Under the pieces are notes generated by a model. The model ran no database searches. It saw only the letters and a program-made list of their open reading frames with translations, and was not told where the DNA came from. The translations under genes and the position numbers were made by a program. A DNA stretch of 59,798 nt, the filler included. It is 5 parts of 5 records of this genome, joined end to end, with 100 filler letters (N's around TTAATTAATTAA, not from the genome) between each part and the next. Parts side by side here need not be neighbours in the genome. Positions count along the whole stretch, not along the records: positions 36,743 to 54,222 come from DRR723986_6644; 4 more parts are not named here. One strand, written 5' to 3'. Below, piece after piece: positions 1 through 59,798 of this stretch. Each line of letters begins with the position of its first letter. Positions within the stretch are counted from its first letter, which is position 1.

Positions 1-1
1 A

Positions 2-58
2 GAAGCACTGGGCATCTTCTCGTTCCTGGTCGCTCTGCTGCTGATGTTCGCTGTCTAA
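2..58 (+). CDS. atpE: F0F1 ATP synthase subunit c, C-terminal fragment (5' truncated by window edge)
   Basis: Frame 2 reads EALGIFSFLVALLLMFAV*, including the proton-binding Glu; lies directly upstream of the b'/b genes. Confidence 0.9.
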   Translation, partial: EALGIFSFLVALLLMFAV

Positions 59-145
59 GACCTTCGGGAACCAACATCCTTACGGTCAGGCAGGGCATGA
101 CTTCATGTGCTGCCTGATGTAAGCAAAGTTTCCAAGGAGACCGAC

Positions 146-691
146 ATGGCAACTGAGACCAATGACTTCGTGAGCTCTTGCATTGATGCAGGTGGCAGCG
201 CGGTCGGTATGCCCCAACTCTGCGGAGAGTGGATGGGCAACCAGATCTTCTGGCTCGTGGTCACGCTTGTCGTGATCTTTTTGATCCTGTCGCGCGTCGC
301 TTTGCCCCGTATCGGGGCCATTCTGGCCGAGCGTCAGGGGACTATCACGAATGACATCGCTGCTGCTGAGGACCTCAAGGCCAAAGCGGTTGAAGCGGAA
401 GAACTGTACAACAAAGCGCTTGCCGATGCGCGTGCAGAAGCACAGCGTATCGCAGCCGAGGCACGTGCCGAAATCCAGGTTGGTCTGGACGAAGCTATCG
501 CCAAAGCGGACGCTGAGATTGCTGCGAAAACTGCTGAATCGGAAAAGGCAATTGCCGAAATCCGTGCCGGTGCGTTGGACAGCATCAAAGTAGTTGCAAC
601 TGACACAGCCGGTGAAATCGTCACCGCGTTGGGTGGTGCTGCAGATGAGGCAGGGGTCGCAAACGCGGTTCAAGCCCGAGTGAAAGGATAA
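146..691 (+). CDS. atpG: F0F1 ATP synthase subunit b'
   Basis: GMPQL...NQIFWL N-terminal TM followed by an Ala/Glu coiled coil; start moved to ATG 146 after the AAGGAG RBS. Confidence 0.92.
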
Positions 692-696
692 GAGAC

Positions 697-1257
697 ATGC
701 GCAATACTCTCGCCCTTATCCTGGCTGCTGGTTTTGCAAGCCCCGCGCTTGCAGCAAGCGGTCCATTCGTATCGCTGGGCAACACCGATTTTGTTGTTCT
801 GATTTCATTCATCGTCTTCATCGGCGTTCTGTTCTACTTCAAAGTGCCCGGCATGATTGGCGGCGCTCTGGATAACCGGGCAACCGGAATCCAGTCGGAG
901 TTGGACGAAGCCCGCACCCTGCGTGAAGAAGCACAGACACTGTTGGCCTCTTATGAGCGCAAGCAGCAAGAAGTGCAGACTCAAGCAGACGCGATTGTTG
1001 CTGCTGCAGGTGAGGACGCCAAACTGGCGGCCGAGCAGGCAAAAGTTGAACTGGAAGCCTCGATTGCGCGCCGTCTGGCCGCAGCTCAGGACCAGATCGC
1101 TTCGGCAGAAGCTTCGGCAGTGAAGGAAGTCCGGGATCAAGCAATTACCATTGCTATCGCGGCTGCCAATGAAGTGATCGCCAAGCAGATGACCGCAACA
1201 GAAGCCAACAAGCTGATCGACGCGGCTATCGACGAAGTGAACACTAAGCTGCACTAA
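697..1257 (+). CDS. atpF: F0F1 ATP synthase subunit b
   Basis: SLGNTDFVVLISF TM, LDNRA..I..ELDEA coiled coil, operon position. Confidence 0.92.
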   Translation: MRNTLALILAAGFASPALAASGPFVSLGNTDFVVLISFIVFIGVLFYFKVPGMIGGALDNRATGIQSELDEARTLREEAQTLLASYERKQQEVQTQADAIVAAAGEDAKLAAEQAKVELEASIARRLAAAQDQIASAEASAVKEVRDQAITIAIAAANEVIAKQMTATEANKLIDAAIDEVNTKLH

Positions 1258-1280
1258 GCTTTGTGTTCCCCATAATTCAG

Positions 1281-1308
1281 AAAACCCGGTCCTTGTGGCC
1301 GGGTTTTT
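1281..1308 (+). terminator. Rho-independent terminator of the atp F0 operon (possibly bidirectional)
   Basis: AAAACCCGG...CCGGGTTTTTT hairpin plus U tract between convergent genes. Confidence 0.85.
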
Positions 1309-1359
1309 TGGTTTTGGCGGGTCTTTGATGTTGCCCGGACAAAGCTCTGAAATCCAATG

Positions 1360-2268
1360 TTACTTGCCAAATGACGGTGCAGAACCCCGCAGGTGTTGAC
1401 CCGAAACGCGTTGCGCTGTTTTCACAAAAGCAAGCGTTGCCGGTGAGGCGTGTCGTGTATCATGCAGGGCCAAACCAACGCTGCGTTCATGACGTGGTTC
1501 CAGTGGTCTGATGTGGTATCGGTCCGTGTTTTGGATTGGGGGCAGGGCCAGTTCGGCCACCACGGCGACCCCCTCACCGCGCTCGACCATGGCGATTGTG
1601 CTCATGACCTGAGACGTGCGGAATTGAATGTCGGGAACAAGGCCCGCCTTGGAGAACACGCGACCAATGACCCCGGCCGAGCCTGCCTCGGTCATCAAAA
1701 AGGGCCTGTCACACAAATCGCGCGGTTTGATGGCCGTTTTTGATGCCAGATCGCTGTCTTTGGGTAACAGTGCAACCAGCTCATCCTGAACCAGTTCGTA
1801 GGTTTCGAACCGGTCATCAGGCAACACGACGAACCCGACATCAACGCGGCGTTCTTGGATCCATTGTACCACCTCTTGATCTGGGCCTTCGTCAATCCGA
1901 ACCTCGATCCCCGGATAGTCCTTTTTGAAAACCTCGAGAATGGGCGGCAGCAGACGAATGGTTGAAGTCGGCCCAAAGGACCCGATGCGCAAACTACCAA
2001 GGTTCAAGCCGCGAAAGTCGGTGGCCTCTTGGCGAATGGTTTCACCAAGGCCAAGGATTTCGCGTGCACGGGGTAGCAAACGCTGGCCAATTTCGGTCAA
2101 TTCAATCTGTCCGCCCTGTCGGTCAACCAGCGTTACACCCAGTTCTTTTTCAAGCGTTTTCAACGCGTGAGAGACCGCAGATTGGCTGATGCCAAGGTGC
2201 TGTGCAGTCAGGGTAAACCCGCGCAATTCTGCCAACAGAGAGAAGACTTCGAGCTGTGTGTTCGTCAT
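1360..2268 (-). CDS. LysR family transcriptional regulator
   Basis: N-terminal HTH (FTLTAQHLGISQSAVSHALKTLEKELG) plus substrate-binding domain; divergent from the DMT gene. Confidence 0.95.
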   Translation of the reverse strand: MTNTQLEVFSLLAELRGFTLTAQHLGISQSAVSHALKTLEKELGVTLVDRQGGQIELTEIGQRLLPRAREILGLGETIRQEATDFRGLNLGSLRIGSFGPTSTIRLLPPILEVFKKDYPGIEVRIDEGPDQEVVQWIQERRVDVGFVVLPDDRFETYELVQDELVALLPKDSDLASKTAIKPRDLCDRPFLMTEAGSAGVIGRVFSKAGLVPDIQFRTSQVMSTIAMVERGEGVAVVAELALPPIQNTDRYHIRPLEPRHERSVGLALHDTRHASPATLAFVKTAQRVSGQHLRGSAPSFGK

Positions 2269-2312
2269 GAGCAAATCCTAATTTGACTATGAATTAGCAT
2301 AAGTAGGAGTGA

Positions 2313-3260
2313 ATGGGAAATTCGATGCCTGGAGACGAATCAACCATGACCATGTTGCCCATACGCTCTGAAACGCCGCTATCTGCCGTCTATCTGCGCC
2401 TGACGCTGACTGCGGCGCTGTGGGCGGGAACATTTGTGGCAGGCCGTGTTGTCGCGCTTGAATTGCCGCCTTTGCCCATTGCCATTGGTCGCTTTGGAAT
2501 AGCAGTTGTTGCTTTGTACCTTTGGGCACGGTGGACCGAAGGGGGCTTGCCAAGGCTAAGCCTGCGGCAGCTAATGGAAACGCTTTTGTTGGGGCTCACT
2601 GGTGTGTGCCTGTACAATCTCTTTTTTCTGGTTTCGTTGTCCGAGATGCCCGCCTCGCGGACAGCGACCTTTGTTGCCCTGAATCCGGTGGTCGTGTCGC
2701 TGTTAATGTTTGCATTGTTCCGAGAGCGATTGTCCCTACAGCGTTGGGCTGGAATTGGGCTGACCCTGGCTGGCGCCATATTGGTGATAAGCCGTGGTAA
2801 CCTAACCGCCTTGGTCGGAGATATTGAAAGTAGTTTTGGCCGTGGCGAAGTCGCGATGAGCATGGCTGTGCTAAGCTGGGCTTTATACACGATCATCGGC
2901 CGGAACGCGCTTAAGGGCCTGTCCCCGCTGTCTGCGACCACCTATGCCGCGATCTGGGGGCTGGTCCTGTTGGTCGGCGCATATCTGGTTATGCCTGCAC
3001 CAGATTTCCAAGATGTGGTGTCTGGCCAGGGTCTTGCGGCCATTGTGTATCTGGCAATTGGCGGAACTGTCGTGCCATTCCTCTGGTACTATCGCGGCGT
3101 TGCCGAGATCGGCCCGGCGCGCACGTCTGTGTTCACCAACCTCGTGCCCGTCTTTGGCGTTTTGTTTGGTGTGGTTTTGTTGGGCGAGCCATTGCTGATG
3201 TCGATGATTGTAGGCGGTGGTCTGGTTGTTGTCGGAGTGATCCTGACCAACCGAACCTAG
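2313..3260 (+). CDS. DMT/EamA family transporter (true start possibly 2347)
   Basis: About 10 TM helices in two EamA repeats (LWAGTF; GPARTSVFTNLVPVF). Confidence 0.92.
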   Translation: MGNSMPGDESTMTMLPIRSETPLSAVYLRLTLTAALWAGTFVAGRVVALELPPLPIAIGRFGIAVVALYLWARWTEGGLPRLSLRQLMETLLLGLTGVCLYNLFFLVSLSEMPASRTATFVALNPVVVSLLMFALFRERLSLQRWAGIGLTLAGAILVISRGNLTALVGDIESSFGRGEVAMSMAVLSWALYTIIGRNALKGLSPLSATTYAAIWGLVLLVGAYLVMPAPDFQDVVSGQGLAAIVYLAIGGTVVPFLWYYRGVAEIGPARTSVFTNLVPVFGVLFGVVLLGEPLLMSMIVGGGLVVVGVILTNRT

Positions 3261-3272
3261 GGCCAGTTTGGG

Positions 3273-4046
3273 TCAGGGCGTTTTGCCTGGTCCCGTCTCA
3301 TGTTCCAACCGCAGACGTGCAATGGCTTCGTTGCGTTCTGCTGCTTGCTGATCCGCAAGGCAGCTTTGTACAAAACTCAGGTGATTTTGTACGGAATTTC
3401 GAGCGGCCTCAGGGTCTCGGGCTTGCAAGGCGTCGTTGATCGCCCGGTGCTGGTCCAGAATAGCCGCGCGTGTTGTGCGTTGGTCGAACATGATTTTGCG
3501 ATTGTAGAACACGCCTTGGCTTAGCAAGTCGAACATGGACCGCATCATGTGCAGCATGACAACGTTATGACCGGCCTCAATGATCGCCATATGGAATTGG
3601 GCATCCAGTCGCGCCTCTTCATCGCTGTTGGCGGGGGCGGCGACCATTTTGTCAAAGATGGCTTGGATCACCTTGAGGTCACTAGAGGACCCAAGGCGCG
3701 CCGCGCGCTCGGCGGCCAGCCCTTCCATGTCGCGACGGAATGACAGGTAATCAAACACCGCTTCATCATGGGTGCGAAACAGACGCGTCAGGGCAGGGGA
3801 AAAGGCAGACCCCAAAACCTCGGCCACAAAGATTCCTGATCCTGCTTTTGCAGTGAGCAACCCTTGTTCCTGCAATTCGGATACGGCGTCGCGCAGGCTG
3901 GGTCGGGACACGCCAAGGCGTTCGGACAGTTCCCGCTCGGCGGGCAGCCGTTCGCCGGGGCGTAGTATGCCCCGTAGAATCAGTTGTTCGATTTGACGGA
4001 CGACAGAGGTCGAGAGTTTCTCGGGATGGACTTTCTGGAAAGGCAT
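3273..4046 (-). CDS. GntR/FadR-family regulator (PdhR/GlcC/LldR-like)
   Basis: PGERLPAERELSERLGVSRPSLRDA wHTH plus FCD domain; likely start MPFQKV at 4046. Confidence 0.93.
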   Translation of the reverse strand: MPFQKVHPEKLSTSVVRQIEQLILRGILRPGERLPAERELSERLGVSRPSLRDAVSELQEQGLLTAKAGSGIFVAEVLGSAFSPALTRLFRTHDEAVFDYLSFRRDMEGLAAERAARLGSSSDLKVIQAIFDKMVAAPANSDEEARLDAQFHMAIIEAGHNVVMLHMMRSMFDLLSQGVFYNRKIMFDQRTTRAAILDQHRAINDALQARDPEAARNSVQNHLSFVQSCLADQQAAERNEAIARLRLEHETGPGKTP

Positions 4047-4063
4047 GTGGCGCTCGCACGGAT

Positions 4064-4168
4064 TGGTAAGAACATATGACCACGAGTGGGGCAGTACCGC
4101 AAGGGGCTGAAAGGTCAGCATTCATGACCTGATCACAATGTTGCAACAAAGGGTCAGGATTATTGACT
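4064..4168. promoter_or_regulatory. Three GGTCA-N7-TGACC-type palindromes, candidate FadR-family operators
   Basis: TGGTAA-N7-TGACCA (4064-4082), AGGTCA-N7-TGACCT (4112-4130), GGTCA-N7-TGACT (4152-4168). Confidence 0.6.
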
Positions 4169-4222
4169 TAATTGCTGTGACCGGCAAAATTTGGACATGT
4201 TTAGAAAGTCAGGAGGGCTGAC

Positions 4223-5440
4223 ATGTGTATTGAAAAGAACTTTGCCACCAGAATTTCACGCTTGAAAGCGTCTGAAATCCGGGAGCTGCTCAAATTATTG
4301 GATCAACCCGGCATTCTGTCGTTTGCAGGGGGGATTCCTGATCCTGCTCTGTTCCCGACGCAGGCGTTTGGGCAGGCGTTTTCAGAGGCCTTGGACGAGG
4401 GCCCGCAAGCCCTGCAATATTCCGTTAGCGAAGGGTACTTGCCACTGCGGGAATGGATCGCTGCGGATATGGCGCGCCATGGGGTAACCTGTTCGGTTGA
4501 TAACATTCTGATCACCTCGGGCTCGCAGCAAGCGTTGGACTATTTGGGGAAGTTGTTTCTGTCCTCCGGCGATACCGCGCTTGTTGGGTGGCCCACATAT
4601 TTGGGCGCTTTGGCGGCGTTCAACGCCTATGAGCCAGCATTCGATCAGCTGAGCATCAATGGCAACCGTGTGCCCGAGGATTACAAAACCAAGGCCGAAG
4701 CGGCCGGAGGGCAGGTGAAATTTGCCTATTTGTCTGCGGATTTTGCCAACCCCACTGGCGAAACCGTGAATCGGCAGGGACGTGAGGCGGTGTTGCAGCT
4801 GGCGGAGGCATTGGATTGCGCCGTGATCGAAGATGCGGCGTATCAATCGTTGCGCTATGATGGCACCCCAGTTCCACCCATTTTGGCCTTGGAGTTGGCG
4901 CAGAAGGGTTCGATTGAGGAGTGCCGAACAATCTATTGCGGCAGCTTTTCTAAGACGCTGTCGCCGGGCTTGCGCGTGGGTTGGGTAGTTGCTGCGACGC
5001 CGGTCATTAAACAGTTGGTGTTGATGAAGCAGGCCGCTGATTTGCATTCCGCAACGATCAACCAGATGGCAATACACCGCGTCGCTGAGGGGGGATTTGA
5101 TGCCCATGTGGCAGGGGTGCGGGATGTGTATCGGCGGCGGCGTGATGCGATGTTACAGGCGTTGGACCGTTTTATGCCCAAGGGTGTACGATGGACCAAA
5201 CCCGAGGGCGGTATGTTTGTTTGGGTGACATTGCCTGCCGAACTGGATGGGGCTGATCTGCTTGCCCGGTCGTTGGAGACCGAGAAAGTGGCCTTTGTTC
5301 CGGGGCGGGCTTTCTTCGCGGATGGGTCTGGCGGTAATACGATCCGGCTTAGTTTTTCTTGTGCGGATGAGACCGTGATTGCGGAAGGAATGGCGCGTTT
5401 AGGACGGCTTATTTCTGTGGCGATGGCGGGACAGGCCTGA
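4223..5440 (+). CDS. PLP-dependent aminotransferase class I/II (2-aminoadipate transaminase/MocR-type)
   Basis: SFAGGIPDP, ITSGSQQALD, NPTG, IEDAAY, GSFSKTLSPGLRVGW. Confidence 0.92.
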   Translation: MCIEKNFATRISRLKASEIRELLKLLDQPGILSFAGGIPDPALFPTQAFGQAFSEALDEGPQALQYSVSEGYLPLREWIAADMARHGVTCSVDNILITSGSQQALDYLGKLFLSSGDTALVGWPTYLGALAAFNAYEPAFDQLSINGNRVPEDYKTKAEAAGGQVKFAYLSADFANPTGETVNRQGREAVLQLAEALDCAVIEDAAYQSLRYDGTPVPPILALELAQKGSIEECRTIYCGSFSKTLSPGLRVGWVVAATPVIKQLVLMKQAADLHSATINQMAIHRVAEGGFDAHVAGVRDVYRRRRDAMLQALDRFMPKGVRWTKPEGGMFVWVTLPAELDGADLLARSLETEKVAFVPGRAFFADGSGGNTIRLSFSCADETVIAEGMARLGRLISVAMAGQA

Positions 5441-5460
5441 GCGGCCTATCCCAAGATTGC

Positions 5461-6669
5461 TTATTCTGCTGGCACAGTGGCATGGCCTTTGGGGCGGCCA
5501 AAGTGCTGGCGGTTCAGGCGTAAGACAAGCGTAACCATGGCCGCCTGCAGGGCGAGCGCAATCAGTGTGATTGCCCAATAGGTTGGTGAAAACTTGTCCA
5601 GCAGGCCGGCACCAACCAGACCCTTGTTCACCCAAAACTGAACGAGGACCGAAAGGGCAACGCCGGGGCAAACCAACGCATAAGAACCGGGCGATGTTTT
5701 TGAGCCGAAAACGAAATCGGCAAAGTATTTCTGACGACGCAGTACGACCAGGCCAAGACCTAGAAAAACCAATTGGATTGACAGCAAACGGGTCAGGAAC
5801 AGGAACGTGTCAGAGGCGGCGGTGTGCCCATCGCCAAGACCGTCCAAGCCATGAGTTTGGCGCAGGGACAAAATGCCCAGAACGGTCATGATCGGAATGA
5901 TCACCATCAGGGTCGGACCGGCCTCACGCGCAGTGCCGTGGGTCAGCATTGCGTTCAAGCCAGTGATTGCTGCAAATAAGGCATAGATGATCGCGGCGAT
6001 GGCAAAAAAGGTCGACGCAACGAGGGACAGGCCAACGATGGCTGGGGTGTGGCTCATGGCGGCGGGGGCGGCGAGACCAACGGCCACCATCGACAGAGCA
6101 AATGCGGGCATCATCTGGGCAAAAGAGTTATGCCCTTCGATCGAGAATGCCTCGGGGTGGGTCAGGGCGCGGCCAAGGAAGTTTCCAGTTTGGATCAGCG
6201 CCAATGCACCTATGCCGAGAAAGGCGAGCACGGCGAGTGGGAACAGGTATTCCACAACGCTCCAGAGACCGGGTACAAAGACGAGGCCTACGATAAACAT
6301 CGCGTTGACTGTCATGGCCAGCGCAAGGGGCATCGCAAGCGTGGCGCTTTGCCCGTTGGAAGTCATGAGTGTGGTGTAGGCGTCTGTTTGACGAAAGGCG
6401 CTGTAGGCGCGCAGATTCCAGATCAGCAGGGCAACGTTGAGAATGGCAAAACCTGCGATGCCAAGCATGGCGATCAGGGCGGCAATTTTGAGTGTGACGG
6501 GGCCCGTTTCAAAGACGGTTAGGATGTCGCTGAGCAAGGGTACGGGGCGCCCTTTGTGTGGGACCCAAAACATCAGATACATGAAAAATGTCACGGTCAA
6601 ACCCCCAGCCCCGAGGGATGCTAAGAAATAGAGAGGGGAGTAGGTATCGGCTGGTCGGTGTACAGACAT
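5461..6669 (-). CDS. Polytopic membrane protein, about 10 TM (TsoY-like; possible SLAC1/TDT-fold anion channel)
   Basis: YSPLYFLASLGAGGL N-terminus and SPGSYALVCPGVAL C-terminus; start MSVHRP at 6669 follows an RBS. Confidence 0.65.
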   Translation of the reverse strand: MSVHRPADTYSPLYFLASLGAGGLTVTFFMYLMFWVPHKGRPVPLLSDILTVFETGPVTLKIAALIAMLGIAGFAILNVALLIWNLRAYSAFRQTDAYTTLMTSNGQSATLAMPLALAMTVNAMFIVGLVFVPGLWSVVEYLFPLAVLAFLGIGALALIQTGNFLGRALTHPEAFSIEGHNSFAQMMPAFALSMVAVGLAAPAAMSHTPAIVGLSLVASTFFAIAAIIYALFAAITGLNAMLTHGTAREAGPTLMVIIPIMTVLGILSLRQTHGLDGLGDGHTAASDTFLFLTRLLSIQLVFLGLGLVVLRRQKYFADFVFGSKTSPGSYALVCPGVALSVLVQFWVNKGLVGAGLLDKFSPTYWAITLIALALQAAMVTLVLRLNRQHFGRPKGHATVPAE

Positions 6670-6688
6670 TGAGAGGATCTCTGATAAC

Positions 6689-6735
6689 ATTCTAAATATG
6701 GAATATATATAAATTCCAAAAAAAGAATGTGTCAA
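6689..6735 (-). promoter_or_regulatory. Sigma70 promoter overlapped by two ATTC-N8-GAAT palindromes (SqrR/BigR-type operators)
   Basis: TTGACA on the minus strand at 6735-6730; TATATA near 6711-6706; palindromes at 6689-6704 and 6713-6728. Confidence 0.65.
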
Positions 6736-6783
6736 GTGGGACTCTGAAAACCTTTGTTAAGGTTCTGCTGGCAGGATGGGGAA

Positions 6784-7185
6784 ATGTTGAGACTGTTACC
6801 AGTAATGGGATTGGCGGCCTGTTCTGCTGTTAGCCCGCATTTTCAGGGGGTCCCGGTCACGCGTGTCGCGGTGAGCGGGAGCCTCTTTGATGTTCGGGTG
6901 CGCGGGGATCTGGCCGAAGCGGTCCGGATAAATAGCGAATATGCACCCCGGCTTGGACCGATTGAGAGCAAAGCGCGGTTTGCCATGGCGCAGGTTTCTG
7001 GGTGCGATGTTGTTGGGGTGTTGGGCGATCAGTCTGTGACCACTGGGGTTCTGTCGTGTGAAACCAGATCCCGGGATTGGGCCTTGCCTGCGGCCACGTT
7101 GCGGTTTGATTGCATCGACGGGGGCATCACACTAAAGGAGGAGGCACGGTCAGGGCTGTCCGATATAGATTGCGACCCCGTCTGA
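6784..7185 (+). CDS. Hypothetical lipoprotein
   Basis: LAAC lipobox after a hydrophobic stretch. Confidence 0.7.
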   Translation: MLRLLPVMGLAACSAVSPHFQGVPVTRVAVSGSLFDVRVRGDLAEAVRINSEYAPRLGPIESKARFAMAQVSGCDVVGVLGDQSVTTGVLSCETRSRDWALPAATLRFDCIDGGITLKEEARSGLSDIDCDPV

Positions 7186-7309
7186 TCAGGATCTAGCCAC
7201 ATCTTGTGGGAAATTGGGCGAAAAGCCCCAGATGAAGCGTCTTCACCGTTGACAGACGGGCAACGCACCGCGCAGGCTTGCGAGTCTCAGGAATCACAGA
7301 GGCTCTCAC

Positions 7310-10300
7310 TTGCGGTTTTCCAAACTCAGACTGACTGGCTTCAAAAGCTTTGTTGACCCCACCGACTTGATCATTGCGGATGGGCTGACAGGTGTTGTGG
7401 GTCCAAATGGCTGCGGCAAGTCCAATTTGCTGGAGGCGCTGCGCTGGGTCATGGGAGAAAACCGCCCCAAGGCGATGCGGGGCGGGGGCATGGAAGATGT
7501 GATTTTTGCCGGGGCAGCCACACGTCCTGCGCGCAACTTTGCCGAAGTCACGTTGTTGATGGACAATTCGGAGCGTTTGGCGCCATCGGGGTTCAACGAC
7601 AGTGATAACTTGGAAATTGTTCGCCGGATCACGCGGGATGTGGGCAGTGCCTATAAGGCGAACTCTAAGGATGTTCGGGCGCGTGACATTCAGATGTTGT
7701 TTGCTGATGCATCGACAGGTGCCCATTCTCCGGCGCTGGTGCGTCAGGGGCAAATCTCGGAACTGATTAATGCCAAACCCAAGGCGCGCCGTCGCATTCT
7801 GGAAGAGGCTGCGGGTATTTCGGGCTTGTATCAGCGGCGCCATGAGGCCGAGCTGAAGTTGAAGGGAACCGAGACAAACCTGACGCGGGTGGATGATGTC
7901 TTGGAACAGCTGGCCACCCAGTTGGGGCAATTGGCCAGACAGGCCCGCCAGGCCGCGCGGTATCGCGAGATCGGAACGCAGTTGCGGCAGGCCGAAGGGA
8001 TGCTGTTGTATCGGCGCTGGAAAGAAGCCGACGGTGTACGATTGGCGTCAGAGGGGGCTTTGAAAACCTGTACGAGCCAAGCCATGCAGGCCGAAGTGCT
8101 GAGCCGTCAGGCGGCCGCGGACCGGGTAAAGGCTGAAGAGGCGCTGCCGCCGTTGCGCGAGGAAGAAGCCATTGCGGCCGCTGTTTTGCAGCGATTGCAG
8201 GTGCAACGCGATGCATTGGGCGATCAGGAAACACGGGCGCGGCAGACCATCGAAACACTGTCTGCGCGTATTGCGCAGTTGGGGCGGGATATCGACCGAG
8301 AGGCGGGGTTGAACCGGGACGCTGGCGAAACGATCGAACGTTTGGAATGGGAGTCCCGGGAGCTTCTTAAAGCGAGCGAGGGACAGGACGCCCGCCTGGA
8401 CGAAGCGGCAGAGGCTGCGCGCGAAGCCGCCGAAGTGTTGCAGGAACGCGAAGGTCATCTATCACAAGTGACCGAAGATGTGGCGCGGTTGGCGGCCCGG
8501 CATCAGTCCGCGCAGCGGTTGGTGGATGACCATCGCAAAACATTGGCGCGGTCTGAGAACGAAGAGGCCAAGGCGCGGGATGCGGTGGCGACGGCTGTTG
8601 AGGCGACAACGCAGGCCAGTGTGGCGTTTGAAACGGCACAAGAGCATGAGGAAGAGGCCATAGAGGCTGCTGAAACCGCCGAAGAAGCGTTGGCGGCTGC
8701 GGATGAATTGCGGACCGAAACGCAGGCGATGGAAACCGAAGCCCGGGCGCAACGGTCCGAAGCAGAAGGCGAAGCAGGGGCAATCCGGGCCGAGACCACG
8801 GCGCTGGCCAAATTGGTGGAACGGGACACGGCTGAAGGCGGTCAGGTATTGGACCTGATGCGTGTCGATGCAGGATATGAAAAGGCGCTGGGCGCGGCTT
8901 TGGCGGATGATTTGCGCGCGCCCTTGGTTGATGCGGATGGCCCATCGGGGTGGGTGGATGTGTCGGCCTATGAAACGGATCAGCCGTTGCCAGAGGGCGC
9001 CCGCCCACTGAACCAGTATGTGTCGGGTCCTGATCAATTGGGTCGTCGGATCGCTCAAATCGGGATTGTGCAGGCAGATCAGGCCGCCGCCTTGGTGCCA
9101 CGTTTGTTGCCGGGGCAGCGTTTGGTGTCGCGTGACGGGGATTTGTGGCGTTGGGACGGATATCGCGCTTGGGCAGAGGATGCGCCAAGTGCGGCCGCGT
9201 TGCGTCTGGAGCAGTTGAACCGGCTCGAGACGCTCAAACAGGAATTGGCACATGTGTCTGCGCGGGCCGAAGGGACCCGCGCTGCCCATGAGGCGTTGAC
9301 GATGCGTTTGGCGGATGTGACTGAGGCTGACAAACGTGCCCGCGATGCGCGACGGACCGCAGATCAGCGGGTGGCCGAGGCGGCGCGTTTGCTGAGCCGC
9401 GCTGAGGCTGAGAAGAACCTGTCACAAGGGCGGGCTGAAAACTTAAGCCTAGCGGTGCAACGCCATCATGAAGATGCGTTGACGGCACAGCTTCAGCTGC
9501 GAGAGGCTGAGATAGCTCTGGCAGGTTTGGGCGCATTAGATGCGGCCCGGGCCGAGGTCGAAGATGTCAAACACGCGGTCGAGGCGGCGCGGATTACAAT
9601 GTTGACCCATCGCTCGACCCACGACGAAGTGCGGCGCGAGGGGGCGGCGCGCACCAAGCGCACGCAAGAGGTGACTAAGGACATTAGTGGCTGGCGTCAC
9701 CGTTTGGAAACTGCTGAAAAGCGCACAGCCGAGTTGGTCGAGCGCAAGGACAGCACCGAAGAAGAGCTGGGCGAGGCGATGCAAGTGCCTGGCGAAATTT
9801 CAGAGCAACGCGAAGAGTTGAACGAACAGGCTGCTGGGGCAGAGCAACGCAAGGCCGACGCGACGGATGCTCTGGTCGCGGCCGAGGCGGTGCATCGCGA
9901 AACCATGCTGACTGAACGCGAGGCCGAGCGTTTGGCGTCTGAGGCTCGCGAAGCCCGAGCCGCTGCGGCCGCGCGGGCAGAGGCCGCGCGGGATATGGTG
10001 CTTGGCGCGTCAGAGCGGATCGCCGAAGAACAAGACCTTACGCCAGATCAATTACTGCAACAGCTTGCGGTCGCCCCCGATCAGATCCCATCGGTCGAAG
10101 ATTTGGAGACCGAAATCAACCGGCACAAGCGCCAGAGGGATTCGATGGGCGCAGTGAACCTGCGGGCCGAAGAGGACGCGCGCGAAGTGCGCGAAGAGCA
10201 TGATCAGCTGGAGGCCGAAAAGGCGGATCTCGAAGAGGCGGTCAAAACCTTGCGCAACGGGATTGCCAGCCTGAACCGCGAGGGGCGCGAGCGGCTTTTG

Positions 10301-10765
10301 ACAGCGTTTGAACAGGTCAATTCGAACTTTGCGATGTTGTTCAAGCATCTCTTTGGCGGGGGCGAGGCCAATCTTGTCATGATCGAAAGCGAGGATCCTT
10401 TGGATGCCGGGCTTGAGATCATGTGCCAACCACCTGGTAAGAAACTGTCGACGCTGAGCCTGTTGTCCGGGGGGGAGCAGACACTTACGGCGATGGCGCT
10501 GATTTTTGCGGTATTCCTGGCCAACCCGGCGCCGATTTGTGTGTTGGACGAAGTTGATGCACCGCTGGACGATGCGAATGTGACCCGCTTTTGTGATTTG
10601 TTGGATGAAATGTGCCGCCAGACAGACACCCGTTTCCTGATCATCACGCACCACGCCGTGTCCATGGCGCGCATGGATCGTTTGTTCGGCGTGACGATGC
10701 AGGAACAGGGCGTAAGCCAGTTGGTGTCTGTGGATCTCAAGAAAGCTGCGGCCATGGTGGCCTAA
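7310..10765 (+). CDS. smc: Chromosome segregation protein SMC
   Basis: GFKSF, GPNGCGKSN Walker A, long coiled coils with hinge, LSGGE, VLDEVDAPLD. Confidence 0.97.
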   Translation: MRFSKLRLTGFKSFVDPTDLIIADGLTGVVGPNGCGKSNLLEALRWVMGENRPKAMRGGGMEDVIFAGAATRPARNFAEVTLLMDNSERLAPSGFNDSDNLEIVRRITRDVGSAYKANSKDVRARDIQMLFADASTGAHSPALVRQGQISELINAKPKARRRILEEAAGISGLYQRRHEAELKLKGTETNLTRVDDVLEQLATQLGQLARQARQAARYREIGTQLRQAEGMLLYRRWKEADGVRLASEGALKTCTSQAMQAEVLSRQAAADRVKAEEALPPLREEEAIAAAVLQRLQVQRDALGDQETRARQTIETLSARIAQLGRDIDREAGLNRDAGETIERLEWESRELLKASEGQDARLDEAAEAAREAAEVLQEREGHLSQVTEDVARLAARHQSAQRLVDDHRKTLARSENEEAKARDAVATAVEATTQASVAFETAQEHEEEAIEAAETAEEALAAADELRTETQAMETEARAQRSEAEGEAGAIRAETTALAKLVERDTAEGGQVLDLMRVDAGYEKALGAALADDLRAPLVDADGPSGWVDVSAYETDQPLPEGARPLNQYVSGPDQLGRRIAQIGIVQADQAAALVPRLLPGQRLVSRDGDLWRWDGYRAWAEDAPSAAALRLEQLNRLETLKQELAHVSARAEGTRAAHEALTMRLADVTEADKRARDARRTADQRVAEAARLLSRAEAEKNLSQGRAENLSLAVQRHHEDALTAQLQLREAEIALAGLGALDAARAEVEDVKHAVEAARITMLTHRSTHDEVRREGAARTKRTQEVTKDISGWRHRLETAEKRTAELVERKDSTEEELGEAMQVPGEISEQREELNEQAAGAEQRKADATDALVAAEAVHRETMLTEREAERLASEAREARAAAAARAEAARDMVLGASERIAEEQDLTPDQLLQQLAVAPDQIPSVEDLETEINRHKRQRDSMGAVNLRAEEDAREVREEHDQLEAEKADLEEAVKTLRNGIASLNREGRERLLTAFEQVNSNFAMLFKHLFGGGEANLVMIESEDPLDAGLEIMCQPPGKKLSTLSLLSGGEQTLTAMALIFAVFLANPAPICVLDEVDAPLDDANVTRFCDLLDEMCRQTDTRFLIITHHAVSMARMDRLFGVTMQEQGVSQLVSVDLKKAAAMVA

Positions 10766-10810
10766 GACAAGAGTGTAGCGTTAGAGCCGAAATTCAACTA
10801 AGCTTGTCAA

Positions 10811-11191
10811 ATGCTTGCTGTGTTAATTTCATTTCTCTTGCTGGTTTTGCCGATTTCGGCGGAGGCAGATGAAATGAAGCTTTGGCGTGTTGGGACAGGG
10901 GGGTATGACCTTGTTGCGTCAGAGCCGCACCGCACGTTCTCATTACAATCCTCGCCAACCGACAGCGCAGAGAAAAAGGCCCGTATTTCCTCGTCGGAAT
11001 TGCGTGATCGATTTGGGGTGGGCTTGACGTTTGGCATGATGCAACTGCGGTGGCGCGGTGAGTTGTGTGTCAGCTTGCGAAAGCAGTTCGATAGATGCGA
11101 CCTGACGATAGAACATGATCAGGTGTTGGTGTTTTCGCGTGAGCGGAAAGGACCGTTTCCGGTGCGCATCCAGTTTGGGTTACGTCCTTAA
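10811..11191 (+). CDS. Hypothetical exported protein
   Basis: Signal-peptide-like N-terminus; fills the intergenic space. Confidence 0.5.
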   Translation: MLAVLISFLLLVLPISAEADEMKLWRVGTGGYDLVASEPHRTFSLQSSPTDSAEKKARISSSELRDRFGVGLTFGMMQLRWRGELCVSLRKQFDRCDLTIEHDQVLVFSRERKGPFPVRIQFGLRP

Positions 11192-11258
11192 CGTCTTTCT
11201 CAGGCCAGTCACCGCAACGTGATTCCTATGTGCGTGCTATTCAGGGCATTGTCTTTGA

Positions 11259-11618
11259 ATGAGATTAGCATTTTTGATTTGGCTGTTCAGCGCAACAGCC
11301 GGGATGAGCGCAGAGTGGGCCTTGCGTGCTGGGGATACACCGCTCAGTACAACCGAACTGCAAGACATGGCCGGTCGCACCTTGGTTTTTTATGATGACG
11401 GTCAATCCAAATATTCTGCGGGTGGCTCTTATTCTTATACCTATGCACCGGCGAATGGGGGCGGGACGGCGTTCGGCACTTATCGCATTGCCGAGGATGG
11501 CAGCATTTGCACAGCGTTTCAAAATGGTCTGACGCGCTGTGATCTGTTTGTGCGCAGTGGATCGCGTTTGGTGCTGATCAATGAAAAGGGCGAACGCTAT
11601 CCGGTTCGCCCTGACTGA
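11259..11618 (+). CDS. Hypothetical exported protein (DUF995-like beta-rich)
   Basis: Signal peptide; YSAGGSYSYTY..GTYRIAEDGSICTAFQNGLTRCD pattern. Confidence 0.7.
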   Translation: MRLAFLIWLFSATAGMSAEWALRAGDTPLSTTELQDMAGRTLVFYDDGQSKYSAGGSYSYTYAPANGGGTAFGTYRIAEDGSICTAFQNGLTRCDLFVRSGSRLVLINEKGERYPVRPD

Positions 11619-11621
11619 TCC

Positions 11622-12788
11622 TTAGAGGTTGTTCAGCAACTGTGGCGTCGGCCAAGCGTCGGCGGGCAGACCTAAACGGACCTGTTCGGCCTGCACTGCC
11701 GCACGGGTGCCTGCGCCCAGAATTCCGTCGATTTTGCCCACGTCATGACCACGGGCCTGCAGTTTGCGCTGCAGCTGTTTCATCTGAGCGCCGCTCAGGC
11801 CTGTATCAGGTTTTCCGGCGTTGTAGATTTTCGCACCTTCCAGCCGGTTGGCAAAGTATGCAGCTGTCAGGACGTAAACAAAGCTCTGGTTCCACTCGAA
11901 ATAGACATCAAAGTTGGGGTAGGCGAGAAAGGCAGGGCCTTTGTGCCCTTGTGGTACGATCACCGATGCCTGCAGGCGGGCATCAGCAAGCTGCCCTTGG
12001 CGTGGTTTTACACCCATCGTGGCCCACTCAGACACGCTGCGTTTGGTGGCGATGCCGGTGGCGGACCAGTCAAAGCTTTTCGGCAGAGTCACCTCTTGCA
12101 GCCAGGGTTGTCCGGGTTGCCATCCCAAATGTGACAACATCCGGCCGCCAGACAACAGCGCGTCGGGTGCGGAGGATTTGAGAGAGACCTTGCCATCCCC
12201 GTCGCCATCGGTGCCGTTTTCAAGGATATCTTTTGGCAGCATCTGGACCATGCCGATTTCTCCGGCCCATGCCCCGGTTGTGCGGGCGGGGTCAAAGCTA
12301 CCTTGTTCGTACAGTGTCAGAGCGGCAAAGATCTGAGGGCGGAACAGGTTCGGGCGGCGACAGTCGTGGGCGAGTGTGACCAGTGCGTTTCGGGTGTTAA
12401 AATCCCCTTGAAAGGCGCCATAGTCGGTTTCAAAAGCCCAAAATGCCAACAGCACTCCGCGCGAGATCCCATATTGGGCTTCGATTTTGTCAAACACAGC
12501 ATCGTATTTTTTGGCCATCGAGCGGCCCCGGTCGATCCGGTTTTGCGAAATCAGGCGGCGAGAGAAGTCGATAAAGGGTTTTTGAAAGACACCCTGTGCG
12601 CGGTCCGCATTCAGCACCTTTGGGTCTTGGCGCACCCCTTTGAAAAATTGATCTGTGGCTCCTTTGCCGTGGCCTTTGGCGATGGCCTCAGTCTTGAGGG
12701 ACTGAACAAAACTGCTGAAAGATCCGCCGCATTCAGCGAAGGCCGGTGTGGAAATCAGAAGAGCAAAACAAAGAGGCAAAAGGCGCAT
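11622..12788 (-). CDS. Lytic murein transglycosylase (MltB/SLT_2) with C-terminal PG-binding domain
   Basis: AFWAFETDYG, GAWAGEIGMVQMLP, DGDGDG EF-hand, GKIDGILGAGTRAAV. Confidence 0.93.
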   Translation of the reverse strand: MRLLPLCFALLISTPAFAECGGSFSSFVQSLKTEAIAKGHGKGATDQFFKGVRQDPKVLNADRAQGVFQKPFIDFSRRLISQNRIDRGRSMAKKYDAVFDKIEAQYGISRGVLLAFWAFETDYGAFQGDFNTRNALVTLAHDCRRPNLFRPQIFAALTLYEQGSFDPARTTGAWAGEIGMVQMLPKDILENGTDGDGDGKVSLKSSAPDALLSGGRMLSHLGWQPGQPWLQEVTLPKSFDWSATGIATKRSVSEWATMGVKPRQGQLADARLQASVIVPQGHKGPAFLAYPNFDVYFEWNQSFVYVLTAAYFANRLEGAKIYNAGKPDTGLSGAQMKQLQRKLQARGHDVGKIDGILGAGTRAAVQAEQVRLGLPADAWPTPQLLNNL

Positions 12789-12812
12789 GTGAAAAATTCC
12801 GGAAAGAGTGAC

Positions 12813-13733
12813 TTAGAAAAAGTGGGTGAGGGCGAGCCACAGCATGACCACCCCAAGAGACAGGGCCCAGACCTGCCAGAGCATTCCGATAGCGCGTTCA
12901 ATTTCGCGAGGGCCGATGTCTTGGCGGGCGTTTTCATTGACCCATGCCAAATGGCGAATTTCCCCATGATAGCTGCGTGGACCGGCGAGAGCGACATCCA
13001 ATGCCCGCGCCATCGCCGCCTCGGGCCAGCCTGCATTTGGGGAGATGTGTCGTTGAGCGTCTTCGATGATTTCGATCCATTTGGACCATGTGTTGGACAG
13101 AAGAGCAATCATGATCCCGGTTAAGCGCGCAGGAATGAAATTGAGCAGGTCATCCAAACGGGCAGAGGCCCAGCCGAATTCCAGATACTTCTCGTTGCGG
13201 TAGCCGATCATGCTGTCGGCGGTGTTGATCGCTTTGTAGAATAACAGGCCGGGCAAACCGCCGATCAGGAACCAAAAGGCGGGCGCGATAACGCCGTCAG
13301 ATAGATTTTCCGATGCGCTTTCGATGGCTGAGCGGGCGATTTGCCCTTGGCCCATGTGGCTGGTGTCACGGCTCACGATGCGGGCCAGCATGGCGCGGCC
13401 CTCGGGCAGGGACAGCCGCAGGGTATCCGCGACGTCTTGAACGTGCTGGACCAGCGAGCGCTGAGCCAACAGGATTGCACAAATCAGGATTTCGGCGAGG
13501 GGGCCCAGAAAGGACAACACCCAGCCCAAAAACAACGCGCCGAGGCTGAGCACGAGCGCGGTTGCGACCCCTTTGAGGCGTCGGTTTGATCCTGTGTTCA
13601 AGCGCTTGTCCAACAGGCGAACCGCGTCCCCCATCAGAACGGCGGGGTGGCGCACACGGGACCAGAGCCAGTCAGGTTCGCCCAAAGCCGCATCCAGCAG
13701 CATGGCGAAGGCAAGAAGGAGGGGGGTGCTCAT
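12813..13733 (-). CDS. cbiB: Adenosylcobinamide-phosphate synthase CbiB/CobD
   Basis: [42 protein letters not shown]. Confidence 0.95.
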
Positions 13734-14704
13734 AACGCCCCCTCAAGACGGCACCAGCCGTGTTCTGGTGGCAGGCCAAGCCGCAAGTAGGTGTCTGAGT
13801 AGGGAAAGGTGCGGCTCCAGATGTGGTGTTGCGCGAGTTTTTCTTGCCACGCAGTGGCGTTGTTCACCGAATAGAGGCGAAACAGATCGGTGCCCCCAGC
13901 AAGAGAAGCGCCGCTAGAGATGAGCAGTTCATCCAAACGGCGGGCATCTTGTGCAAGGCGGGTGCGTGTTTGATTTGCCCACGTGGGGTCGCTCAAGGCC
14001 TGGGTGCCGACGCGCAGGGCTGGTCCAGAGACCGACCATGGCCCTGTCATGTCATTCAAACGTGAAATGAGGTCGGGGCGGGCAATGGCGAACCCAAGGC
14101 GCAGCCCGGCGAGCCCCCAGAATTTTCCAAAGCTCTTGAGGATCACCGTGTTGGGCCGATCTGCAAGGTGGATCAGGGACGCGGTTGGGGTGACGTCACA
14201 AAAGCTTTCGTCGATGATTGTGAACGGGGCGCTGGCATCGGTTTCTTGCCAAAGACGTCCGTCAGGATTATTGGGGTGCACCAGAACACGCGCCTTGGCC
14301 GGGCCGTGCTGTTGTACTTGCCACCCTTGGGCCGTGAAGGCGGCGGCGTGTTCGTTGTAGGTGGGCGGGGTGATTTCGACGGTATCGGTCGCGGTCAGGG
14401 CTGGTATCCGGGCAATCAGGGCAGAGGCACCCGGTGCAGGCAGGATTGATGCACCGTTTGGGACCGACCAGAAAGAACGAGCGGCATCGACCAGCCGTGC
14501 AAAGGCGCCGTGATCAGGCAGCTCCGCCCAATCTGCCGCTGTAAGGCCAGCAACCGGGTAGGGGTGTGGGTTAATCCCGGTCGACAGGTCAATCCAATCG
14601 GAGCGTTGCCCGCCATAGGTTGCCATAGCGCGATCCAACCCGCCGCCGTGGTCACGACGGGCGCGGGGATCAATGTCGTGTGATTCAACGTGTTGCGCAG
14701 TCAT
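13730..14704 (-). CDS. cobC: Threonine-phosphate decarboxylase (CobC/CobD)
   Basis: [41 protein letters not shown]. Confidence 0.92.
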
Positions 14705-14789
14705 GGGGTGATGATCTCCAGCTATACCGTCGGCTTCAAGCGGATTTTCGCCGTTCATACAAGGATTTCCGGCAATAGAATGCAGGTCT

Positions 14790-14815
14790 TTAAGGCGGTT
14801 TTAAGAATTTGTTAA
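14790..14815. promoter_or_regulatory. Tandem CtrA-type boxes TTAA-N7-TTAA-N7-TTAA
   Basis: TTAA GGCGGTT TTAA GAATTTG TTAA; an additional TTAACCAT at 14881-14888. Confidence 0.7.
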
Positions 14816-14877
14816 GTTAATGGGTAGATCACCGTAGGGGGATAGATGGCGCTGCAAATTAACTCACAGAATGTGCT

Positions 14878-15252
14878 ATGTTAACCATGATGAAAGTTCT
14901 GATCGTAGAAAGTAACCCCGATTTAGGTGGGTTGTGGCAACGCCACCTGCAAAGGCAGGGGGCGGATGTGTCGCTTGTGCAAACACAAGAGGCGGCGATT
15001 CTTGCGCTCTATGGGACTGATTTCGAAATAATTGTTTTGGATTTGGTTCTGGCGGATGGCAGTGCCTTAGCGGTTGCGGATTTCGCCAGTTACCGCAGGC
15101 CTGATGCGCGGGTGATCTTTGTCACGAACACAACGTTCTTCTCAGATGGATCGATTTTTGCGCACAGCCCAAATGCCTGCGCTTATGTGCAAAGTGAAAC
15201 GCCGCCAGAAGATCTGGCGGCGATTGTCGAACATTACGCAGCGAGCCGTTAA
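14878..15252 (+). CDS. Single-domain response regulator receiver (atypical; true start likely 14887 or 14890)
   Basis: KVLIVES...IIVLDLVL...VIFVT receiver pattern. Confidence 0.88.
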   Translation: MLTMMKVLIVESNPDLGGLWQRHLQRQGADVSLVQTQEAAILALYGTDFEIIVLDLVLADGSALAVADFASYRRPDARVIFVTNTTFFSDGSIFAHSPNACAYVQSETPPEDLAAIVEHYAASR

Positions 15253-16223
15253 CCTCGCCCATGTGGCTCGTCAAAATCCAGCACTGGATTGATCGGGATG
15301 ATTCGATTCGGGTTAATGCTGTCGTGGCTATAGTGATAGTGGCGCACAATATGGTGCATCCCCACGGTTTCTGAAACACCGGGCCATTGATACAGCTCGC
15401 GGGTGAAGCTCCAGAGATTTGGGTAATCGACAATCCGTTTGCGATTACATTTGAAGTGCTGGTGATACACCATGTCGAACCGGATCAGGGTTGTGAACAG
15501 GCGCCAATCGGCCTCGGTTATCTGATCCCCCATGAGATATCGCGTCTGAGACAGACGCTGTTCAAGCCAGTCGAGGCTGTCAAATAGGGGGACAACACCC
15601 GCATCATAGGCGGCTTGCGTGGTGGCGAACCCACTTTTGTAGACGCCGTTGTTTACGGTGTCATAGACGCGGTTGTTTACCTCTTCGATGGCATCGCGGC
15701 TCTCGGTGGGCCAAAAATCCTGTGTATTGCCAGTGAGACCATCAAAGGCAGAATTGAACATTCGAATGATTTCAGAGCTTTCGTTTGAAACGATGGTGCC
15801 CTGCTGTTTGTCCCAAAGAATCGGAACGGTCACGCGGCCAGTAAACGTGGGGTCCGCTTTGGTATAGATTTGATGGGCATGGGAAAATCCGAACAGGTCA
15901 TCGCCAGTTGCGCCGTGTTCATCCGGTTCAAAGGTCCAGCCTTTGTCCAACATATCCGGGTGGACGACTGAAACTGAAATATGATCGCCTAAATCTTTGA
16001 GCGCACGAAAGATCAAGGTGCGGTGTGCCCAAGGGCAGGCAAGGCTGACGTACAGATGATAGCGCCCGCTTTCCGCGGCGAATCCGCCAACGCCCGAGGG
16101 GCCTGGTCTGCCGTCCGGCGTGATCCAGTTTCGAAACTGTGCTGCGCTGCGTTTGAACGCCCCGCCGTTGGTGAGTGTGTCATACCACTGATCGTGCCAT
16201 TGTCCGTCGATGAGCAATCCCAT
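15249..16223 (-). CDS. Glutathionyl-hydroquinone reductase (YqjG/Xi-class GST)
   Basis: YHLYVSLACPWAHRT, VTVPILWD, NESSEI, NNGVYKSGFA. Confidence 0.93.
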   Translation of the reverse strand: MGLLIDGQWHDQWYDTLTNGGAFKRSAAQFRNWITPDGRPGPSGVGGFAAESGRYHLYVSLACPWAHRTLIFRALKDLGDHISVSVVHPDMLDKGWTFEPDEHGATGDDLFGFSHAHQIYTKADPTFTGRVTVPILWDKQQGTIVSNESSEIIRMFNSAFDGLTGNTQDFWPTESRDAIEEVNNRVYDTVNNGVYKSGFATTQAAYDAGVVPLFDSLDWLEQRLSQTRYLMGDQITEADWRLFTTLIRFDMVYHQHFKCNRKRIVDYPNLWSFTRELYQWPGVSETVGMHHIVRHYHYSHDSINPNRIIPINPVLDFDEPHGRG

Positions 16224-16431
16224 GTGTGCCTCCGTTGCGGGTTTCGGTGAAGGTAAGGCGGCCAAGCGCACGATCCCAGTCCCGTAGGGCGCGCAGCCTG
16301 GGTGCGTAGCTGCACAGCAGCATGAGGATTCTGCGCAACGCCCGGTTTTTGGACCAGATCTGTCACAAAATCTTATCTTGATTTTAGGATACGCTCGCTC
16401 AGTCTAGAGTCGTGCGAACGGAGAATAAAAG

Positions 16432-16782
16432 ATGAGTACCTATATCTCGCAAGATATTCGTGATGCCTTGGATGCAGCGCGGCTGACCAATATGAAAAAG
16501 ATCAGCCGGTTGCGGGTGGTGACCCCGGATGGGGAATATCCGGTGCTGCGCAGTTGGCGCGGCGGGTTCTCTGTTGAAACGGAACAGACACCGCGTTTGC
16601 GGGGCTTGGTCGACATCTATGACGGCTTAGAACATCTGTATCAGTGTCTGGTGGTCGTATCCGAAGAAGATGGCGGCGAGACCAGTTATGAGTTCAAGCG
16701 CAGCACACTGGCCACGACCCAAGCGCCTGCGGACTTTTATCGTGATCCCATGGCGCCTGTGGCTTTGATTGGCGAGGGCTAA
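16432..16782 (+). CDS. Conserved hypothetical protein
   Basis: GGAG RBS; PRLRGLVDIYDG..HLYQCL motif; coding-like composition. Confidence 0.75.
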   Translation: MSTYISQDIRDALDAARLTNMKKISRLRVVTPDGEYPVLRSWRGGFSVETEQTPRLRGLVDIYDGLEHLYQCLVVVSEEDGGETSYEFKRSTLATTQAPADFYRDPMAPVALIGEG

Positions 16783-16785
16783 GCG

Positions 16786-17316
16786 CTAGGGGCGAATCTC
16801 CACTGTTGTCCCGACAGGGGTGATTTGCCAGAGCGTTTTCATCTCTTGATTGCTGATTGCGATACACCCGGCGGTCCAATCGCCGGGCAGGGTTAGGCCA
16901 ACAACGCCGTTGGGCTGGCCATGAATGAAAATGTCGCCTCCGGGATCAATACCAGCTGCTGTGGCGCGGGCGATGTCGGCGGGTAGAGGATAATCTAGCC
17001 CCAAGGACAGATGGAATGCACTGTTCGGATTGCGGCGGTTGATTGTGAATACCCCTTCGGGCGTTTTTCCGTCGCCCTCATGCGATTTATCACCCGTTGG
17101 GGCGAACCCCAACGCAATCGGTAGGGACATCACCGTCTTGCCATTCCGGCTTGCGGTCAGGCGGCGTGCAGATTTTTCGATTAGGATGTGATCGATTTGC
17201 TGGCTGATATCGACAGGTTCAGGGGGCACAGGGCGCGGGCCAAAGCGGTCCCACAAAGCAAATGTGGCACCGACCCCAAGGATCAGTGCCACACCCAAGA
17301 AAAATAGCCGGAGCAT
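16786..17316 (-). CDS. L,D-transpeptidase family protein (YkuD/YafK-like)
   Basis: EGDGKTPEG, IFIHG...WTAGCIA catalytic motif. Confidence 0.9.
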   Translation of the reverse strand: MLRLFFLGVALILGVGATFALWDRFGPRPVPPEPVDISQQIDHILIEKSARRLTASRNGKTVMSLPIALGFAPTGDKSHEGDGKTPEGVFTINRRNPNSAFHLSLGLDYPLPADIARATAAGIDPGGDIFIHGQPNGVVGLTLPGDWTAGCIAISNQEMKTLWQITPVGTTVEIRP

Positions 17317-17320
17317 CGGG

Positions 17321-18493
17321 TTATTGCAGGTCGCCAAAGGCTGCAGTCAGACGTTCACAGGCCTCCTCGATTCGAGCGCGTTGCGTGCCAAGATTAAACC
17401 GCAGGAAGTTTTCGCCCCCGGTGCCAAAAGTGGTGCCGTGGTTGGCCGCAACTTGTGCGGTTTGTTCTACGCGATCTGTAAACTCAGCGCGCTCCATCCC
17501 GGTGTCAGTGAAATCGATCCATGCCAGATAGGTGGATTCGAGTTTCATGGATGACAGACCGGGAATTTTGGCGATAGCAGCATCAAAGACCTGACGGTTC
17601 CCATCCAGATATGCCAGCTGCGCATCGACCCATTCTGCGCCTTCGGGGGAATAGGCTGCTGCAGTTGCGGCTTGGCCAACGGAGTTGGGGGCAACGCTGA
17701 GTGCGGCCATACGCGCGGCAAAACGGGCACGCAGGGCTGGGTCAGGGATGATCACCTGCCCGGTGTGCAAACCTGCGATGTTAAAGGTCTTGGACGGCGC
17801 GGTGAGCATCAGCAGCCGGTCGATGATCGAGGGGTCAACATTTGGCATCGGGATATGGGTGTTGCCGGGATAGACCAGATCGTGGTGAATTTCATCGGAC
17901 AACAGGATCAGATCGTGACGCTTGGCGAAATCAGCGACGCCTTGCAGCTCTTCCCGGGTCCAGACGCGGCCACCTGGGTTATGAGGTGAGCACAGGATGA
18001 CCATTTTTTCCGAGCCGGTCATCATCGCATCATAGGCGTCGAAATCCATTTCATAGCGCCCATCGGTATTGGTCAGCTGGCACTCAACGACTTCACGACC
18101 AGAGGCGCGAATAACCTTTGCAAAGGCGTGATAGACGGGTGTGAACAGAACGACGCCGTCGCCGGGTTGCGTAAAGGTGTCTAGGCATAGGCCCACCCCA
18201 TTCACCAGACCGGTCGTGGTGAAAATCGCATCCTGTTCGATGGTCCAATTGTGACGGGTCTGCATCCACCATTGGATCGCACCTTTGTAGGTGGCGTCCA
18301 GGTTTGTGTAGCCGAACACGCCGTGGTCGGTCATTTCGCGCAGTTTATTCAGCACCGGTGCGGGGGCCTGAAAATCAGTATCGGCAACCCACATGGACAG
18401 GCCGGTGTCGGCGGGGACGCCATAGATAGGTTCCATCATGTCCCATTTTGTGCTGTTGGTGCCGCGGCGGTCGATTGGGTCGTCAAAATTCAT
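17321..18493 (-). CDS. MalY/PatB family PLP-dependent C-S lyase (cystathionine beta-lyase)
   Basis: MWVADTDF, LCSPHNPGG, SDEIHHDL, APSKTFNIAG; true start MNFDD at 18493. Confidence 0.93.
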   Translation of the reverse strand: MNFDDPIDRRGTNSTKWDMMEPIYGVPADTGLSMWVADTDFQAPAPVLNKLREMTDHGVFGYTNLDATYKGAIQWWMQTRHNWTIEQDAIFTTTGLVNGVGLCLDTFTQPGDGVVLFTPVYHAFAKVIRASGREVVECQLTNTDGRYEMDFDAYDAMMTGSEKMVILCSPHNPGGRVWTREELQGVADFAKRHDLILLSDEIHHDLVYPGNTHIPMPNVDPSIIDRLLMLTAPSKTFNIAGLHTGQVIIPDPALRARFAARMAALSVAPNSVGQAATAAAYSPEGAEWVDAQLAYLDGNRQVFDAAIAKIPGLSSMKLESTYLAWIDFTDTGMERAEFTDRVEQTAQVAANHGTTFGTGGENFLRFNLGTQRARIEEACERLTAAFGDLQ

Positions 18494-18602
18494 TGGGTTC
18501 TCCGTCAGATCTGACCATTGGATCGCGGGGCAGGCTACTGTGAATTGCGCCATGTGCAAGGGGGGCGTTGCGATGTGGCGGGCAATGACATAAATCACCC
18601 CT

Positions 18603-19121
18603 ATGAAACGTACTATTCTGATCCATCCCGATCCCCGCCTGAAAAAGGTTTGTGCAGTTGTGCCTGACGTCTCGGACGCGATGCGCGCTTTGGCTGACGA
18701 CATGCTGGAAACGATGTATGACGCGCCAGGCGTTGGTCTGGCCGCGCCGCAAATTGGCGTGATGGAGCGTCTGGTCGTGCTGGATTGTGTCAAAGAAGAT
18801 GGTGAGAAGCCTCGCCCACTGGTGATGTTTAACCCAGAGATTATTTCCTCTTCCGATGAAACGAATGTGTACGAAGAGGGGTGTTTGTCCATTCCTGAGC
18901 AATACGCCGAAGTCACCCGCCCGAAAGAGGTGGAGGTGGCGTGGATGGACCGGGATGGAAATGCACAGCGCGAAGTGTTTGATGGCTTGTGGGCCACGTG
19001 CGCGCAACATGAAATCGACCACTTGGATGGCAAGTTATTCATTGATTATCTGAAACCACTGAAACGGCAGATGATCACGCGCAAGATGCAAAAGCTCAAG
19101 CGCGAGATGGCGCGCGGCTGA
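18603..19121 (+). CDS. def: Peptide deformylase 1 (canonical)
   Basis: GVGLAAPQIG, EGCLS, HEIDH. Confidence 0.96.
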   Translation: MKRTILIHPDPRLKKVCAVVPDVSDAMRALADDMLETMYDAPGVGLAAPQIGVMERLVVLDCVKEDGEKPRPLVMFNPEIISSSDETNVYEEGCLSIPEQYAEVTRPKEVEVAWMDRDGNAQREVFDGLWATCAQHEIDHLDGKLFIDYLKPLKRQMITRKMQKLKREMARG

Positions 19122-19616
19122 ATGGCGGTTCGACCGATCCTTAAGTGGCCTGATCCGCGGCTGAGCACGCGCTGTGAAACGGTGACAGGCGATGTAGATG
19201 CGTTGGTCGCCGATATGTTCGATACGATGTACGCCACGCTGGGGCGCGGCTTGGCAGCCCCACAGATTGGGGTCATGCAGCGTGTGTTTGTGATGGATTG
19301 CGGCTGGAAAGAGGGGGCGCCGTCCCCCATGGCGATGATCAATCCGGTGATTATGGCAGCTGAACGCATCTATGAACTGGGCTGCGAAGGGTGTCTGTCG
19401 ATCCCCGGTGTGCAAGTGTCGGTATCACGCCCCAAAGCGGTGACCGTGCAATGGACTGCGCCCGAGGGCGATATTCACATGGCGGATTTTGATGGGTTCG
19501 AAGCGCGCTGTATCCAGCATGAATTTGACCACCTGAACGGGGTGGTGACCTTTGATCGTCTTGACGCCGGTGCCCGTCGTATCGCCGAGGCGCAGTATCA
19601 GGAGTATACGAAATGA
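19122..19616 (+). CDS. def: Peptide deformylase 2
   Basis: GRGLAAPQIG, EGCLS, HEFDH. Confidence 0.92.
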   Translation: MAVRPILKWPDPRLSTRCETVTGDVDALVADMFDTMYATLGRGLAAPQIGVMQRVFVMDCGWKEGAPSPMAMINPVIMAAERIYELGCEGCLSIPGVQVSVSRPKAVTVQWTAPEGDIHMADFDGFEARCIQHEFDHLNGVVTFDRLDAGARRIAEAQYQEYTK

Positions 19617-20110
19617 CTGTTCGCAAGTGTGTGCCGTGGCCGGATAACCGCCTGCGCTCTAAGGCTGAGCCGGTGGCGGAAATTACCGACGACATCCGTG
19701 CGATTTGGGATGATATGATCGACACGATGGAGGCAATGCCAGGTGTTGGCTTGGCGGCCAATCAGATCGGTGTGATGCTGCGCTTGGCGGTTGTTGATGG
19801 CTCGTCCGAGCGTGGCAAAGCGGTGCGGTTGGCTAACCCTGAAGTTTTGCACGCGTCTATTGAATTGCGCGAGCATGATGAGGCCAGCCCGAACTTGCCG
19901 GGTGTGTCGGCTAAGATCAAACGCCCACGTGCCGTGACGGTTCGGTTCATGAATGAGCAAGGACAGATAGACCGGCGCGATTTTGTCGGCATCGAAGCAA
20001 CGAGTGTGCAACACCAGATCGATCACCTGAATGGGCGGCTCTATTTTGACCGACTGAGCAAGGTGAAGCGGGACATGTTGCTGCGCAAAGCTAAAAAGCT
20101 GAACGGGTAA
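19613..20110 (+). CDS. Peptide deformylase-like protein with degenerate active site
   Basis: [10 protein letters not shown] is kept, but EASPN replaces EGCLS and HQIDH replaces HExxH. Confidence 0.9.
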
Positions 20111-20121
20111 GGAACAAGTCA

Positions 20122-21030
20122 ATGCGTGTTGTATTTATGGGAACGCCTGATTTTTCCGTGTCTGTCTTGGATGCGTTGATTGAAGCAGGGCATGATGTTG
20201 CAGCCGTATATTGCCAACCTCCGCGCCCTGCTGGGCGTGGAAAAAAGGATCGTCCCACGCCGGTCCATGCCCGTGCCGAGGCGCTGGGCTTGGAGGTTCG
20301 TCATCCGATTTCTCTTAAGGCAGCGGACGCACAGAAAGATTTTGCCGACCTGAACGCAGATGTTGCGGTGGTGGTGGCCTATGGGCTTTTGTTGCCGCAA
20401 GCGGTTCTTGATGCACCCAAGCTGGGATGCCTGAACATTCACGCCAGTCTGTTGCCGCGATGGCGGGGGGCGGCTCCGATTCATCGTGCGATCATGGCAG
20501 GGGATGCGGAAACAGGCATTTGCATCATGCAGATGGAGGCCGGATTGGATACAGGCCCCGTCTTGATGCGATCAACCCTTGCGATTCAGGACGAAGAAAC
20601 CACCGCCGAATTGCATGACCGATTGTCTGAAAATGGTGCGGCGCTGATTGTCAAAGCTTTGGCGGCGTTGCCGCAACTGACCCCTGAGGTGCAACCTGAC
20701 GAAGGCGTGACCTACGCCCATAAGATCGACAAGGCCGAAGCGTGTGTGGATTGGACACAGTCTGCAACTGACGTTGATCGTCAAATCCGTGGGTTGTCCC
20801 CGTTTCCGGGGGCATGGACGGAAGTCGAAGGACAGCGCGTAAAGCTGCTGGCCTCGCGGCTTGCTGCCGGTCAAGGTGAGCCGGGCGAGGTGTTGGACGA
20901 TGCCTTGGTGGTGGCGTGTGGCACAGGGGCGGTCGAGTTGTTGCGCTTGCAACGGGCGGGCAAAGGCGCGCAGGATAAAGAGACCTTTCAGAGGGGACGC
21001 CCGGTGCCCAAAGGGACGCACCTCGCGTAA
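20122..21030 (+). CDS. fmt: Methionyl-tRNA formyltransferase
   Basis: [28 protein letters not shown]. Confidence 0.97.
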
Positions 21031-21040
21031 GGAGACCGCT

Positions 21041-21277
21041 ATGTTCATGATCCTGATGGGAACTGTCGTGATCGCTGGGATCGTTGGCTATTTGTCTGAA
21101 AAGTCTGGGTTCACGCACAATGGCTATTTGCAGTCGATTATTATCTGCGTAGGCGGGGCGTTCCTGTTCTATTTTGTGCGTGTCATGTTCGGCATCGGGT
21201 TTAGTTCACCGGGCATGAATGCCATCGTGTCATCGATCGGGGCATTGGTCATCGTACCGTTTCACTGGCGACGCTGA
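21041..21277 (+). CDS. Small membrane protein (GlsB/YeaQ/YmgE-like)
   Basis: AAGGAG RBS, then a 78-aa three-TM ORF starting MFMILMGTVVIAGIVGYL. Confidence 0.7.
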   Translation: MFMILMGTVVIAGIVGYLSEKSGFTHNGYLQSIIICVGGAFLFYFVRVMFGIGFSSPGMNAIVSSIGALVIVPFHWRR

Positions 21278-21901
21278 TCATTGCCGGGGTGGGCGACCTT
21301 TGTAGACCGGAAGTTTCCAGCCAAACCAGAGAGATCCGGCACGTAAGCTCCAGCAGGCTAAAGCACCCAGTGCAAGCGCGGGAAGTTGCGGCAAGTCTTG
21401 TGTGACGGCCAGCACTGACACAGCAGCCCCTGCAAGGGCACAGGACACGTAGAGCTCCCCTTGCTTTAAGACCAATGGCACTTCGTTGCAGACGACATCT
21501 CGCATCAACCCGCCGAGGCACCCTGTACTCATCCCCATCAGGACAACGATAACAGGAGGCTGGCCCAAGGTCAGGGCCACGCCAGTCCCGGCGGCAACGG
21601 CAATCGCCAAAGCAAAACTGTCGAGCCAGACTAGGAGGTTGTAGCGGCTTTCGACCCTGTGGGCGGTGAAGAACACAAAAACAGCCGCCGCGGTCGCAAT
21701 CAGGATATAGTCAGGCTGCCCGACCCAAAAGATTGGATGTCGGTCCAAAAGCAAGTCGCGCACGGTGCCGCCACCAACGGCAGTCAGACAGGCGACAAAG
21801 GCAAAGCCAACCAGATCCAATTGGGCGCGGCTGGCGACAAGGGCCCCGGTCAGGGCAAAGACCAGAACCGATGTGTAATCCAGCAGCGCCAGCAGGCTCA
21901 T
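21278..21901 (-). CDS. Trimeric intracellular cation channel family protein (UPF0126)
   Basis: [17 protein letters not shown] and GGLMRDV repeats. Confidence 0.9.
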
Positions 21902-22006
21902 GCTTTGGTTTTCTTTGGTTTGAAGGGGGCCATGCCAGCGCGCGCCAATTCATCGGCGCGTTCGTTTTCGGGATGACCTGCGTGGCCTTTGACCCATTCC
22001 CATGTC
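21898..22006 (-). CDS. rnhA: Ribonuclease HI, C-terminal fragment (contig end)
   Basis: Minus strand reads [29 protein letters not shown]...*; absent from the ORF track. Confidence 0.92.
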
Positions 22007-22106
22007 NNNNNNNNNNNNNNNNNNNNNNNNNNNNNNNNNNNNNNNNNNNNTTAATTAATTAANNNNNNNNNNNNNNNNNNNNNNNNNNNNNNNNNNNNNN
22101 NNNNNN
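22007..22106. other. Artificial contig linker (N44-TTAATTAATTAA-N44)
   Basis: Stop-rich spacer flanked by Ns; identical at four places. Confidence 0.98.
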
Positions 22107-23198
22107 CGCCGCATCGACAACCAGCTGCGCGGCCGGACGGGCCGTCAGGGCGACCCCGGCAAATCCAAATTCTACATCTCCATCGAAGATGACCTGATGC
22201 GCATCTTCGCGGCCGAGCGCATGGACGCCGTGATGCGCCGCCTCGGCATCAAGGAAGACGAAGGCATCACCCATCCCTGGATGAACAAGGCGATGGAAAC
22301 CTCTCAGCGCAAGATCGAACAGCGCAATTTCGAAATCCGAAAGAACGTCCTCAAATATGACGACGTCATCAACGACCAGCGCAAGGCGATCTTCGAGCAG
22401 CGTATGGAATTCATGCGCGCCGAGGATGTTTCCGACGTCATTCTGGAAATGCGCGAGCATGTGATCGACGCAATCGTCTCCCGGACCATGCCGGAAAAAG
22501 CGTATGCGGAGCAGTGGGACGTTCAGGGCCTGCGCGAGGCCATGCGCAACGAATTTGCGATCGACCTGCCGGTCGACGAATGGGCCGCCGAGGAAGGCGT
22601 TGCCAACAAGGAGATCGCCCAGCGCATCCGCGATGCAGTAGAGCAGGTTTACCAGGCGATCACCACAGCCGTTGGCGCCGACCAGATGCACCGGATCGAA
22701 AAACAGATCCTGCTTCAGGTCCTCGACATGCGCTGGCGCGAGCACCTGCAGATGATCGACCAGCTGCGTTCGGTCATCCACCTGCGTTCCTATGGCCAGC
22801 GTGACCCGTTGAACGAGTTCAAGTCCGAAGCCTTCAACCTGTTCCACAATCTGCTGGAAGAGTTGCGCGCGACGGTCACGCGGTCACTGATGCATATCCG
22901 TGTACAGCAGGCTCAGCCAGAACAGGCACAACAGCGCCCTGCCCCGGCCCGGATGCCGCAAAGGCCTGCGCCCGCGCAGATGCCGGCACCGCAACCACCT
23001 CAGGCACATGAAACGCATCTCGACCCCGATACCGGCATCAACGAGATGGACCCGTCCGACACGTCCAAACCGCCCGGCCCGGAACTGCAGCAGGCAGAGG
23101 ATGACTGGTCTAACACGCCGCGCAACTCGCCGTGCCCGTGCGGCTCCGGCAAGAAATACAAACACTGCCACGGCGCTCTCAGCACCCAGCGGGTTTAA
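22107..23198 (+). CDS. secA: Preprotein translocase SecA, C-terminal part (5' truncated)
   Basis: RRIDNQLRGRTGRQGDPG, YGQRDPLNEFK, SEC-C motif RNSPCPCGSGKKYKHCH. Confidence 0.96.
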   Translation, partial: RRIDNQLRGRTGRQGDPGKSKFYISIEDDLMRIFAAERMDAVMRRLGIKEDEGITHPWMNKAMETSQRKIEQRNFEIRKNVLKYDDVINDQRKAIFEQRMEFMRAEDVSDVILEMREHVIDAIVSRTMPEKAYAEQWDVQGLREAMRNEFAIDLPVDEWAAEEGVANKEIAQRIRDAVEQVYQAITTAVGADQMHRIEKQILLQVLDMRWREHLQMIDQLRSVIHLRSYGQRDPLNEFKSEAFNLFHNLLEELRATVTRSLMHIRVQQAQPEQAQQRPAPARMPQRPAPAQMPAPQPPQAHETHLDPDTGINEMDPSDTSKPPGPELQQAEDDWSNTPRNSPCPCGSGKKYKHCHGALSTQRV

Positions 23199-23246
23199 TC
23201 TGGCCTGCCGCTTGACTTCGCGGGCAAGTCGGGGGAACGCCAGCAA

Positions 23247-24200
23247 ATGACGGCGATTTCCCTCCCTCCCGTGCGCGGCAAGATCATCGAGAATGCACCG
23301 CTGGCCCCCTACACCTGGTTCCGGGTGGGCGGACCGGCGGATGCCCTGTTCCTGCCAGCTGACGAGGAAGACCTTCAAGCCTTCCTCACCGCGCTCGACC
23401 CGGCCGTACCGGTCACCGTGCTCGGGGTCGGCTCGAACGTGATCGTCCGCGATGGCGGCATTCGGGGCGTCGTGATCCGCCTGATGGGCAAGTATTGGGG
23501 ACAGATCGAAGCGCAGGACGGAATTATAATGGAGGCCCGCGCCGGTGCGCTGGACCTGTCAGTCGCGAAGGCCGCCGCGCAAAATGGCATCCGCGGGCTG
23601 GAGTTCCTGTCCGGTATTCCAGGTTCCATCGGCGGGGCGACGCGCACGAATGCCGGTTGCTATGGCCGCGAGCTTCGCGACACGCTGGTGGCCCTGCATG
23701 GCTTCCGGCGCGACGGGTCGAAGGCGGCCTATCGCGGGCCGGGCAAGCCGGGCGCCCAGCCGGAAGCCCATTTCTCCTACCGGCACACAGACCTGCCGGA
23801 AGACCTGATCGTCACGCGCCTCATCCTGGAGGGCAACGATACCGACGCGCCAGAAAAGATCCTCGCTGACATCGAACAGCTGCAGGCGCGCCGGGCCGAA
23901 ACCCAGCCGATCAAGGAGAAGACGTCGGGGTCCACCTTCGCCAACCCGGACCCGCCGGGCACCCCGGACCAGCGTTCCGCATGGAAACTGATCGATGCGG
24001 CCGGCTGCCGGGGCCTGAAGGTCGGCGGGGCGCAGGTCTCGCCCAAGCACTGCAACTTCCTGATCAACACCGGCGATGCCACGGCAGCCGACCTCGAAGC
24101 ACTGGGCGAACTCGTCCGCCGCCGTGTTCTCGAAACGCAGGGCGTGGAACTGCGCTGGGAAGTGCGCCGTATCGGCCAGCTGGCGAGCGAGACCGTCTAG
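23247..24200 (+). CDS. murB: UDP-N-acetylenolpyruvoylglucosamine reductase
   Basis: [41 protein letters not shown]. Confidence 0.95.
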
Positions 24201-26263
24201 AGCGTTCCCCGCAATTCGAAAATGGCAATCGGCCCGAACCGGCGATTGCGGTCTTCGATCGATGCAACCGGGCCCAGACGGTTGGTCTCGTAAATCTCCC
24301 GCCGGAAATTGTCTTTCTGGTTCAGGAGATTTCCAACCGCAAACATGGCCGACAGGCCGAAAACGTCCTTGTGCTCCACGAAAGCGTAGGCATAGCCGGG
24401 TGTGGAGGCTTCCACGCCCCGCTCCCGAAGCTGGTAGTAGTGGTTGCGCTCGAACTTCTCCGCAAAGGCACCCCAGGCCCAGTCCGTTCCCGGAACATCC
24501 TGCCGGAACTCCATGTTCACATAGTAGAGCTGGCTGTCATTGATCCGGCGGACCTCTCCGGTCAACGGGTCGGTGACCTCTGAGTCATACACTTCGGCGA
24601 AGCTCGTTATCTCGCCGCCTGGAATACCCAGCCTGGACAGCTTGAGAGTTGTGTCGAGGGTCACGCCGACTTCCCAGGCAGAGTCGAGGTTTCCAGGCCC
24701 ATCCGCCACGCCAATGGGAACCCGGTCCACGATGTCCTCGATATCGGAATAGTATGTGTTCAGCGTCGCGGCACCCCATGCCCCGAAATCTTTTTCGGCC
24801 TGCAGGCTCCACTTCCACGCCTGCTGCGGCACGATTTCGGCATTGCCGGAATTACCATTGTCGGCATTGAGGTTCACCGAAGAAATGAAATCGAAGAAAT
24901 CGAGCTGACCCACTTCCCGGTCCAGCCGTGCTGTGAGTTTCAGCTTCGGATCCGCCTGCCATGAGAGGCTGACAAAGCCCTTGGGCCGGGTGAACTCACG
25001 CGCATTCTCATTGTCACCGGATTGAGTCAGTTCGGAATACTCCGCCCCCAGAGAAACCTGCAGGCGCAGTACGTCCGACAGGGCCTGGCCATGCGTGATC
25101 GCGGCTTCCCAGCGAGTTTCCTCGACACGGGAATTGGCCCCCGGCAGCGGAATGATTTCGAACGGATTGCCATCTTCCGCGACGCTCAGCCCGGCCTCGG
25201 CCTCGAGGAAATTGAAGGCATTCTCGACGGAGACCTGCCAGTCGCTTTCCGGTCCGCCCGCCCAGGCATATTCACCCCGACCGATATACTCGCCCTCGTC
25301 CACGGTCTGGCTGAACCGGGTTTCCGAGAAGCCGGACCCATCGACAGCGCCGATACGGACGGAATCGTTCACCGGACTGTTTTCGCGCCGGATGAGGCCG
25401 ATCGCCTTCAGACGGCCCGGCCCGAACCCGAATTCATAGTCGCCGCCGAACTCGGCATTCCACTCGTCTTCCCCCTTCAGAAACAAACGGCGGCCTTCCA
25501 GCCCGCCGACGGGGAAGGTCTTCGAGATCTCTTTCCGGTCGAACTGGTAGATTCCCACGCGGCCATTGAGGTTTGCGACCACACCGGTTGGCGGTGTCCA
25601 CGACAGAGATCCGGAGACGGCAGCATTGTCAGCGATGTTGGTCACGTCTTCCTTGCGGCGCTCCAGCAGCGTGCCGTCGGCTGACGTGATGGCTTCCCAC
25701 CCGGCATGAGCGCCGCGCTCTGGCAGGCTACTGGCCTCCATGCTCCAGTTCAGGCGTTCGTCGCCGCCTGACAGCGTCACCACGCCTTCATGGAAATACG
25801 GCGTCAGATTTTCGCGGAAGCGGGATTTCCAGCGCCATGTGCCGGACACGCCCCCTTCCCCGTCGGTCATGACATTCACGACCTGCCCGGACAGGCCCGG
25901 TATATCCAGCTTGGTGCCATCGACAACTTCAATCCGGACAACCCGCGTCGCGGAGATCCGCCCCAGCGCCGCTTCTGCTCCGTTCGATTTACCGGAGACC
26001 CTTTGGCCATTGATCAGCACATTGCCGGTGGCCTGGCCGAACCCGCGCGATCCATCGTCGTCACCCTGAATGGAGAAGCCGGGGATCCGGTTCACCATGT
26101 CCAGAGCCGTCTGCGGGTTGTATTGCGCGAAATCACCCGGCGCATAATCGCTCCGGGAAGAGACCGATACGTCAGCGGCAGGCTCTGCCATGGCTGGAAT
26201 TACGGTGAGACCGGCTGCCGTGAGGGCGGCAAAACTCGACAATAGGGTATGGCTGACAGCCAC
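24197..26263 (-). CDS. TonB-dependent receptor-like outer membrane protein
   Basis: Signal peptide, plug-like [25 protein letters not shown], alternating beta strands; stop overlaps the murB stop (CTAG). Confidence 0.85.
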
Positions 26264-26342
26264 GGGGCGCCTCCTGTTTCCTCGCTTGGGTGAAGAGACA
26301 CCGGCGCCCCCGCCAGCAACTCATCTTCTTGTTATTCGATAA

Positions 26343-26360
26343 CGACTACTGTTGTAGTCG
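26343..26360. promoter_or_regulatory. Palindrome CGACTAC-TGTT-GTAGTCG, BlaI/MecI/CopY-like operator candidate
   Basis: Perfect 7-bp inverted repeat upstream of the TonB receptor gene. Confidence 0.5.
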
Positions 26361-26520
26361 AAAGCATGCAAGTGGTCCCCGTCATGACTTTTTCGTAATC
26401 CTCTCCGCCCCTGCCGCCGGTTCGCCTCGCTTAAGCCCCTATTCACCGGCACGAAGCAGAAAAGACGGTTGGAAGCAGGCGTGACTGATCAGGGCCCGCC
26501 CGACAGGAAGGACTTTCAGA

Positions 26521-27429
26521 ATGAAGCGCGTGGCAGTGATCTATGGCGGCTGGTCCTCCGAACGGGAGGTTTCGCTTTCCTCAGGCACGCAAATGCTGAA
26601 GGCCGCGCAGGCGGCAGGTTATGACGCAGTCGGTATCGATGTGGACCGTAACCTCGCCGCCCAACTAGCCGACGTGAAGCCGGATGTCGTGCTGAACGGC
26701 CTGCACGGGCCCTGGGGCGAAGATGGCTGTGTGCAAGGCCTTCTGGAGGTCATGGACCTGCCCTACTCCCATTCCGGCGTGCTCGCCTCCGCGCTGGCGA
26801 TGGACAAGCTGAAATCGAAAGCCGTTTACCGCGCCGCCGGCCTGCCGGTGGCAGAGGATCGCCAGGTGACGCGCGCCGAAGCGGCTGCGGCCCACCCGCT
26901 GGAACCGCCTTATGTGGTCAAACCGGTCAATGAAGGCTCCAGTTTTGGCGTCCTGATTGTGCGGAAAGGCGCGAATGGCCCGCCTCAGGAACTGCTCAGC
27001 GAGAGCTGGCATTATGGCGATTACCTCATGGCCGAGGAATTCATTCCGGGCCGCGAACTGACCGTTGCCGTACTGGGCGACCACCCCCTCGCCGTGACAG
27101 AGATCACGACCTTAAGGGACTATTACGATTTCGATGCAAAATATTCAGCTGGTGGATCACGTCATGTGATCCCGGCAGACGTGCCTGAGCACATTACCGC
27201 CATGGCGATGGATTTCGCCTTGCGGGCACATCAGGTCCTTGGCTGCCGGGGCGCGACGCGGTCCGACTTTCGCTACGACGACAAGAGAGACCGGCTCGTG
27301 ATCCTTGAGACCAATACCCAACCCGGCATGACGCCGACCTCACTTGTCCCTGAACAGGCCGCCTTCGTTGGTATGTCCTTCGAAGACCTGGTCGCATGGA
27401 TGATTGAGGACGCTTCATGCCGAAGATAA
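26521..27429 (+). CDS. ddl: D-alanine--D-alanine ligase
   Basis: [33 protein letters not shown]. Confidence 0.96.
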
Positions 27430-28283
27430 GCCGCAACCAGCCCGCACCGAAACGCAGACGCGAACCGATCACCTTCGTCGACGAAGTGACCGGCGAGGAA
27501 GTACGCGTCTCGTCCGTCCTGTTCGGTTTCGTCATGCTGATCGCCATCATCGTGGCGCTGGCAGCCTGGATGGGCGGATCCATGTCACAGATCGAAAGCC
27601 GGTTTGCCGGCTTCATGGACGATACGGCCCGCATGGCGGGTGTCTCCGTTAACGAAGTCTCTGTCCTCGGCCTTGAGCAGGATCCCCGCCTGCAGCAGGA
27701 AATCCGCGCCGCCGCCATGATCGAGCCCGGCGAGAACATGTTCCGCGCCGATCCCTACATCATCCGTCGCCGTGTCGAGGGGACCCACAAGGTGCTGAAC
27801 GTGCGCGTGCACCGTCTCTGGCCGGACCAGGTCGTGATCATCGCGGACGCCGCCGAGCCGGTCGCCATCTGGCATGACGGCAAGGAATGGACCGTTGTGG
27901 ACGGCCTTGGCCGCGTCATTCCGGACGAGCGGGCCAGCGATCATCCGGATCTTGTCCGCGTGGCCGGGCGCGGCGCGCCGGAAGCCGCCCCTGCCCTCGT
28001 CATGGCACTCGCCGACGCCCCGGAAGTGACAGACGATCTCGCAATCGCCACGCGCATCAATGACCGCCGCTGGGACATGCGCCTCATATCCGGCGCTACG
28101 GTCCGCCTGCCGGAAGACATCGAGCTGACCGCCGCCCTTGGCCGCCTGACCGACCTGCAGGTGCGCACAGCCCTCATGCAGCGTCCGCTGAAGATGATCG
28201 ATCTGCGCAATGCCGGCCGCGTCTATCTCGGCCCGGTCAACCCGCCGAACTTCAAGGCGCGTGAAATCGCGGCGCGTTCCTGA
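27417..28283 (+). CDS. ftsQ: Cell division protein FtsQ
   Basis: Single TM, POTRA-like region (VRVHRLWPD), C-terminal IDLR motif; lies between ddl and ftsA. Confidence 0.9.
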
Positions 28284-29575
28284 TGGCCAATGTCCAGTCC
28301 CGCCGTGCCCCCCGTATGGGCCGTTCGAGCACCGGCACGGTAGCGGCGCTGGACATCGGCTGTTCGAAGATCACCTGCCTGATCGGCCGCAATGACGGCG
28401 CCGGCCCGCGCAGTTTCCGCATTCTCGGCGCCGGGCGCCAGCAGTCGCGCGGCTTCACCGGTGGGACGATCACCGACATGGAGGGCCTGGAACGCGCCAT
28501 CCGACTCGCCGTGGAAGATGCCGAGCGCGAAGCGGGTGAACAGATTTCCAATGTGATGCTTGGCATCACCGGCCAGAAACTGGCCTCTACACTGGTGACC
28601 GCCCGGATCGCGATTGACGGACGCGAGATCAACCAGAAAGACGTGCGCCGTATCCAAGCCCAGGCGCTGGCGAAGGTCCCGGCGCGCGGCGAAGAGACCC
28701 TCGCCGCCTGGCCGGTTGCCTATCGCGTCGATGAACAGGAAGGCGTACGTGAGCCGCAGGGCATGTATGCCAATGAGCTGAGCCTGCTGCTTTCGGTCGT
28801 CACCGCACCGAAATCGGTGGTGAAGAATCTGGTCGAATGTGTCGGCCGGGCGCATATCGGCGTCTCGGCGCTGATCCCCTCCTCCATCGCGAGCGGGGCA
28901 GGCACGCTGATCGACGACGAGATCGAGAATGGCGCCATCTGCATCGATATGGGGGCCGGTGTGACGGCGGTCTCGGTCTACCTGAACGGCTCCCCGGCTT
29001 GGCTGGGCCTTGTCCCGGCTGGCGGCGCGCATGTGACCTCAGACCTTGCCCAGGGCCTCGGAACGACGTTCGCGGCCGCCGAGCGCCTGAAAAGCGTCTA
29101 CGGCACGGCCAATCTCGAAGGGCCGGGCCTCGCTGAAAGAATTGAAGTCCCGCGGCTGGGCGATGACGGCCGGCTGCAGGCGACGCGCATGGAGCGCGGC
29201 CAGCTAGCCGCCATCATTGCTCCGCGCGTCGAAGAGACTTTCGAATTCGTTCGCAAGACGCTCGATTCCAGTGGTGTACGCAAAGTACTCCCCCACCGCG
29301 TCGTGCTGACAGGCGGTGCGTCGCAGTTACCGGGCGTGCGCGACGTCGCCACCCGGATCCTGCAGGCGCCAGTACGGCTTGGACGACCGACCATCGCCGA
29401 ATTTCTGGGCGAAACACTGGCAACACCAGCTTTCTCCACAGCCTCCGGTCTGCTACTGTATTCCGAGTTGGGGTTTGCGGACGCGGTAAGGGCAGCTGCT
29501 TCGCGCAAGGACGGACCAGAGTCGAGAAGCGGCGTGGTGAACAAGGTGTTCCATTGGCTCGAAGAAAATTTCTGA
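28283..29575 (+). CDS. ftsA: Cell division protein FtsA
   Basis: ALDIGCSKI, IDMGAGVT, VLTGGASQLPG, C-terminal amphipathic WLEENF. Confidence 0.95.
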   Translation: MANVQSRRAPRMGRSSTGTVAALDIGCSKITCLIGRNDGAGPRSFRILGAGRQQSRGFTGGTITDMEGLERAIRLAVEDAEREAGEQISNVMLGITGQKLASTLVTARIAIDGREINQKDVRRIQAQALAKVPARGEETLAAWPVAYRVDEQEGVREPQGMYANELSLLLSVVTAPKSVVKNLVECVGRAHIGVSALIPSSIASGAGTLIDDEIENGAICIDMGAGVTAVSVYLNGSPAWLGLVPAGGAHVTSDLAQGLGTTFAAAERLKSVYGTANLEGPGLAERIEVPRLGDDGRLQATRMERGQLAAIIAPRVEETFEFVRKTLDSSGVRKVLPHRVVLTGGASQLPGVRDVATRILQAPVRLGRPTIAEFLGETLATPAFSTASGLLLYSELGFADAVRAAASRKDGPESRSGVVNKVFHWLEENF

Positions 29576-29591
29576 GCCAATTTCACTCCAC

Positions 29592-29606
29592 TTAACTGCT
29601 TCTTAG
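29592..29606. promoter_or_regulatory. CtrA-like box upstream of ftsZ (TTAA-N7-TTAG); similar TTAA-N7-TTCA at 26431-26445 before ddl
   Basis: One mismatch to TTAA-N7-TTAA; CtrA control of ftsZ and ftsQA is established in Caulobacter. Confidence 0.45.
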
Positions 29607-29667
29607 CCGCATCACGCCATCTTGCCCCACGGCAGGGGTCCGCAAGTAGAGTGAAGTGAGGGATGCA

Positions 29668-30450
29668 ATGAATTATGAACTGAAGCCCAGGATCCTGGTC
29701 TTTGGCGTCGGCGGTGCCGGTGGCAACGCTGTCGACAACATGATCGAGGCCAACCTTCAGGGCGTCGAGTTCATTGCAGCCAACACCGATGCGCAGGCCC
29801 TTTCACGCTCCAAGGCCGAGAAGCAGATCCAGCTCGGCCCGGTCACGACCTCCGGCCTCGGCGCCGGCGCGCGTCCTGAAGTCGGCGAAAAGGCCGCCGA
29901 AGAATCCATCGACGAGATCAAAGGCCTCCTCGAAGGCGCCCACATGGTATTCATCGCGGCCGGCATGGGCGGCGGTACCGGCACCGGCGCAGCCCCGGTC
30001 ATCGCCCGCGCCGCGCGCGAGATGGACATCCTCACCGTCGCTGTCGTCACCAAGCCGTTCGGCTTCGAAGGCAATCGTCGCATGCATGTCGCCGAGAGCG
30101 GGCTGGACCTGATCCGCGGCCATGTCGACACGATGATCGTCGTTCCGAACCAGAACCTTTTCCGCATCGCCAACGACCGCACGACCTTCGCCGAAGCCTT
30201 CCGCATGGCCGACGACGTGCTGTATTCCGGCGTCCGCGGCATCACCGACCTGATGGTCATGCCCGGCCTGATCAATCTCGACTTCGCCGACGTCAGCGCC
30301 ATCATGCACGGCATGGGCACCGCCATGATGGGCATGGGCGAAGCCACCGGCGAGAACCGCGCCCTTGAAGCTGCCCGGCAGGCGATCGATAATCCGCTGC
30401 TGGACGATATCTCGATGAAGGGCGCCAAGGGTGTGCTCATCAACATCACC
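29668..30450 (+). CDS. ftsZ: Cell division protein FtsZ (3' truncated)
   Basis: [26 protein letters not shown]. Confidence 0.97.
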
Positions 30451-30550
30451 NNNNNNNNNNNNNNNNNNNNNNNNNNNNNNNNNNNNNNNNNNNNTTAATT
30501 AATTAANNNNNNNNNNNNNNNNNNNNNNNNNNNNNNNNNNNNNNNNNNNN
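30451..30550. other. Artificial contig linker
   Basis: N44-TTAATTAATTAA-N44. Confidence 0.98.
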
Positions 30551-31045
30551 CACCTTGCCCGCTGCCGTGATCTGACCGGTAAAGAAACGGCCAAAGTTGT
30601 TGCCCGCCTCGATCACCGCGCGATAACCCGCGATATTGGCCATGGAGGACAGCGCATCCATTTTCTGAGCGCGGGAAATACGCGGGATCATCTCCATCGC
30701 GATAACGGTTGCGCCCTTTTTGGCCGCCGCTTCCATGCCCGCCTCATTGCCCGCCGGGTTGAAGAAGGAAATCAGCGTCTGATCCGCCCGCAGGCGCTTC
30801 AGCTCGGCGTCATTTGGCGCCCGTACCTTGGCCACAACATCCGCCGCCTTCCAAAGCGCAGCGGCGGTTTTGACCACCTCCACGCCCGCAGCCTTATAGG
30901 ATGCATCATCAAAACCAGCTGCGGCACCCGCGCCCGTTTCAACCACACAATCATGCCCGAGTTTTTGCAACTGAAGGGCCGACTCCGGCGTCATTGCAAC
31001 GCGGGCTTCCCCTTCAAAAATCTCTTTTGGCGTTCCGATCTTCAA
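30551..31045 (-). CDS. pntA: NAD(P) transhydrogenase subunit alpha, N-terminal part (3' truncated)
   Basis: (TTG)KIGTPKEIFEGEARVAMTP, PRISRAQKMDALSSMANIAGYRAV, GQITAAGKV. Confidence 0.95.
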
Positions 31046-31326
31046 TTCAAAATCCCCCGCAAATGAGCCGCACCCCATTGGCGCAACTTTGTTGCGTATC
31101 CGATACCGCGCGGACCACAATTGTACAAGCGGCAGACCATGTTTCGGGACGTCAATCGCGGGAAATCCTTCCCAAAAATGCTGTTTCTTGGGTACAAAGT
31201 GTCGTGATTGGAACGATCCGGCCTTGGTGCGGCGTCTTGCACCCGTGAATCGCCCCGCCGCGCCACGTCGGCCAAAGCCATTGACGTTAGCTATGTGTTA
31301 ACCCTGCCCTGCGTAGCCTTGGCGTC

Positions 31327-31881
31327 ATGCAAAACTTGACCCCGCCCGCCTTTGGCCCATCGCGCGTTTTCTTCACCCTGCGTCTCGCGGATCCTGAGAG
31401 TGATCTGCTGATCCGCCGCATCGGTAAGCTGCGCAGCGCGATGCGCAGCACGCTGCGCCACCACAGGTTTCGCATCGATGCCATTGCTGTGCTGCCCGCA
31501 ACCATTCACATGATCTGGACATTACCGCCGGATGATACAGGTATCGCCAACCGCATTGGCATGTTCAAAGCGCGGTTTTCCAGGCATCTGCCGCCCGCGC
31601 CTTATCGCAGCCCATCACAAATCAAAAAGGGTGAAAAAGGCATCTGGCAACGCGGGTATTGGTGTCACGCCCTGCGCACTGCCTCCGATTATGCCCGCCA
31701 TCGCGGCCTGATTTATCACAGTGCCGTGCAGGCCGGTCTGTGCGATACCCCGCAAGACTGGCAGTATTCATCCATCCACCGCGATCTGGCGCGTGGCCAT
31801 CCCCCGCCCGAACCGCTAGGTCCAAAGGCGGCGGTTACACCCACTGCACCGCATCAGGAAATGTCGCGACTGGTTCTTTAG
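31327..31881 (+). mobile_element. REP-associated tyrosine transposase (RAYT/Y1) homolog with degenerate catalytic motifs
   Basis: FFT..L, VLPxxxHMIWTLP, IWQRGYW.H, DWQYSS; HUH reads TIH and YIxxNP reads LIYHSA. Confidence 0.85.
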
Positions 31882-31883
31882 GA

Positions 31884-32660
31884 TCAAACCGCCTTGAGGG
31901 CTGGCGCGGCGCCATTCTCTGCCCATTGGCGCACCGCACCGCCAAAGCCGGAAAACAATGGCCGCGACACCGGATCACCCGCTGCATTCCACTCGGGATG
32001 CCATTGCACCGCTAGGGTAAACCCCGGCGCACCCTCGACATAGATCGCCTCAGGCGTGCCATCTTCGGCATGGCCATCAATCACAATCCGTTGCCCGGCA
32101 TGTTTGATCCCCTGCCCATGCAGCGTATTGGTCCGCACCACCGGCGCGCCCATCAACTCGTGAAAGACGCCGCCTTCGGTAAAGGTCACATCATGGCGCA
32201 GCTCGAACTTTTCCTCGATGGTGCCCTCGGGCGGCATCCGGTGGTTCATGCGCCCCGGCAAATCGCGGATCTCGGGATAAAGCGTGCCACCCATCGCGAC
32301 GTTGACCTCTTGGAAACCGCGGCAAATGCCCAAAAACGGCTGGCCGCGCTCCACGCAGGCCCGCACCAGCGGCAAAACAATTGCATCGCGGGCCCGGTCG
32401 AATTCCCCATGCGCCTCGGTCGCATCCTCGCCGTATTCCTCTGGATGCACGTTGGGCCGCCCGCCGGTCAGCAAAAACCCGTCACAAACCTCCAGCAGTT
32501 CCGCAACGCTCACATGTTTGGGGTCGCTGGGAATGATCAACGGCATGCAACCGGCCACTTCGGACAGCGCGTCGGCGTTCATCTGCCCGCCCGCATGCAC
32601 CGGATACTGATCATTCAACAAGTATGAATTGCCGATAATACCAACAACTGGACGGGCCAT
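31884..32660 (-). CDS. Gamma-glutamyl-gamma-aminobutyrate hydrolase family (peptidase C26, PuuD-like)
   Basis: DGFLLTGG, LGICRGFQE, AVQWHPE. Confidence 0.93.
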   Translation of the reverse strand: MARPVVGIIGNSYLLNDQYPVHAGGQMNADALSEVAGCMPLIIPSDPKHVSVAELLEVCDGFLLTGGRPNVHPEEYGEDATEAHGEFDRARDAIVLPLVRACVERGQPFLGICRGFQEVNVAMGGTLYPEIRDLPGRMNHRMPPEGTIEEKFELRHDVTFTEGGVFHELMGAPVVRTNTLHGQGIKHAGQRIVIDGHAEDGTPEAIYVEGAPGFTLAVQWHPEWNAAGDPVSRPLFSGFGGAVRQWAENGAAPALKAV

Positions 32661-32727
32661 AAATCACCAAATGGTTAGACAGGTTCGGGGCAATATAGGG
32701 CGGGATGTTCCCGCCCTCAACCACCCA

Positions 32728-33153
32728 TCAGATCTCGCCGGTCAGACCCGCCGCTTCGATCCCCGCCAGCGCCGCTGCCGCATCATTGTCAGAGGTATCA
32801 CCCGTGACGCCAACCGCGCCAATCACCGCGCCTTTCTTGTCGCGCAACAACACGCCGCCCGGCACCGGGATCACCTGCCCGCCATAGACACCGTTCACCG
32901 CCGCCATGAAATAAGCCTGATCCTCGGCCCGCTTCATCTGCGCCGTGCCCGCCATGCCCAGCATCACCGCGCCGTAGGCCTTGCCATGGGCAATCGAAAA
33001 CCGCCCCGGCGCTGCACCATCTTCGCGCTCAAACGCCTGCACATGGCCGCCTGCATCCAAAACCACCACGGACAATGGCTTCAGCTCCATCTCGCGGCCT
33101 TTTTCCAGTGACTTGCGAATAATGGTCCGCGCCTTGCGCAATGAAATACCCAT
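32728..33153 (-). CDS. glcG: GlcG/HbpS family heme-binding protein
   Basis: VVLDAGG..REDGA..IAHGKAY, PGGVLL..GAVGVTG.TSDND; downstream of glcB. Confidence 0.88.
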   Translation of the reverse strand: MGISLRKARTIIRKSLEKGREMELKPLSVVVLDAGGHVQAFEREDGAAPGRFSIAHGKAYGAVMLGMAGTAQMKRAEDQAYFMAAVNGVYGGQVIPVPGGVLLRDKKGAVIGAVGVTGDTSDNDAAAALAGIEAAGLTGEI

Positions 33154-33171
33154 CTCGATCTTCCTCTTCCC

Positions 33172-33218
33172 TTTTTGGCTCTAAATACTCCGGGGTGCGC
33201 GAGGGGCTGGCCCCTCGC
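33172..33218. repeat. REP-like intergenic palindrome
   Basis: TTTTTGGCTCTAAATACTCCGGGG leader, then the stem GCGAGGGGC-TG-GCCCCTCGC (33199-33218). Confidence 0.5.
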
Positions 33219-33241
33219 ATCCGCCCTGTGTTCCGCGCAGC

Positions 33242-35374
33242 CTAGTCTGCGGCCTTCAACTCCAACCGTCGTGCATGCAGCACAGGCTCGGTATAGCCTG
33301 AGGGCTGCTGCCGCCCTTTCAGCACCAGATCACAGGCCGCCTGAAACGCGATCCCGTCAAATCCCGGCGCCATCGGCTGATAAAGCGGATCACCCGCGTT
33401 CTGCCGGTCCACCACGGCTGCCATCTTTTTCAGCCCGGCCAGGACCTCCGCCTCGCTGATCACCCCGTGATGCAGCCAGTTCGCCATCGCTTGCGCCGAG
33501 ATCCGGCAGGTGGCGCGGTCTTCCATGAGGCCGACATCATTGATGTCCGGCACTTTGGAACAGCCTACGCCCTGATCGACCCAGCGCACCACGTAACCAA
33601 GAATGCCTTGGGCGTTGTTCTCGATCTCGCGGTTGATCTCTTCGGCGCTCAGGTTGCGACCATCCATCACTGGAATGGTCAACAGATCTTCAAGCGTGCC
33701 GCGCGGGCCGCCCGCCTTGATCTCGTCCTGCCGCGCCAGAACATCCACGTGGTGGTAATGCGTGGCATGCAAGGTCGCCGCTGTCGGTGATGGCACCCAT
33801 GCACAATTGGCGCCAGATTTGGGGTGGCCGATCTTGGCCTCCAGCATATCGGCCATCAGGTCGGGCATCGCCCACATGCCTTTGCCGATCTGCGCACGGC
33901 CCTGCAGCCCGCAGGCCAGCCCGATATCGACGTTGCGATCCTCGTAAGAGGCAATCCAGGCGGCGTTTTTCATCTCACCCTTGGGCACCATTGGCCCAGC
34001 CTCCATTGAGGTGTGGATCTCATCTCCGGTGCGGTCGAGGAACCCGGTGTTGATGAAGGCGACCCGCTTTTTCGCGGCGCGAATACATTCGGCCAAGTTG
34101 GCAGAGGTTCGGCGTTCCTCGTCCATGATGCCCAGCTTTACCGTATTCGCAGGCAGGCCCAGCGCCGCCTCCACATGGCTGAAAATCTCATCGGCAAAGG
34201 CCACTTCTTCCGGCCCGTGCATCTTGGGTTTCACCACATAGATACTGCCTTTGACAGAATTGCCGCCCTCACGGGCCAGATCATGCATGGCGATCAGGCT
34301 GGTGATCATCGCGTCCATCAACCCTTCGCCCGCCTCCTGCCCGTCACGGTCCAAAATGGCCGGATTGGTCATCAGATGGCCCACGTTCCGCACCAGCATC
34401 AGGGACCGCCCCTTAAGCGTCAGCGCCGATCCATCCGGCGCGGTATAATCGCGGTCAGCGTTCATCCGGCGGGTCATCTGCGCCCCGCCCTTTTCAAAGG
34501 TCTCTTCCAGATCACCTTTCATCAGGCCCAGCCAATTGCCATAGGCGACCACTTTGTCTTCGGCGTCCACGGCGGCAACGCTGTCTTCGCAATCCATGAT
34601 CGTGGACAGGGCCGATTCCATGATCATGTCGGACACATGCGCCGGATCGGTTTTGCCAATGGCGTGATCGGCATCAATTTGCACTTCGATGTGCAGACCG
34701 TTGTTCTTGAGCAGGATCGCCGATGGCGCATCCGCCGCGCCGCGATATCCGGCAAACTGGGCGGGGTCGGCCAATGCAGGTGCCAATGCGCCGTCCACAA
34801 CACGATATCCCGTCACCTCCGAATGACTGCCACCGGCCAGCGGCGCAACCTCATCGAGAAACGCCTTGGCTTTGGCCACAACACGCGCACCACGCTCTGG
34901 GTCATAACCGCCCTTTGCAGGCAGATCGCCCAGCGCATCGGTGCCATAAAACGCATCATAGAGGCTGCCCCAACGGGCATTGGCAGCGTTCAGCGCAAAG
35001 CGGGCGTTGGTGATCGGCACCACCAGTTGCGGCCCCGGCACCTGTGCGATCTCGGGATCAACATTGGTGGTCTCAATGGAAAACGCGCCGCCCTCAGGCA
35101 CCAGATAACCGATCTCTTTCAAGAACGCGGTGTAGGCTGCCGCATCATGGGCCTGACCTTTGTGATCTTTGTGCCAGCCATCAATTTTGGCCTGAATGTC
35201 CGCACGGGCTTGCAGCAAGCTGCGGTTCTTTGGGCCCAAGTCATGAACAAGCGATGAAAACCCGGACCAAAACGCGTCTGCGTCCACGCCAGTGCCCGGC
35301 AAGGCTTTGGTTTCAATAAAATCCGCCAGCAGCGGGTCAACCTGCAACCCGTGTTTATCGGTCCTGTTTGTCAC
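33242..35374 (-). CDS. glcB: Malate synthase G
   Basis: [48 protein letters not shown]. Confidence 0.97.
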
Positions 35375-35520
35375 GATGCGCTCCTCCAGTGCAGTGTTCG
35401 GCCTTGCCGCGTTTATCCATATTGTCGCAGTGATACAAGTTAGGGCGGTAAAACAATATTACCAATTCTTAAGGGCTACCGTTCTGTTCAGCCATGACAT
35501 CGCCAGAGCATGCGCCGCAA

Positions 35521-35556
35521 ACGCAAAAAGCACACCCCGAAGGATGTGCTTTGCGT
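35521..35556 (-). terminator. Rho-independent terminator after the small ORF
   Basis: Minus strand AAAGCACATCC-TTCG-GGGTGTGCTTTTT. Confidence 0.8.
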
Positions 35557-35573
35557 CATGATTGTCGTTTGCG

Positions 35574-35765
35574 TCAGTTGCTCGGCTGAACAGTTGTTTC
35601 CGTCCCGATCAAAGTCTCCGCGCTTGGCTCAGTGCCATTCATCAGCGCAAAGATAACAACGCCCAAAAGCATCAGCGCGCCAAAGATCATCGCACCCTTG
35701 ATCCCCAAAAGCGGCGGGCGGTGGTTTTCTTTCTGGGTCTCGATATTTGTGTCAGGTGCAGACAT
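35574..35765 (-). CDS. Small single-TM conserved hypothetical protein
   Basis: GAGGAAGAG RBS, MSAPDTNIETQKENHRPPLLGI plus TM, own terminator. Confidence 0.8.
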   Translation of the reverse strand: MSAPDTNIETQKENHRPPLLGIKGAMIFGALMLLGVVIFALMNGTEPSAETLIGTETTVQPSN

Positions 35766-35868
35766 CGGCTCTTCCTCTCATCAGCTTCGGTTCAGACCCG
35801 GTTGCGGGCCTGCGTTCAGAGACATAACGTGCGGCAAAACAAATTGTTCCATCTCAAGGATCTGCCCC

Positions 35869-36642
35869 ATGCCTGACACAGCCCCCGAAACCATCTATCT
35901 TGCCGATTACACGCCCTTCGGTTTCATCGTGGACAGCGTGGCGCTGACCTTTGATCTGGATCCCCGCGCGACCCGTGTGACCAGCCGCATCGCCTTTCGG
36001 CGCAATCCAGAGGCCAAAGATTTTGATTTCTTCCTGCATGGTGAACAGCTCAAGCTGATCTCGGCCAAGATCGACGGCGCAGCGGTATCGCCCAAGATCA
36101 CCGACAAAGGGCTGCGCTGCGATGTGCCGGACACCCCGTTTGTGTTTGAGGCGGAGGTCGAGATTGATCCAACCGGCAACACCGCGCTTGAGGGGCTGTA
36201 TATGTCCAACGGCATGTATTGCACCCAGTGTGAGGCCGAAGGCTTTCGCAAGATCACTTATTACCCCGACCGCCCCGATGTGATGGCCACTTTTGAAGTC
36301 ACAATCAATGGCCCCCACCCTGTGCTGCTGTCCAATGGCAATCTTGTCAGCAGTTCAAAGCATCACGCCAAATGGTACGATCCATGGCCCAAGCCCGCCT
36401 ATCTTTTTGCATTGGTCGCCGGTGATCTGATCGCCCATCCGGGTGAATTTACCACCCAAAGCGGACGCAAGGTGGATCTGAACCTCTATGTGCGTCCCGG
36501 CGACGAGGGCAAATGCGCCTTTGGCATGGAGGCGTTGATCGCCTCGATGAAATGGGACGAAGAGGTGTACGGTCGCGAATATGATCTTGATCTGTTCAAT
36601 ATTGTAGCAGTGGACGATTTCAACATGGGCGCGATGGAAAAC
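35869..36642 (+). CDS. pepN: Aminopeptidase N (3' truncated)
   Basis: NTALEGLY..CTQCEAEGFRKIT, DPWPKPAYLFALVAG, FNMGAMEN. Confidence 0.96.
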
Positions 36643-36742
36643 NNNNNNNNNNNNNNNNNNNNNNNNNNNNNNNNNNNNNNNNNNNNTTAATTAATTAANN
36701 NNNNNNNNNNNNNNNNNNNNNNNNNNNNNNNNNNNNNNNNNN
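36643..36742. other. Artificial contig linker
   Basis: N44-TTAATTAATTAA-N44. Confidence 0.98.
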
Positions 36743-36772
36743 GATTTGAACCTACGACCTTCAGGTTATGAG
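36743..36772 (-). repeat. att site: duplicated 3' half of tRNA-Met(CAT) starting at the anticodon loop
   Basis: Minus strand CTCATAACCTGAAGGTCGTAGGTTCAAATC; the sequence upstream of CTCATAA is not tRNA-like. Confidence 0.9.
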
Positions 36773-36902
36773 GCGCTCCGCTCCAAACCAAATAACTTTT
36801 CAATAACAGTATCTTATACAGATTTTCGCGACACAACGTCATTCACGTGTCGCACGGAACTGACGTAAACCGTTGCTATTCAAAAGCAACGTAACAGCGT
36901 TG

Positions 36903-38087
36903 CTACTGGATCAGCGGTGGTTTTGCAGGGGTACGCGGGCAGCCCTTTTTCCAATTTTTTGTATTCAACTTCTCGCGCCAATAGTCTGGACGACGCATGC
37001 CCGCCTTCATCAGCATGTTGTCAAGTTCATAGCCACGTATTTCCTTTTCGTGCGGATTGGGAAGCTTTATAGTCTCTCCGTTATCAATCTGGAAAAATTC
37101 ATGGTCGGTTCTGCGCGCAAGCGAACCTGCCAGATAGTTGGTTACGAAGCGTTTGAACTCGGAGCGGTCGGGGCGCTGGTATGGCGCCACCCTTGACGAA
37201 AATCGACGATCTTGCACGATGTACATTGGGCACGCGCCGCGCTCAGATGCCGGATATTTTCGCGAATTCAACGAAATATCCTGTGCAGGCATTAGGCCAA
37301 TGTTGTGAGCAAAGGGATCAACCGCCGCCATTTGGACTGCAACGACGTTCAGGCCCGAATCGACCGCCCCCGCTAACTGACGCTCCATCGCACGTCGGTC
37401 GCGTAGGTCTATTCGATACTTCGAGTAGGGCACGGGGCACGAATCCAAAAAGTCTGCAAGCATTCGGGTCGGGCGCGTGCCATCGCTTAGACGAATTTCA
37501 CGCAGCGTTCTGAAGAGGTAGTAATTGGCTAAACTCTCTTCGAAATCCAAAGGGGACATCGCAAAGGCTTGCCGCTGTTCGACATAATATTCGTATTTTT
37601 TTATCCGACTCCCCACAAAGGGGTCTGCTTCACGCGCCAAGGCCCACGCATCGATCCAAAAGTGATATCGCTCGTGCGAAATCAAAGTTCTCATCGCCAG
37701 TTGCTGCACCTCAGCGAAGGGTAATGATGGTTTGATATCCCTAAAATGAGCCGCGACGGCGGCAATCCCTGCATCAATCAGGAAGATGCCCCACCGACCA
37801 CGATACGGAGGTAAATCTTTGAAACGGAACGACTTGTAAAAAGCCAGCACATCGATGCCCGCCTCGCGCACGACTCTCCGACCGGCTTCGATATTTTCGG
37901 GATCTACATCGTCAATACCCAAGCCAAAGATTGTGTCACCCTCTTCGCGAACGCGCAGAAGTTCACCGCCTATTTCGTCCGGCTCCATAGGCATCGTCGT
38001 CGGGTTCAGGATACGTGGCGCACCGCGACCTGGATCGTCGGCGAGCCGTTCCAAGACAGGCGCAGCCACATCGAAAAAATCAGACAT
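36903..38087 (-). CDS. Hypothetical protein: HExxH gluzincin-like domain plus C-terminal HicA-like domain
   Basis: SHERYH...EESLAN; C-terminal RRTDHEFFQIDNGETIKLPNPHEKEIRGYELDNMLMKAGM. Confidence 0.65.
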   Translation of the reverse strand: MSDFFDVAAPVLERLADDPGRGAPRILNPTTMPMEPDEIGGELLRVREEGDTIFGLGIDDVDPENIEAGRRVVREAGIDVLAFYKSFRFKDLPPYRGRWGIFLIDAGIAAVAAHFRDIKPSLPFAEVQQLAMRTLISHERYHFWIDAWALAREADPFVGSRIKKYEYYVEQRQAFAMSPLDFEESLANYYLFRTLREIRLSDGTRPTRMLADFLDSCPVPYSKYRIDLRDRRAMERQLAGAVDSGLNVVAVQMAAVDPFAHNIGLMPAQDISLNSRKYPASERGACPMYIVQDRRFSSRVAPYQRPDRSEFKRFVTNYLAGSLARRTDHEFFQIDNGETIKLPNPHEKEIRGYELDNMLMKAGMRRPDYWREKLNTKNWKKGCPRTPAKPPLIQ

Positions 38088-38164
38088 CGCGTCCCCCAAA
38101 CTCGTCTACATAGAGCAGATCAAACGCGAAAACTTGCGAGTCGGCAATAACGCTGGCCCCAACC

Positions 38165-39268
38165 TCACCCCAGCAGCTTCGCCTCGACCTCGGCCATAGC
38201 GTTCTGGTGGTCCGGCGAAGGGAACAAATGACCGTAGCGTTCCATGGTCATCTGGATCGAGGAATGGCCCGCGAAGGTCATCACCTCTTTGATCGAGAAC
38301 CCCTGCTCAATCCACAGCGACACGGCGAAGTGGCGCAGGTCGTGCCAGCGGACTTTCACATCGGCGCCTGAGCAGAGCTTTCGGAACCGGTCCTGTGTTC
38401 GGGTGTGTTGAAGGATGCCACCGCGCGGGGCCGGGAACACCAGCCCGAGTTCGCTTTTGGGGCAACGCAGTTTCCAACGGCGCAGCGCGTTCAGCACCAT
38501 CGGCCCGGCCGGAATATCACGATAGCCTGCCCGCGATTTCGGCTCTCCCATCTGGTTGTAGGCGTCGGCGCGCTGGCGCACGTAGATGAAACCCTTCTCG
38601 AAATCCACGTCCTGCCAGCGCAGGCCGCGCATCTCCGACGCGCGCAGACCAGTCAGCGCTGAGACGATCAGTTGGGGTTTGAAATCCTCGTCGGCCGCCT
38701 CAATCAGCGCGCGGATCGTTTCCTTGGAAGGCACCGGCGCTTTGTAGTCGATGCGGCTGGACTTGATCACCCGCACGCCCTGCGCGGCATTGGTGAATAA
38801 CTGGCCGTTGTCGATGGCATGGTCGAGGAGCAACTTCAGCGTCGAGAGCGCACGGCGGGTCAAATGCTCGGACCGGCCGTTGACGAGCATCCGGTCGCGC
38901 AATTCGTTCACATGGCGCCGGGTCAGCTGAGTAATAAGCTTATCGCCGATGCCGATGTCGGGGGCGGTGATATGCAGGCGCACATAGTCGCTGTAGCCGC
39001 GCAGGGTGGACCGCTCCATCCGCCGCCCCGTCTTGCAACGCACTTCGCAATGATCGATCCACGCTTTTGCCGCATCGGCCACGGTGACGCTCTCGCTGTC
39101 CGCGAGGTAGGTGTTGTTAGCGACGAGTGAGCGGACCTTCACGAGGTACACGTCGGCATCCTTGCGGCGCGGGAACAACTTGGAACGCCGTTTGCCAGCT
39201 TGGTCGGTAAAATCCACCTGCCAGCGGACCAAGCCCGAGGGCAGCGTACGTTTGCGAATTGTGGCCAT
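38165..39268 (-). CDS. int: Tyrosine recombinase/phage integrase
   Basis: TGLRASE, KS, HDLRH, AGHSS, RYGH catalytic set; N-terminal arm-binding-like beta domain; GGAGGA RBS. Confidence 0.96.
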   Translation of the reverse strand: MATIRKRTLPSGLVRWQVDFTDQAGKRRSKLFPRRKDADVYLVKVRSLVANNTYLADSESVTVADAAKAWIDHCEVRCKTGRRMERSTLRGYSDYVRLHITAPDIGIGDKLITQLTRRHVNELRDRMLVNGRSEHLTRRALSTLKLLLDHAIDNGQLFTNAAQGVRVIKSSRIDYKAPVPSKETIRALIEAADEDFKPQLIVSALTGLRASEMRGLRWQDVDFEKGFIYVRQRADAYNQMGEPKSRAGYRDIPAGPMVLNALRRWKLRCPKSELGLVFPAPRGGILQHTRTQDRFRKLCSGADVKVRWHDLRHFAVSLWIEQGFSIKEVMTFAGHSSIQMTMERYGHLFPSPDHQNAMAEVEAKLLG

Positions 39269-39343
39269 GGGGTCCTCCAATCAGTCATCAGGCCCAGGTG
39301 CGCGAGGAAAATCAGATTTTGATTTACCGTCGCTCAAAAACCA

Positions 39344-39392
39344 TTGACAGGGTGTCAGTGGTCACATATTCATAGGTCTGACAGATTGTCAA
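39344..39392. promoter_or_regulatory. Divergent promoter/operator region with two TGACA-N3-TGTCA palindromes
   Basis: TGACAgggTGTCA at 39345-39357 and TGACAgatTGTCA at 39379-39391; each contains a TTGACA, on opposite strands. Confidence 0.65.
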
Positions 39393-39403
39393 AGGATAGC
39401 TCG

Positions 39404-39862
39404 ATGACACAACTCATTACCATTCAGCAACTCACCGATGCGCTGAATCTCACCCGTTATCAAGTCGACGCTTGGATCTCGCGGGGTTACTACAAACCGA
39501 AAAACGACGCCGAGAAGGGCAAGGCGCGCGACTTCACAATTAATGATGCCATAGCACTGGGGGTCATCGCGGCCTTCGTTCGGCTCGGGTTTCAAGCGAA
39601 AGACGTTGGGCCTCAAGTCAATTGTGGCGTCTACGGCTTCAAGGACGACCGCGCCCTCTTCGCTATCTGCGAAGGTCCAGTTCGCCTCACGAGTGAACCA
39701 AATGCGGCATACGTCGAACCTGATATGGCCGCCCCCTTCTCCAAGATCATACCTGCAAAACGCCTGCCCGAGTTGCTCGATGATCCCGAGATCACCTCGT
39801 TCGCCATCGTAGACTTGGATGAGATCGAGACCCGCATCAAGCGCACGCTGCCTGCCGCCTAA
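39404..39862 (+). CDS. MerR-like HTH regulator
   Basis: ITIQQLTDALNLTRYQVDAWISRGYYKP...KARDFTINDA wHTH pattern. Confidence 0.72.
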   Translation: MTQLITIQQLTDALNLTRYQVDAWISRGYYKPKNDAEKGKARDFTINDAIALGVIAAFVRLGFQAKDVGPQVNCGVYGFKDDRALFAICEGPVRLTSEPNAAYVEPDMAAPFSKIIPAKRLPELLDDPEITSFAIVDLDEIETRIKRTLPAA

Positions 39863-39885
39863 GCACCCTCTCAAGGAGAACCATC

Positions 39886-40131
39886 ATGAAAACGAGTTTG
39901 CGGGCTGGACCCGCCACGGAAGAGTCATGCCCAACGCTTGCCGAAGACTTGCTTCGCGGCGCTGAAGAAATCGCAATCTTCATGTTCGGCGACGTGAAGC
40001 ACCGCCGCAAGGTTTACTACCTCACTGGCGAAGCGCCGCGCGGCCTGCCGCACTTCAAGATGGGCTCCGTGATCTGTGCGCGCAAAAGCACGATCCGGGC
40101 TTGGATTGCCGAACAGGAGGGGCGTGCATGA
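39886..40131 (+). CDS. AlpA/excisionase-like small DNA-binding protein
   Basis: DLLRGAEEIA..RRKVYYL..LPHFKMGSVICARKSTIRAWI; AAGGAG RBS; satellite-typical position. Confidence 0.8.
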   Translation: MKTSLRAGPATEESCPTLAEDLLRGAEEIAIFMFGDVKHRRKVYYLTGEAPRGLPHFKMGSVICARKSTIRAWIAEQEGRA

Positions 40132-42719
40132 CAACCGCCGCTGCGGATGCTCTCACAACCCTGCGCCTGACCCTTCATCAAAACTCCTATCATCCTGTTC
40201 CTGTGCTCGGCCCGCATGTGGCTACGAAAGCAGCAGGAAAACGTCCCGTCATGAAATCATGGGAGGCCGTCTGTGCGACGGCCGACCCAACGGAGATCAC
40301 CCGTTGGACTAATGCTCAACGAAACTGCACCAATACTGGCCTGCTCTGCGGCACGCTGATCGGCGTCGATATCGATGTGCTGGATGAGGAGAAAACCGCC
40401 CACTTGATCGCCCTCGCCAGCGAAATGCTCGGCGTGACACCTGCAAAGAGGATCGGACGCGCCCCGAAAATCCTGCTCGCCTACCGAACGGAAACACCCT
40501 TCGACAAAATCCAGACGCCCGAATTCCACATGCTTGATGGCATGGTCGCGCGCGTCGAGATCTTGGCCACGGGTCAGCAGTTCGTAGCGTTTGGCACGCA
40601 CCCCGAAACGAAGGCCCCCTATCACTGGCCAGAAAGCTCGCCCCTTGACCTGGCGCTGGCAGACTTGCCCACTGTGAGCAAGGAGATGTGCGCGGCATTC
40701 ATTGCAGCGGCAGAGGCGTATTTGCGCAAGGTTGGTGGGCAAACGACTGCAGACACCCGCGATGTCGAGCGCGAAGGCCGTAAGGTCGCCGGTTTACGTC
40801 GAAGCCAAACACCGCCTTTCGAATTGGTCGAGGAGGCACTGTCCTACATCCCCAACGATGACTTGGCTTACGACGAATGGGTTCGGGTAGGCTTGGCCCT
40901 CTACGCCGCGCTGGGCAGCGAGGGGCGTGTGCTCTGGGAAGAATGGTCCGCACAGGCTGCCAAGAACGATGCGGGCTTCAGCGCCGACAAATGGGACAGC
41001 TTTTCCGAGGTGCGCAGCATCACTGTCGGCACCCTGTTCTGGCTTGCCCGCTCAAATGGGTGGCGGGTTGAGAAGCCGCACCGTCCCAAAGCGGCTCCTG
41101 TTCAGATGGAACCCGATGGCTACGAGCCCAAAGACGATGGCCGCCCGACCATCAGGATCTATGCAGGCTTTCTGCACGAAACCATCGACATGGCCGAGGG
41201 CGCGCTCATGCAGGCGAAGCTCGGCTACTATCAACGCGGCAGCATGGTCGTGCGCCCTGCCATGGTGCCGGTCAATGTCTCCGGCGGCAAGACCATCGAC
41301 GCGCCCAGGCTCGTGGATGTCAAAGCTCATCATATGGCCGAGGCTCTGACGCGAGCCGCAAATTGGGAGCGCTTTGACAAGCGGGCTGAGGATTGGCTGC
41401 GCACCGATTGTCCGCATCGGATCGCTGAAACCTTCCTCGCACGCGAAGGCCAATGGCGCCTGCCCGTTTTGACCGGCATGATCACCTGCCCCACCCTGCG
41501 CGCCGATGGCTCAATCCTCGATCTGCCGGGATACGATCCGGAGACAGGGCTACTGTTTGACCCGCAAGGCGACCGCTTTCCGTCCATACCCCGCAAACCG
41601 GATCGTGAGATGGGGCTGCGTGCGCTGGGCTTTCTGAAGGACCTGCTATCGACCTTCCCCTTTGTCAGCGACGCAGATCGCGCTGTCGCCCTTTCAGCCA
41701 TCCTGACAGCCTTGGTCAGGCGCTCGTTGCCCACATCGCCCCTGCACGGGTTCAATGCACCCACAGCAGGCACCGGCAAATCCATGCTGGTCGACCTGGC
41801 CAGCATCATCGCAACGTCGCGTCCGGCACCTGTGATCGCGCAGGGAAAATCAGAGGAGGAAATGGAGAAGCGGCTGGGTGCCGCCCTGATCGCGGGCGAT
41901 GTGCTGATCGCCATCGATAACTGCGAAGAACCTCTCGGAGGAGAATTGCTCTGCCAGACCATGACGCAAACCAGCCTCAAGGTGCGCATCCTCGGCAAAT
42001 CCCTGAACGCCGAAGTTCCAAGCAACGCAGCCATCTTTGCCACCGGCAACAACCTGACATTCGAGGGAGACATGACGCGGCGTGCAATCCGGGCCACGCT
42101 TGATGCTGGGGTTGAGCGGCCCGAACTGCGCTCGTTCGACAGAGACCCTCTTCAAATGGTCAAGGATCATCGTGGTGATTACGTCGCCGCCGGGCTGACG
42201 GTGCTGCGTGCGTTTCATGTCGCTGGCCGTCCAGCACAGCGTTCACCTTTGGGATCGTTCGGGGACTGGTCGTCTTGGGTGCGGGACGCGCTGATCTGGC
42301 TTGGCGAGGCCGATTCCTGCAGCACGATGGAGGAGATGCGTGGGGCCGATCCGAAACTTGAAGCGCTGACGGAGGTGATTGAACAGTGGGATGCCGTGGT
42401 TGGCGAGGACCCTATCAATGTCCGCGAATTAATCGACCGGGCGACAAGCCAGAGATCACAGATTTATGGCCGCCCCGAGTTCGTGCATCCCGAGCTGCGC
42501 GAGGCGCTCCTCATCGTCGCGGGCGACAAGGGGGTGATCAACAGCCGACGCCTCGGACAATGGTTGGGCGGGCATCAAAACCGCATCGTAGGCGGGCGAA
42601 AAATCGTCGCAGCCACCCTCTCGGCAGGGCGGGCGCGCTGGCAAATCCAGGGGGCAGAAACCGGGGGAGGTTCGATTAACAAAGTTTCGGATAATTTGCG
42701 GAGCCGCGCCGATGGTTAA
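40128..42719 (+). CDS. Bifunctional primase/polymerase (Prim-Pol) + PriCT-2 + NTPase/helicase replication protein
   Basis: NTGLLCG.LIGVDID, GTHPET..Y.W, YDEWVRVGLAL..WEEWS..KWDSF..GTLFWLA, Walker A PTAGTGKS, IAIDN. Confidence 0.87.
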   Translation: MTTAAADALTTLRLTLHQNSYHPVPVLGPHVATKAAGKRPVMKSWEAVCATADPTEITRWTNAQRNCTNTGLLCGTLIGVDIDVLDEEKTAHLIALASEMLGVTPAKRIGRAPKILLAYRTETPFDKIQTPEFHMLDGMVARVEILATGQQFVAFGTHPETKAPYHWPESSPLDLALADLPTVSKEMCAAFIAAAEAYLRKVGGQTTADTRDVEREGRKVAGLRRSQTPPFELVEEALSYIPNDDLAYDEWVRVGLALYAALGSEGRVLWEEWSAQAAKNDAGFSADKWDSFSEVRSITVGTLFWLARSNGWRVEKPHRPKAAPVQMEPDGYEPKDDGRPTIRIYAGFLHETIDMAEGALMQAKLGYYQRGSMVVRPAMVPVNVSGGKTIDAPRLVDVKAHHMAEALTRAANWERFDKRAEDWLRTDCPHRIAETFLAREGQWRLPVLTGMITCPTLRADGSILDLPGYDPETGLLFDPQGDRFPSIPRKPDREMGLRALGFLKDLLSTFPFVSDADRAVALSAILTALVRRSLPTSPLHGFNAPTAGTGKSMLVDLASIIATSRPAPVIAQGKSEEEMEKRLGAALIAGDVLIAIDNCEEPLGGELLCQTMTQTSLKVRILGKSLNAEVPSNAAIFATGNNLTFEGDMTRRAIRATLDAGVERPELRSFDRDPLQMVKDHRGDYVAAGLTVLRAFHVAGRPAQRSPLGSFGDWSSWVRDALIWLGEADSCSTMEEMRGADPKLEALTEVIEQWDAVVGEDPINVRELIDRATSQRSQIYGRPEFVHPELREALLIVAGDKGVINSRRLGQWLGGHQNRIVGGRKIVAATLSAGRARWQIQGAETGGGSINKVSDNLRSRADG

Positions 42720-42736
42720 CGACGATTACCAAGGAT

Positions 42737-42904
42737 TCTGGTGGGTTTGGTGGATTTGTTTCGGGCGATATCTGTGTTTGTCAGAAAAACTGTCAGCGAC
42801 GTGGAGGATCCAGACACCTGACATCCTCCAACCCACATCACATGTTTTGACAGTTACAGGAAGCGGGGCAAAACTGATCCACCAAATCCACCAAACCCAC
42901 CAGA
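42737..42904. repeat. Candidate replication origin: opposed iteron arrays forming a 22-bp perfect inverted repeat
   Basis: TCTGGTGGGTTTGGTGGATTTG (42737-42758) and CAAATCCACCAAACCCACCAGA (42883-42904), built from 9-bp TGGTGGRTT units. Confidence 0.72.
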
Positions 42905-42976
42905 CAGAATGGCAATGGTTTGTAGCTGGCGTGACAGTTTGGAAGATTATCCGAAAACTTGTAACTGCCGCGCGGC

Positions 42977-43020
42977 GGTTCCTCCTGGGGGGATTTGTAT
43001 GCGGGGGGGCGCAGCGCATA
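42977..43020 (+). other. Candidate lambda-like cos site (cosQ-like + cosN-like)
   Basis: GGTTCCT at 42977-42983, then TATGCG-[GGGGGGCGCAG]-CGCATA dyad at 42998-43020, just upstream of terS. Confidence 0.62.
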
Positions 43021-43045
43021 AGCCCGCCAGCGTCAGGGGGCAGAA

Positions 43046-43564
43046 TTGACTAAACTCAACAGTTCAGAGTCCAAAACGGACTTCGCCACCCGCGTCGGCC
43101 TTACAAAGGGCCGCATCTCGCAGTTGATCACCAACGGCCTGCCTGTGCGGCCGGATGGGCAGATTGACGTGGCCGAGGGGCTGGCTTGGATCGAGGCCAA
43201 TCTCAATCCCTCGCGGCGCAACAAGGGCGGTGCGGCAGCCTCATTCAGCCCGTCGCGGGCTGGAACCACCTTGGCCGATGCCAAGCGGCTGCATGAAATC
43301 GTGAAAGTGCAACGCGCCAAGCTTGCCTTTGAAAAGGAGCAAGGGCTGTTGATCGACACGGCTGCCGCCACGCGCACCGTGTTTGCGCGCGCCCGTGCTG
43401 AACGCGACGCGCATATGGCTTGGGTGCAACGCAGCGCGCCCCTGCTGGCGGCAGAACTCGGCGCTGATCCTCGGGCGACCTTCGCCGCGCTCGACTGCAT
43501 GATGCGCGAGCATCTCGAACATTTGGCCGACATGCCGTTGGGGAGTTTTGACGATGGTGCCTGA
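43046..43564 (+). CDS. Putative terminase small subunit (Nu1-like wHTH)
   Basis: SKTDFATRVGLTKGRISQL..GLP HTH plus coiled coil; overlaps the terL start. Confidence 0.78.
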   Translation: MTKLNSSESKTDFATRVGLTKGRISQLITNGLPVRPDGQIDVAEGLAWIEANLNPSRRNKGGAAASFSPSRAGTTLADAKRLHEIVKVQRAKLAFEKEQGLLIDTAAATRTVFARARAERDAHMAWVQRSAPLLAAELGADPRATFAALDCMMREHLEHLADMPLGSFDDGA

Positions 43565-45374
43565 TATTGATCTTGCCTGGCGGCGCGGCATTCGACCGGA
43601 ACCGCCAATCCCGGTCTCGGACTGGGCTGACCGCAATCGCATCCTGCCGCCCACCTCGGCAGAACCGGGCCGCTGGCGCACGGACCGCACGCCCTATTTG
43701 CGCGAGGTGATGGATGCGCTCTCTACTGCCAGCCCCTACGAACGGGTGGTGCTGATGAAGGGGGCGCAAACTGGCGGCTCTGAAGCGGGGCTGAACTGGC
43801 TCGGCTATATCATTCAGAATGCTCCCGGCATTGCGATGCTGGTCATGCCTTCGCTTGATATGGTGCGGCGCAACACCACCGTGCGGATCGACCCGCTGAT
43901 CGAGGCGACCCCTGCCCTGCGCGATCTGGTGGCATCGCCGCGCTCACGCGATGCCGGGAACAGCCTGTTTCGCAAATCGTTCCCCGGCGGGCAGCTGGTA
44001 ATGACCGGCGCCAACTCTGCGGTGGGCCTGCGCTCGACGCCGGTGCGTTATCTCTTCATGGACGAGGTGGATGGCTATCCGGGCGATGCGGATGGTGAGG
44101 GCGATCCTGTCGATCTGGCGATCCAGCGCACGGCCACCTTTCGAGGGCGGCGCAAGATTTACATGGTCTCGACGCCCACCCTGAAGGGCTATTCCCGCAT
44201 CGAGGCGGCGTTCGTCCATAGTGACCAGCGGTATTTCCACGTGCCGTGTCTGCATTGCGGTGACATGGCCCCGATCACCTGGGCGCGTATCCGCTGGCCG
44301 AAGGGACAACGCGACGCCGCCTATCTGATCTGCGAGGCCTGCGGCGGCGTGCATTATGAACATGAAAAGCCCCGATTGCTCGCGACAGGGGAATGGCGCG
44401 CGACCGCGCAGGGGGAAGGTCGCACAGCCGGGTTCCATCTGTCTGCACTTTATTCGCCTTGGGAAACCTGGGCGGAAATTGCCACCGAGCATGGCCGCGT
44501 AAAAAAGGACCCGGCTCGCCTCCAGGTCTGGGTCAACACGAAGCTTGGCGAGTCCTGGGAAGATCAGGCAGGCGACACCGTGCCTGCAGACCCTCTGATG
44601 GACCGCCGTGAAAACTGGGGTGCGGAACTGCCTGCGGGCGTGGCTGTGTTGACCGCTGGCGTCGATGTGCAAGGCGACCGGCTGGAACTGCAGGTCATCG
44701 GCTGGGGCCGCGACGAGGAAGCTTGGGTGGTCGATTACCGCGTGATTTGGGGTGATCCCTCCGGGCCGCGCGTCTGGGCCGATCTCGATCTGGCGCTGCA
44801 TGCCACCTACGTCCACAGCCACAGGGGTGCTGAATTGTCGATCCGCGCGACGGCCATCGACACCGGCGGGCACCATACCAAGGCGGCCTACGAGTTCTGT
44901 CGCACACGGCTTGCGCGGCGCATCTGGGCGATCAAGGGCCGAGGTGGGCCGGGTATTCCGGTTTGGCCGCGTCGCCCGACACGTACCAACAAAGGCAAGA
45001 TCCCACTGTTCATCGTGGGCGTCGATGCGGTGAAGGATGCGATCTACTCTCGCTTGAAGCTGACCGAGCCCGGTCCCGGCGCCATCCACTTCCCCCGCCG
45101 CCTCGAAGCCGACTACTTCCGCCAGCTGACAGCCGAGCGCGTCGTCACCCGCTTCGAGCGCGGTCGTCCCATCCGCTCGTGGCAGCCCAAGCGCGACAGA
45201 GAACGCAACGAGGCCCTCGACACCTTCGTCTATGCCCACGCCGCCCTGCACGGGCTCATCAGCATGGGGTTAAGGCTGAATGAGGAGGCGGAAGGGGTGA
45301 CTGTCAGAAACAGCCGACTTCATCAGCGCGACACAACAAAGCAAAGCTTGATAAGGTCCCGATGGATGCGATAG
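43554..45374 (+). CDS. Phage terminase large subunit, lambda GpA family
   Basis: SAEPGRW..RTPYLRE, KGAQTGGSE, YLFMDEVD, STPT, CxxC..CxxC, AGVDVQ, IDTGG, RNEALD. Confidence 0.95.
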   Translation: MVPDIDLAWRRGIRPEPPIPVSDWADRNRILPPTSAEPGRWRTDRTPYLREVMDALSTASPYERVVLMKGAQTGGSEAGLNWLGYIIQNAPGIAMLVMPSLDMVRRNTTVRIDPLIEATPALRDLVASPRSRDAGNSLFRKSFPGGQLVMTGANSAVGLRSTPVRYLFMDEVDGYPGDADGEGDPVDLAIQRTATFRGRRKIYMVSTPTLKGYSRIEAAFVHSDQRYFHVPCLHCGDMAPITWARIRWPKGQRDAAYLICEACGGVHYEHEKPRLLATGEWRATAQGEGRTAGFHLSALYSPWETWAEIATEHGRVKKDPARLQVWVNTKLGESWEDQAGDTVPADPLMDRRENWGAELPAGVAVLTAGVDVQGDRLELQVIGWGRDEEAWVVDYRVIWGDPSGPRVWADLDLALHATYVHSHRGAELSIRATAIDTGGHHTKAAYEFCRTRLARRIWAIKGRGGPGIPVWPRRPTRTNKGKIPLFIVGVDAVKDAIYSRLKLTEPGPGAIHFPRRLEADYFRQLTAERVVTRFERGRPIRSWQPKRDRERNEALDTFVYAHAALHGLISMGLRLNEEAEGVTVRNSRLHQRDTTKQSLIRSRWMR

Positions 45375-45449
45375 TCCATATCTGGTACGGGAGCTCTGCC
45401 TGAGCACTCAATCTTTGAATCTCTAGCTAATAAGAACTGGCATCCACCT

Positions 45450-47174
45450 ATGCAGACCATGCAACGCACCATTTCGCTCCCAGTCGAAAATGGCTGCCAG
45501 TCTGCTGAGAAGAATCTTGGCTCTGTGTATACACCAGCCAGCTTAGCCGACTGGGTTGCACGAACTTTTATTGAGATGGCATCACTCCGGTCGAATGCAG
45601 TTGTTTGCGACCCCGCATGCGGTGATGGTGAACTATTGCGTGCCGTGCAAGCGAACCGACCGAGTATGACGCTGCTCGGAATCGACATCGATCCATCTGC
45701 TGTTGAGATTGCTTCAAGAAAGAAGGACGCGGGTCGATTTCTATTCAAGAATTGCGATGCTTTAGGCTCTCCGGATAGCTCCCGTATTCCTTCCTGGGCC
45801 TTACTGTTCGGAAAAAAGAATATTGATGGCGTGATCGCAAACCCGCCTTGGGGAGCTGACCTCAATGCATCGCGTCAAGAACTTACGGCGATTGGCTATA
45901 GCTTTGCGAAGGGTCAGTTTGACAGCTGGAACCTTTTTGTTGAGGCAACACTCAGTAATCTACGCCCATCTGGAACTGCTGCGTTCATTATTCCCGATTC
46001 TATCTTTTTGCCTGAGCACGCGCGTATGCGTGAGTTTCTGCACTCCAATGTTCAAATCGCTTTCATCGCACGACTTGGTGAAGGGTTCTTTCCAGAAATT
46101 TTCCGGGGCACCGCAATTGTGATTGTCAGAAAGTCTCCTCCGGAAGACGATCACCAAGTTGAGACGCTTCGCTTGAATCGAGAAGATCGGAGCGCGGTGC
46201 TTACAGGAAAGAAAACCTTAGACGAGATCAGGCAGGCAAAGGCACACCTCCTGCCCCAATCCAGATTTCAGAACGACTTATTTGGGCGTTGGGATATCGA
46301 CAGTACAATATCCGAAGAAGCTCAAATCCACGCTTACTCGTCTAGGCGTTCTGACTGGACGCAATGGCTATGCTCAGGGCGTGGAGTAGAGCTGTCAAAG
46401 TTTGGGAACGTGGATGTCTGCCCAGCTTGTGAGTTTTCGAGACCCGCTTCCAAAAAACAACAACTGACCTGCGCCAACTGCGGTCATACGTCTGGGTCAC
46501 TCGACTTTCGCAAGATGCAAATTGTAAACGACGAGCCGAGCAATTCAGATTCTTTTCCGTTTCTCGTTGGGGAAGATGTTGGTCGTTACTTTGCGTCGCC
46601 AAGTCGCTACATCGAGAAGTCGGTGCGCGGAATAAACTACAAGTCGCAAGATGTTTACAGCCGCCGCAGGCTTTTGATCAGAAAAACTGGAATTGGAATA
46701 AAGGCTGCCATCGTCAATCAGCCTAGCATGACAAATCAAGTTGTATTTCACTACTTTGAAAATCCCGCTTTGGAAGTGCCTCCATTCTTCCTTTCCTATT
46801 GTTTGGGCGTCTTGGGGTCGCGCACACTTCTAGCCTACCATCTCAGAACAAACGGCGACAACGAATGGCGATCACACCCCTATATAACTCAGAAAGTGAT
46901 TGCTGGTTTGCCCATCCCTCTGCCAGTTCAAGGCACTGAAAGTTGGAAGCAGGCCCAAGCAATTGCTGCTCTAGTAGACAAAGCGCTGGTCAAGGATGAA
47001 CTGACAATGAAACTTGATGCAAAAATCGAAGGGCTTGTCGCTGCGCAGTTTGGTTTTGACAATAACTCATATTCTTGGGTTGAACGCGTTCTCAGCCAAG
47101 CCGAGTCACTTGAACCGATACGTGCATTACAGTTGGACAGTCGTTTTTGCGTCATGCCGCAGTGGGCTGACTAA
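45450..47174 (+). CDS. Gamma-class N6-adenine DNA methyltransferase (TaqI/Eco57I-like) with Zn-ribbon insert
   Basis: GSVYTP (X), DPACGDG (I), NPPW (IV); CPAC..CANC; TaqI_C-like LLIRKTG...LGVLGS...LPIP. Confidence 0.9.
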   Translation: MQTMQRTISLPVENGCQSAEKNLGSVYTPASLADWVARTFIEMASLRSNAVVCDPACGDGELLRAVQANRPSMTLLGIDIDPSAVEIASRKKDAGRFLFKNCDALGSPDSSRIPSWALLFGKKNIDGVIANPPWGADLNASRQELTAIGYSFAKGQFDSWNLFVEATLSNLRPSGTAAFIIPDSIFLPEHARMREFLHSNVQIAFIARLGEGFFPEIFRGTAIVIVRKSPPEDDHQVETLRLNREDRSAVLTGKKTLDEIRQAKAHLLPQSRFQNDLFGRWDIDSTISEEAQIHAYSSRRSDWTQWLCSGRGVELSKFGNVDVCPACEFSRPASKKQQLTCANCGHTSGSLDFRKMQIVNDEPSNSDSFPFLVGEDVGRYFASPSRYIEKSVRGINYKSQDVYSRRRLLIRKTGIGIKAAIVNQPSMTNQVVFHYFENPALEVPPFFLSYCLGVLGSRTLLAYHLRTNGDNEWRSHPYITQKVIAGLPIPLPVQGTESWKQAQAIAALVDKALVKDELTMKLDAKIEGLVAAQFGFDNNSYSWVERVLSQAESLEPIRALQLDSRFCVMPQWAD

Positions 47175-48203
47175 ATGTCTTATCGCTACATCGGGAATAA
47201 ATCGCGGCTTCTTCGCCCTATTATTGATCGCATAGGCGGCATTGTGCAAAAAGGTGCTGTTGTCGCCGACCTTATGTGTGGAACTGCGAGTGTATCTGAA
47301 GCATTACGCGTTGCCGGCTATCGAGTAGTAGCTTCTGATATGATGTCGTATGCATTTCAACACGCTTGCATTCGGCTGAAACTTGACCGCCCCCCTACGT
47401 TCGACACTGTTTCAAAGGACGGCTACTTGGGGGTGCTAAAACACCTTGAGTCGCTCCCACGTACATCTGGGCATTTTTTCCGCGAGTACTCGCCTGAAGG
47501 CCAGCCTAACAACGGCGAACGACCGCGAATGTATTTTTCGCCGGAAAACGCCGCATCGATTGATGCAATTACACAACAAATCAATGAGTGGCGTTCGCTG
47601 GGAAAAATCACTGATCTAGAGAATTCGCTTCTTCGTCATGACTTGGTTCTGGCGGCAAATCGCGTAGCGAATATTGCTGGCACCTATGGACACTACCGGT
47701 CGACATGGAGCAACTCCTCACTTGCCCCACTCGCACTTCGACCGTCAACATTTCTGTGGGGCATATCTACAGATCATGATGTTTATCAGGGCCAAGCCGA
47801 GGATCTCGCTCAATCTATTTCCGCCGACCTCTGCTATATTGACCCTCCATATATGAAGCGACAGTATGCGGCCAACTATCACATTATTGAAACAATTGCC
47901 CGTGGCGACGCTCCTGAGGCTATTGGGGTAAGTGGACTGAGGCCGTGGCGTGACCAATATTCTGACTTTTGTTCAAAGCTTCGAGTACGTGACTCGTTCA
48001 GGAAAATTATTGGCGGAATGCAATGTCAAACCTTTCTTATTAGCTACAGCGAGGATGGGCTTCTTAGCAAAGAAGAACTGATGCAGCTTTTCTCAGAATT
48101 TGGGCGTGTAGACTTCGAGTGCCTTATACACCAAAGGTTCAAGAGCAATGTTGGAGGAGAAGGCGGAACGGTTGAGGAGTATCTATTCAAAATAACGAAA
48201 TAG
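47175..48203 (+). CDS. Alpha-class (D12) adenine DNA methyltransferase, M.NlaIII/M.FokI-like
   Basis: YIGNKSRL, DLMCGTASV, YIDPPY..RQYAANYH, ISYSEDGLL; start abuts the MTase1 stop (TAAATG). Confidence 0.92.
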   Translation: MSYRYIGNKSRLLRPIIDRIGGIVQKGAVVADLMCGTASVSEALRVAGYRVVASDMMSYAFQHACIRLKLDRPPTFDTVSKDGYLGVLKHLESLPRTSGHFFREYSPEGQPNNGERPRMYFSPENAASIDAITQQINEWRSLGKITDLENSLLRHDLVLAANRVANIAGTYGHYRSTWSNSSLAPLALRPSTFLWGISTDHDVYQGQAEDLAQSISADLCYIDPPYMKRQYAANYHIIETIARGDAPEAIGVSGLRPWRDQYSDFCSKLRVRDSFRKIIGGMQCQTFLISYSEDGLLSKEELMQLFSEFGRVDFECLIHQRFKSNVGGEGGTVEEYLFKITK

Positions 48204-48206
48204 CCC

Positions 48207-49373
48207 TCATTCTGTCCCAGTTATTGCGGCAACATGGTCAGGTCGCCATCGGATTACATGCGCTTCACCATTGATCTCGATTGGCAGTTCGTTACCCGAA
48301 ATCTTTGTAAGATCGAGACCTGTCACCTCTGCATAGTGCAACATACGGTGAATGTGAGCGCTTACGACAACCAGATTCGCAGGCGCATCGGCGCCGCCTT
48401 GGCCGAGCGGTATCAGATGGTGGACTTCGAGATATGGTTTTCCGTCAGACTTCTTAAAAACATACTTAGCTCCCGTGATCTGGCACTCGCCGTATAGATC
48501 TTTGAGTGCCTTTACTGCCTTCTGATTCCTTTCTCGGACTTTCATTACTATCTCTTTGACGGCCGGAGTTGCAGAACTGTAGTCCGCATCAAAAAGAGCG
48601 CTTGCTGCTTCCGCCTCGGTCATTTCTCGAAACTTTGGCTGCTTATTGGAAGTTGCATTCGGTGACGCCGTTCCAAAAGCAGGTACCGCAGTAGCAGGGC
48701 CAGTTGACAGCTTGCTGGAGGTCGAAGCACCAGAAGGCTTTGTATTCGGGGCGCTGACTGAAGCCTTTGAAGCGATGAATGGCCAATGCAAATTTGTCTC
48801 GTCAAAATCCAAAGCAGTCGCAAATCGGATAATCCCGTCGCCTTCAGCAAACAGTGGGTCAAGAACTGGAGGAAAGGCCCAAGACAATGGACGATCTTGT
48901 TCTCTCATCCATCCCGCCCAGTACGTACCGTCCGTCGCCCGAATGATAAAAACCACGAGACCCTTGATTAGCGGTGCGATTTGCGGATCAGCGGAACTTT
49001 CGAGCTGGCCCTTAGGACTCGGAAATCCAGTTTTTGCCGGGTGCCACGCATGAACTCTGTTAGACCTCCGGCTCGCTAACTTTTGCTCGCGAATGCTAAC
49101 GGTCGTGCCACGTCGCTGACTAATCTTGAGGGATTGCTCTAGACCTAGGCTTAGACTCTGAACTTTGAATGTCCACTGTGGAAAACTCTGAGCCATCAAC
49201 CTCGGAGTGATGCCGACAAAGAAATCGGACCAATCTGCTAACGAAACACCGCTGGTATCGACATCGATGTATGACTGACCGCCACCACCCTCTTCTGCGC
49301 CACGTTCCTTATAGATGTTGAAAAAATCCGCCGGTGTAATGCGTCGGAACACAAGCATAGATGCTTTTCTCAA
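48207..49373 (-). CDS. HNH endonuclease with N-terminal putative DNA-recognition domain
   Basis: ECQIT..F...GKPYLEVHHLIPLGQGGADAPANLVVVSAHIHRMLH; Ser/Thr/Pro/Ala linker; convergent with the MTases. Confidence 0.88.
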   Translation of the reverse strand: MRKASMLVFRRITPADFFNIYKERGAEEGGGGQSYIDVDTSGVSLADWSDFFVGITPRLMAQSFPQWTFKVQSLSLGLEQSLKISQRRGTTVSIREQKLASRRSNRVHAWHPAKTGFPSPKGQLESSADPQIAPLIKGLVVFIIRATDGTYWAGWMREQDRPLSWAFPPVLDPLFAEGDGIIRFATALDFDETNLHWPFIASKASVSAPNTKPSGASTSSKLSTGPATAVPAFGTASPNATSNKQPKFREMTEAEAASALFDADYSSATPAVKEIVMKVRERNQKAVKALKDLYGECQITGAKYVFKKSDGKPYLEVHHLIPLGQGGADAPANLVVVSAHIHRMLHYAEVTGLDLTKISGNELPIEINGEAHVIRWRPDHVAAITGTE

Positions 49374-49688
49374 TCGACCCTCACAATACTCAAGAGTTCA
49401 GTGGGTAACCGTCGTTGCGCTACCGGTTCGCGTTGAGGCTATCAGATCGGTAATGGTCTTCACAATGGTCGATAAGATGTCCGGCCCAACGGCCTGCTTC
49501 AACCCTGCCATGAAGAACTCTGTACGAGCGTCTCTTGTTCCATCGTCTCGTTTCCCGACTTGCTTCTCGTACGTTTGGCGCTGCGGTTGGTGGGCGAAGT
49601 TAGCAGGGGGAGTTGGATTACGGAGCTTTCCCAACCTTTCCCACCCGCTCTGATACCACTGTTTGAGCGGAAGTGAGAGTCTCCGCTT

Positions 49689-51101
49689 ATGCGGACACTC
49701 TTTCGAAAACTTCTGGGCCGGGGCGGAACCCGGTCCTTTGACGCGGCGGGCCAAGGGCGGCGCTGGGATCAGCCTCGCACGCTGGACAGCCTGAACACGG
49801 CGATTCTTGCGGGGGCCACGCCTGCCGCACGCAGGGCAGGCTGGTATGCGCGCAACAACCCTTGGGTCGCGGCGGCGCTGGATAGCCTCGTTGGCAACGT
49901 CGTCGGCGCCGGGATTAAGCCCCAGTCTACCCACCCCGACCGCGCGGTGCGCGAACGGCTGCAGGCGCTCTGGCTGCATTGGACCGATCAGGCCACCCCG
50001 GATGGGCTTGCTGATTTCTACGGCCTGCAATCGATGGCGGTGCGGGCCATGGTGGAAAGCGGCGAAAGCTTCGCCCGGTTGCGTATCAACGACACCGCCG
50101 ATGGCATCCCCCTTCACATTGAACTTCTGGATCGCGAGCAGGTCCCCACGGATTTGCATCGTGATATCGGCGGCGGGGCGCGGATACGCGCTGGCATCGA
50201 GTTCGACTCTGCCGGGCGCCGGATCGCCTATCGGGTGTCAACCGCCCGTCCGGGCGATCCCCTCGGGTCTTTCCGCATGAGCCCGATCCGCGTCCCCGCC
50301 GCCGATTGCCTTCACCTGTTCAAACCTCTGGTCGCAGGGCAGTTGCGCGGCATCACCTGGCTCGCGCCGGTCCTGCTCCGCCTCCATGAACTCGACCAAT
50401 TCGAGGATGCAACGCTGGTCAAAGCCAAGGTGGCGGCGCTGTTCACCGGCTTCATCACCGACCCCGATGGCACGGTAGGCGGCCTTTCCGGCGACAACCG
50501 CTCTGGCGTGCTCACCGTGGGCATGGAACCAGGCAGCCTCATTCCCCTACCCCCTGGCGCAGACATCCGGTTTTCCAACCCGACCGAGCACGATGCTTAT
50601 GCGCCCTTCGTAAAGAACCACCTGCGCGCCGTCGCGGCCGGGCTTGGCCTGCCTTACGAATTGGTTTCTGGCGACCTCGAGGGGGTGACCTATTCCTCGA
50701 TCCGCGCGGGGCTCGTGGAGTTCCGCCGCCGCGTTGAGCAGTTGCAGCACAACGTGGTCGTGCATCTGTTCTGCCGCCCGATCTGGGAACGCTTCGTGCG
50801 CCTCGCGGTCCTAACCGGTGATCTGCCTGCCCGCAATTTCGGCGCCGATCCCGCCGCCTATCTGGGATGCAGCTGGCTGCCGCCAAAGTTCGACTACGTC
50901 GATCCGATGAAGGATGTGCAGGCCGAGATCCTCGCCATCGACGCAGGGCTCAAATCCCGCAGCCAGGCGATTTCTGAGCGTGGCTACGATGCCGAACAGG
51001 TCGACGCCGAGATAGCGGCCGACAAAGAGCGCGCCGACGGGATGGGGCTCGGGTTCGGTCAAAACGCTGCCACGCAGCAGAAGGACATCCCCCATGGTTG
51101 A
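49689..51101 (+). CDS. Phage portal protein, lambda family
   Basis: RNNPWV..LVGNVVGAGIKP, ESGESF, GIEFD..GR, GQLRGI, LVSGDL..VTYSSIR, VDPMKD. Confidence 0.95.
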   Translation: MRTLFRKLLGRGGTRSFDAAGQGRRWDQPRTLDSLNTAILAGATPAARRAGWYARNNPWVAAALDSLVGNVVGAGIKPQSTHPDRAVRERLQALWLHWTDQATPDGLADFYGLQSMAVRAMVESGESFARLRINDTADGIPLHIELLDREQVPTDLHRDIGGGARIRAGIEFDSAGRRIAYRVSTARPGDPLGSFRMSPIRVPAADCLHLFKPLVAGQLRGITWLAPVLLRLHELDQFEDATLVKAKVAALFTGFITDPDGTVGGLSGDNRSGVLTVGMEPGSLIPLPPGADIRFSNPTEHDAYAPFVKNHLRAVAAGLGLPYELVSGDLEGVTYSSIRAGLVEFRRRVEQLQHNVVVHLFCRPIWERFVRLAVLTGDLPARNFGADPAAYLGCSWLPPKFDYVDPMKDVQAEILAIDAGLKSRSQAISERGYDAEQVDAEIAADKERADGMGLGFGQNAATQQKDIPHG

Positions 51102-52965
51102 GACAATTTCGCCGCAGCATGCTGGTATGGATAGCGGTCCTATTCACCTGCGTCGCGCCACCCTGCGCCCGCAATCGGTCAATCTGGCCGAGCGCAATGT
51201 CGAGGTAGTTTGGTCCACCGGTGCCCCCGTGCGCCGCCGCGACATGGGCGGCCCCTATGTAGAGCGCCTGAGCCTCGCCCCCGATGCGGTGGACCTCTCC
51301 CGCCTCGAGGGGGCCAGCGTTCTCGATGCCCACCGCCAATCCGCAGTGCGCGATGTGCTCGGCACCGTGCGCACCGCCACCGTCAATGGTCAACATGGAA
51401 CGGCCGTCTTGCAGTTTTCCGCGCGGCCGGAGGTGGAGCCCATCTGGCAAGATGTCGTGGCTGGCATCCTGCGCCACATTTCAGTCGGCTACTCGGTCGA
51501 GCGCTGGTCTGAGAGCACGGAGAACGGCGCGCGCGTGCTGACCGCCGTGCGCTGGACCCCTCACGAGATTTCCCTTGTTCCAACACCCGCCGATCCCGGC
51601 GCCCATATTCGCATGGAGACAGATATGACTGACACCACGCACCTCGTTTCCAATGAGAACGAGGTTGACCCTCAGCGCACCGTTCCCAACGGGAACGATG
51701 CACAAACCCGCGCCGCCGCAAATGCCGAAATCCGCGCCATCGGCAAAATCGCTGGCCTCGATCAGACCTGGGTCGACAGCCAGATTGACGCAAACGCCGA
51801 TCCCGACATGGCTCGACGCGCTGCTTTCGAAGCACTTGCGCGCCGCAGTTCGCCAGCCATCCGCACCGAACAGGTCCGTGTCGAGGTGGGCGAAAGCCAC
51901 GACGACCCGGCCCTGCGTGCGCGCCAGATGGGCGAAGCGCTCTACGCTCGGATCAATCCACGCCACCAACTGAGCGAGCCCGCGCGCCGCTACGCCTATG
52001 CAACCCCCGTGGACATGTCCAAGGACCTGCTGAGCCTGCGCGGCGAAAGCACCATGGGCCTTTCCCCTGCCAGCCTCGTCACACGCGCCCTGCACACGAC
52101 CTCGGACTTTCCGATCATCTTGGGCGACACGGTCGGCCGCCTGCTGCGCGACAGCTACCAGGCTGCACCTTCCGGCATTCGCCAGCTTGGCCGCCAAACC
52201 AGCGCACGGGATTTCCGCTCGGTGAACAAGATCATGCTGGGCGAAGCGCCGCTCCTCGAGAAGCTGAACGAACACGGCGAGATCAAGGCAGGCACCATGG
52301 CCGAAGCGCGCGAGGCCTATAAGGTTGAGACCTGGGCGCGGAAGATTGGCATCACCCGGCAGGTGCTGGTCAACGATGACCTTGGCGCCTTCTCGGACCT
52401 CGCCCGCCGGATGGGCCAAGCCGCCGCCGAGACCGAAGCTCGCATCCTTGTGAACTTGCTCGAGGCGAACTCTGGCAATGGGCCGAAGCTCTCGGACGGC
52501 AAGACGCTGTTTCACGCGGACCATGGCAACAAGGCGGGAACCGGGGCGGCGATTTCGGATGGCACGCTGTCGGCAGCACGGTTGGCGCTGCGCACCCAGA
52601 AGGGTATCGAGGACCGCACGATCCGCGTGACGCCGCGCTATCTGCTGGTGCCGCCTGCGCTTGAGACGGAAGCAGAGAAGTGGCTCGCCACCGTCTCGCC
52701 TGCGAAAGCGGCCGATGTGAACCCCTTTGCCGGGTCCCTCAGCCTCGTCGTGGAACCGCGCCTGACCTCGGCCGCCCGCTGGTATGTCACCGCCGACCCC
52801 GGCGAGATCGATGGCATGGAATTCGCCTATCTCTCGGGCAACGAAGGGCCGCAGGTCGAAAGCAAATCCGGCTGGGATGTCGATGGCGTCGAGATCAGGG
52901 TGATCCTGGATTTCGGGGCGGGGTTCCTCGACCACCGTGGCTGGTTCGCCAACGCGGGCGCATGA
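51094..52965 (+). CDS. Prohead protease / major capsid protein fusion
   Basis: N-terminal VLDAH..ISVGYSV..EISLVPTPAD protease; C-terminal HTTSDFP..ITRQVLVNDDLGAF..LLVPP capsid (gpT-like/HK97 fold). Confidence 0.92.
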   Translation: MVETISPQHAGMDSGPIHLRRATLRPQSVNLAERNVEVVWSTGAPVRRRDMGGPYVERLSLAPDAVDLSRLEGASVLDAHRQSAVRDVLGTVRTATVNGQHGTAVLQFSARPEVEPIWQDVVAGILRHISVGYSVERWSESTENGARVLTAVRWTPHEISLVPTPADPGAHIRMETDMTDTTHLVSNENEVDPQRTVPNGNDAQTRAAANAEIRAIGKIAGLDQTWVDSQIDANADPDMARRAAFEALARRSSPAIRTEQVRVEVGESHDDPALRARQMGEALYARINPRHQLSEPARRYAYATPVDMSKDLLSLRGESTMGLSPASLVTRALHTTSDFPIILGDTVGRLLRDSYQAAPSGIRQLGRQTSARDFRSVNKIMLGEAPLLEKLNEHGEIKAGTMAEAREAYKVETWARKIGITRQVLVNDDLGAFSDLARRMGQAAAETEARILVNLLEANSGNGPKLSDGKTLFHADHGNKAGTGAAISDGTLSAARLALRTQKGIEDRTIRVTPRYLLVPPALETEAEKWLATVSPAKAADVNPFAGSLSLVVEPRLTSAARWYVTADPGEIDGMEFAYLSGNEGPQVESKSGWDVDGVEIRVILDFGAGFLDHRGWFANAGA

Positions 52966-53180
52966 GCATGACGGATCTCGGTCAACTGACTGAGTGGCGG
53001 GATGCCCTGCTGGCAGCCCGCTACAAGGGGGTGCGCACGGTCGAATATGACGGCAAGCGCATCACCTACGCCACAGACGGCGAGATGGCTGCCGCCCTCG
53101 CCGATCTTGAACGGCGCATCACTGGCCTCGGCCCCAAGCGGGTCTCGGTCGTTCGTATTCAATCCAGCAAAGGGGTGTGA
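52962..53180 (+). CDS. Head completion / head-tail joining protein (gpW-like), 72 aa
   Basis: ATGA overlap with the capsid stop; AARYKGVRTVEYDGKRITYATDGEMAAALADLERRI. Confidence 0.85.
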   Translation: MSMTDLGQLTEWRDALLAARYKGVRTVEYDGKRITYATDGEMAAALADLERRITGLGPKRVSVVRIQSSKGV

Positions 53181-53183
53181 CCC

Positions 53184-53528
53184 ATGAAGACCTTTATCCA
53201 GAATGGTGACATAATCACCGTCCCCGCCCCCACTGGCGGTATCACATCCGGCGATGGCATGCTGGTGGGCAACCTCTTTGGTGTGGCCGCCACCACCGCC
53301 GCAGAAGGCGAACCCGCCGAAGTGGCCACCACCGGTGTCTACACGCTGCCCAAAGCCGCCAGCGCTGTCCTTGCCCTTGGCGTACGCGTCTCATGGGACA
53401 ACACAGCGAAGGTGGTCACAACGCCAGGCACCGGCCGCTATCCCATCGGGATCGCCGTTGAAGATGCGGGCAATGGCACAACAATGATTGCCGTGCGCCT
53501 CGATGGCATCGGGACTGCCGCCGCATGA
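53184..53528 (+). CDS. DUF2190 family capsid cement/decoration protein
   Basis: MKTFIQNGD.ITVPAP..SGD..VG.LFGVA...TGVYTLPKA...IG.A...VRL. Confidence 0.85.
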   Translation: MKTFIQNGDIITVPAPTGGITSGDGMLVGNLFGVAATTAAEGEPAEVATTGVYTLPKAASAVLALGVRVSWDNTAKVVTTPGTGRYPIGIAVEDAGNGTTMIAVRLDGIGTAAA

Positions 53529-53866
53529 TGGAGCGGGATGTTCACGCAATGCTAGCCAGCCTTACCCTCTTGGTGGAGAGCACCAAGGGGGCGGAACCTC
53601 TCGCCCTCCTCCACAGCTATGCGGCGGTGATGGCACTCTGTGCTGACCTGCGCACAGCAGCCGCAGAATACAACGGCACTTGGAATATCACGATGGTGAT
53701 CGGCGAGATTGAGAACCACATGGCCGCCGTCGCGGGGATATTCCCCACCTGGGATTTACCGCCAGATCAGCATCGTGGGCACGCACGCGCAGCGATCATC
53801 AAGATCGCCATGCCAACCTGCTTCGGAGTGCAATCCACGAACCCGGCCTTGCAGCGCAAATCGTAA
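53525..53866 (+). CDS. Hypothetical helical protein, last gene of the head operon
   Basis: ATGA translational coupling to DUF2190; followed by a hairpin. Confidence 0.65.
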   Translation: MMERDVHAMLASLTLLVESTKGAEPLALLHSYAAVMALCADLRTAAAEYNGTWNITMVIGEIENHMAAVAGIFPTWDLPPDQHRGHARAAIIKIAMPTCFGVQSTNPALQRKS

Positions 53867-53922
53867 GGTTGGCGCCTCCAACGTTACGAACAGCGGTGGT
53901 GCAAGCCACAACATCAGTCAGC

Positions 53923-53942
53923 ACACCCTCTTCGGAGGGTGT
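53923..53942 (+). terminator. UUCG hairpin after the head operon (terminator or part of a structured RNA)
   Basis: ACACCCTC-TTCG-GAGGGTGT; weak U tract. Confidence 0.55.
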
Positions 53943-54148
53943 TCTCGTCTGAAACACCCAACCCGCTTCGCCGGATGTTGGCGCCTGCAACATCCCTCAT
54001 TTTAGCGAGCCGACTGCGGAACGTCCCAAGAACATCCGCGCCTCGCCACGTCGCATTGGTGTTGCACGGAATAAACACGAGGTGTTGTAAGCCTTTGGAA
54101 TCTTTCGGAAACGTGTCGCACGGACTTGCAACACCGCAAGACAGGACA

Positions 54149-54169
54149 AAGCCGCCCGAAAGGCGGCTT
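54149..54169 (-). terminator. Element-supplied terminator downstream of the tRNA 3' end
   Basis: Minus strand AAGCCGCC-TTTCG-GGCGGCTT-TGT, about 27 nt after the CCA end. Confidence 0.75.
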
Positions 54170-54196
54170 AAGTCTTTGTAATAGCAAATATATTTT

Positions 54197-54222
54197 TGGT
54201 TGCGGGAGTAGGATTTGAACCT
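54197..54222 (-). tRNA. 3' end of tRNA-Met (initiator-type), truncated by the contig end; second att site
   Basis: Minus strand AGGTTCAAATCCTACTCCCGCAACCA (T-arm, acceptor, CCA); shares 11 nt with the left-end sequence. Confidence 0.88.
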
Positions 54223-54322
54223 NNNNNNNNNNNNNNNNNNNNNNNNNNNNNNNNNNNNNNNNNNNNTTAATTAATTAANNNNNNNNNNNNNNNNNNNNNN
54301 NNNNNNNNNNNNNNNNNNNNNN
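54223..54322. other. Artificial contig linker
   Basis: N44-TTAATTAATTAA-N44. Confidence 0.98.
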
Positions 54323-54323
54323 C

Positions 54324-54410
54324 CTGATCGGCGAAAGCCTGATGCGGCAGGAGGATGTGGAAACCGCCACAAGGACGCTGCTGGCCAATCCTTTGCGGGC
54401 GGCGCAGTGA
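54324..54410 (+). CDS. trpC: Indole-3-glycerol phosphate synthase, C-terminal fragment
   Basis: [20 protein letters not shown]...*; trpC-moaC-moeA-lexA order is typical of alphaproteobacteria. Confidence 0.85.
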
Positions 54411-54889
54411 TGGCGGGGCTCACCCATTTCGACGCCGAGGGGCAGGCCCATATGGTCGATGTCTCGGACAAGCCGGTCACGGCGCGGGTGGCGGTGGCAG
54501 AGGGTTTCGTTCGGATGACGCCCGAGACACTTGCGGCCATCACCGGCGGTGAAGCGAAGAAGGGCGATGTTCTGGGCGTCGCACGGCTGGCCGGGATCAT
54601 GGGGGCCAAGAAAACCTCGGACCTGATCCCGCTCTGCCATCCCCTGCCGATCACCAAGGTGGCGCTGGAGCTCGAACCGATTGCCGACCTGCCCGGCATC
54701 CGCATCGTGGCAACCGTCAAGACCGGCGGCCAAACGGGCGTGGAGATGGAGGCCCTGACCGCCGTATCCACCGCCGCGCTGACTGTCTATGACATGGTGA
54801 AAGCCGTTGATAAATCAATGGAAATCACCGGAATCCGCCTGCTTCTGAAAGAGGGCGGCAAGTCCGGGAGATATGAGGCGCAGGGATGA
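54407..54889 (+). CDS. moaC: Cyclic pyranopterin monophosphate synthase
   Basis: [41 protein letters not shown]. Confidence 0.97.
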
Positions 54890-56070
54890 TCACTGTCGAC
54901 GAGGCCCTTTCCGCATGTCTGGAACTCGCTGATCCGCTGCCCTGCGAGCACGTGCCTCTGACTGAGGCCAATGGCCGGGTTCTGGCGCAACCCGTTCAGG
55001 CGCGACGCGATCAGCCGCCCTTTGCGGCCTCGGCCATGGATGGCTATGCGGTGACGTCTGAAACGCCCAAAACCGGCGACACGTTCACCGTGATCGGAGA
55101 GGCCGCTGCCGGCCATGTCTGGGACGGCCACCTAGGAACGGGTCAGGCGGTGCGGATCTTCACTGGCGCACCTGTTCCCGATGGGGCCGCACGGGTGATC
55201 ATCCAGGAGGATGTGACCCGCGTGGGCGATGTGATCACCCTGGGTGACCGGCTGGATCACCAGACCAATATCCGCCCCGCTGGCGGCGATTTCCTGATCG
55301 GCGACACGATCCCTGCCCCTCGTATCCTGCGCCCGGCCGATCTGGCGCTGGCCGCCGCGATGAACCTGCCCACCCTGCCCGTCACGCGCAGACCGGTGGT
55401 GGCGCTGATCGCCACCGGAGATGAGCTGGTGCAGCCCGGCGATACCCCGCGCCCCGATCAGATCGTCGCCTCCAATTCCTACGGACTGAAGGCATTGGCC
55501 GAAGCCGCTGGCGCTCATGCGCGCTTGCTGCCGATTGCGCGTGATAGCGTAGAGAGCCTCGCCAGCACGCTCAAACTGGCGGCGGATGCAGATATAATCG
55601 TGACGATTGGCGGCGCGTCCGTGGGCGATCATGATCTGGTGGCACAGGTCGCGGCGGCTGAAGGGCTGGAGCGGAGCTTCTACAAGGTGGCGCTGCGCCC
55701 CGGCAAGCCGCTGATGGCGGGTCGGATTGGCAAGTCCGCGCTGCTTGGCCTGCCCGGCAATCCGGTGTCAGCCATGGTCTGCGGGCAGATTTTCCTTATA
55801 CCGATGATCCGCGCCATGTTGGGTCTGGGCAAGGCTCCTGCCCCACGCGAAACCGCCGAACTGGCGGTGGATCTGCCGCAGAACGGCCCGCGCGAACACT
55901 ATATGCGGGCCATGCTGGAGCCGGGCAGCCGGTTCCCGCGTGTAACGCCGGACCTCCGGCAGGATTCCTCGCTGCTGAGCGTCCTGTCGCGTGCGGATGC
56001 CTTGATGGTCTATCCCCCATCCGCCGGGCCGCTCTGCGCCGGATCGCTTGTGGAGATCTTGCGGATTTAG
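54886..56070 (+). CDS. moeA: Molybdopterin molybdotransferase
   Basis: [42 protein letters not shown]. Confidence 0.96.
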
Positions 56071-56079
56071 CCCAAGATG

Positions 56080-56119
56080 TTGACACGAAGCGGGAACAGC
56101 GGTAGAACATTACCCGAAC
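56080..56119 (+). promoter_or_regulatory. lexA promoter with overlapping alphaproteobacterial SOS boxes
   Basis: TTGACA (56080)-17 nt-TAGAAC; GAAC-N7-GAAC-N7-GAAC at 56094-56119. Confidence 0.88.
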
Positions 56120-56149
56120 AGATGTGATTTCCGTGAGGGGAGCCGAGCG

Positions 56150-56842
56150 ATGCTGACCAAGAAGCAGCTGGACCTGCTGGAGCTAATTCACCGCCGTATG
56201 CAGCGCGACGGGGTGCCGCCGTCTTTCGACGAAATGAAGGACGCGCTGGACCTCCGGTCCAAGTCCGGCATTCACCGGCTGATCACGGCGCTGGAGGAAC
56301 GCGGGTTCATCCGGCGGTTGGCGCACCGGGCCCGCGCGATCGAGATCGTGAAGCTGCCCGAAAGCTTGGAAAGCAAACTGGGCGGCTTCACCCCCCGCGT
56401 TATCGAAGGCAGCCGGGTCGATCCGCCCCGTGAGGCGCGCCCCGTGGCTGCGGCTTCTGCCGTTGATCTGCCCGTTATGGGCCGCATCGCGGCGGGCACG
56501 CCGATTGAGGCGATCAGCGAAGTGTCCACCCATGTGGCCGTACCCCAACAGATGCTGGGATCGGGCAAATCGCATTACGCGCTGGAGGTGAAGGGCGACT
56601 CGATGATCGAGGCCGGGATCAACGAAGGCGATATCGTGGTGATCGAAGAAGGCTCGACCGCTGACAATGGCGATATCGTGGTGGCTCTGGTCGAAGGCTA
56701 TGAGGCAACGCTGAAACGCTTTCGCAAGAAGGGCAACATGATTGCCCTTGAGGCCGCAAACCCCGCCTACCAGACCCGGATGCTGCGCGAGGATCAGGTG
56801 AAGGTGCAGGGCAAGCTGGTCGGATTGATCCGCACCTATTGA
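56150..56842 (+). CDS. lexA: SOS repressor LexA
   Basis: [21 protein letters not shown] cleavage site, GDSM, ATLKR. Confidence 0.97.
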
Positions 56843-56967
56843 CCCGTCGGCGCAGGCGCCTTTCAGGGCCCTGGTGACGCAGGAGACAGTGTCTCTTCGA
56901 TGTCGACGCCAGGCCCTCTCTGGTGCAGTCGATTTCTTCGGTGTTCTGCAGCGGCTTGGGTCGGAAA

Positions 56968-59082
56968 TCACCTTGCCTGCGGCACCCATGGCCGACGCCC
57001 CTGCAGGCGGCGGGACGTTTCAAGTTGCACCCCTCCCTCTCCGAAACTCAGCGCCACCGCGCCGCTTTCAGCCAGGAAATCCGGGCCGATCACCACGCAG
57101 CCCGCCGCATCCGTGACCTCAGCCATCACTGCACCGAACCCTGTGGTCTGGCGCACGACCGGAGCCTGCCCCATGGGTATGACAGCTGCTTCCGACGTGA
57201 TCACCCAGTCATGGCGCAGACAGGCGCGGTTCAGATCCGCTTCTGCCTGCCGCCCAACCCCGTGCCAGATCGACATATCCGCCAGCGCCAGCGCCATGCC
57301 CGCACCATCCTCGATCCAGCCGGATCGCGCGGCGGCACGGGCCTGATCCGCGTCGTCCCCGTCATTTTCCAGCCACAGCCCGGCGACGAACCCATCCCCG
57401 CGTGCACGGCTGAGAGCACGGCCATCCTCGGCCAGCATCCCAACCAACCGTCCCGATGGCGAAATCAGCACTGTCGGGCGCTCGCCGCCGGTCCAGAGTA
57501 TCAGCGCCAACGCCACCGGGGCCAATCCGGTCCAGCGCCCGCGTCCACGCCACAAGATGACAAGCAACGCCCCGAGGGTCAGCACCGGCAGCACCGAAGG
57601 CGGCGGCATGACGATGGTGCGCACCGCCCCCTCCATCCCTGCGATGCGCTCCGCCACGCCGAGGATCCAGGCCAGCCCAGCCTCCATTGCGCGGAAGGCG
57701 ATCCAATCCAGCCCTAGGGGCCAAAGCAGCACGGCAACCACGGCGGCGGGAATCACAAGGCTGCCCATGACCGGTACGGTCAGCAGGTTCGCAGCCAGCC
57801 CGTAGGCCGCCAACATGTTGAAATGCGCGGCCGAAAAGGGCGCCGTGGCCAGCCCCGCCACGGACGAGGACAAAACCAGCCCCGTCAGCCAGCGCGCCCA
57901 TGCAGGCCACGCACGCAACCGTTCGATGCGAGAAACTCCGTTGAAGACCGCCACAAGTGCGGTGGTTGCGGCAAAGCTCATCTGGAACCCCGGACCAAGC
58001 AGCGATTCCGGGCGATGCGTCAACACGATCAGCGCCGCGATGGCGACCGAGCGCAGCGTCACGGCGCGGCGGTCCAACAACACGGCCGCGAACATGACCG
58101 CCACCTGAATGAACGCGCGTTCTGTGGCGACATTGCCTCCCGCCAGCGCCAGGTAGAACGCGCCCGCGGCGAGCGCACCGACGGCGGCGATCTTCTTGGT
58201 TGGCACCCGTAGGGCAAGGGGCGGGATCAGTGCCAGGCCAGCGCGCAGGCACAGGAAGACGAAGCCGGTCAGCAGCCCCATATGCAGGCCTGAGATGGCC
58301 AGAAGATGCGCGATATTCGTGCGTCGCAGGGTGTCCAGCGTTTCGGTCGAAATGCCCGATCGGTCGCCTGTCAGGACAGCGGCCGCGAACGCGCCGGGTT
58401 CGCCTGAAATCCTGTCCTGCACGGCTTGCGACAGGCGCATGCGCAGGTGAAGCAGCGGCAGGGCACCGTCGGGGCGCGGCTCCAGCAGCAGGGCGGGATT
58501 GCGGGTGTAGCCGACCGCGCCGATGGACAGGAACCAGGCATGGCGCTGAAAGTCGAAACCTCCGGGTTCACCGGGGCCTTCGGGGCGCGACAGATGGCCG
58601 GTCAGGGCAATGCGGGCGCCGGGTTCCGGCCTCAGGTAGCTTTGATCCCCGTGCAGAGAGACGCGCACCCGCAAGGGAATTCGGGCCGGATCGGTGTCGG
58701 ACAGCACCACCCTGTCCAACGTCAACCGCAGCCGGTCAGAGGCGGACCGGTCGACCGCCACGATCCGGCCCTCAATGGGGCCGTAATAGCGAAAGCCAAG
58801 GACCGGCCCGGCCACCTGCCCGGTGCGCAGCCCCGCCACACACAGCCCAAGCGCCACCAGCAGGGCCGCCGTCGCCAGCGGCCCGAGCGTTTCTCGACGC
58901 ATACGGCCAAGGATCGCGGCCAGAAGGGCCGTTGCCCCCGCCACGCCATAAACCGCGCGCCCCGGTTCCACTGGCAAGCTGAAATAGAGCGCCACCCCAA
59001 GCCCGAAGAAGACCGGAGACCAGGGCATCAGATACCCCCGCTGGCCCTGCTGGACCGCATTCAGCCATTGCCACAGCCGCAC
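56968..59082 (-). CDS. comEC: ComEC/Rec2 competence protein
   Basis: PGGFDF, AHLLAISGLHMG, ATERAF, GFQMSF. Confidence 0.93.
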   Translation of the reverse strand: MRLWQWLNAVQQGQRGYLMPWSPVFFGLGVALYFSLPVEPGRAVYGVAGATALLAAILGRMRRETLGPLATAALLVALGLCVAGLRTGQVAGPVLGFRYYGPIEGRIVAVDRSASDRLRLTLDRVVLSDTDPARIPLRVRVSLHGDQSYLRPEPGARIALTGHLSRPEGPGEPGGFDFQRHAWFLSIGAVGYTRNPALLLEPRPDGALPLLHLRMRLSQAVQDRISGEPGAFAAAVLTGDRSGISTETLDTLRRTNIAHLLAISGLHMGLLTGFVFLCLRAGLALIPPLALRVPTKKIAAVGALAAGAFYLALAGGNVATERAFIQVAVMFAAVLLDRRAVTLRSVAIAALIVLTHRPESLLGPGFQMSFAATTALVAVFNGVSRIERLRAWPAWARWLTGLVLSSSVAGLATAPFSAAHFNMLAAYGLAANLLTVPVMGSLVIPAAVVAVLLWPLGLDWIAFRAMEAGLAWILGVAERIAGMEGAVRTIVMPPPSVLPVLTLGALLVILWRGRGRWTGLAPVALALILWTGGERPTVLISPSGRLVGMLAEDGRALSRARGDGFVAGLWLENDGDDADQARAAARSGWIEDGAGMALALADMSIWHGVGRQAEADLNRACLRHDWVITSEAAVIPMGQAPVVRQTTGFGAVMAEVTDAAGCVVIGPDFLAESGAVALSFGEGGVQLETSRRLQGRRPWVPQAR

Positions 59083-59201
59083 TTGCCACCCCTTCCGGGC
59101 TTGCCTAAACCTGCGCTCAGATGACTGTGCCGCCTCATGGTTGCCAAAGTGTTAACGCCCGGCCCCGGATCACCGGGCACGGGCCCCGGAAAGGACCATA
59201 G

Positions 59202-59798
59202 ATGACCTCTGACGTCGTGACCCGCTTCGCCCCTTCGCCCACGGGCTTTCTGCATATCGGCGGCGCGCGCACGGCGCTGTTCAACTGGCTCTATGCGCGC
59301 GGGCGCGGGGGCACCTTTCTGCTGCGGATCGAAGATACCGACCGGGAACGGTCCACGCCCGAAGCAACGCAAGCTATTCTGAACGGCCTGACCTGGCTTG
59401 GGCTGGATTGGGATGGCGAGCCAATCAGCCAGTTTGCCCGCTGCGACCGCCATGCAGAGGTGGCGCGCGAGATGCTGGCGGCGGGTCACGCCTATAAATG
59501 CTTTGCCACTCAGGACGAAATTCAGGCCTTCCGCGATGCCGCCAAGGCCGAGGGGCGCTCGACCCTGTTCCTCAGCCCCTGGCGTGACGTGGCTGAGGCC
59601 GACCACCCCGACCTGCCCTTCGTGATCCGGCTCAAGGCCCCGCGCGAGGGCGTGACGGTGATCCGCGATCAGGTGCAGGGTGACGTCACGATCCGCAACG
59701 ATCAGCTCGACGACATGATCCTGCTGCGGTCCGATGGCACACCCACCTACATGCATGCGGTGGTGGTCGATGATCACGATATGGGCGTCACCCATGTG
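59202..59798 (+). CDS. gltX: Glutamate--tRNA ligase (3' truncated by window edge)
   Basis: [30 protein letters not shown]...LRIEDTD; absent from the ORF track. Confidence 0.95.

Follow-up and report, generated by a model that had tools for sequence, protein, structure and literature searches.

A tail-less, lambda-headed element in an initiator tRNA gene, probably a capsid-forming phage satellite of Alphaproteobacteria

Results

Ends of the element and its integration site

The window analysed here is a stretch of 59,798 nucleotides composed of five contigs joined with 100-N spacers. Positions 36743-54222 are one complete contig of 17,480 bp, which carries the element described below (Table 1). 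The sequence GATTTGAACCT was found exactly twice in the window, at 36743 and at 54212; shuffled sequence gave a mean of 0.02 matches, with two or more in 0 of 100 shuffles. Both contig ends fall within a single 45-bp repeat that corresponds to the 3′ half of a tRNA-Met, and the unit so delimited is 17,469 bp long. Combined, they make up the 45-bp segment that serves as att direct repeat in relatives and is present on both sides of the element in 16 single-contig relatives. Thus, the predicted tRNA-Met att sequence at both ends and the unit length were borne out by the repeated sequence and by the relatives. The first element-specific position is 36773. Directly past 36772 the sequence branches, in public runs X1 and X18, into the tRNA 5′ half (CCTGACGAGCT...), which explains why the contig broke inside a repeat, and the right contig end likewise falls within the tRNA on the attR side. 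ARAGORN called no tRNA on the contig, since it holds tRNA halves only.

In relatives, a full tRNA-Met at the attR position is followed by 5S, 23S, tRNA-Ala, tRNA-Ile and 16S (order seen in locus L011); tRNA-Ala and tRNA-Ile lie beyond the att tRNA in seven loci. Wherever the flank is readable, the att tRNA is a tRNA-fMet closing an rrn operon. Judged from these relatives, the target here would be the initiator tRNA-fMet with which an rrn operon closes, a reading that retains the Met identity of the original prediction and refines it. Contigs of four runs were compared with the window for a circular form, and no joint of the element ends was found.

Table 1. Features of the element, in window coordinates
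Feature	Coordinates	Strand	Evidence or remark
attL part	36743..36772	-	last 30 nt of 45-bp att repeat; tRNA-fMet T-loop to anticodon loop
orf398, cargo in att-int slot	36903..38099	-	low G+C, 0.47-0.53
Tyrosine integrase	38165..39280	-	PF00589 8e-22; phrog_1 1e-67
Possible MerR-type regulator	39407..39862	+	MerR_1 E 1.1e-3, 19.4 bits, under 21.6-bit Pfam cut-off
81-aa protein, AlpA/excisionase-like by position	39886..40131	+	phrog_18541 (unknown function) 8e-31
Replicase, Prim-Pol and PriCT-2 N-terminal, large C-terminal part	40101..42719	+	PF09250, PF08707; phrog_29234
Putative replication origin	42739..42897	.	two facing arrays of GGTGG(G/A)TTT iterons, non-coding
Conserved non-coding block upstream of terS	42976..43045	.	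dyad TATGCG-N11-CGCATA at 42998-43020
Small terminase TerS	43046..43564	+	phrog_57 2e-30
Large terminase TerL, lambda GpA type	43548..45374	+	GpA_ATPase 1e-91; GpA_nuclease 1e-100; phrog_15
Cargo slot A between terL and portal	45450..49373	.	low G+C; restriction-modification
N6 methyltransferase with TaqI_C	45450..47174	+	slot A
D12/Dam-type methyltransferase	47175..48203	+	slot A
HNH nuclease	48207..49373	-	slot A
Portal, lambda family	49689..51101	+	PF05136 1e-100; phrog_21
Prohead protease-major capsid fusion	51094..52965	+	phrog_4523 2.5e-227; Phage_capsid_4 3e-54
gpW-like head-tail adaptor Ad1, 72 aa	52962..53180	+	phrog_2545 'head-tail adaptor Ad1' E 3.3e-19
Head decoration/cement protein (DUF2190, Phage_cement_2)	53184..53528	+	PF09956 2e-29; phrog_122
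113-aa helical protein, slot B	53525..53866	+	phrog_32542 (unknown) 8e-49
Terminator-like hairpin ending head operon	54149..54169	+	
attR part	54197..54222	-	first 26 nt of 45-bp repeat; CCA end, acceptor, T arm of tRNA-fMet

Integration and replication genes

The gene order of the original prediction, from cargo and a leftward int to DUF2190 and a final orf, was confirmed by Pfam and PHROG matches. Species-representative genomes contain 129 relatives of the integrase, and 79 distinct loci were retained at 62-98% identity, all except one at 78% or above. For the two small regulators the predicted positions stood while the identities proved weak: the MerR-like match stays below the Pfam cut-off, and the 81-aa protein, which is kept beside the replicase in relatives, has no Pfam match at E<=1, so that its AlpA-like label is a weak one taken from position. 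The replicase matches phrog_29234 end to end (1158 bits) and has 36 relatives in genomes. The facing iteron arrays behind it have an identical layout in all five relatives checked and are present in 11 of 12 loci with this replicase, compared with 1 of 26 without; they probably represent the replication origin. The block upstream of terS contains long invariant runs in a 14-locus alignment and is kept whichever replication module precedes it; this conservation makes it a candidate cos/terminase site. The cargo protein orf398 has no match in Pfam or PHROG; in its nearest Atlas clusters, 14-41% of the members carry HicA_toxin (score 0.96), a lead only.

Packaging and head genes

The head and packaging set comprises TerS, a GpA-type TerL, portal, protease-capsid fusion, Ad1 adaptor and decoration protein, and the predicted lambda-type head with GpA terminase, lambda portal and fused protease-capsid was recovered by both Pfam and PHROG. 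The fusion protein covers phrog_4523 ('major head and protease protein') in full, with a weak Peptidase_S78 match. Ad1 aligns to positions 4-68 of the 68 in phrog_2545, and tblastn finds it in 76 of 80 capsid loci; its single phage match is Acidithiobacillus phage AcaML1 (45%). Its profile reached E 0.16 and 0.24 with the lambda gpW structures 1hyw and 2l6q, its AF2 model is a helix-hairpin-helix (pLDDT 77), and in Foldseek gpW and neck adaptors ranked high, not significantly. Ad1 is the only neck protein; a second neck or head-closure (FII-like) protein and a packaging HNH are absent. The 113-aa slot B protein occurs in a subset of relatives only (12 of 80 loci by tblastn), and its four-helix AF2 model (pLDDT 63.6) gave no lead in fold and Atlas searches. 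As predicted, the operon appears translationally coupled, with start/stop overlaps or near-abutments at terS/terL, portal/capsid, capsid/gpW, gpW/cement and cement/orf, including ATGA overlaps at capsid/gpW and cement/orf. Four further long ORFs (42712-43053, 49315-49653, 53002-53187 and 53939-54181) look spurious.

Absence of tail and lysis genes

Pfam and PHROG searches of the contig returned no match to families of tail, tape-measure, holin or lysin proteins. This pattern extends to the relatives. In all 53 loci in which decoration gene and att could both be located, they lie 134-2951 bp apart, so that the att-bounded relatives consistently end within 2.95 kb of the decoration gene. Among the 80 capsid loci, 21 have no visible att, and 20 of these have less than 3 kb of contig remaining; the sole att-less locus with more than 3 kb downstream (L065) has nine ORFs and no tail PHROG. 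The 91 ORFs of the decoration-to-att region matched 25 Pfam families, and tail and lysis families were not among these. No tail module was found at any locus of the family examined, and the original prediction that recognisable tail and lysis genes are lacking thus held for the contig and the 53 relatives alike.

Family, cargo, selection and length

The family is large, tightly conserved and located beside rrn operons of many Alphaproteobacteria. Capsid relatives, 70-95% identical, number 134 among species-representative genomes and 228 in IMG/VR, and identity to phage capsids does not exceed 37% (50,697 phage records searched). Up to three copies lie on one contig (L045, L046, L074). Capsid DNA of Zavarzinia marina and a Roseovarius is 92.7% identical, a likeness that points to horizontal spread. 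Decayed copies also occur: in L078 a stop interrupts the adaptor and the capsid match is truncated, and in L071 terS is split. Swappable defence cargo, largely restriction-modification, occupies fixed slots across the family. Slot A ranges from 91 bp to 7.6 kb in 44 relatives, with restriction-modification genes predominating; N6_Mtase and N6_N4_Mtase account for 12 and 10 of 122 variable-slot ORFs, and further families are ResIII, EcoRI, EcoRII, MmeI, ThsB_TIR and Mrr.

Strong purifying selection acts on the head genes, which are active and not in decay. Median dN/dS, from 694-2333 usable pairs, was 0.107 for terL, 0.125 for portal, 0.124 for capsid and 0.256 for cement, and the first three lie well below 1, as had been expected of a functional module. 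Moreover, the 17 att-bounded copies average 17,411 bp (SD 686, range 15,727-18,462), although the terL-portal slot varies with an SD of 1,226 bp and the remainder with an SD of 955 bp, the two being negatively correlated (r = -0.83). A total-length SD as small as observed arose in 3 of 100,000 shuffles, with the 17 copies taken as independent and kinship ignored. Compensation of this kind is to be expected only of an element whose own DNA has to fit into a capsid; since regions compensate to hold the total near 17.5 kb, the element appears to package its own DNA.

Discussion

We conclude that the element is probably an intact member of a widespread capsid-forming phage satellite family of Alphaproteobacteria. 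With head and packaging genes of its own, membership of a conserved family and neither tail nor lysis genes, the element most likely moves by means of tails borrowed from other phages. By analogy, it may work like a capsid-forming PICI (cf-PICI), but with a lambda-type head module. In their main texts, the cf-PICI studies describe a prototype, EcCIEDL933, with an hnh-terS-terL packaging module, in agreement with the packaging HNH that the original prediction ascribed to these elements, as well as hosts among Proteobacteria and Firmicutes and at least three independent origins (10.1101/2022.09.08.507074, PMC10085698). Neither main text contains the word 'Alphaproteobacteria', and the family of our element apparently has not been described so far.

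Compared with cf-PICIs as they are described, our element shares an att-bounded island of about 15 kb, an int-regulator-replicase left half, its own TerS, TerL, portal, protease, capsid and head-tail adaptor, the lack of tail and lysis genes, a capsid and terminase remote from any phage, and defence cargo. In contrast to their descriptions, it has a GpA-type terminase, a lambda-family portal, a fused protease-capsid and a DUF2190 decoration protein, lacks the packaging HNH, has one neck protein only, follows the order terS-terL-[cargo]-portal-capsid-adaptor and resides in Alphaproteobacteria. With phage lambda (GpA, gpB portal, gpW; PDB 1hyw, 8k38) it shares GpA_ATPase/GpA_nuclease, Phage_portal_2 and a gpW-like adaptor, although the sequence match to gpW is weak (E 0.16), protease and capsid are fused, and gpFII, tail and lysis genes are lacking. 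Classical PICIs and P4-like satellites resemble it in tRNA/att integration, the layout of integrase, small regulator and primase-replicase, and defence hotspots, but they remodel or reuse helper capsids and have no portal, capsid or TerL of their own. Accordingly, the SatelliteFinder PICI model, as given in PMC10085698, forbids portal and head-tail components.

Several other explanations have to be weighed. Loss of tail and lysis genes from a decaying prophage would account for a gene content that is a subset of what temperate siphophages like RcKemmy carry, and for the stops or frameshifts in a few copies. We consider this highly improbable, and at the family level it is refuted: the identical tail-less boundary recurs in 53 of 53 measured relatives, dN/dS is about 0.12, element size is uniform, tails occur in no relative and identity to the closest phages does not exceed 37%. 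The original prediction of a capsid-forming satellite rather than a decayed prophage therefore gains support from the tail-less relatives, the low dN/dS and the distance from phages. The variable slots full of restriction-modification and other defence-type genes, together with a helper that is not known, would also fit a defence island whose head genes chiefly hinder infecting phages, through decoy capsids or terminase competition, with transfer in its own capsids rare or absent. Against this, total length is kept near 17.5 kb through compensation between regions, the block upstream of terS is conserved, and head DNA is near-identical in different bacterial orders; we regard such an island as unlikely.

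Also decidedly unlikely is a reading in which the element is a domesticated producer of GTA-like particles or, as a satellite, draws on the tails and lysis of a host RcGTA-type cluster instead of a phage. The host range of the element (Rhodobacterales, Hyphomicrobiales and others) overlaps with GTA-bearing Alphaproteobacteria, and the GTA marker PF13547 was found in three of five carrier genomes tested; however, two Magnetospirillum-type carriers with two copies each (draft genomes) gave no PF13547 match. Furthermore, an integrase, att sites, a replicase of its own, more than one copy in a genome and near-identity across orders are not GTA traits, the length constraint indicates self-packaging, and portal and adaptor are lambda-type.

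For the capsid-forming satellite, we propose that induction would lead to excision and replication, after which the terminase would cut a cos-type site just upstream of terS; cos-type packaging is what we assume for an element with a GpA terminase. Unit-length DNA of about 17.5 kb would enter small capsids built from the element's own proteins, and Ad1 would cap the filled heads, whose stability without a head-closure (FII-like) protein we presume by analogy with lambda. A co-resident helper siphophage would then supply head-closure protein and tail, and release would follow helper lysis.

A plausible helper class would be RcKemmy-type Rhodobacter phages, which have the same head/neck layout. 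RcKemmy (MW677517.1) and Pseudomonas phage LPPA33 have head-module families in common with the element, in nearly the same order; identities to RcKemmy are 29% for TerS, 44% for the GpA TerL, 34% for portal, 35% for the capsid-protease fusion and 37% for the DUF2190 homologue. Past this homologue, RcKemmy encodes a head-tail attachment protein and then a full tail operon, including tail tube, chaperones and tape measure, all of which the element lacks. Phages of this type are about 41 kb long and carry their gpW-like gene between terL and portal, whereas in the element the adaptor gene follows that of the capsid, cargo occupies the terL-portal junction and the unit ends after the decoration gene.

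Gene content and the head-tail adaptor

Gene calls for the contig at 36743-54222 were made from Pfam and PHROG scans and are listed in the table below. Stop and start codons overlap at terS-terL, portal-capsid, capsid-adaptor and decoration-orf113, as the original prediction had it for gene coupling. Its claim that tail, tape-measure, holin and endolysin genes are absent also held: neither scan matched any tail, tape-measure, holin or lysin gene in the contig, and the unassigned space is too small to hold them.

Features of the element, in window positions, with the matches behind each assignment
Feature	Position	Strand	Assignment
Element contig	36743-54222		one whole contig, 17,480 bp
Left end	36743-36772		T loop to anticodon loop of tRNA
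orf398 (cargo between att and int)		leftward	no family; sole lead Atlas clusters, partly with HicA
Tyrosine integrase		leftward	PF00589, phrog_1
MerR-like protein			weak MerR_1 match, E 1e-3, below cut-off
81-aa protein			phrog_18541 (function unknown); no Pfam match
Replicase, 872 aa			Prim-Pol/PriCT-2; phrog_29234 over full length
TerS			phrog_57
TerL			GpA type: GpA_ATPase/GpA_nuclease, phrog_15
Cargo, two DNA methyltransferases and HNH nuclease	48207-49373 (HNH)		low-G+C stretch
Portal			lambda family, PF05136
Protease-capsid fusion, 623 aa			phrog_4523 over full length; PF25209
gpW-like adaptor	52962-53180		phrog_2545 'head-tail adaptor Ad1'
Decoration protein			DUF2190
113-aa ORF (p113b)			phrog_32542
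Right end	54197-54222	minus	CCA end, acceptor arm and T arm of tRNA-Met

Between the capsid and decoration genes, the longest ORF (53002-53187) has an odd composition; the real gene lies in another frame. The product of that gene aligns with the whole phrog_2545 profile (E 3.3e-19), while Pfam gave no match to it. Its own profile weakly matches lambda gpW (1hyw, E 0.16; 2l6q, E 0.24), the predicted fold is a helix, a beta-hairpin and a helix (pLDDT 77), and Foldseek placed gpW and siphophage neck adaptors among the top ranks, none of them significant. It was the PHROG match that settled the assignment as a predicted gpW-like head-tail adaptor. By tblastn the adaptor is matched in 76 of 80 capsid loci (here and below, the best 80 of 134 relatives of the capsid), the match in the Silicibacter lacuscaerulensis locus L078 containing an internal stop. 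The 113-aa ORF behind the decoration gene yielded a low-confidence AF2 model, nothing meaningful in Foldseek, nothing in the Atlas and no match to a neck protein, and was found in only 12 of the 80 loci.

Integration at the tRNA-fMet of rrn operons

The window consists of five contigs and 100-N spacers. GATTTGAACCT is present only as the first and last 11 bases of the element contig; shuffled sequence gave 0.02 matches on average and two matches in none of 100 shuffles. Joining both ends yields a 45-bp tRNA segment and a unit of 17,469 bp, in agreement with the claim that the contig ends share a repeat. In our reading no anticodon stem forms with the bases after 36772, so that only the 3' half of the tRNA lies at the left end; as the contig holds only part of the tRNA, ARAGORN reported none in it, and Rfam gave no RNA family there either. 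Right after 36772 the sequence branches into the tRNA 5' half, on a short high-depth contig in the public sequencing run X1 and on a longer one in the metatranscriptome X18, which indicates that the contig broke in sequence also found elsewhere in that genome. Such a break would be expected from an att repeat at a multi-copy tRNA. A single 17,495-nt contig of X1 spans the whole element stretch, and the contigs of runs X1, X5, X8 and X18 on the element contig contain no joint of its ends, a point on which Logan contigs are uninformative either way.

The relatives identify the integration site as a tRNA-fMet linked to an rrn operon. In 34 of the 80 capsid loci ARAGORN places a tRNA-Met(CAT), on the minus strand, behind the decoration gene, and in seven of these tRNA-Ala and tRNA-Ile follow a few kb beyond. 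Rfam resolved one relative, L011, into tRNA, 5S, 23S, tRNA, tRNA and 16S, all on the minus strand, which places the target at the 3' end of an rrn operon, and a C1:A72 mismatch, as we read it in the relatives' sequence, marks it as the initiator tRNA. Copies of the 45-bp direct repeat lie at both ends of 16 relatives, and the ends of the element contig agree with it, so that the element is an att-bounded island with its own integrase; the left att copy, perfect or imperfect, lies about 0.8-1.5 kb beyond the integrase in relatives.

Several relatives end at a tRNA half-site with no full tRNA (L031 at about 14062, L045 at about 12874, L046 at about 13154 and L048 at about 12875, likewise L006, L009, L030, L043, L050 and L052). 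The first four carry another integrase, 25-27% identical and on the plus strand, some 2.5-4.5 kb further on, which looks like tandem arrays of unrelated islands at the same tRNA-fMet. On another contig of the window (3016-3093), ARAGORN reports a tRNA-Asp with its anticodon written 'atc', which would be unusual.

Absence of tails, selection on head genes and constrained length

The family is tail-less throughout. A search for the 45-nt att pattern, mismatches allowed, located a downstream copy in 59 of the 80 capsid loci, and in the 53 of these that also have a decoration-gene match it lies 134-2951 bp after that gene. In twenty of the 21 loci lacking this copy the contig ends within 3 kb; the other, L065, has 70% identity, a different integrase and a tRNA-Lys at a distance of 7.5 kb, and its nine ORFs there match a dehydrogenase and regulators but no tail PHROG. 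The 91 ORFs scanned between the decoration gene and att matched 25 Pfam families, not one of which relates to tails or lysis. No relative thus has room for, or any sign of, a tail, and the prediction that att-bounded relatives would consistently be tail-less is borne out, as is that of head-gene dN/dS well below 1. Pairwise Nei-Gojobori estimates gave median dN/dS values of 0.107 for terL (694 of 703 pairs usable), 0.125 for portal (1392 of 1485), 0.124 for capsid (2126 of 2145) and 0.256 for the decoration gene (2333 of 2346). The head, packaging and adaptor gene set is complete and under selection.

Total length is constrained as well. Merging integrase and capsid loci by 50-mer seeds gave 40 merges, from which 19 cross-contig merges were dropped; among the 21 same-contig pairs, five that ran off a contig end were left out (L117-L001, L121-L029, L123-L004, L126-L076 and L140-L047), and the 16 with both att copies were used together with the window element. 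These 17 units have a mean length of 17,411 bp (SD 686 bp, range 15,727-18,462 bp). Their terL-portal slot ranges from 2.2 to 6.4 kb (SD 1,226 bp), the rest of the element has an SD of 955 bp, and the two are inversely correlated (r = -0.83). Independent variation would give an SD of 1,555 bp for the totals, and an SD as small as that observed arose in 3 of 100,000 shuffles, which ignore the kinship of the copies. A limit set by capsid capacity on the DNA of the element itself would produce this pattern.

Non-coding modules and cargo slots

The interval from the replicase gene to terS contains two arrays of GGTGG(G/A)TTT iterons that face each other, and all five relatives examined share this layout. 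Of the capsid loci whose sequence extends 500 nt or more upstream of terS, 11 of 12 with this replicase have both arrays, against 1 of 26 without it; in the exception, L024, the replicase lies just outside the locus. This co-occurrence assigns the iterons to the replication module, and the arrays are likely its origin. By contrast, the 70 nt just upstream of terS are kept in all 14 aligned loci whatever the replication module. This block contains the dyad TATGCG-N11-CGCATA, and we propose it as a candidate terminase (cos) site.

Cargo occupies two slots. The terL-portal junction (slot A) ranges across 44 loci from 91 bp, in two loci, up to 7.6 kb, and its 122 scanned ORFs are mostly restriction-modification genes, with Pfam matches to N6_Mtase (12), N6_N4_Mtase (10), Eco57I (6), DNA_methylase (5) and ResIII (5), enzymes of Type ISP, MmeI, EcoRI, EcoRII and PstI type, and matches to PADLOC type I, II and III methyltransferase models. 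Families in slot B, between the decoration gene and att, include ThsB-TIR, Mrr, AAA_21/DUF4435, Nmad2/3 and ParA-like ATPases. ORFs running off the extracted region (4 of 126 in slot A, 10 of 101 in slot B) were left out of the family scans. Many slot B genes are on the minus strand (for instance L003:12376-13989, L005:12371-13909, L007:12460-13962 and L017:12374-13894), co-oriented with the adjacent rrn operon and tRNA-fMet, and could be driven by rrn read-through. Metatranscriptome contigs of X18 cover only window 45542-48761, with methyltransferase and HNH cargo, and the tRNA part; all nine pieces are at least 99% alike to the window, and the missing coverage elsewhere on the contig does not show those genes to be silent. 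The X18 contigs hint weakly at natural expression of the restriction-modification cargo; DNA carry-over, or another organism with these genes, could also account for them.

Hosts and horizontal spread

The family is common. The capsid has 134 relatives among contigs of one genome per species, the best 80 at 70-94% identity, and 228 in IMG/VR (best 80 kept); the integrase has 129 and the window element's type of replicase only 36, which indicates that replication modules are exchanged. L001, the closest relative (capsid 94%, integrase 98%), has neither this Prim-Pol replicase nor its iterons, so that modules are swapped even between near-identical elements. By record title the hosts are mostly Rhodobacterales, joined by Hyphomicrobiales (Pararhizobium, Pannonibacter, a Mesorhizobium MAG), Magnetospirillum-type bacteria, Zavarzinia, Hyphomonas and Sphingomonadales MAGs, in a class that is environmentally very important for its roseobacters, Paracoccus, rhizobia and magnetospirilla. 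A few titles from other phyla (L067, L079, L163 and L071) belong to short MAG contigs or carry a doubtful label, and we read them as binning or labelling errors.

Among phages, Pseudomonas phage LPPA33 and RcKemmy-type Rhodobacter phages come closest to the capsid, at no more than 37% identity. The capsid genes of Zavarzinia marina and a Roseovarius share 92.7% DNA identity, those of the Mesorhizobium MAG and Rhodobacterales copies about 92%. The hosts themselves are far less alike, which shows that the element crosses from one order to another. Three copies (L045, L046, L074) lie on a single MAG contig, and several draft genomes have two. For the window's own variant, half or more of the sampled words were present in 17 public runs; the 19 runs with matches belong to 13 studies, on sea, estuary, plastic, algal and rhizosphere material, and three runs may be its source.

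Relation to known satellites and proposed life cycle

According to the main texts of two reports (10.1101/2022.09.08.507074; PMC10085698), capsid-forming PICIs (cf-PICIs) combine an int-alpA-rep arrangement with capsid, protease, portal and head-tail connector genes and an hnh-terS-terL packaging module, eleven core components in all, have at least three independent origins, and occur in Proteobacteria (Enterobacteriaceae, Pasteurellaceae, Morganellaceae and others) and Firmicutes. Experimentally characterised members, as the former text presents them, have as hosts either Firmicutes or Proteobacteria, for instance E. coli, and package in an HNH-dependent manner (10.1101/2022.09.08.507074). 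The word 'Alphaproteobacteria' does not occur in either main text, and our literature search, which covered these two reports by their main texts, found no description of the family. Marine VEIME satellites encode no capsid genes.

Our element shares with cf-PICIs its own TerS and TerL (here of lambda GpA type), its own portal, prohead protease and major capsid protein, a head-tail adaptor, a primase-replicase (here Prim-Pol plus PriCT_2, with which the iteron origin co-varies) and, in the window and its relatives, the absence of tail and holin/lysin genes. However, no packaging HNH lies beside terS or terL; the element's only HNH is part of the variable restriction-modification cargo, and HNH_2 was found in 2 of 122 slot ORFs of relatives. 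Nor is there a second neck protein (connector or head closure), since slot B follows directly on the decoration gene and no gene behind it is conserved in the family. The SatelliteFinder cfPICI model, in its main-text description, asks for at least 9 of 11 components. Counted by function, we find seven (int, replicase, terS, terL, portal, the fused capsid and protease, and adaptor); HNH and connector are absent, and the AlpA/MerR/Stl-type regulator expected beside int is doubtful, given the matches of the two small genes there. Lacking both the HNH and the second neck protein and having a lambda-type terminase and portal, the family appears to stand outside the groups described so far, as an additional lineage. 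RcKemmy, a true phage with the same head type, has a gpW-like gene at the terL-portal junction; in the family the adaptor gene has been relocated to a place after the capsid gene, and cargo now occupies the junction.

Gene content and the family tests led us to reject a classical PICI, a P4-like element, a GTA and a prophage remnant. The classical PICI model, as described in the main text of PMC10085698, forbids portal, head-tail and TerL genes, all of which are present here. A temperate tailed prophage (Caudoviricetes) would carry tail and lysis modules within its att-bounded unit; this one has neither, and the tail-less relatives and head dN/dS of 0.107-0.125 support the original prediction of a tail-less capsid-forming satellite rather than a decayed prophage. 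An RcGTA-type agent is likewise built around a head cluster, but one that includes tails, lacks integrase, att and replicase, is vertically inherited and packages random host DNA; our element has int, att and replicase, no tails, near-identical copies across orders and a constraint on its own length.

We consider it probable that the element is a helper-dependent capsid-forming satellite. In functional outline it would work like a cf-PICI; for induction by a helper phage and transfer with helper tails in small capsids of its own, the length constraint is the sole, indirect pointer. Such a satellite would be excised and then replicated from the iteron origin; its GpA-type terminase would cut the candidate cos site upstream of terS, and unit-length DNA would be packed into small heads of its own proteins, capped by the Ad1 adaptor. 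A helper would supply the head-closure protein and the tail, and its lysis would release the particles. Rhodobacter siphophages with the same head and neck layout exist, and the sole phage match of the adaptor is AcaML1 (45%). An RcGTA-type cluster might serve as helper instead; since the GTA marker PF13547 is absent from two of five carrier genomes, we keep this idea only as a rival of low probability. A broader reading, which we put forward as speculation and think rather unlikely, is that the family represents a fourth, independently evolved capsid-forming satellite lineage, the first for Alphaproteobacteria, whose stripped-down neck of portal and Ad1 adaptor makes its small heads, packaged from a cos site, compatible with head-closure proteins and tails from several helpers unrelated to one another (different siphophages, perhaps RcGTA-type agents). 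If true, the use of several helpers would explain the near-identical copies in different bacterial orders, and the family would be a cross-order shuttle for restriction-modification and other defence genes at the rrn-linked tRNA-fMet.

The family would also show that the strategy of stealing only the tail has evolved on a lambda-type head. The family's restriction-modification or defence genes differ in almost every copy, so that it may rank among the main routes by which defence genes are exchanged. Ending at the tRNA-fMet of rrn operons, the element sits where assemblies break, which may explain why the family was overlooked or annotated as incomplete prophage. The existence of carrier type strains (Fuscovulum blasticum DSM 2131, Pannonibacter indicus DSM 23407, Ruegeria intermedia DSM 29341) makes the hypothesis directly testable.

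Atypical loci

Two loci hold damaged copies. L078, on a Silicibacter lacuscaerulensis scaffold, is decayed, with a stop codon in the adaptor (11062-11268) and a capsid match from residue 271 only. L071 is frameshifted, with terS in two pieces and a capsid match from 10377; it lies on a 1.2-Mb contig of a genome labelled Oceanobacillus, whose label or assembly is doubtful. In L013, a second, distant capsid-portal pair (12112-14268, 29-33% identity) follows directly on the element's capsid gene in inverse orientation and may be another phage-like element inserted there.
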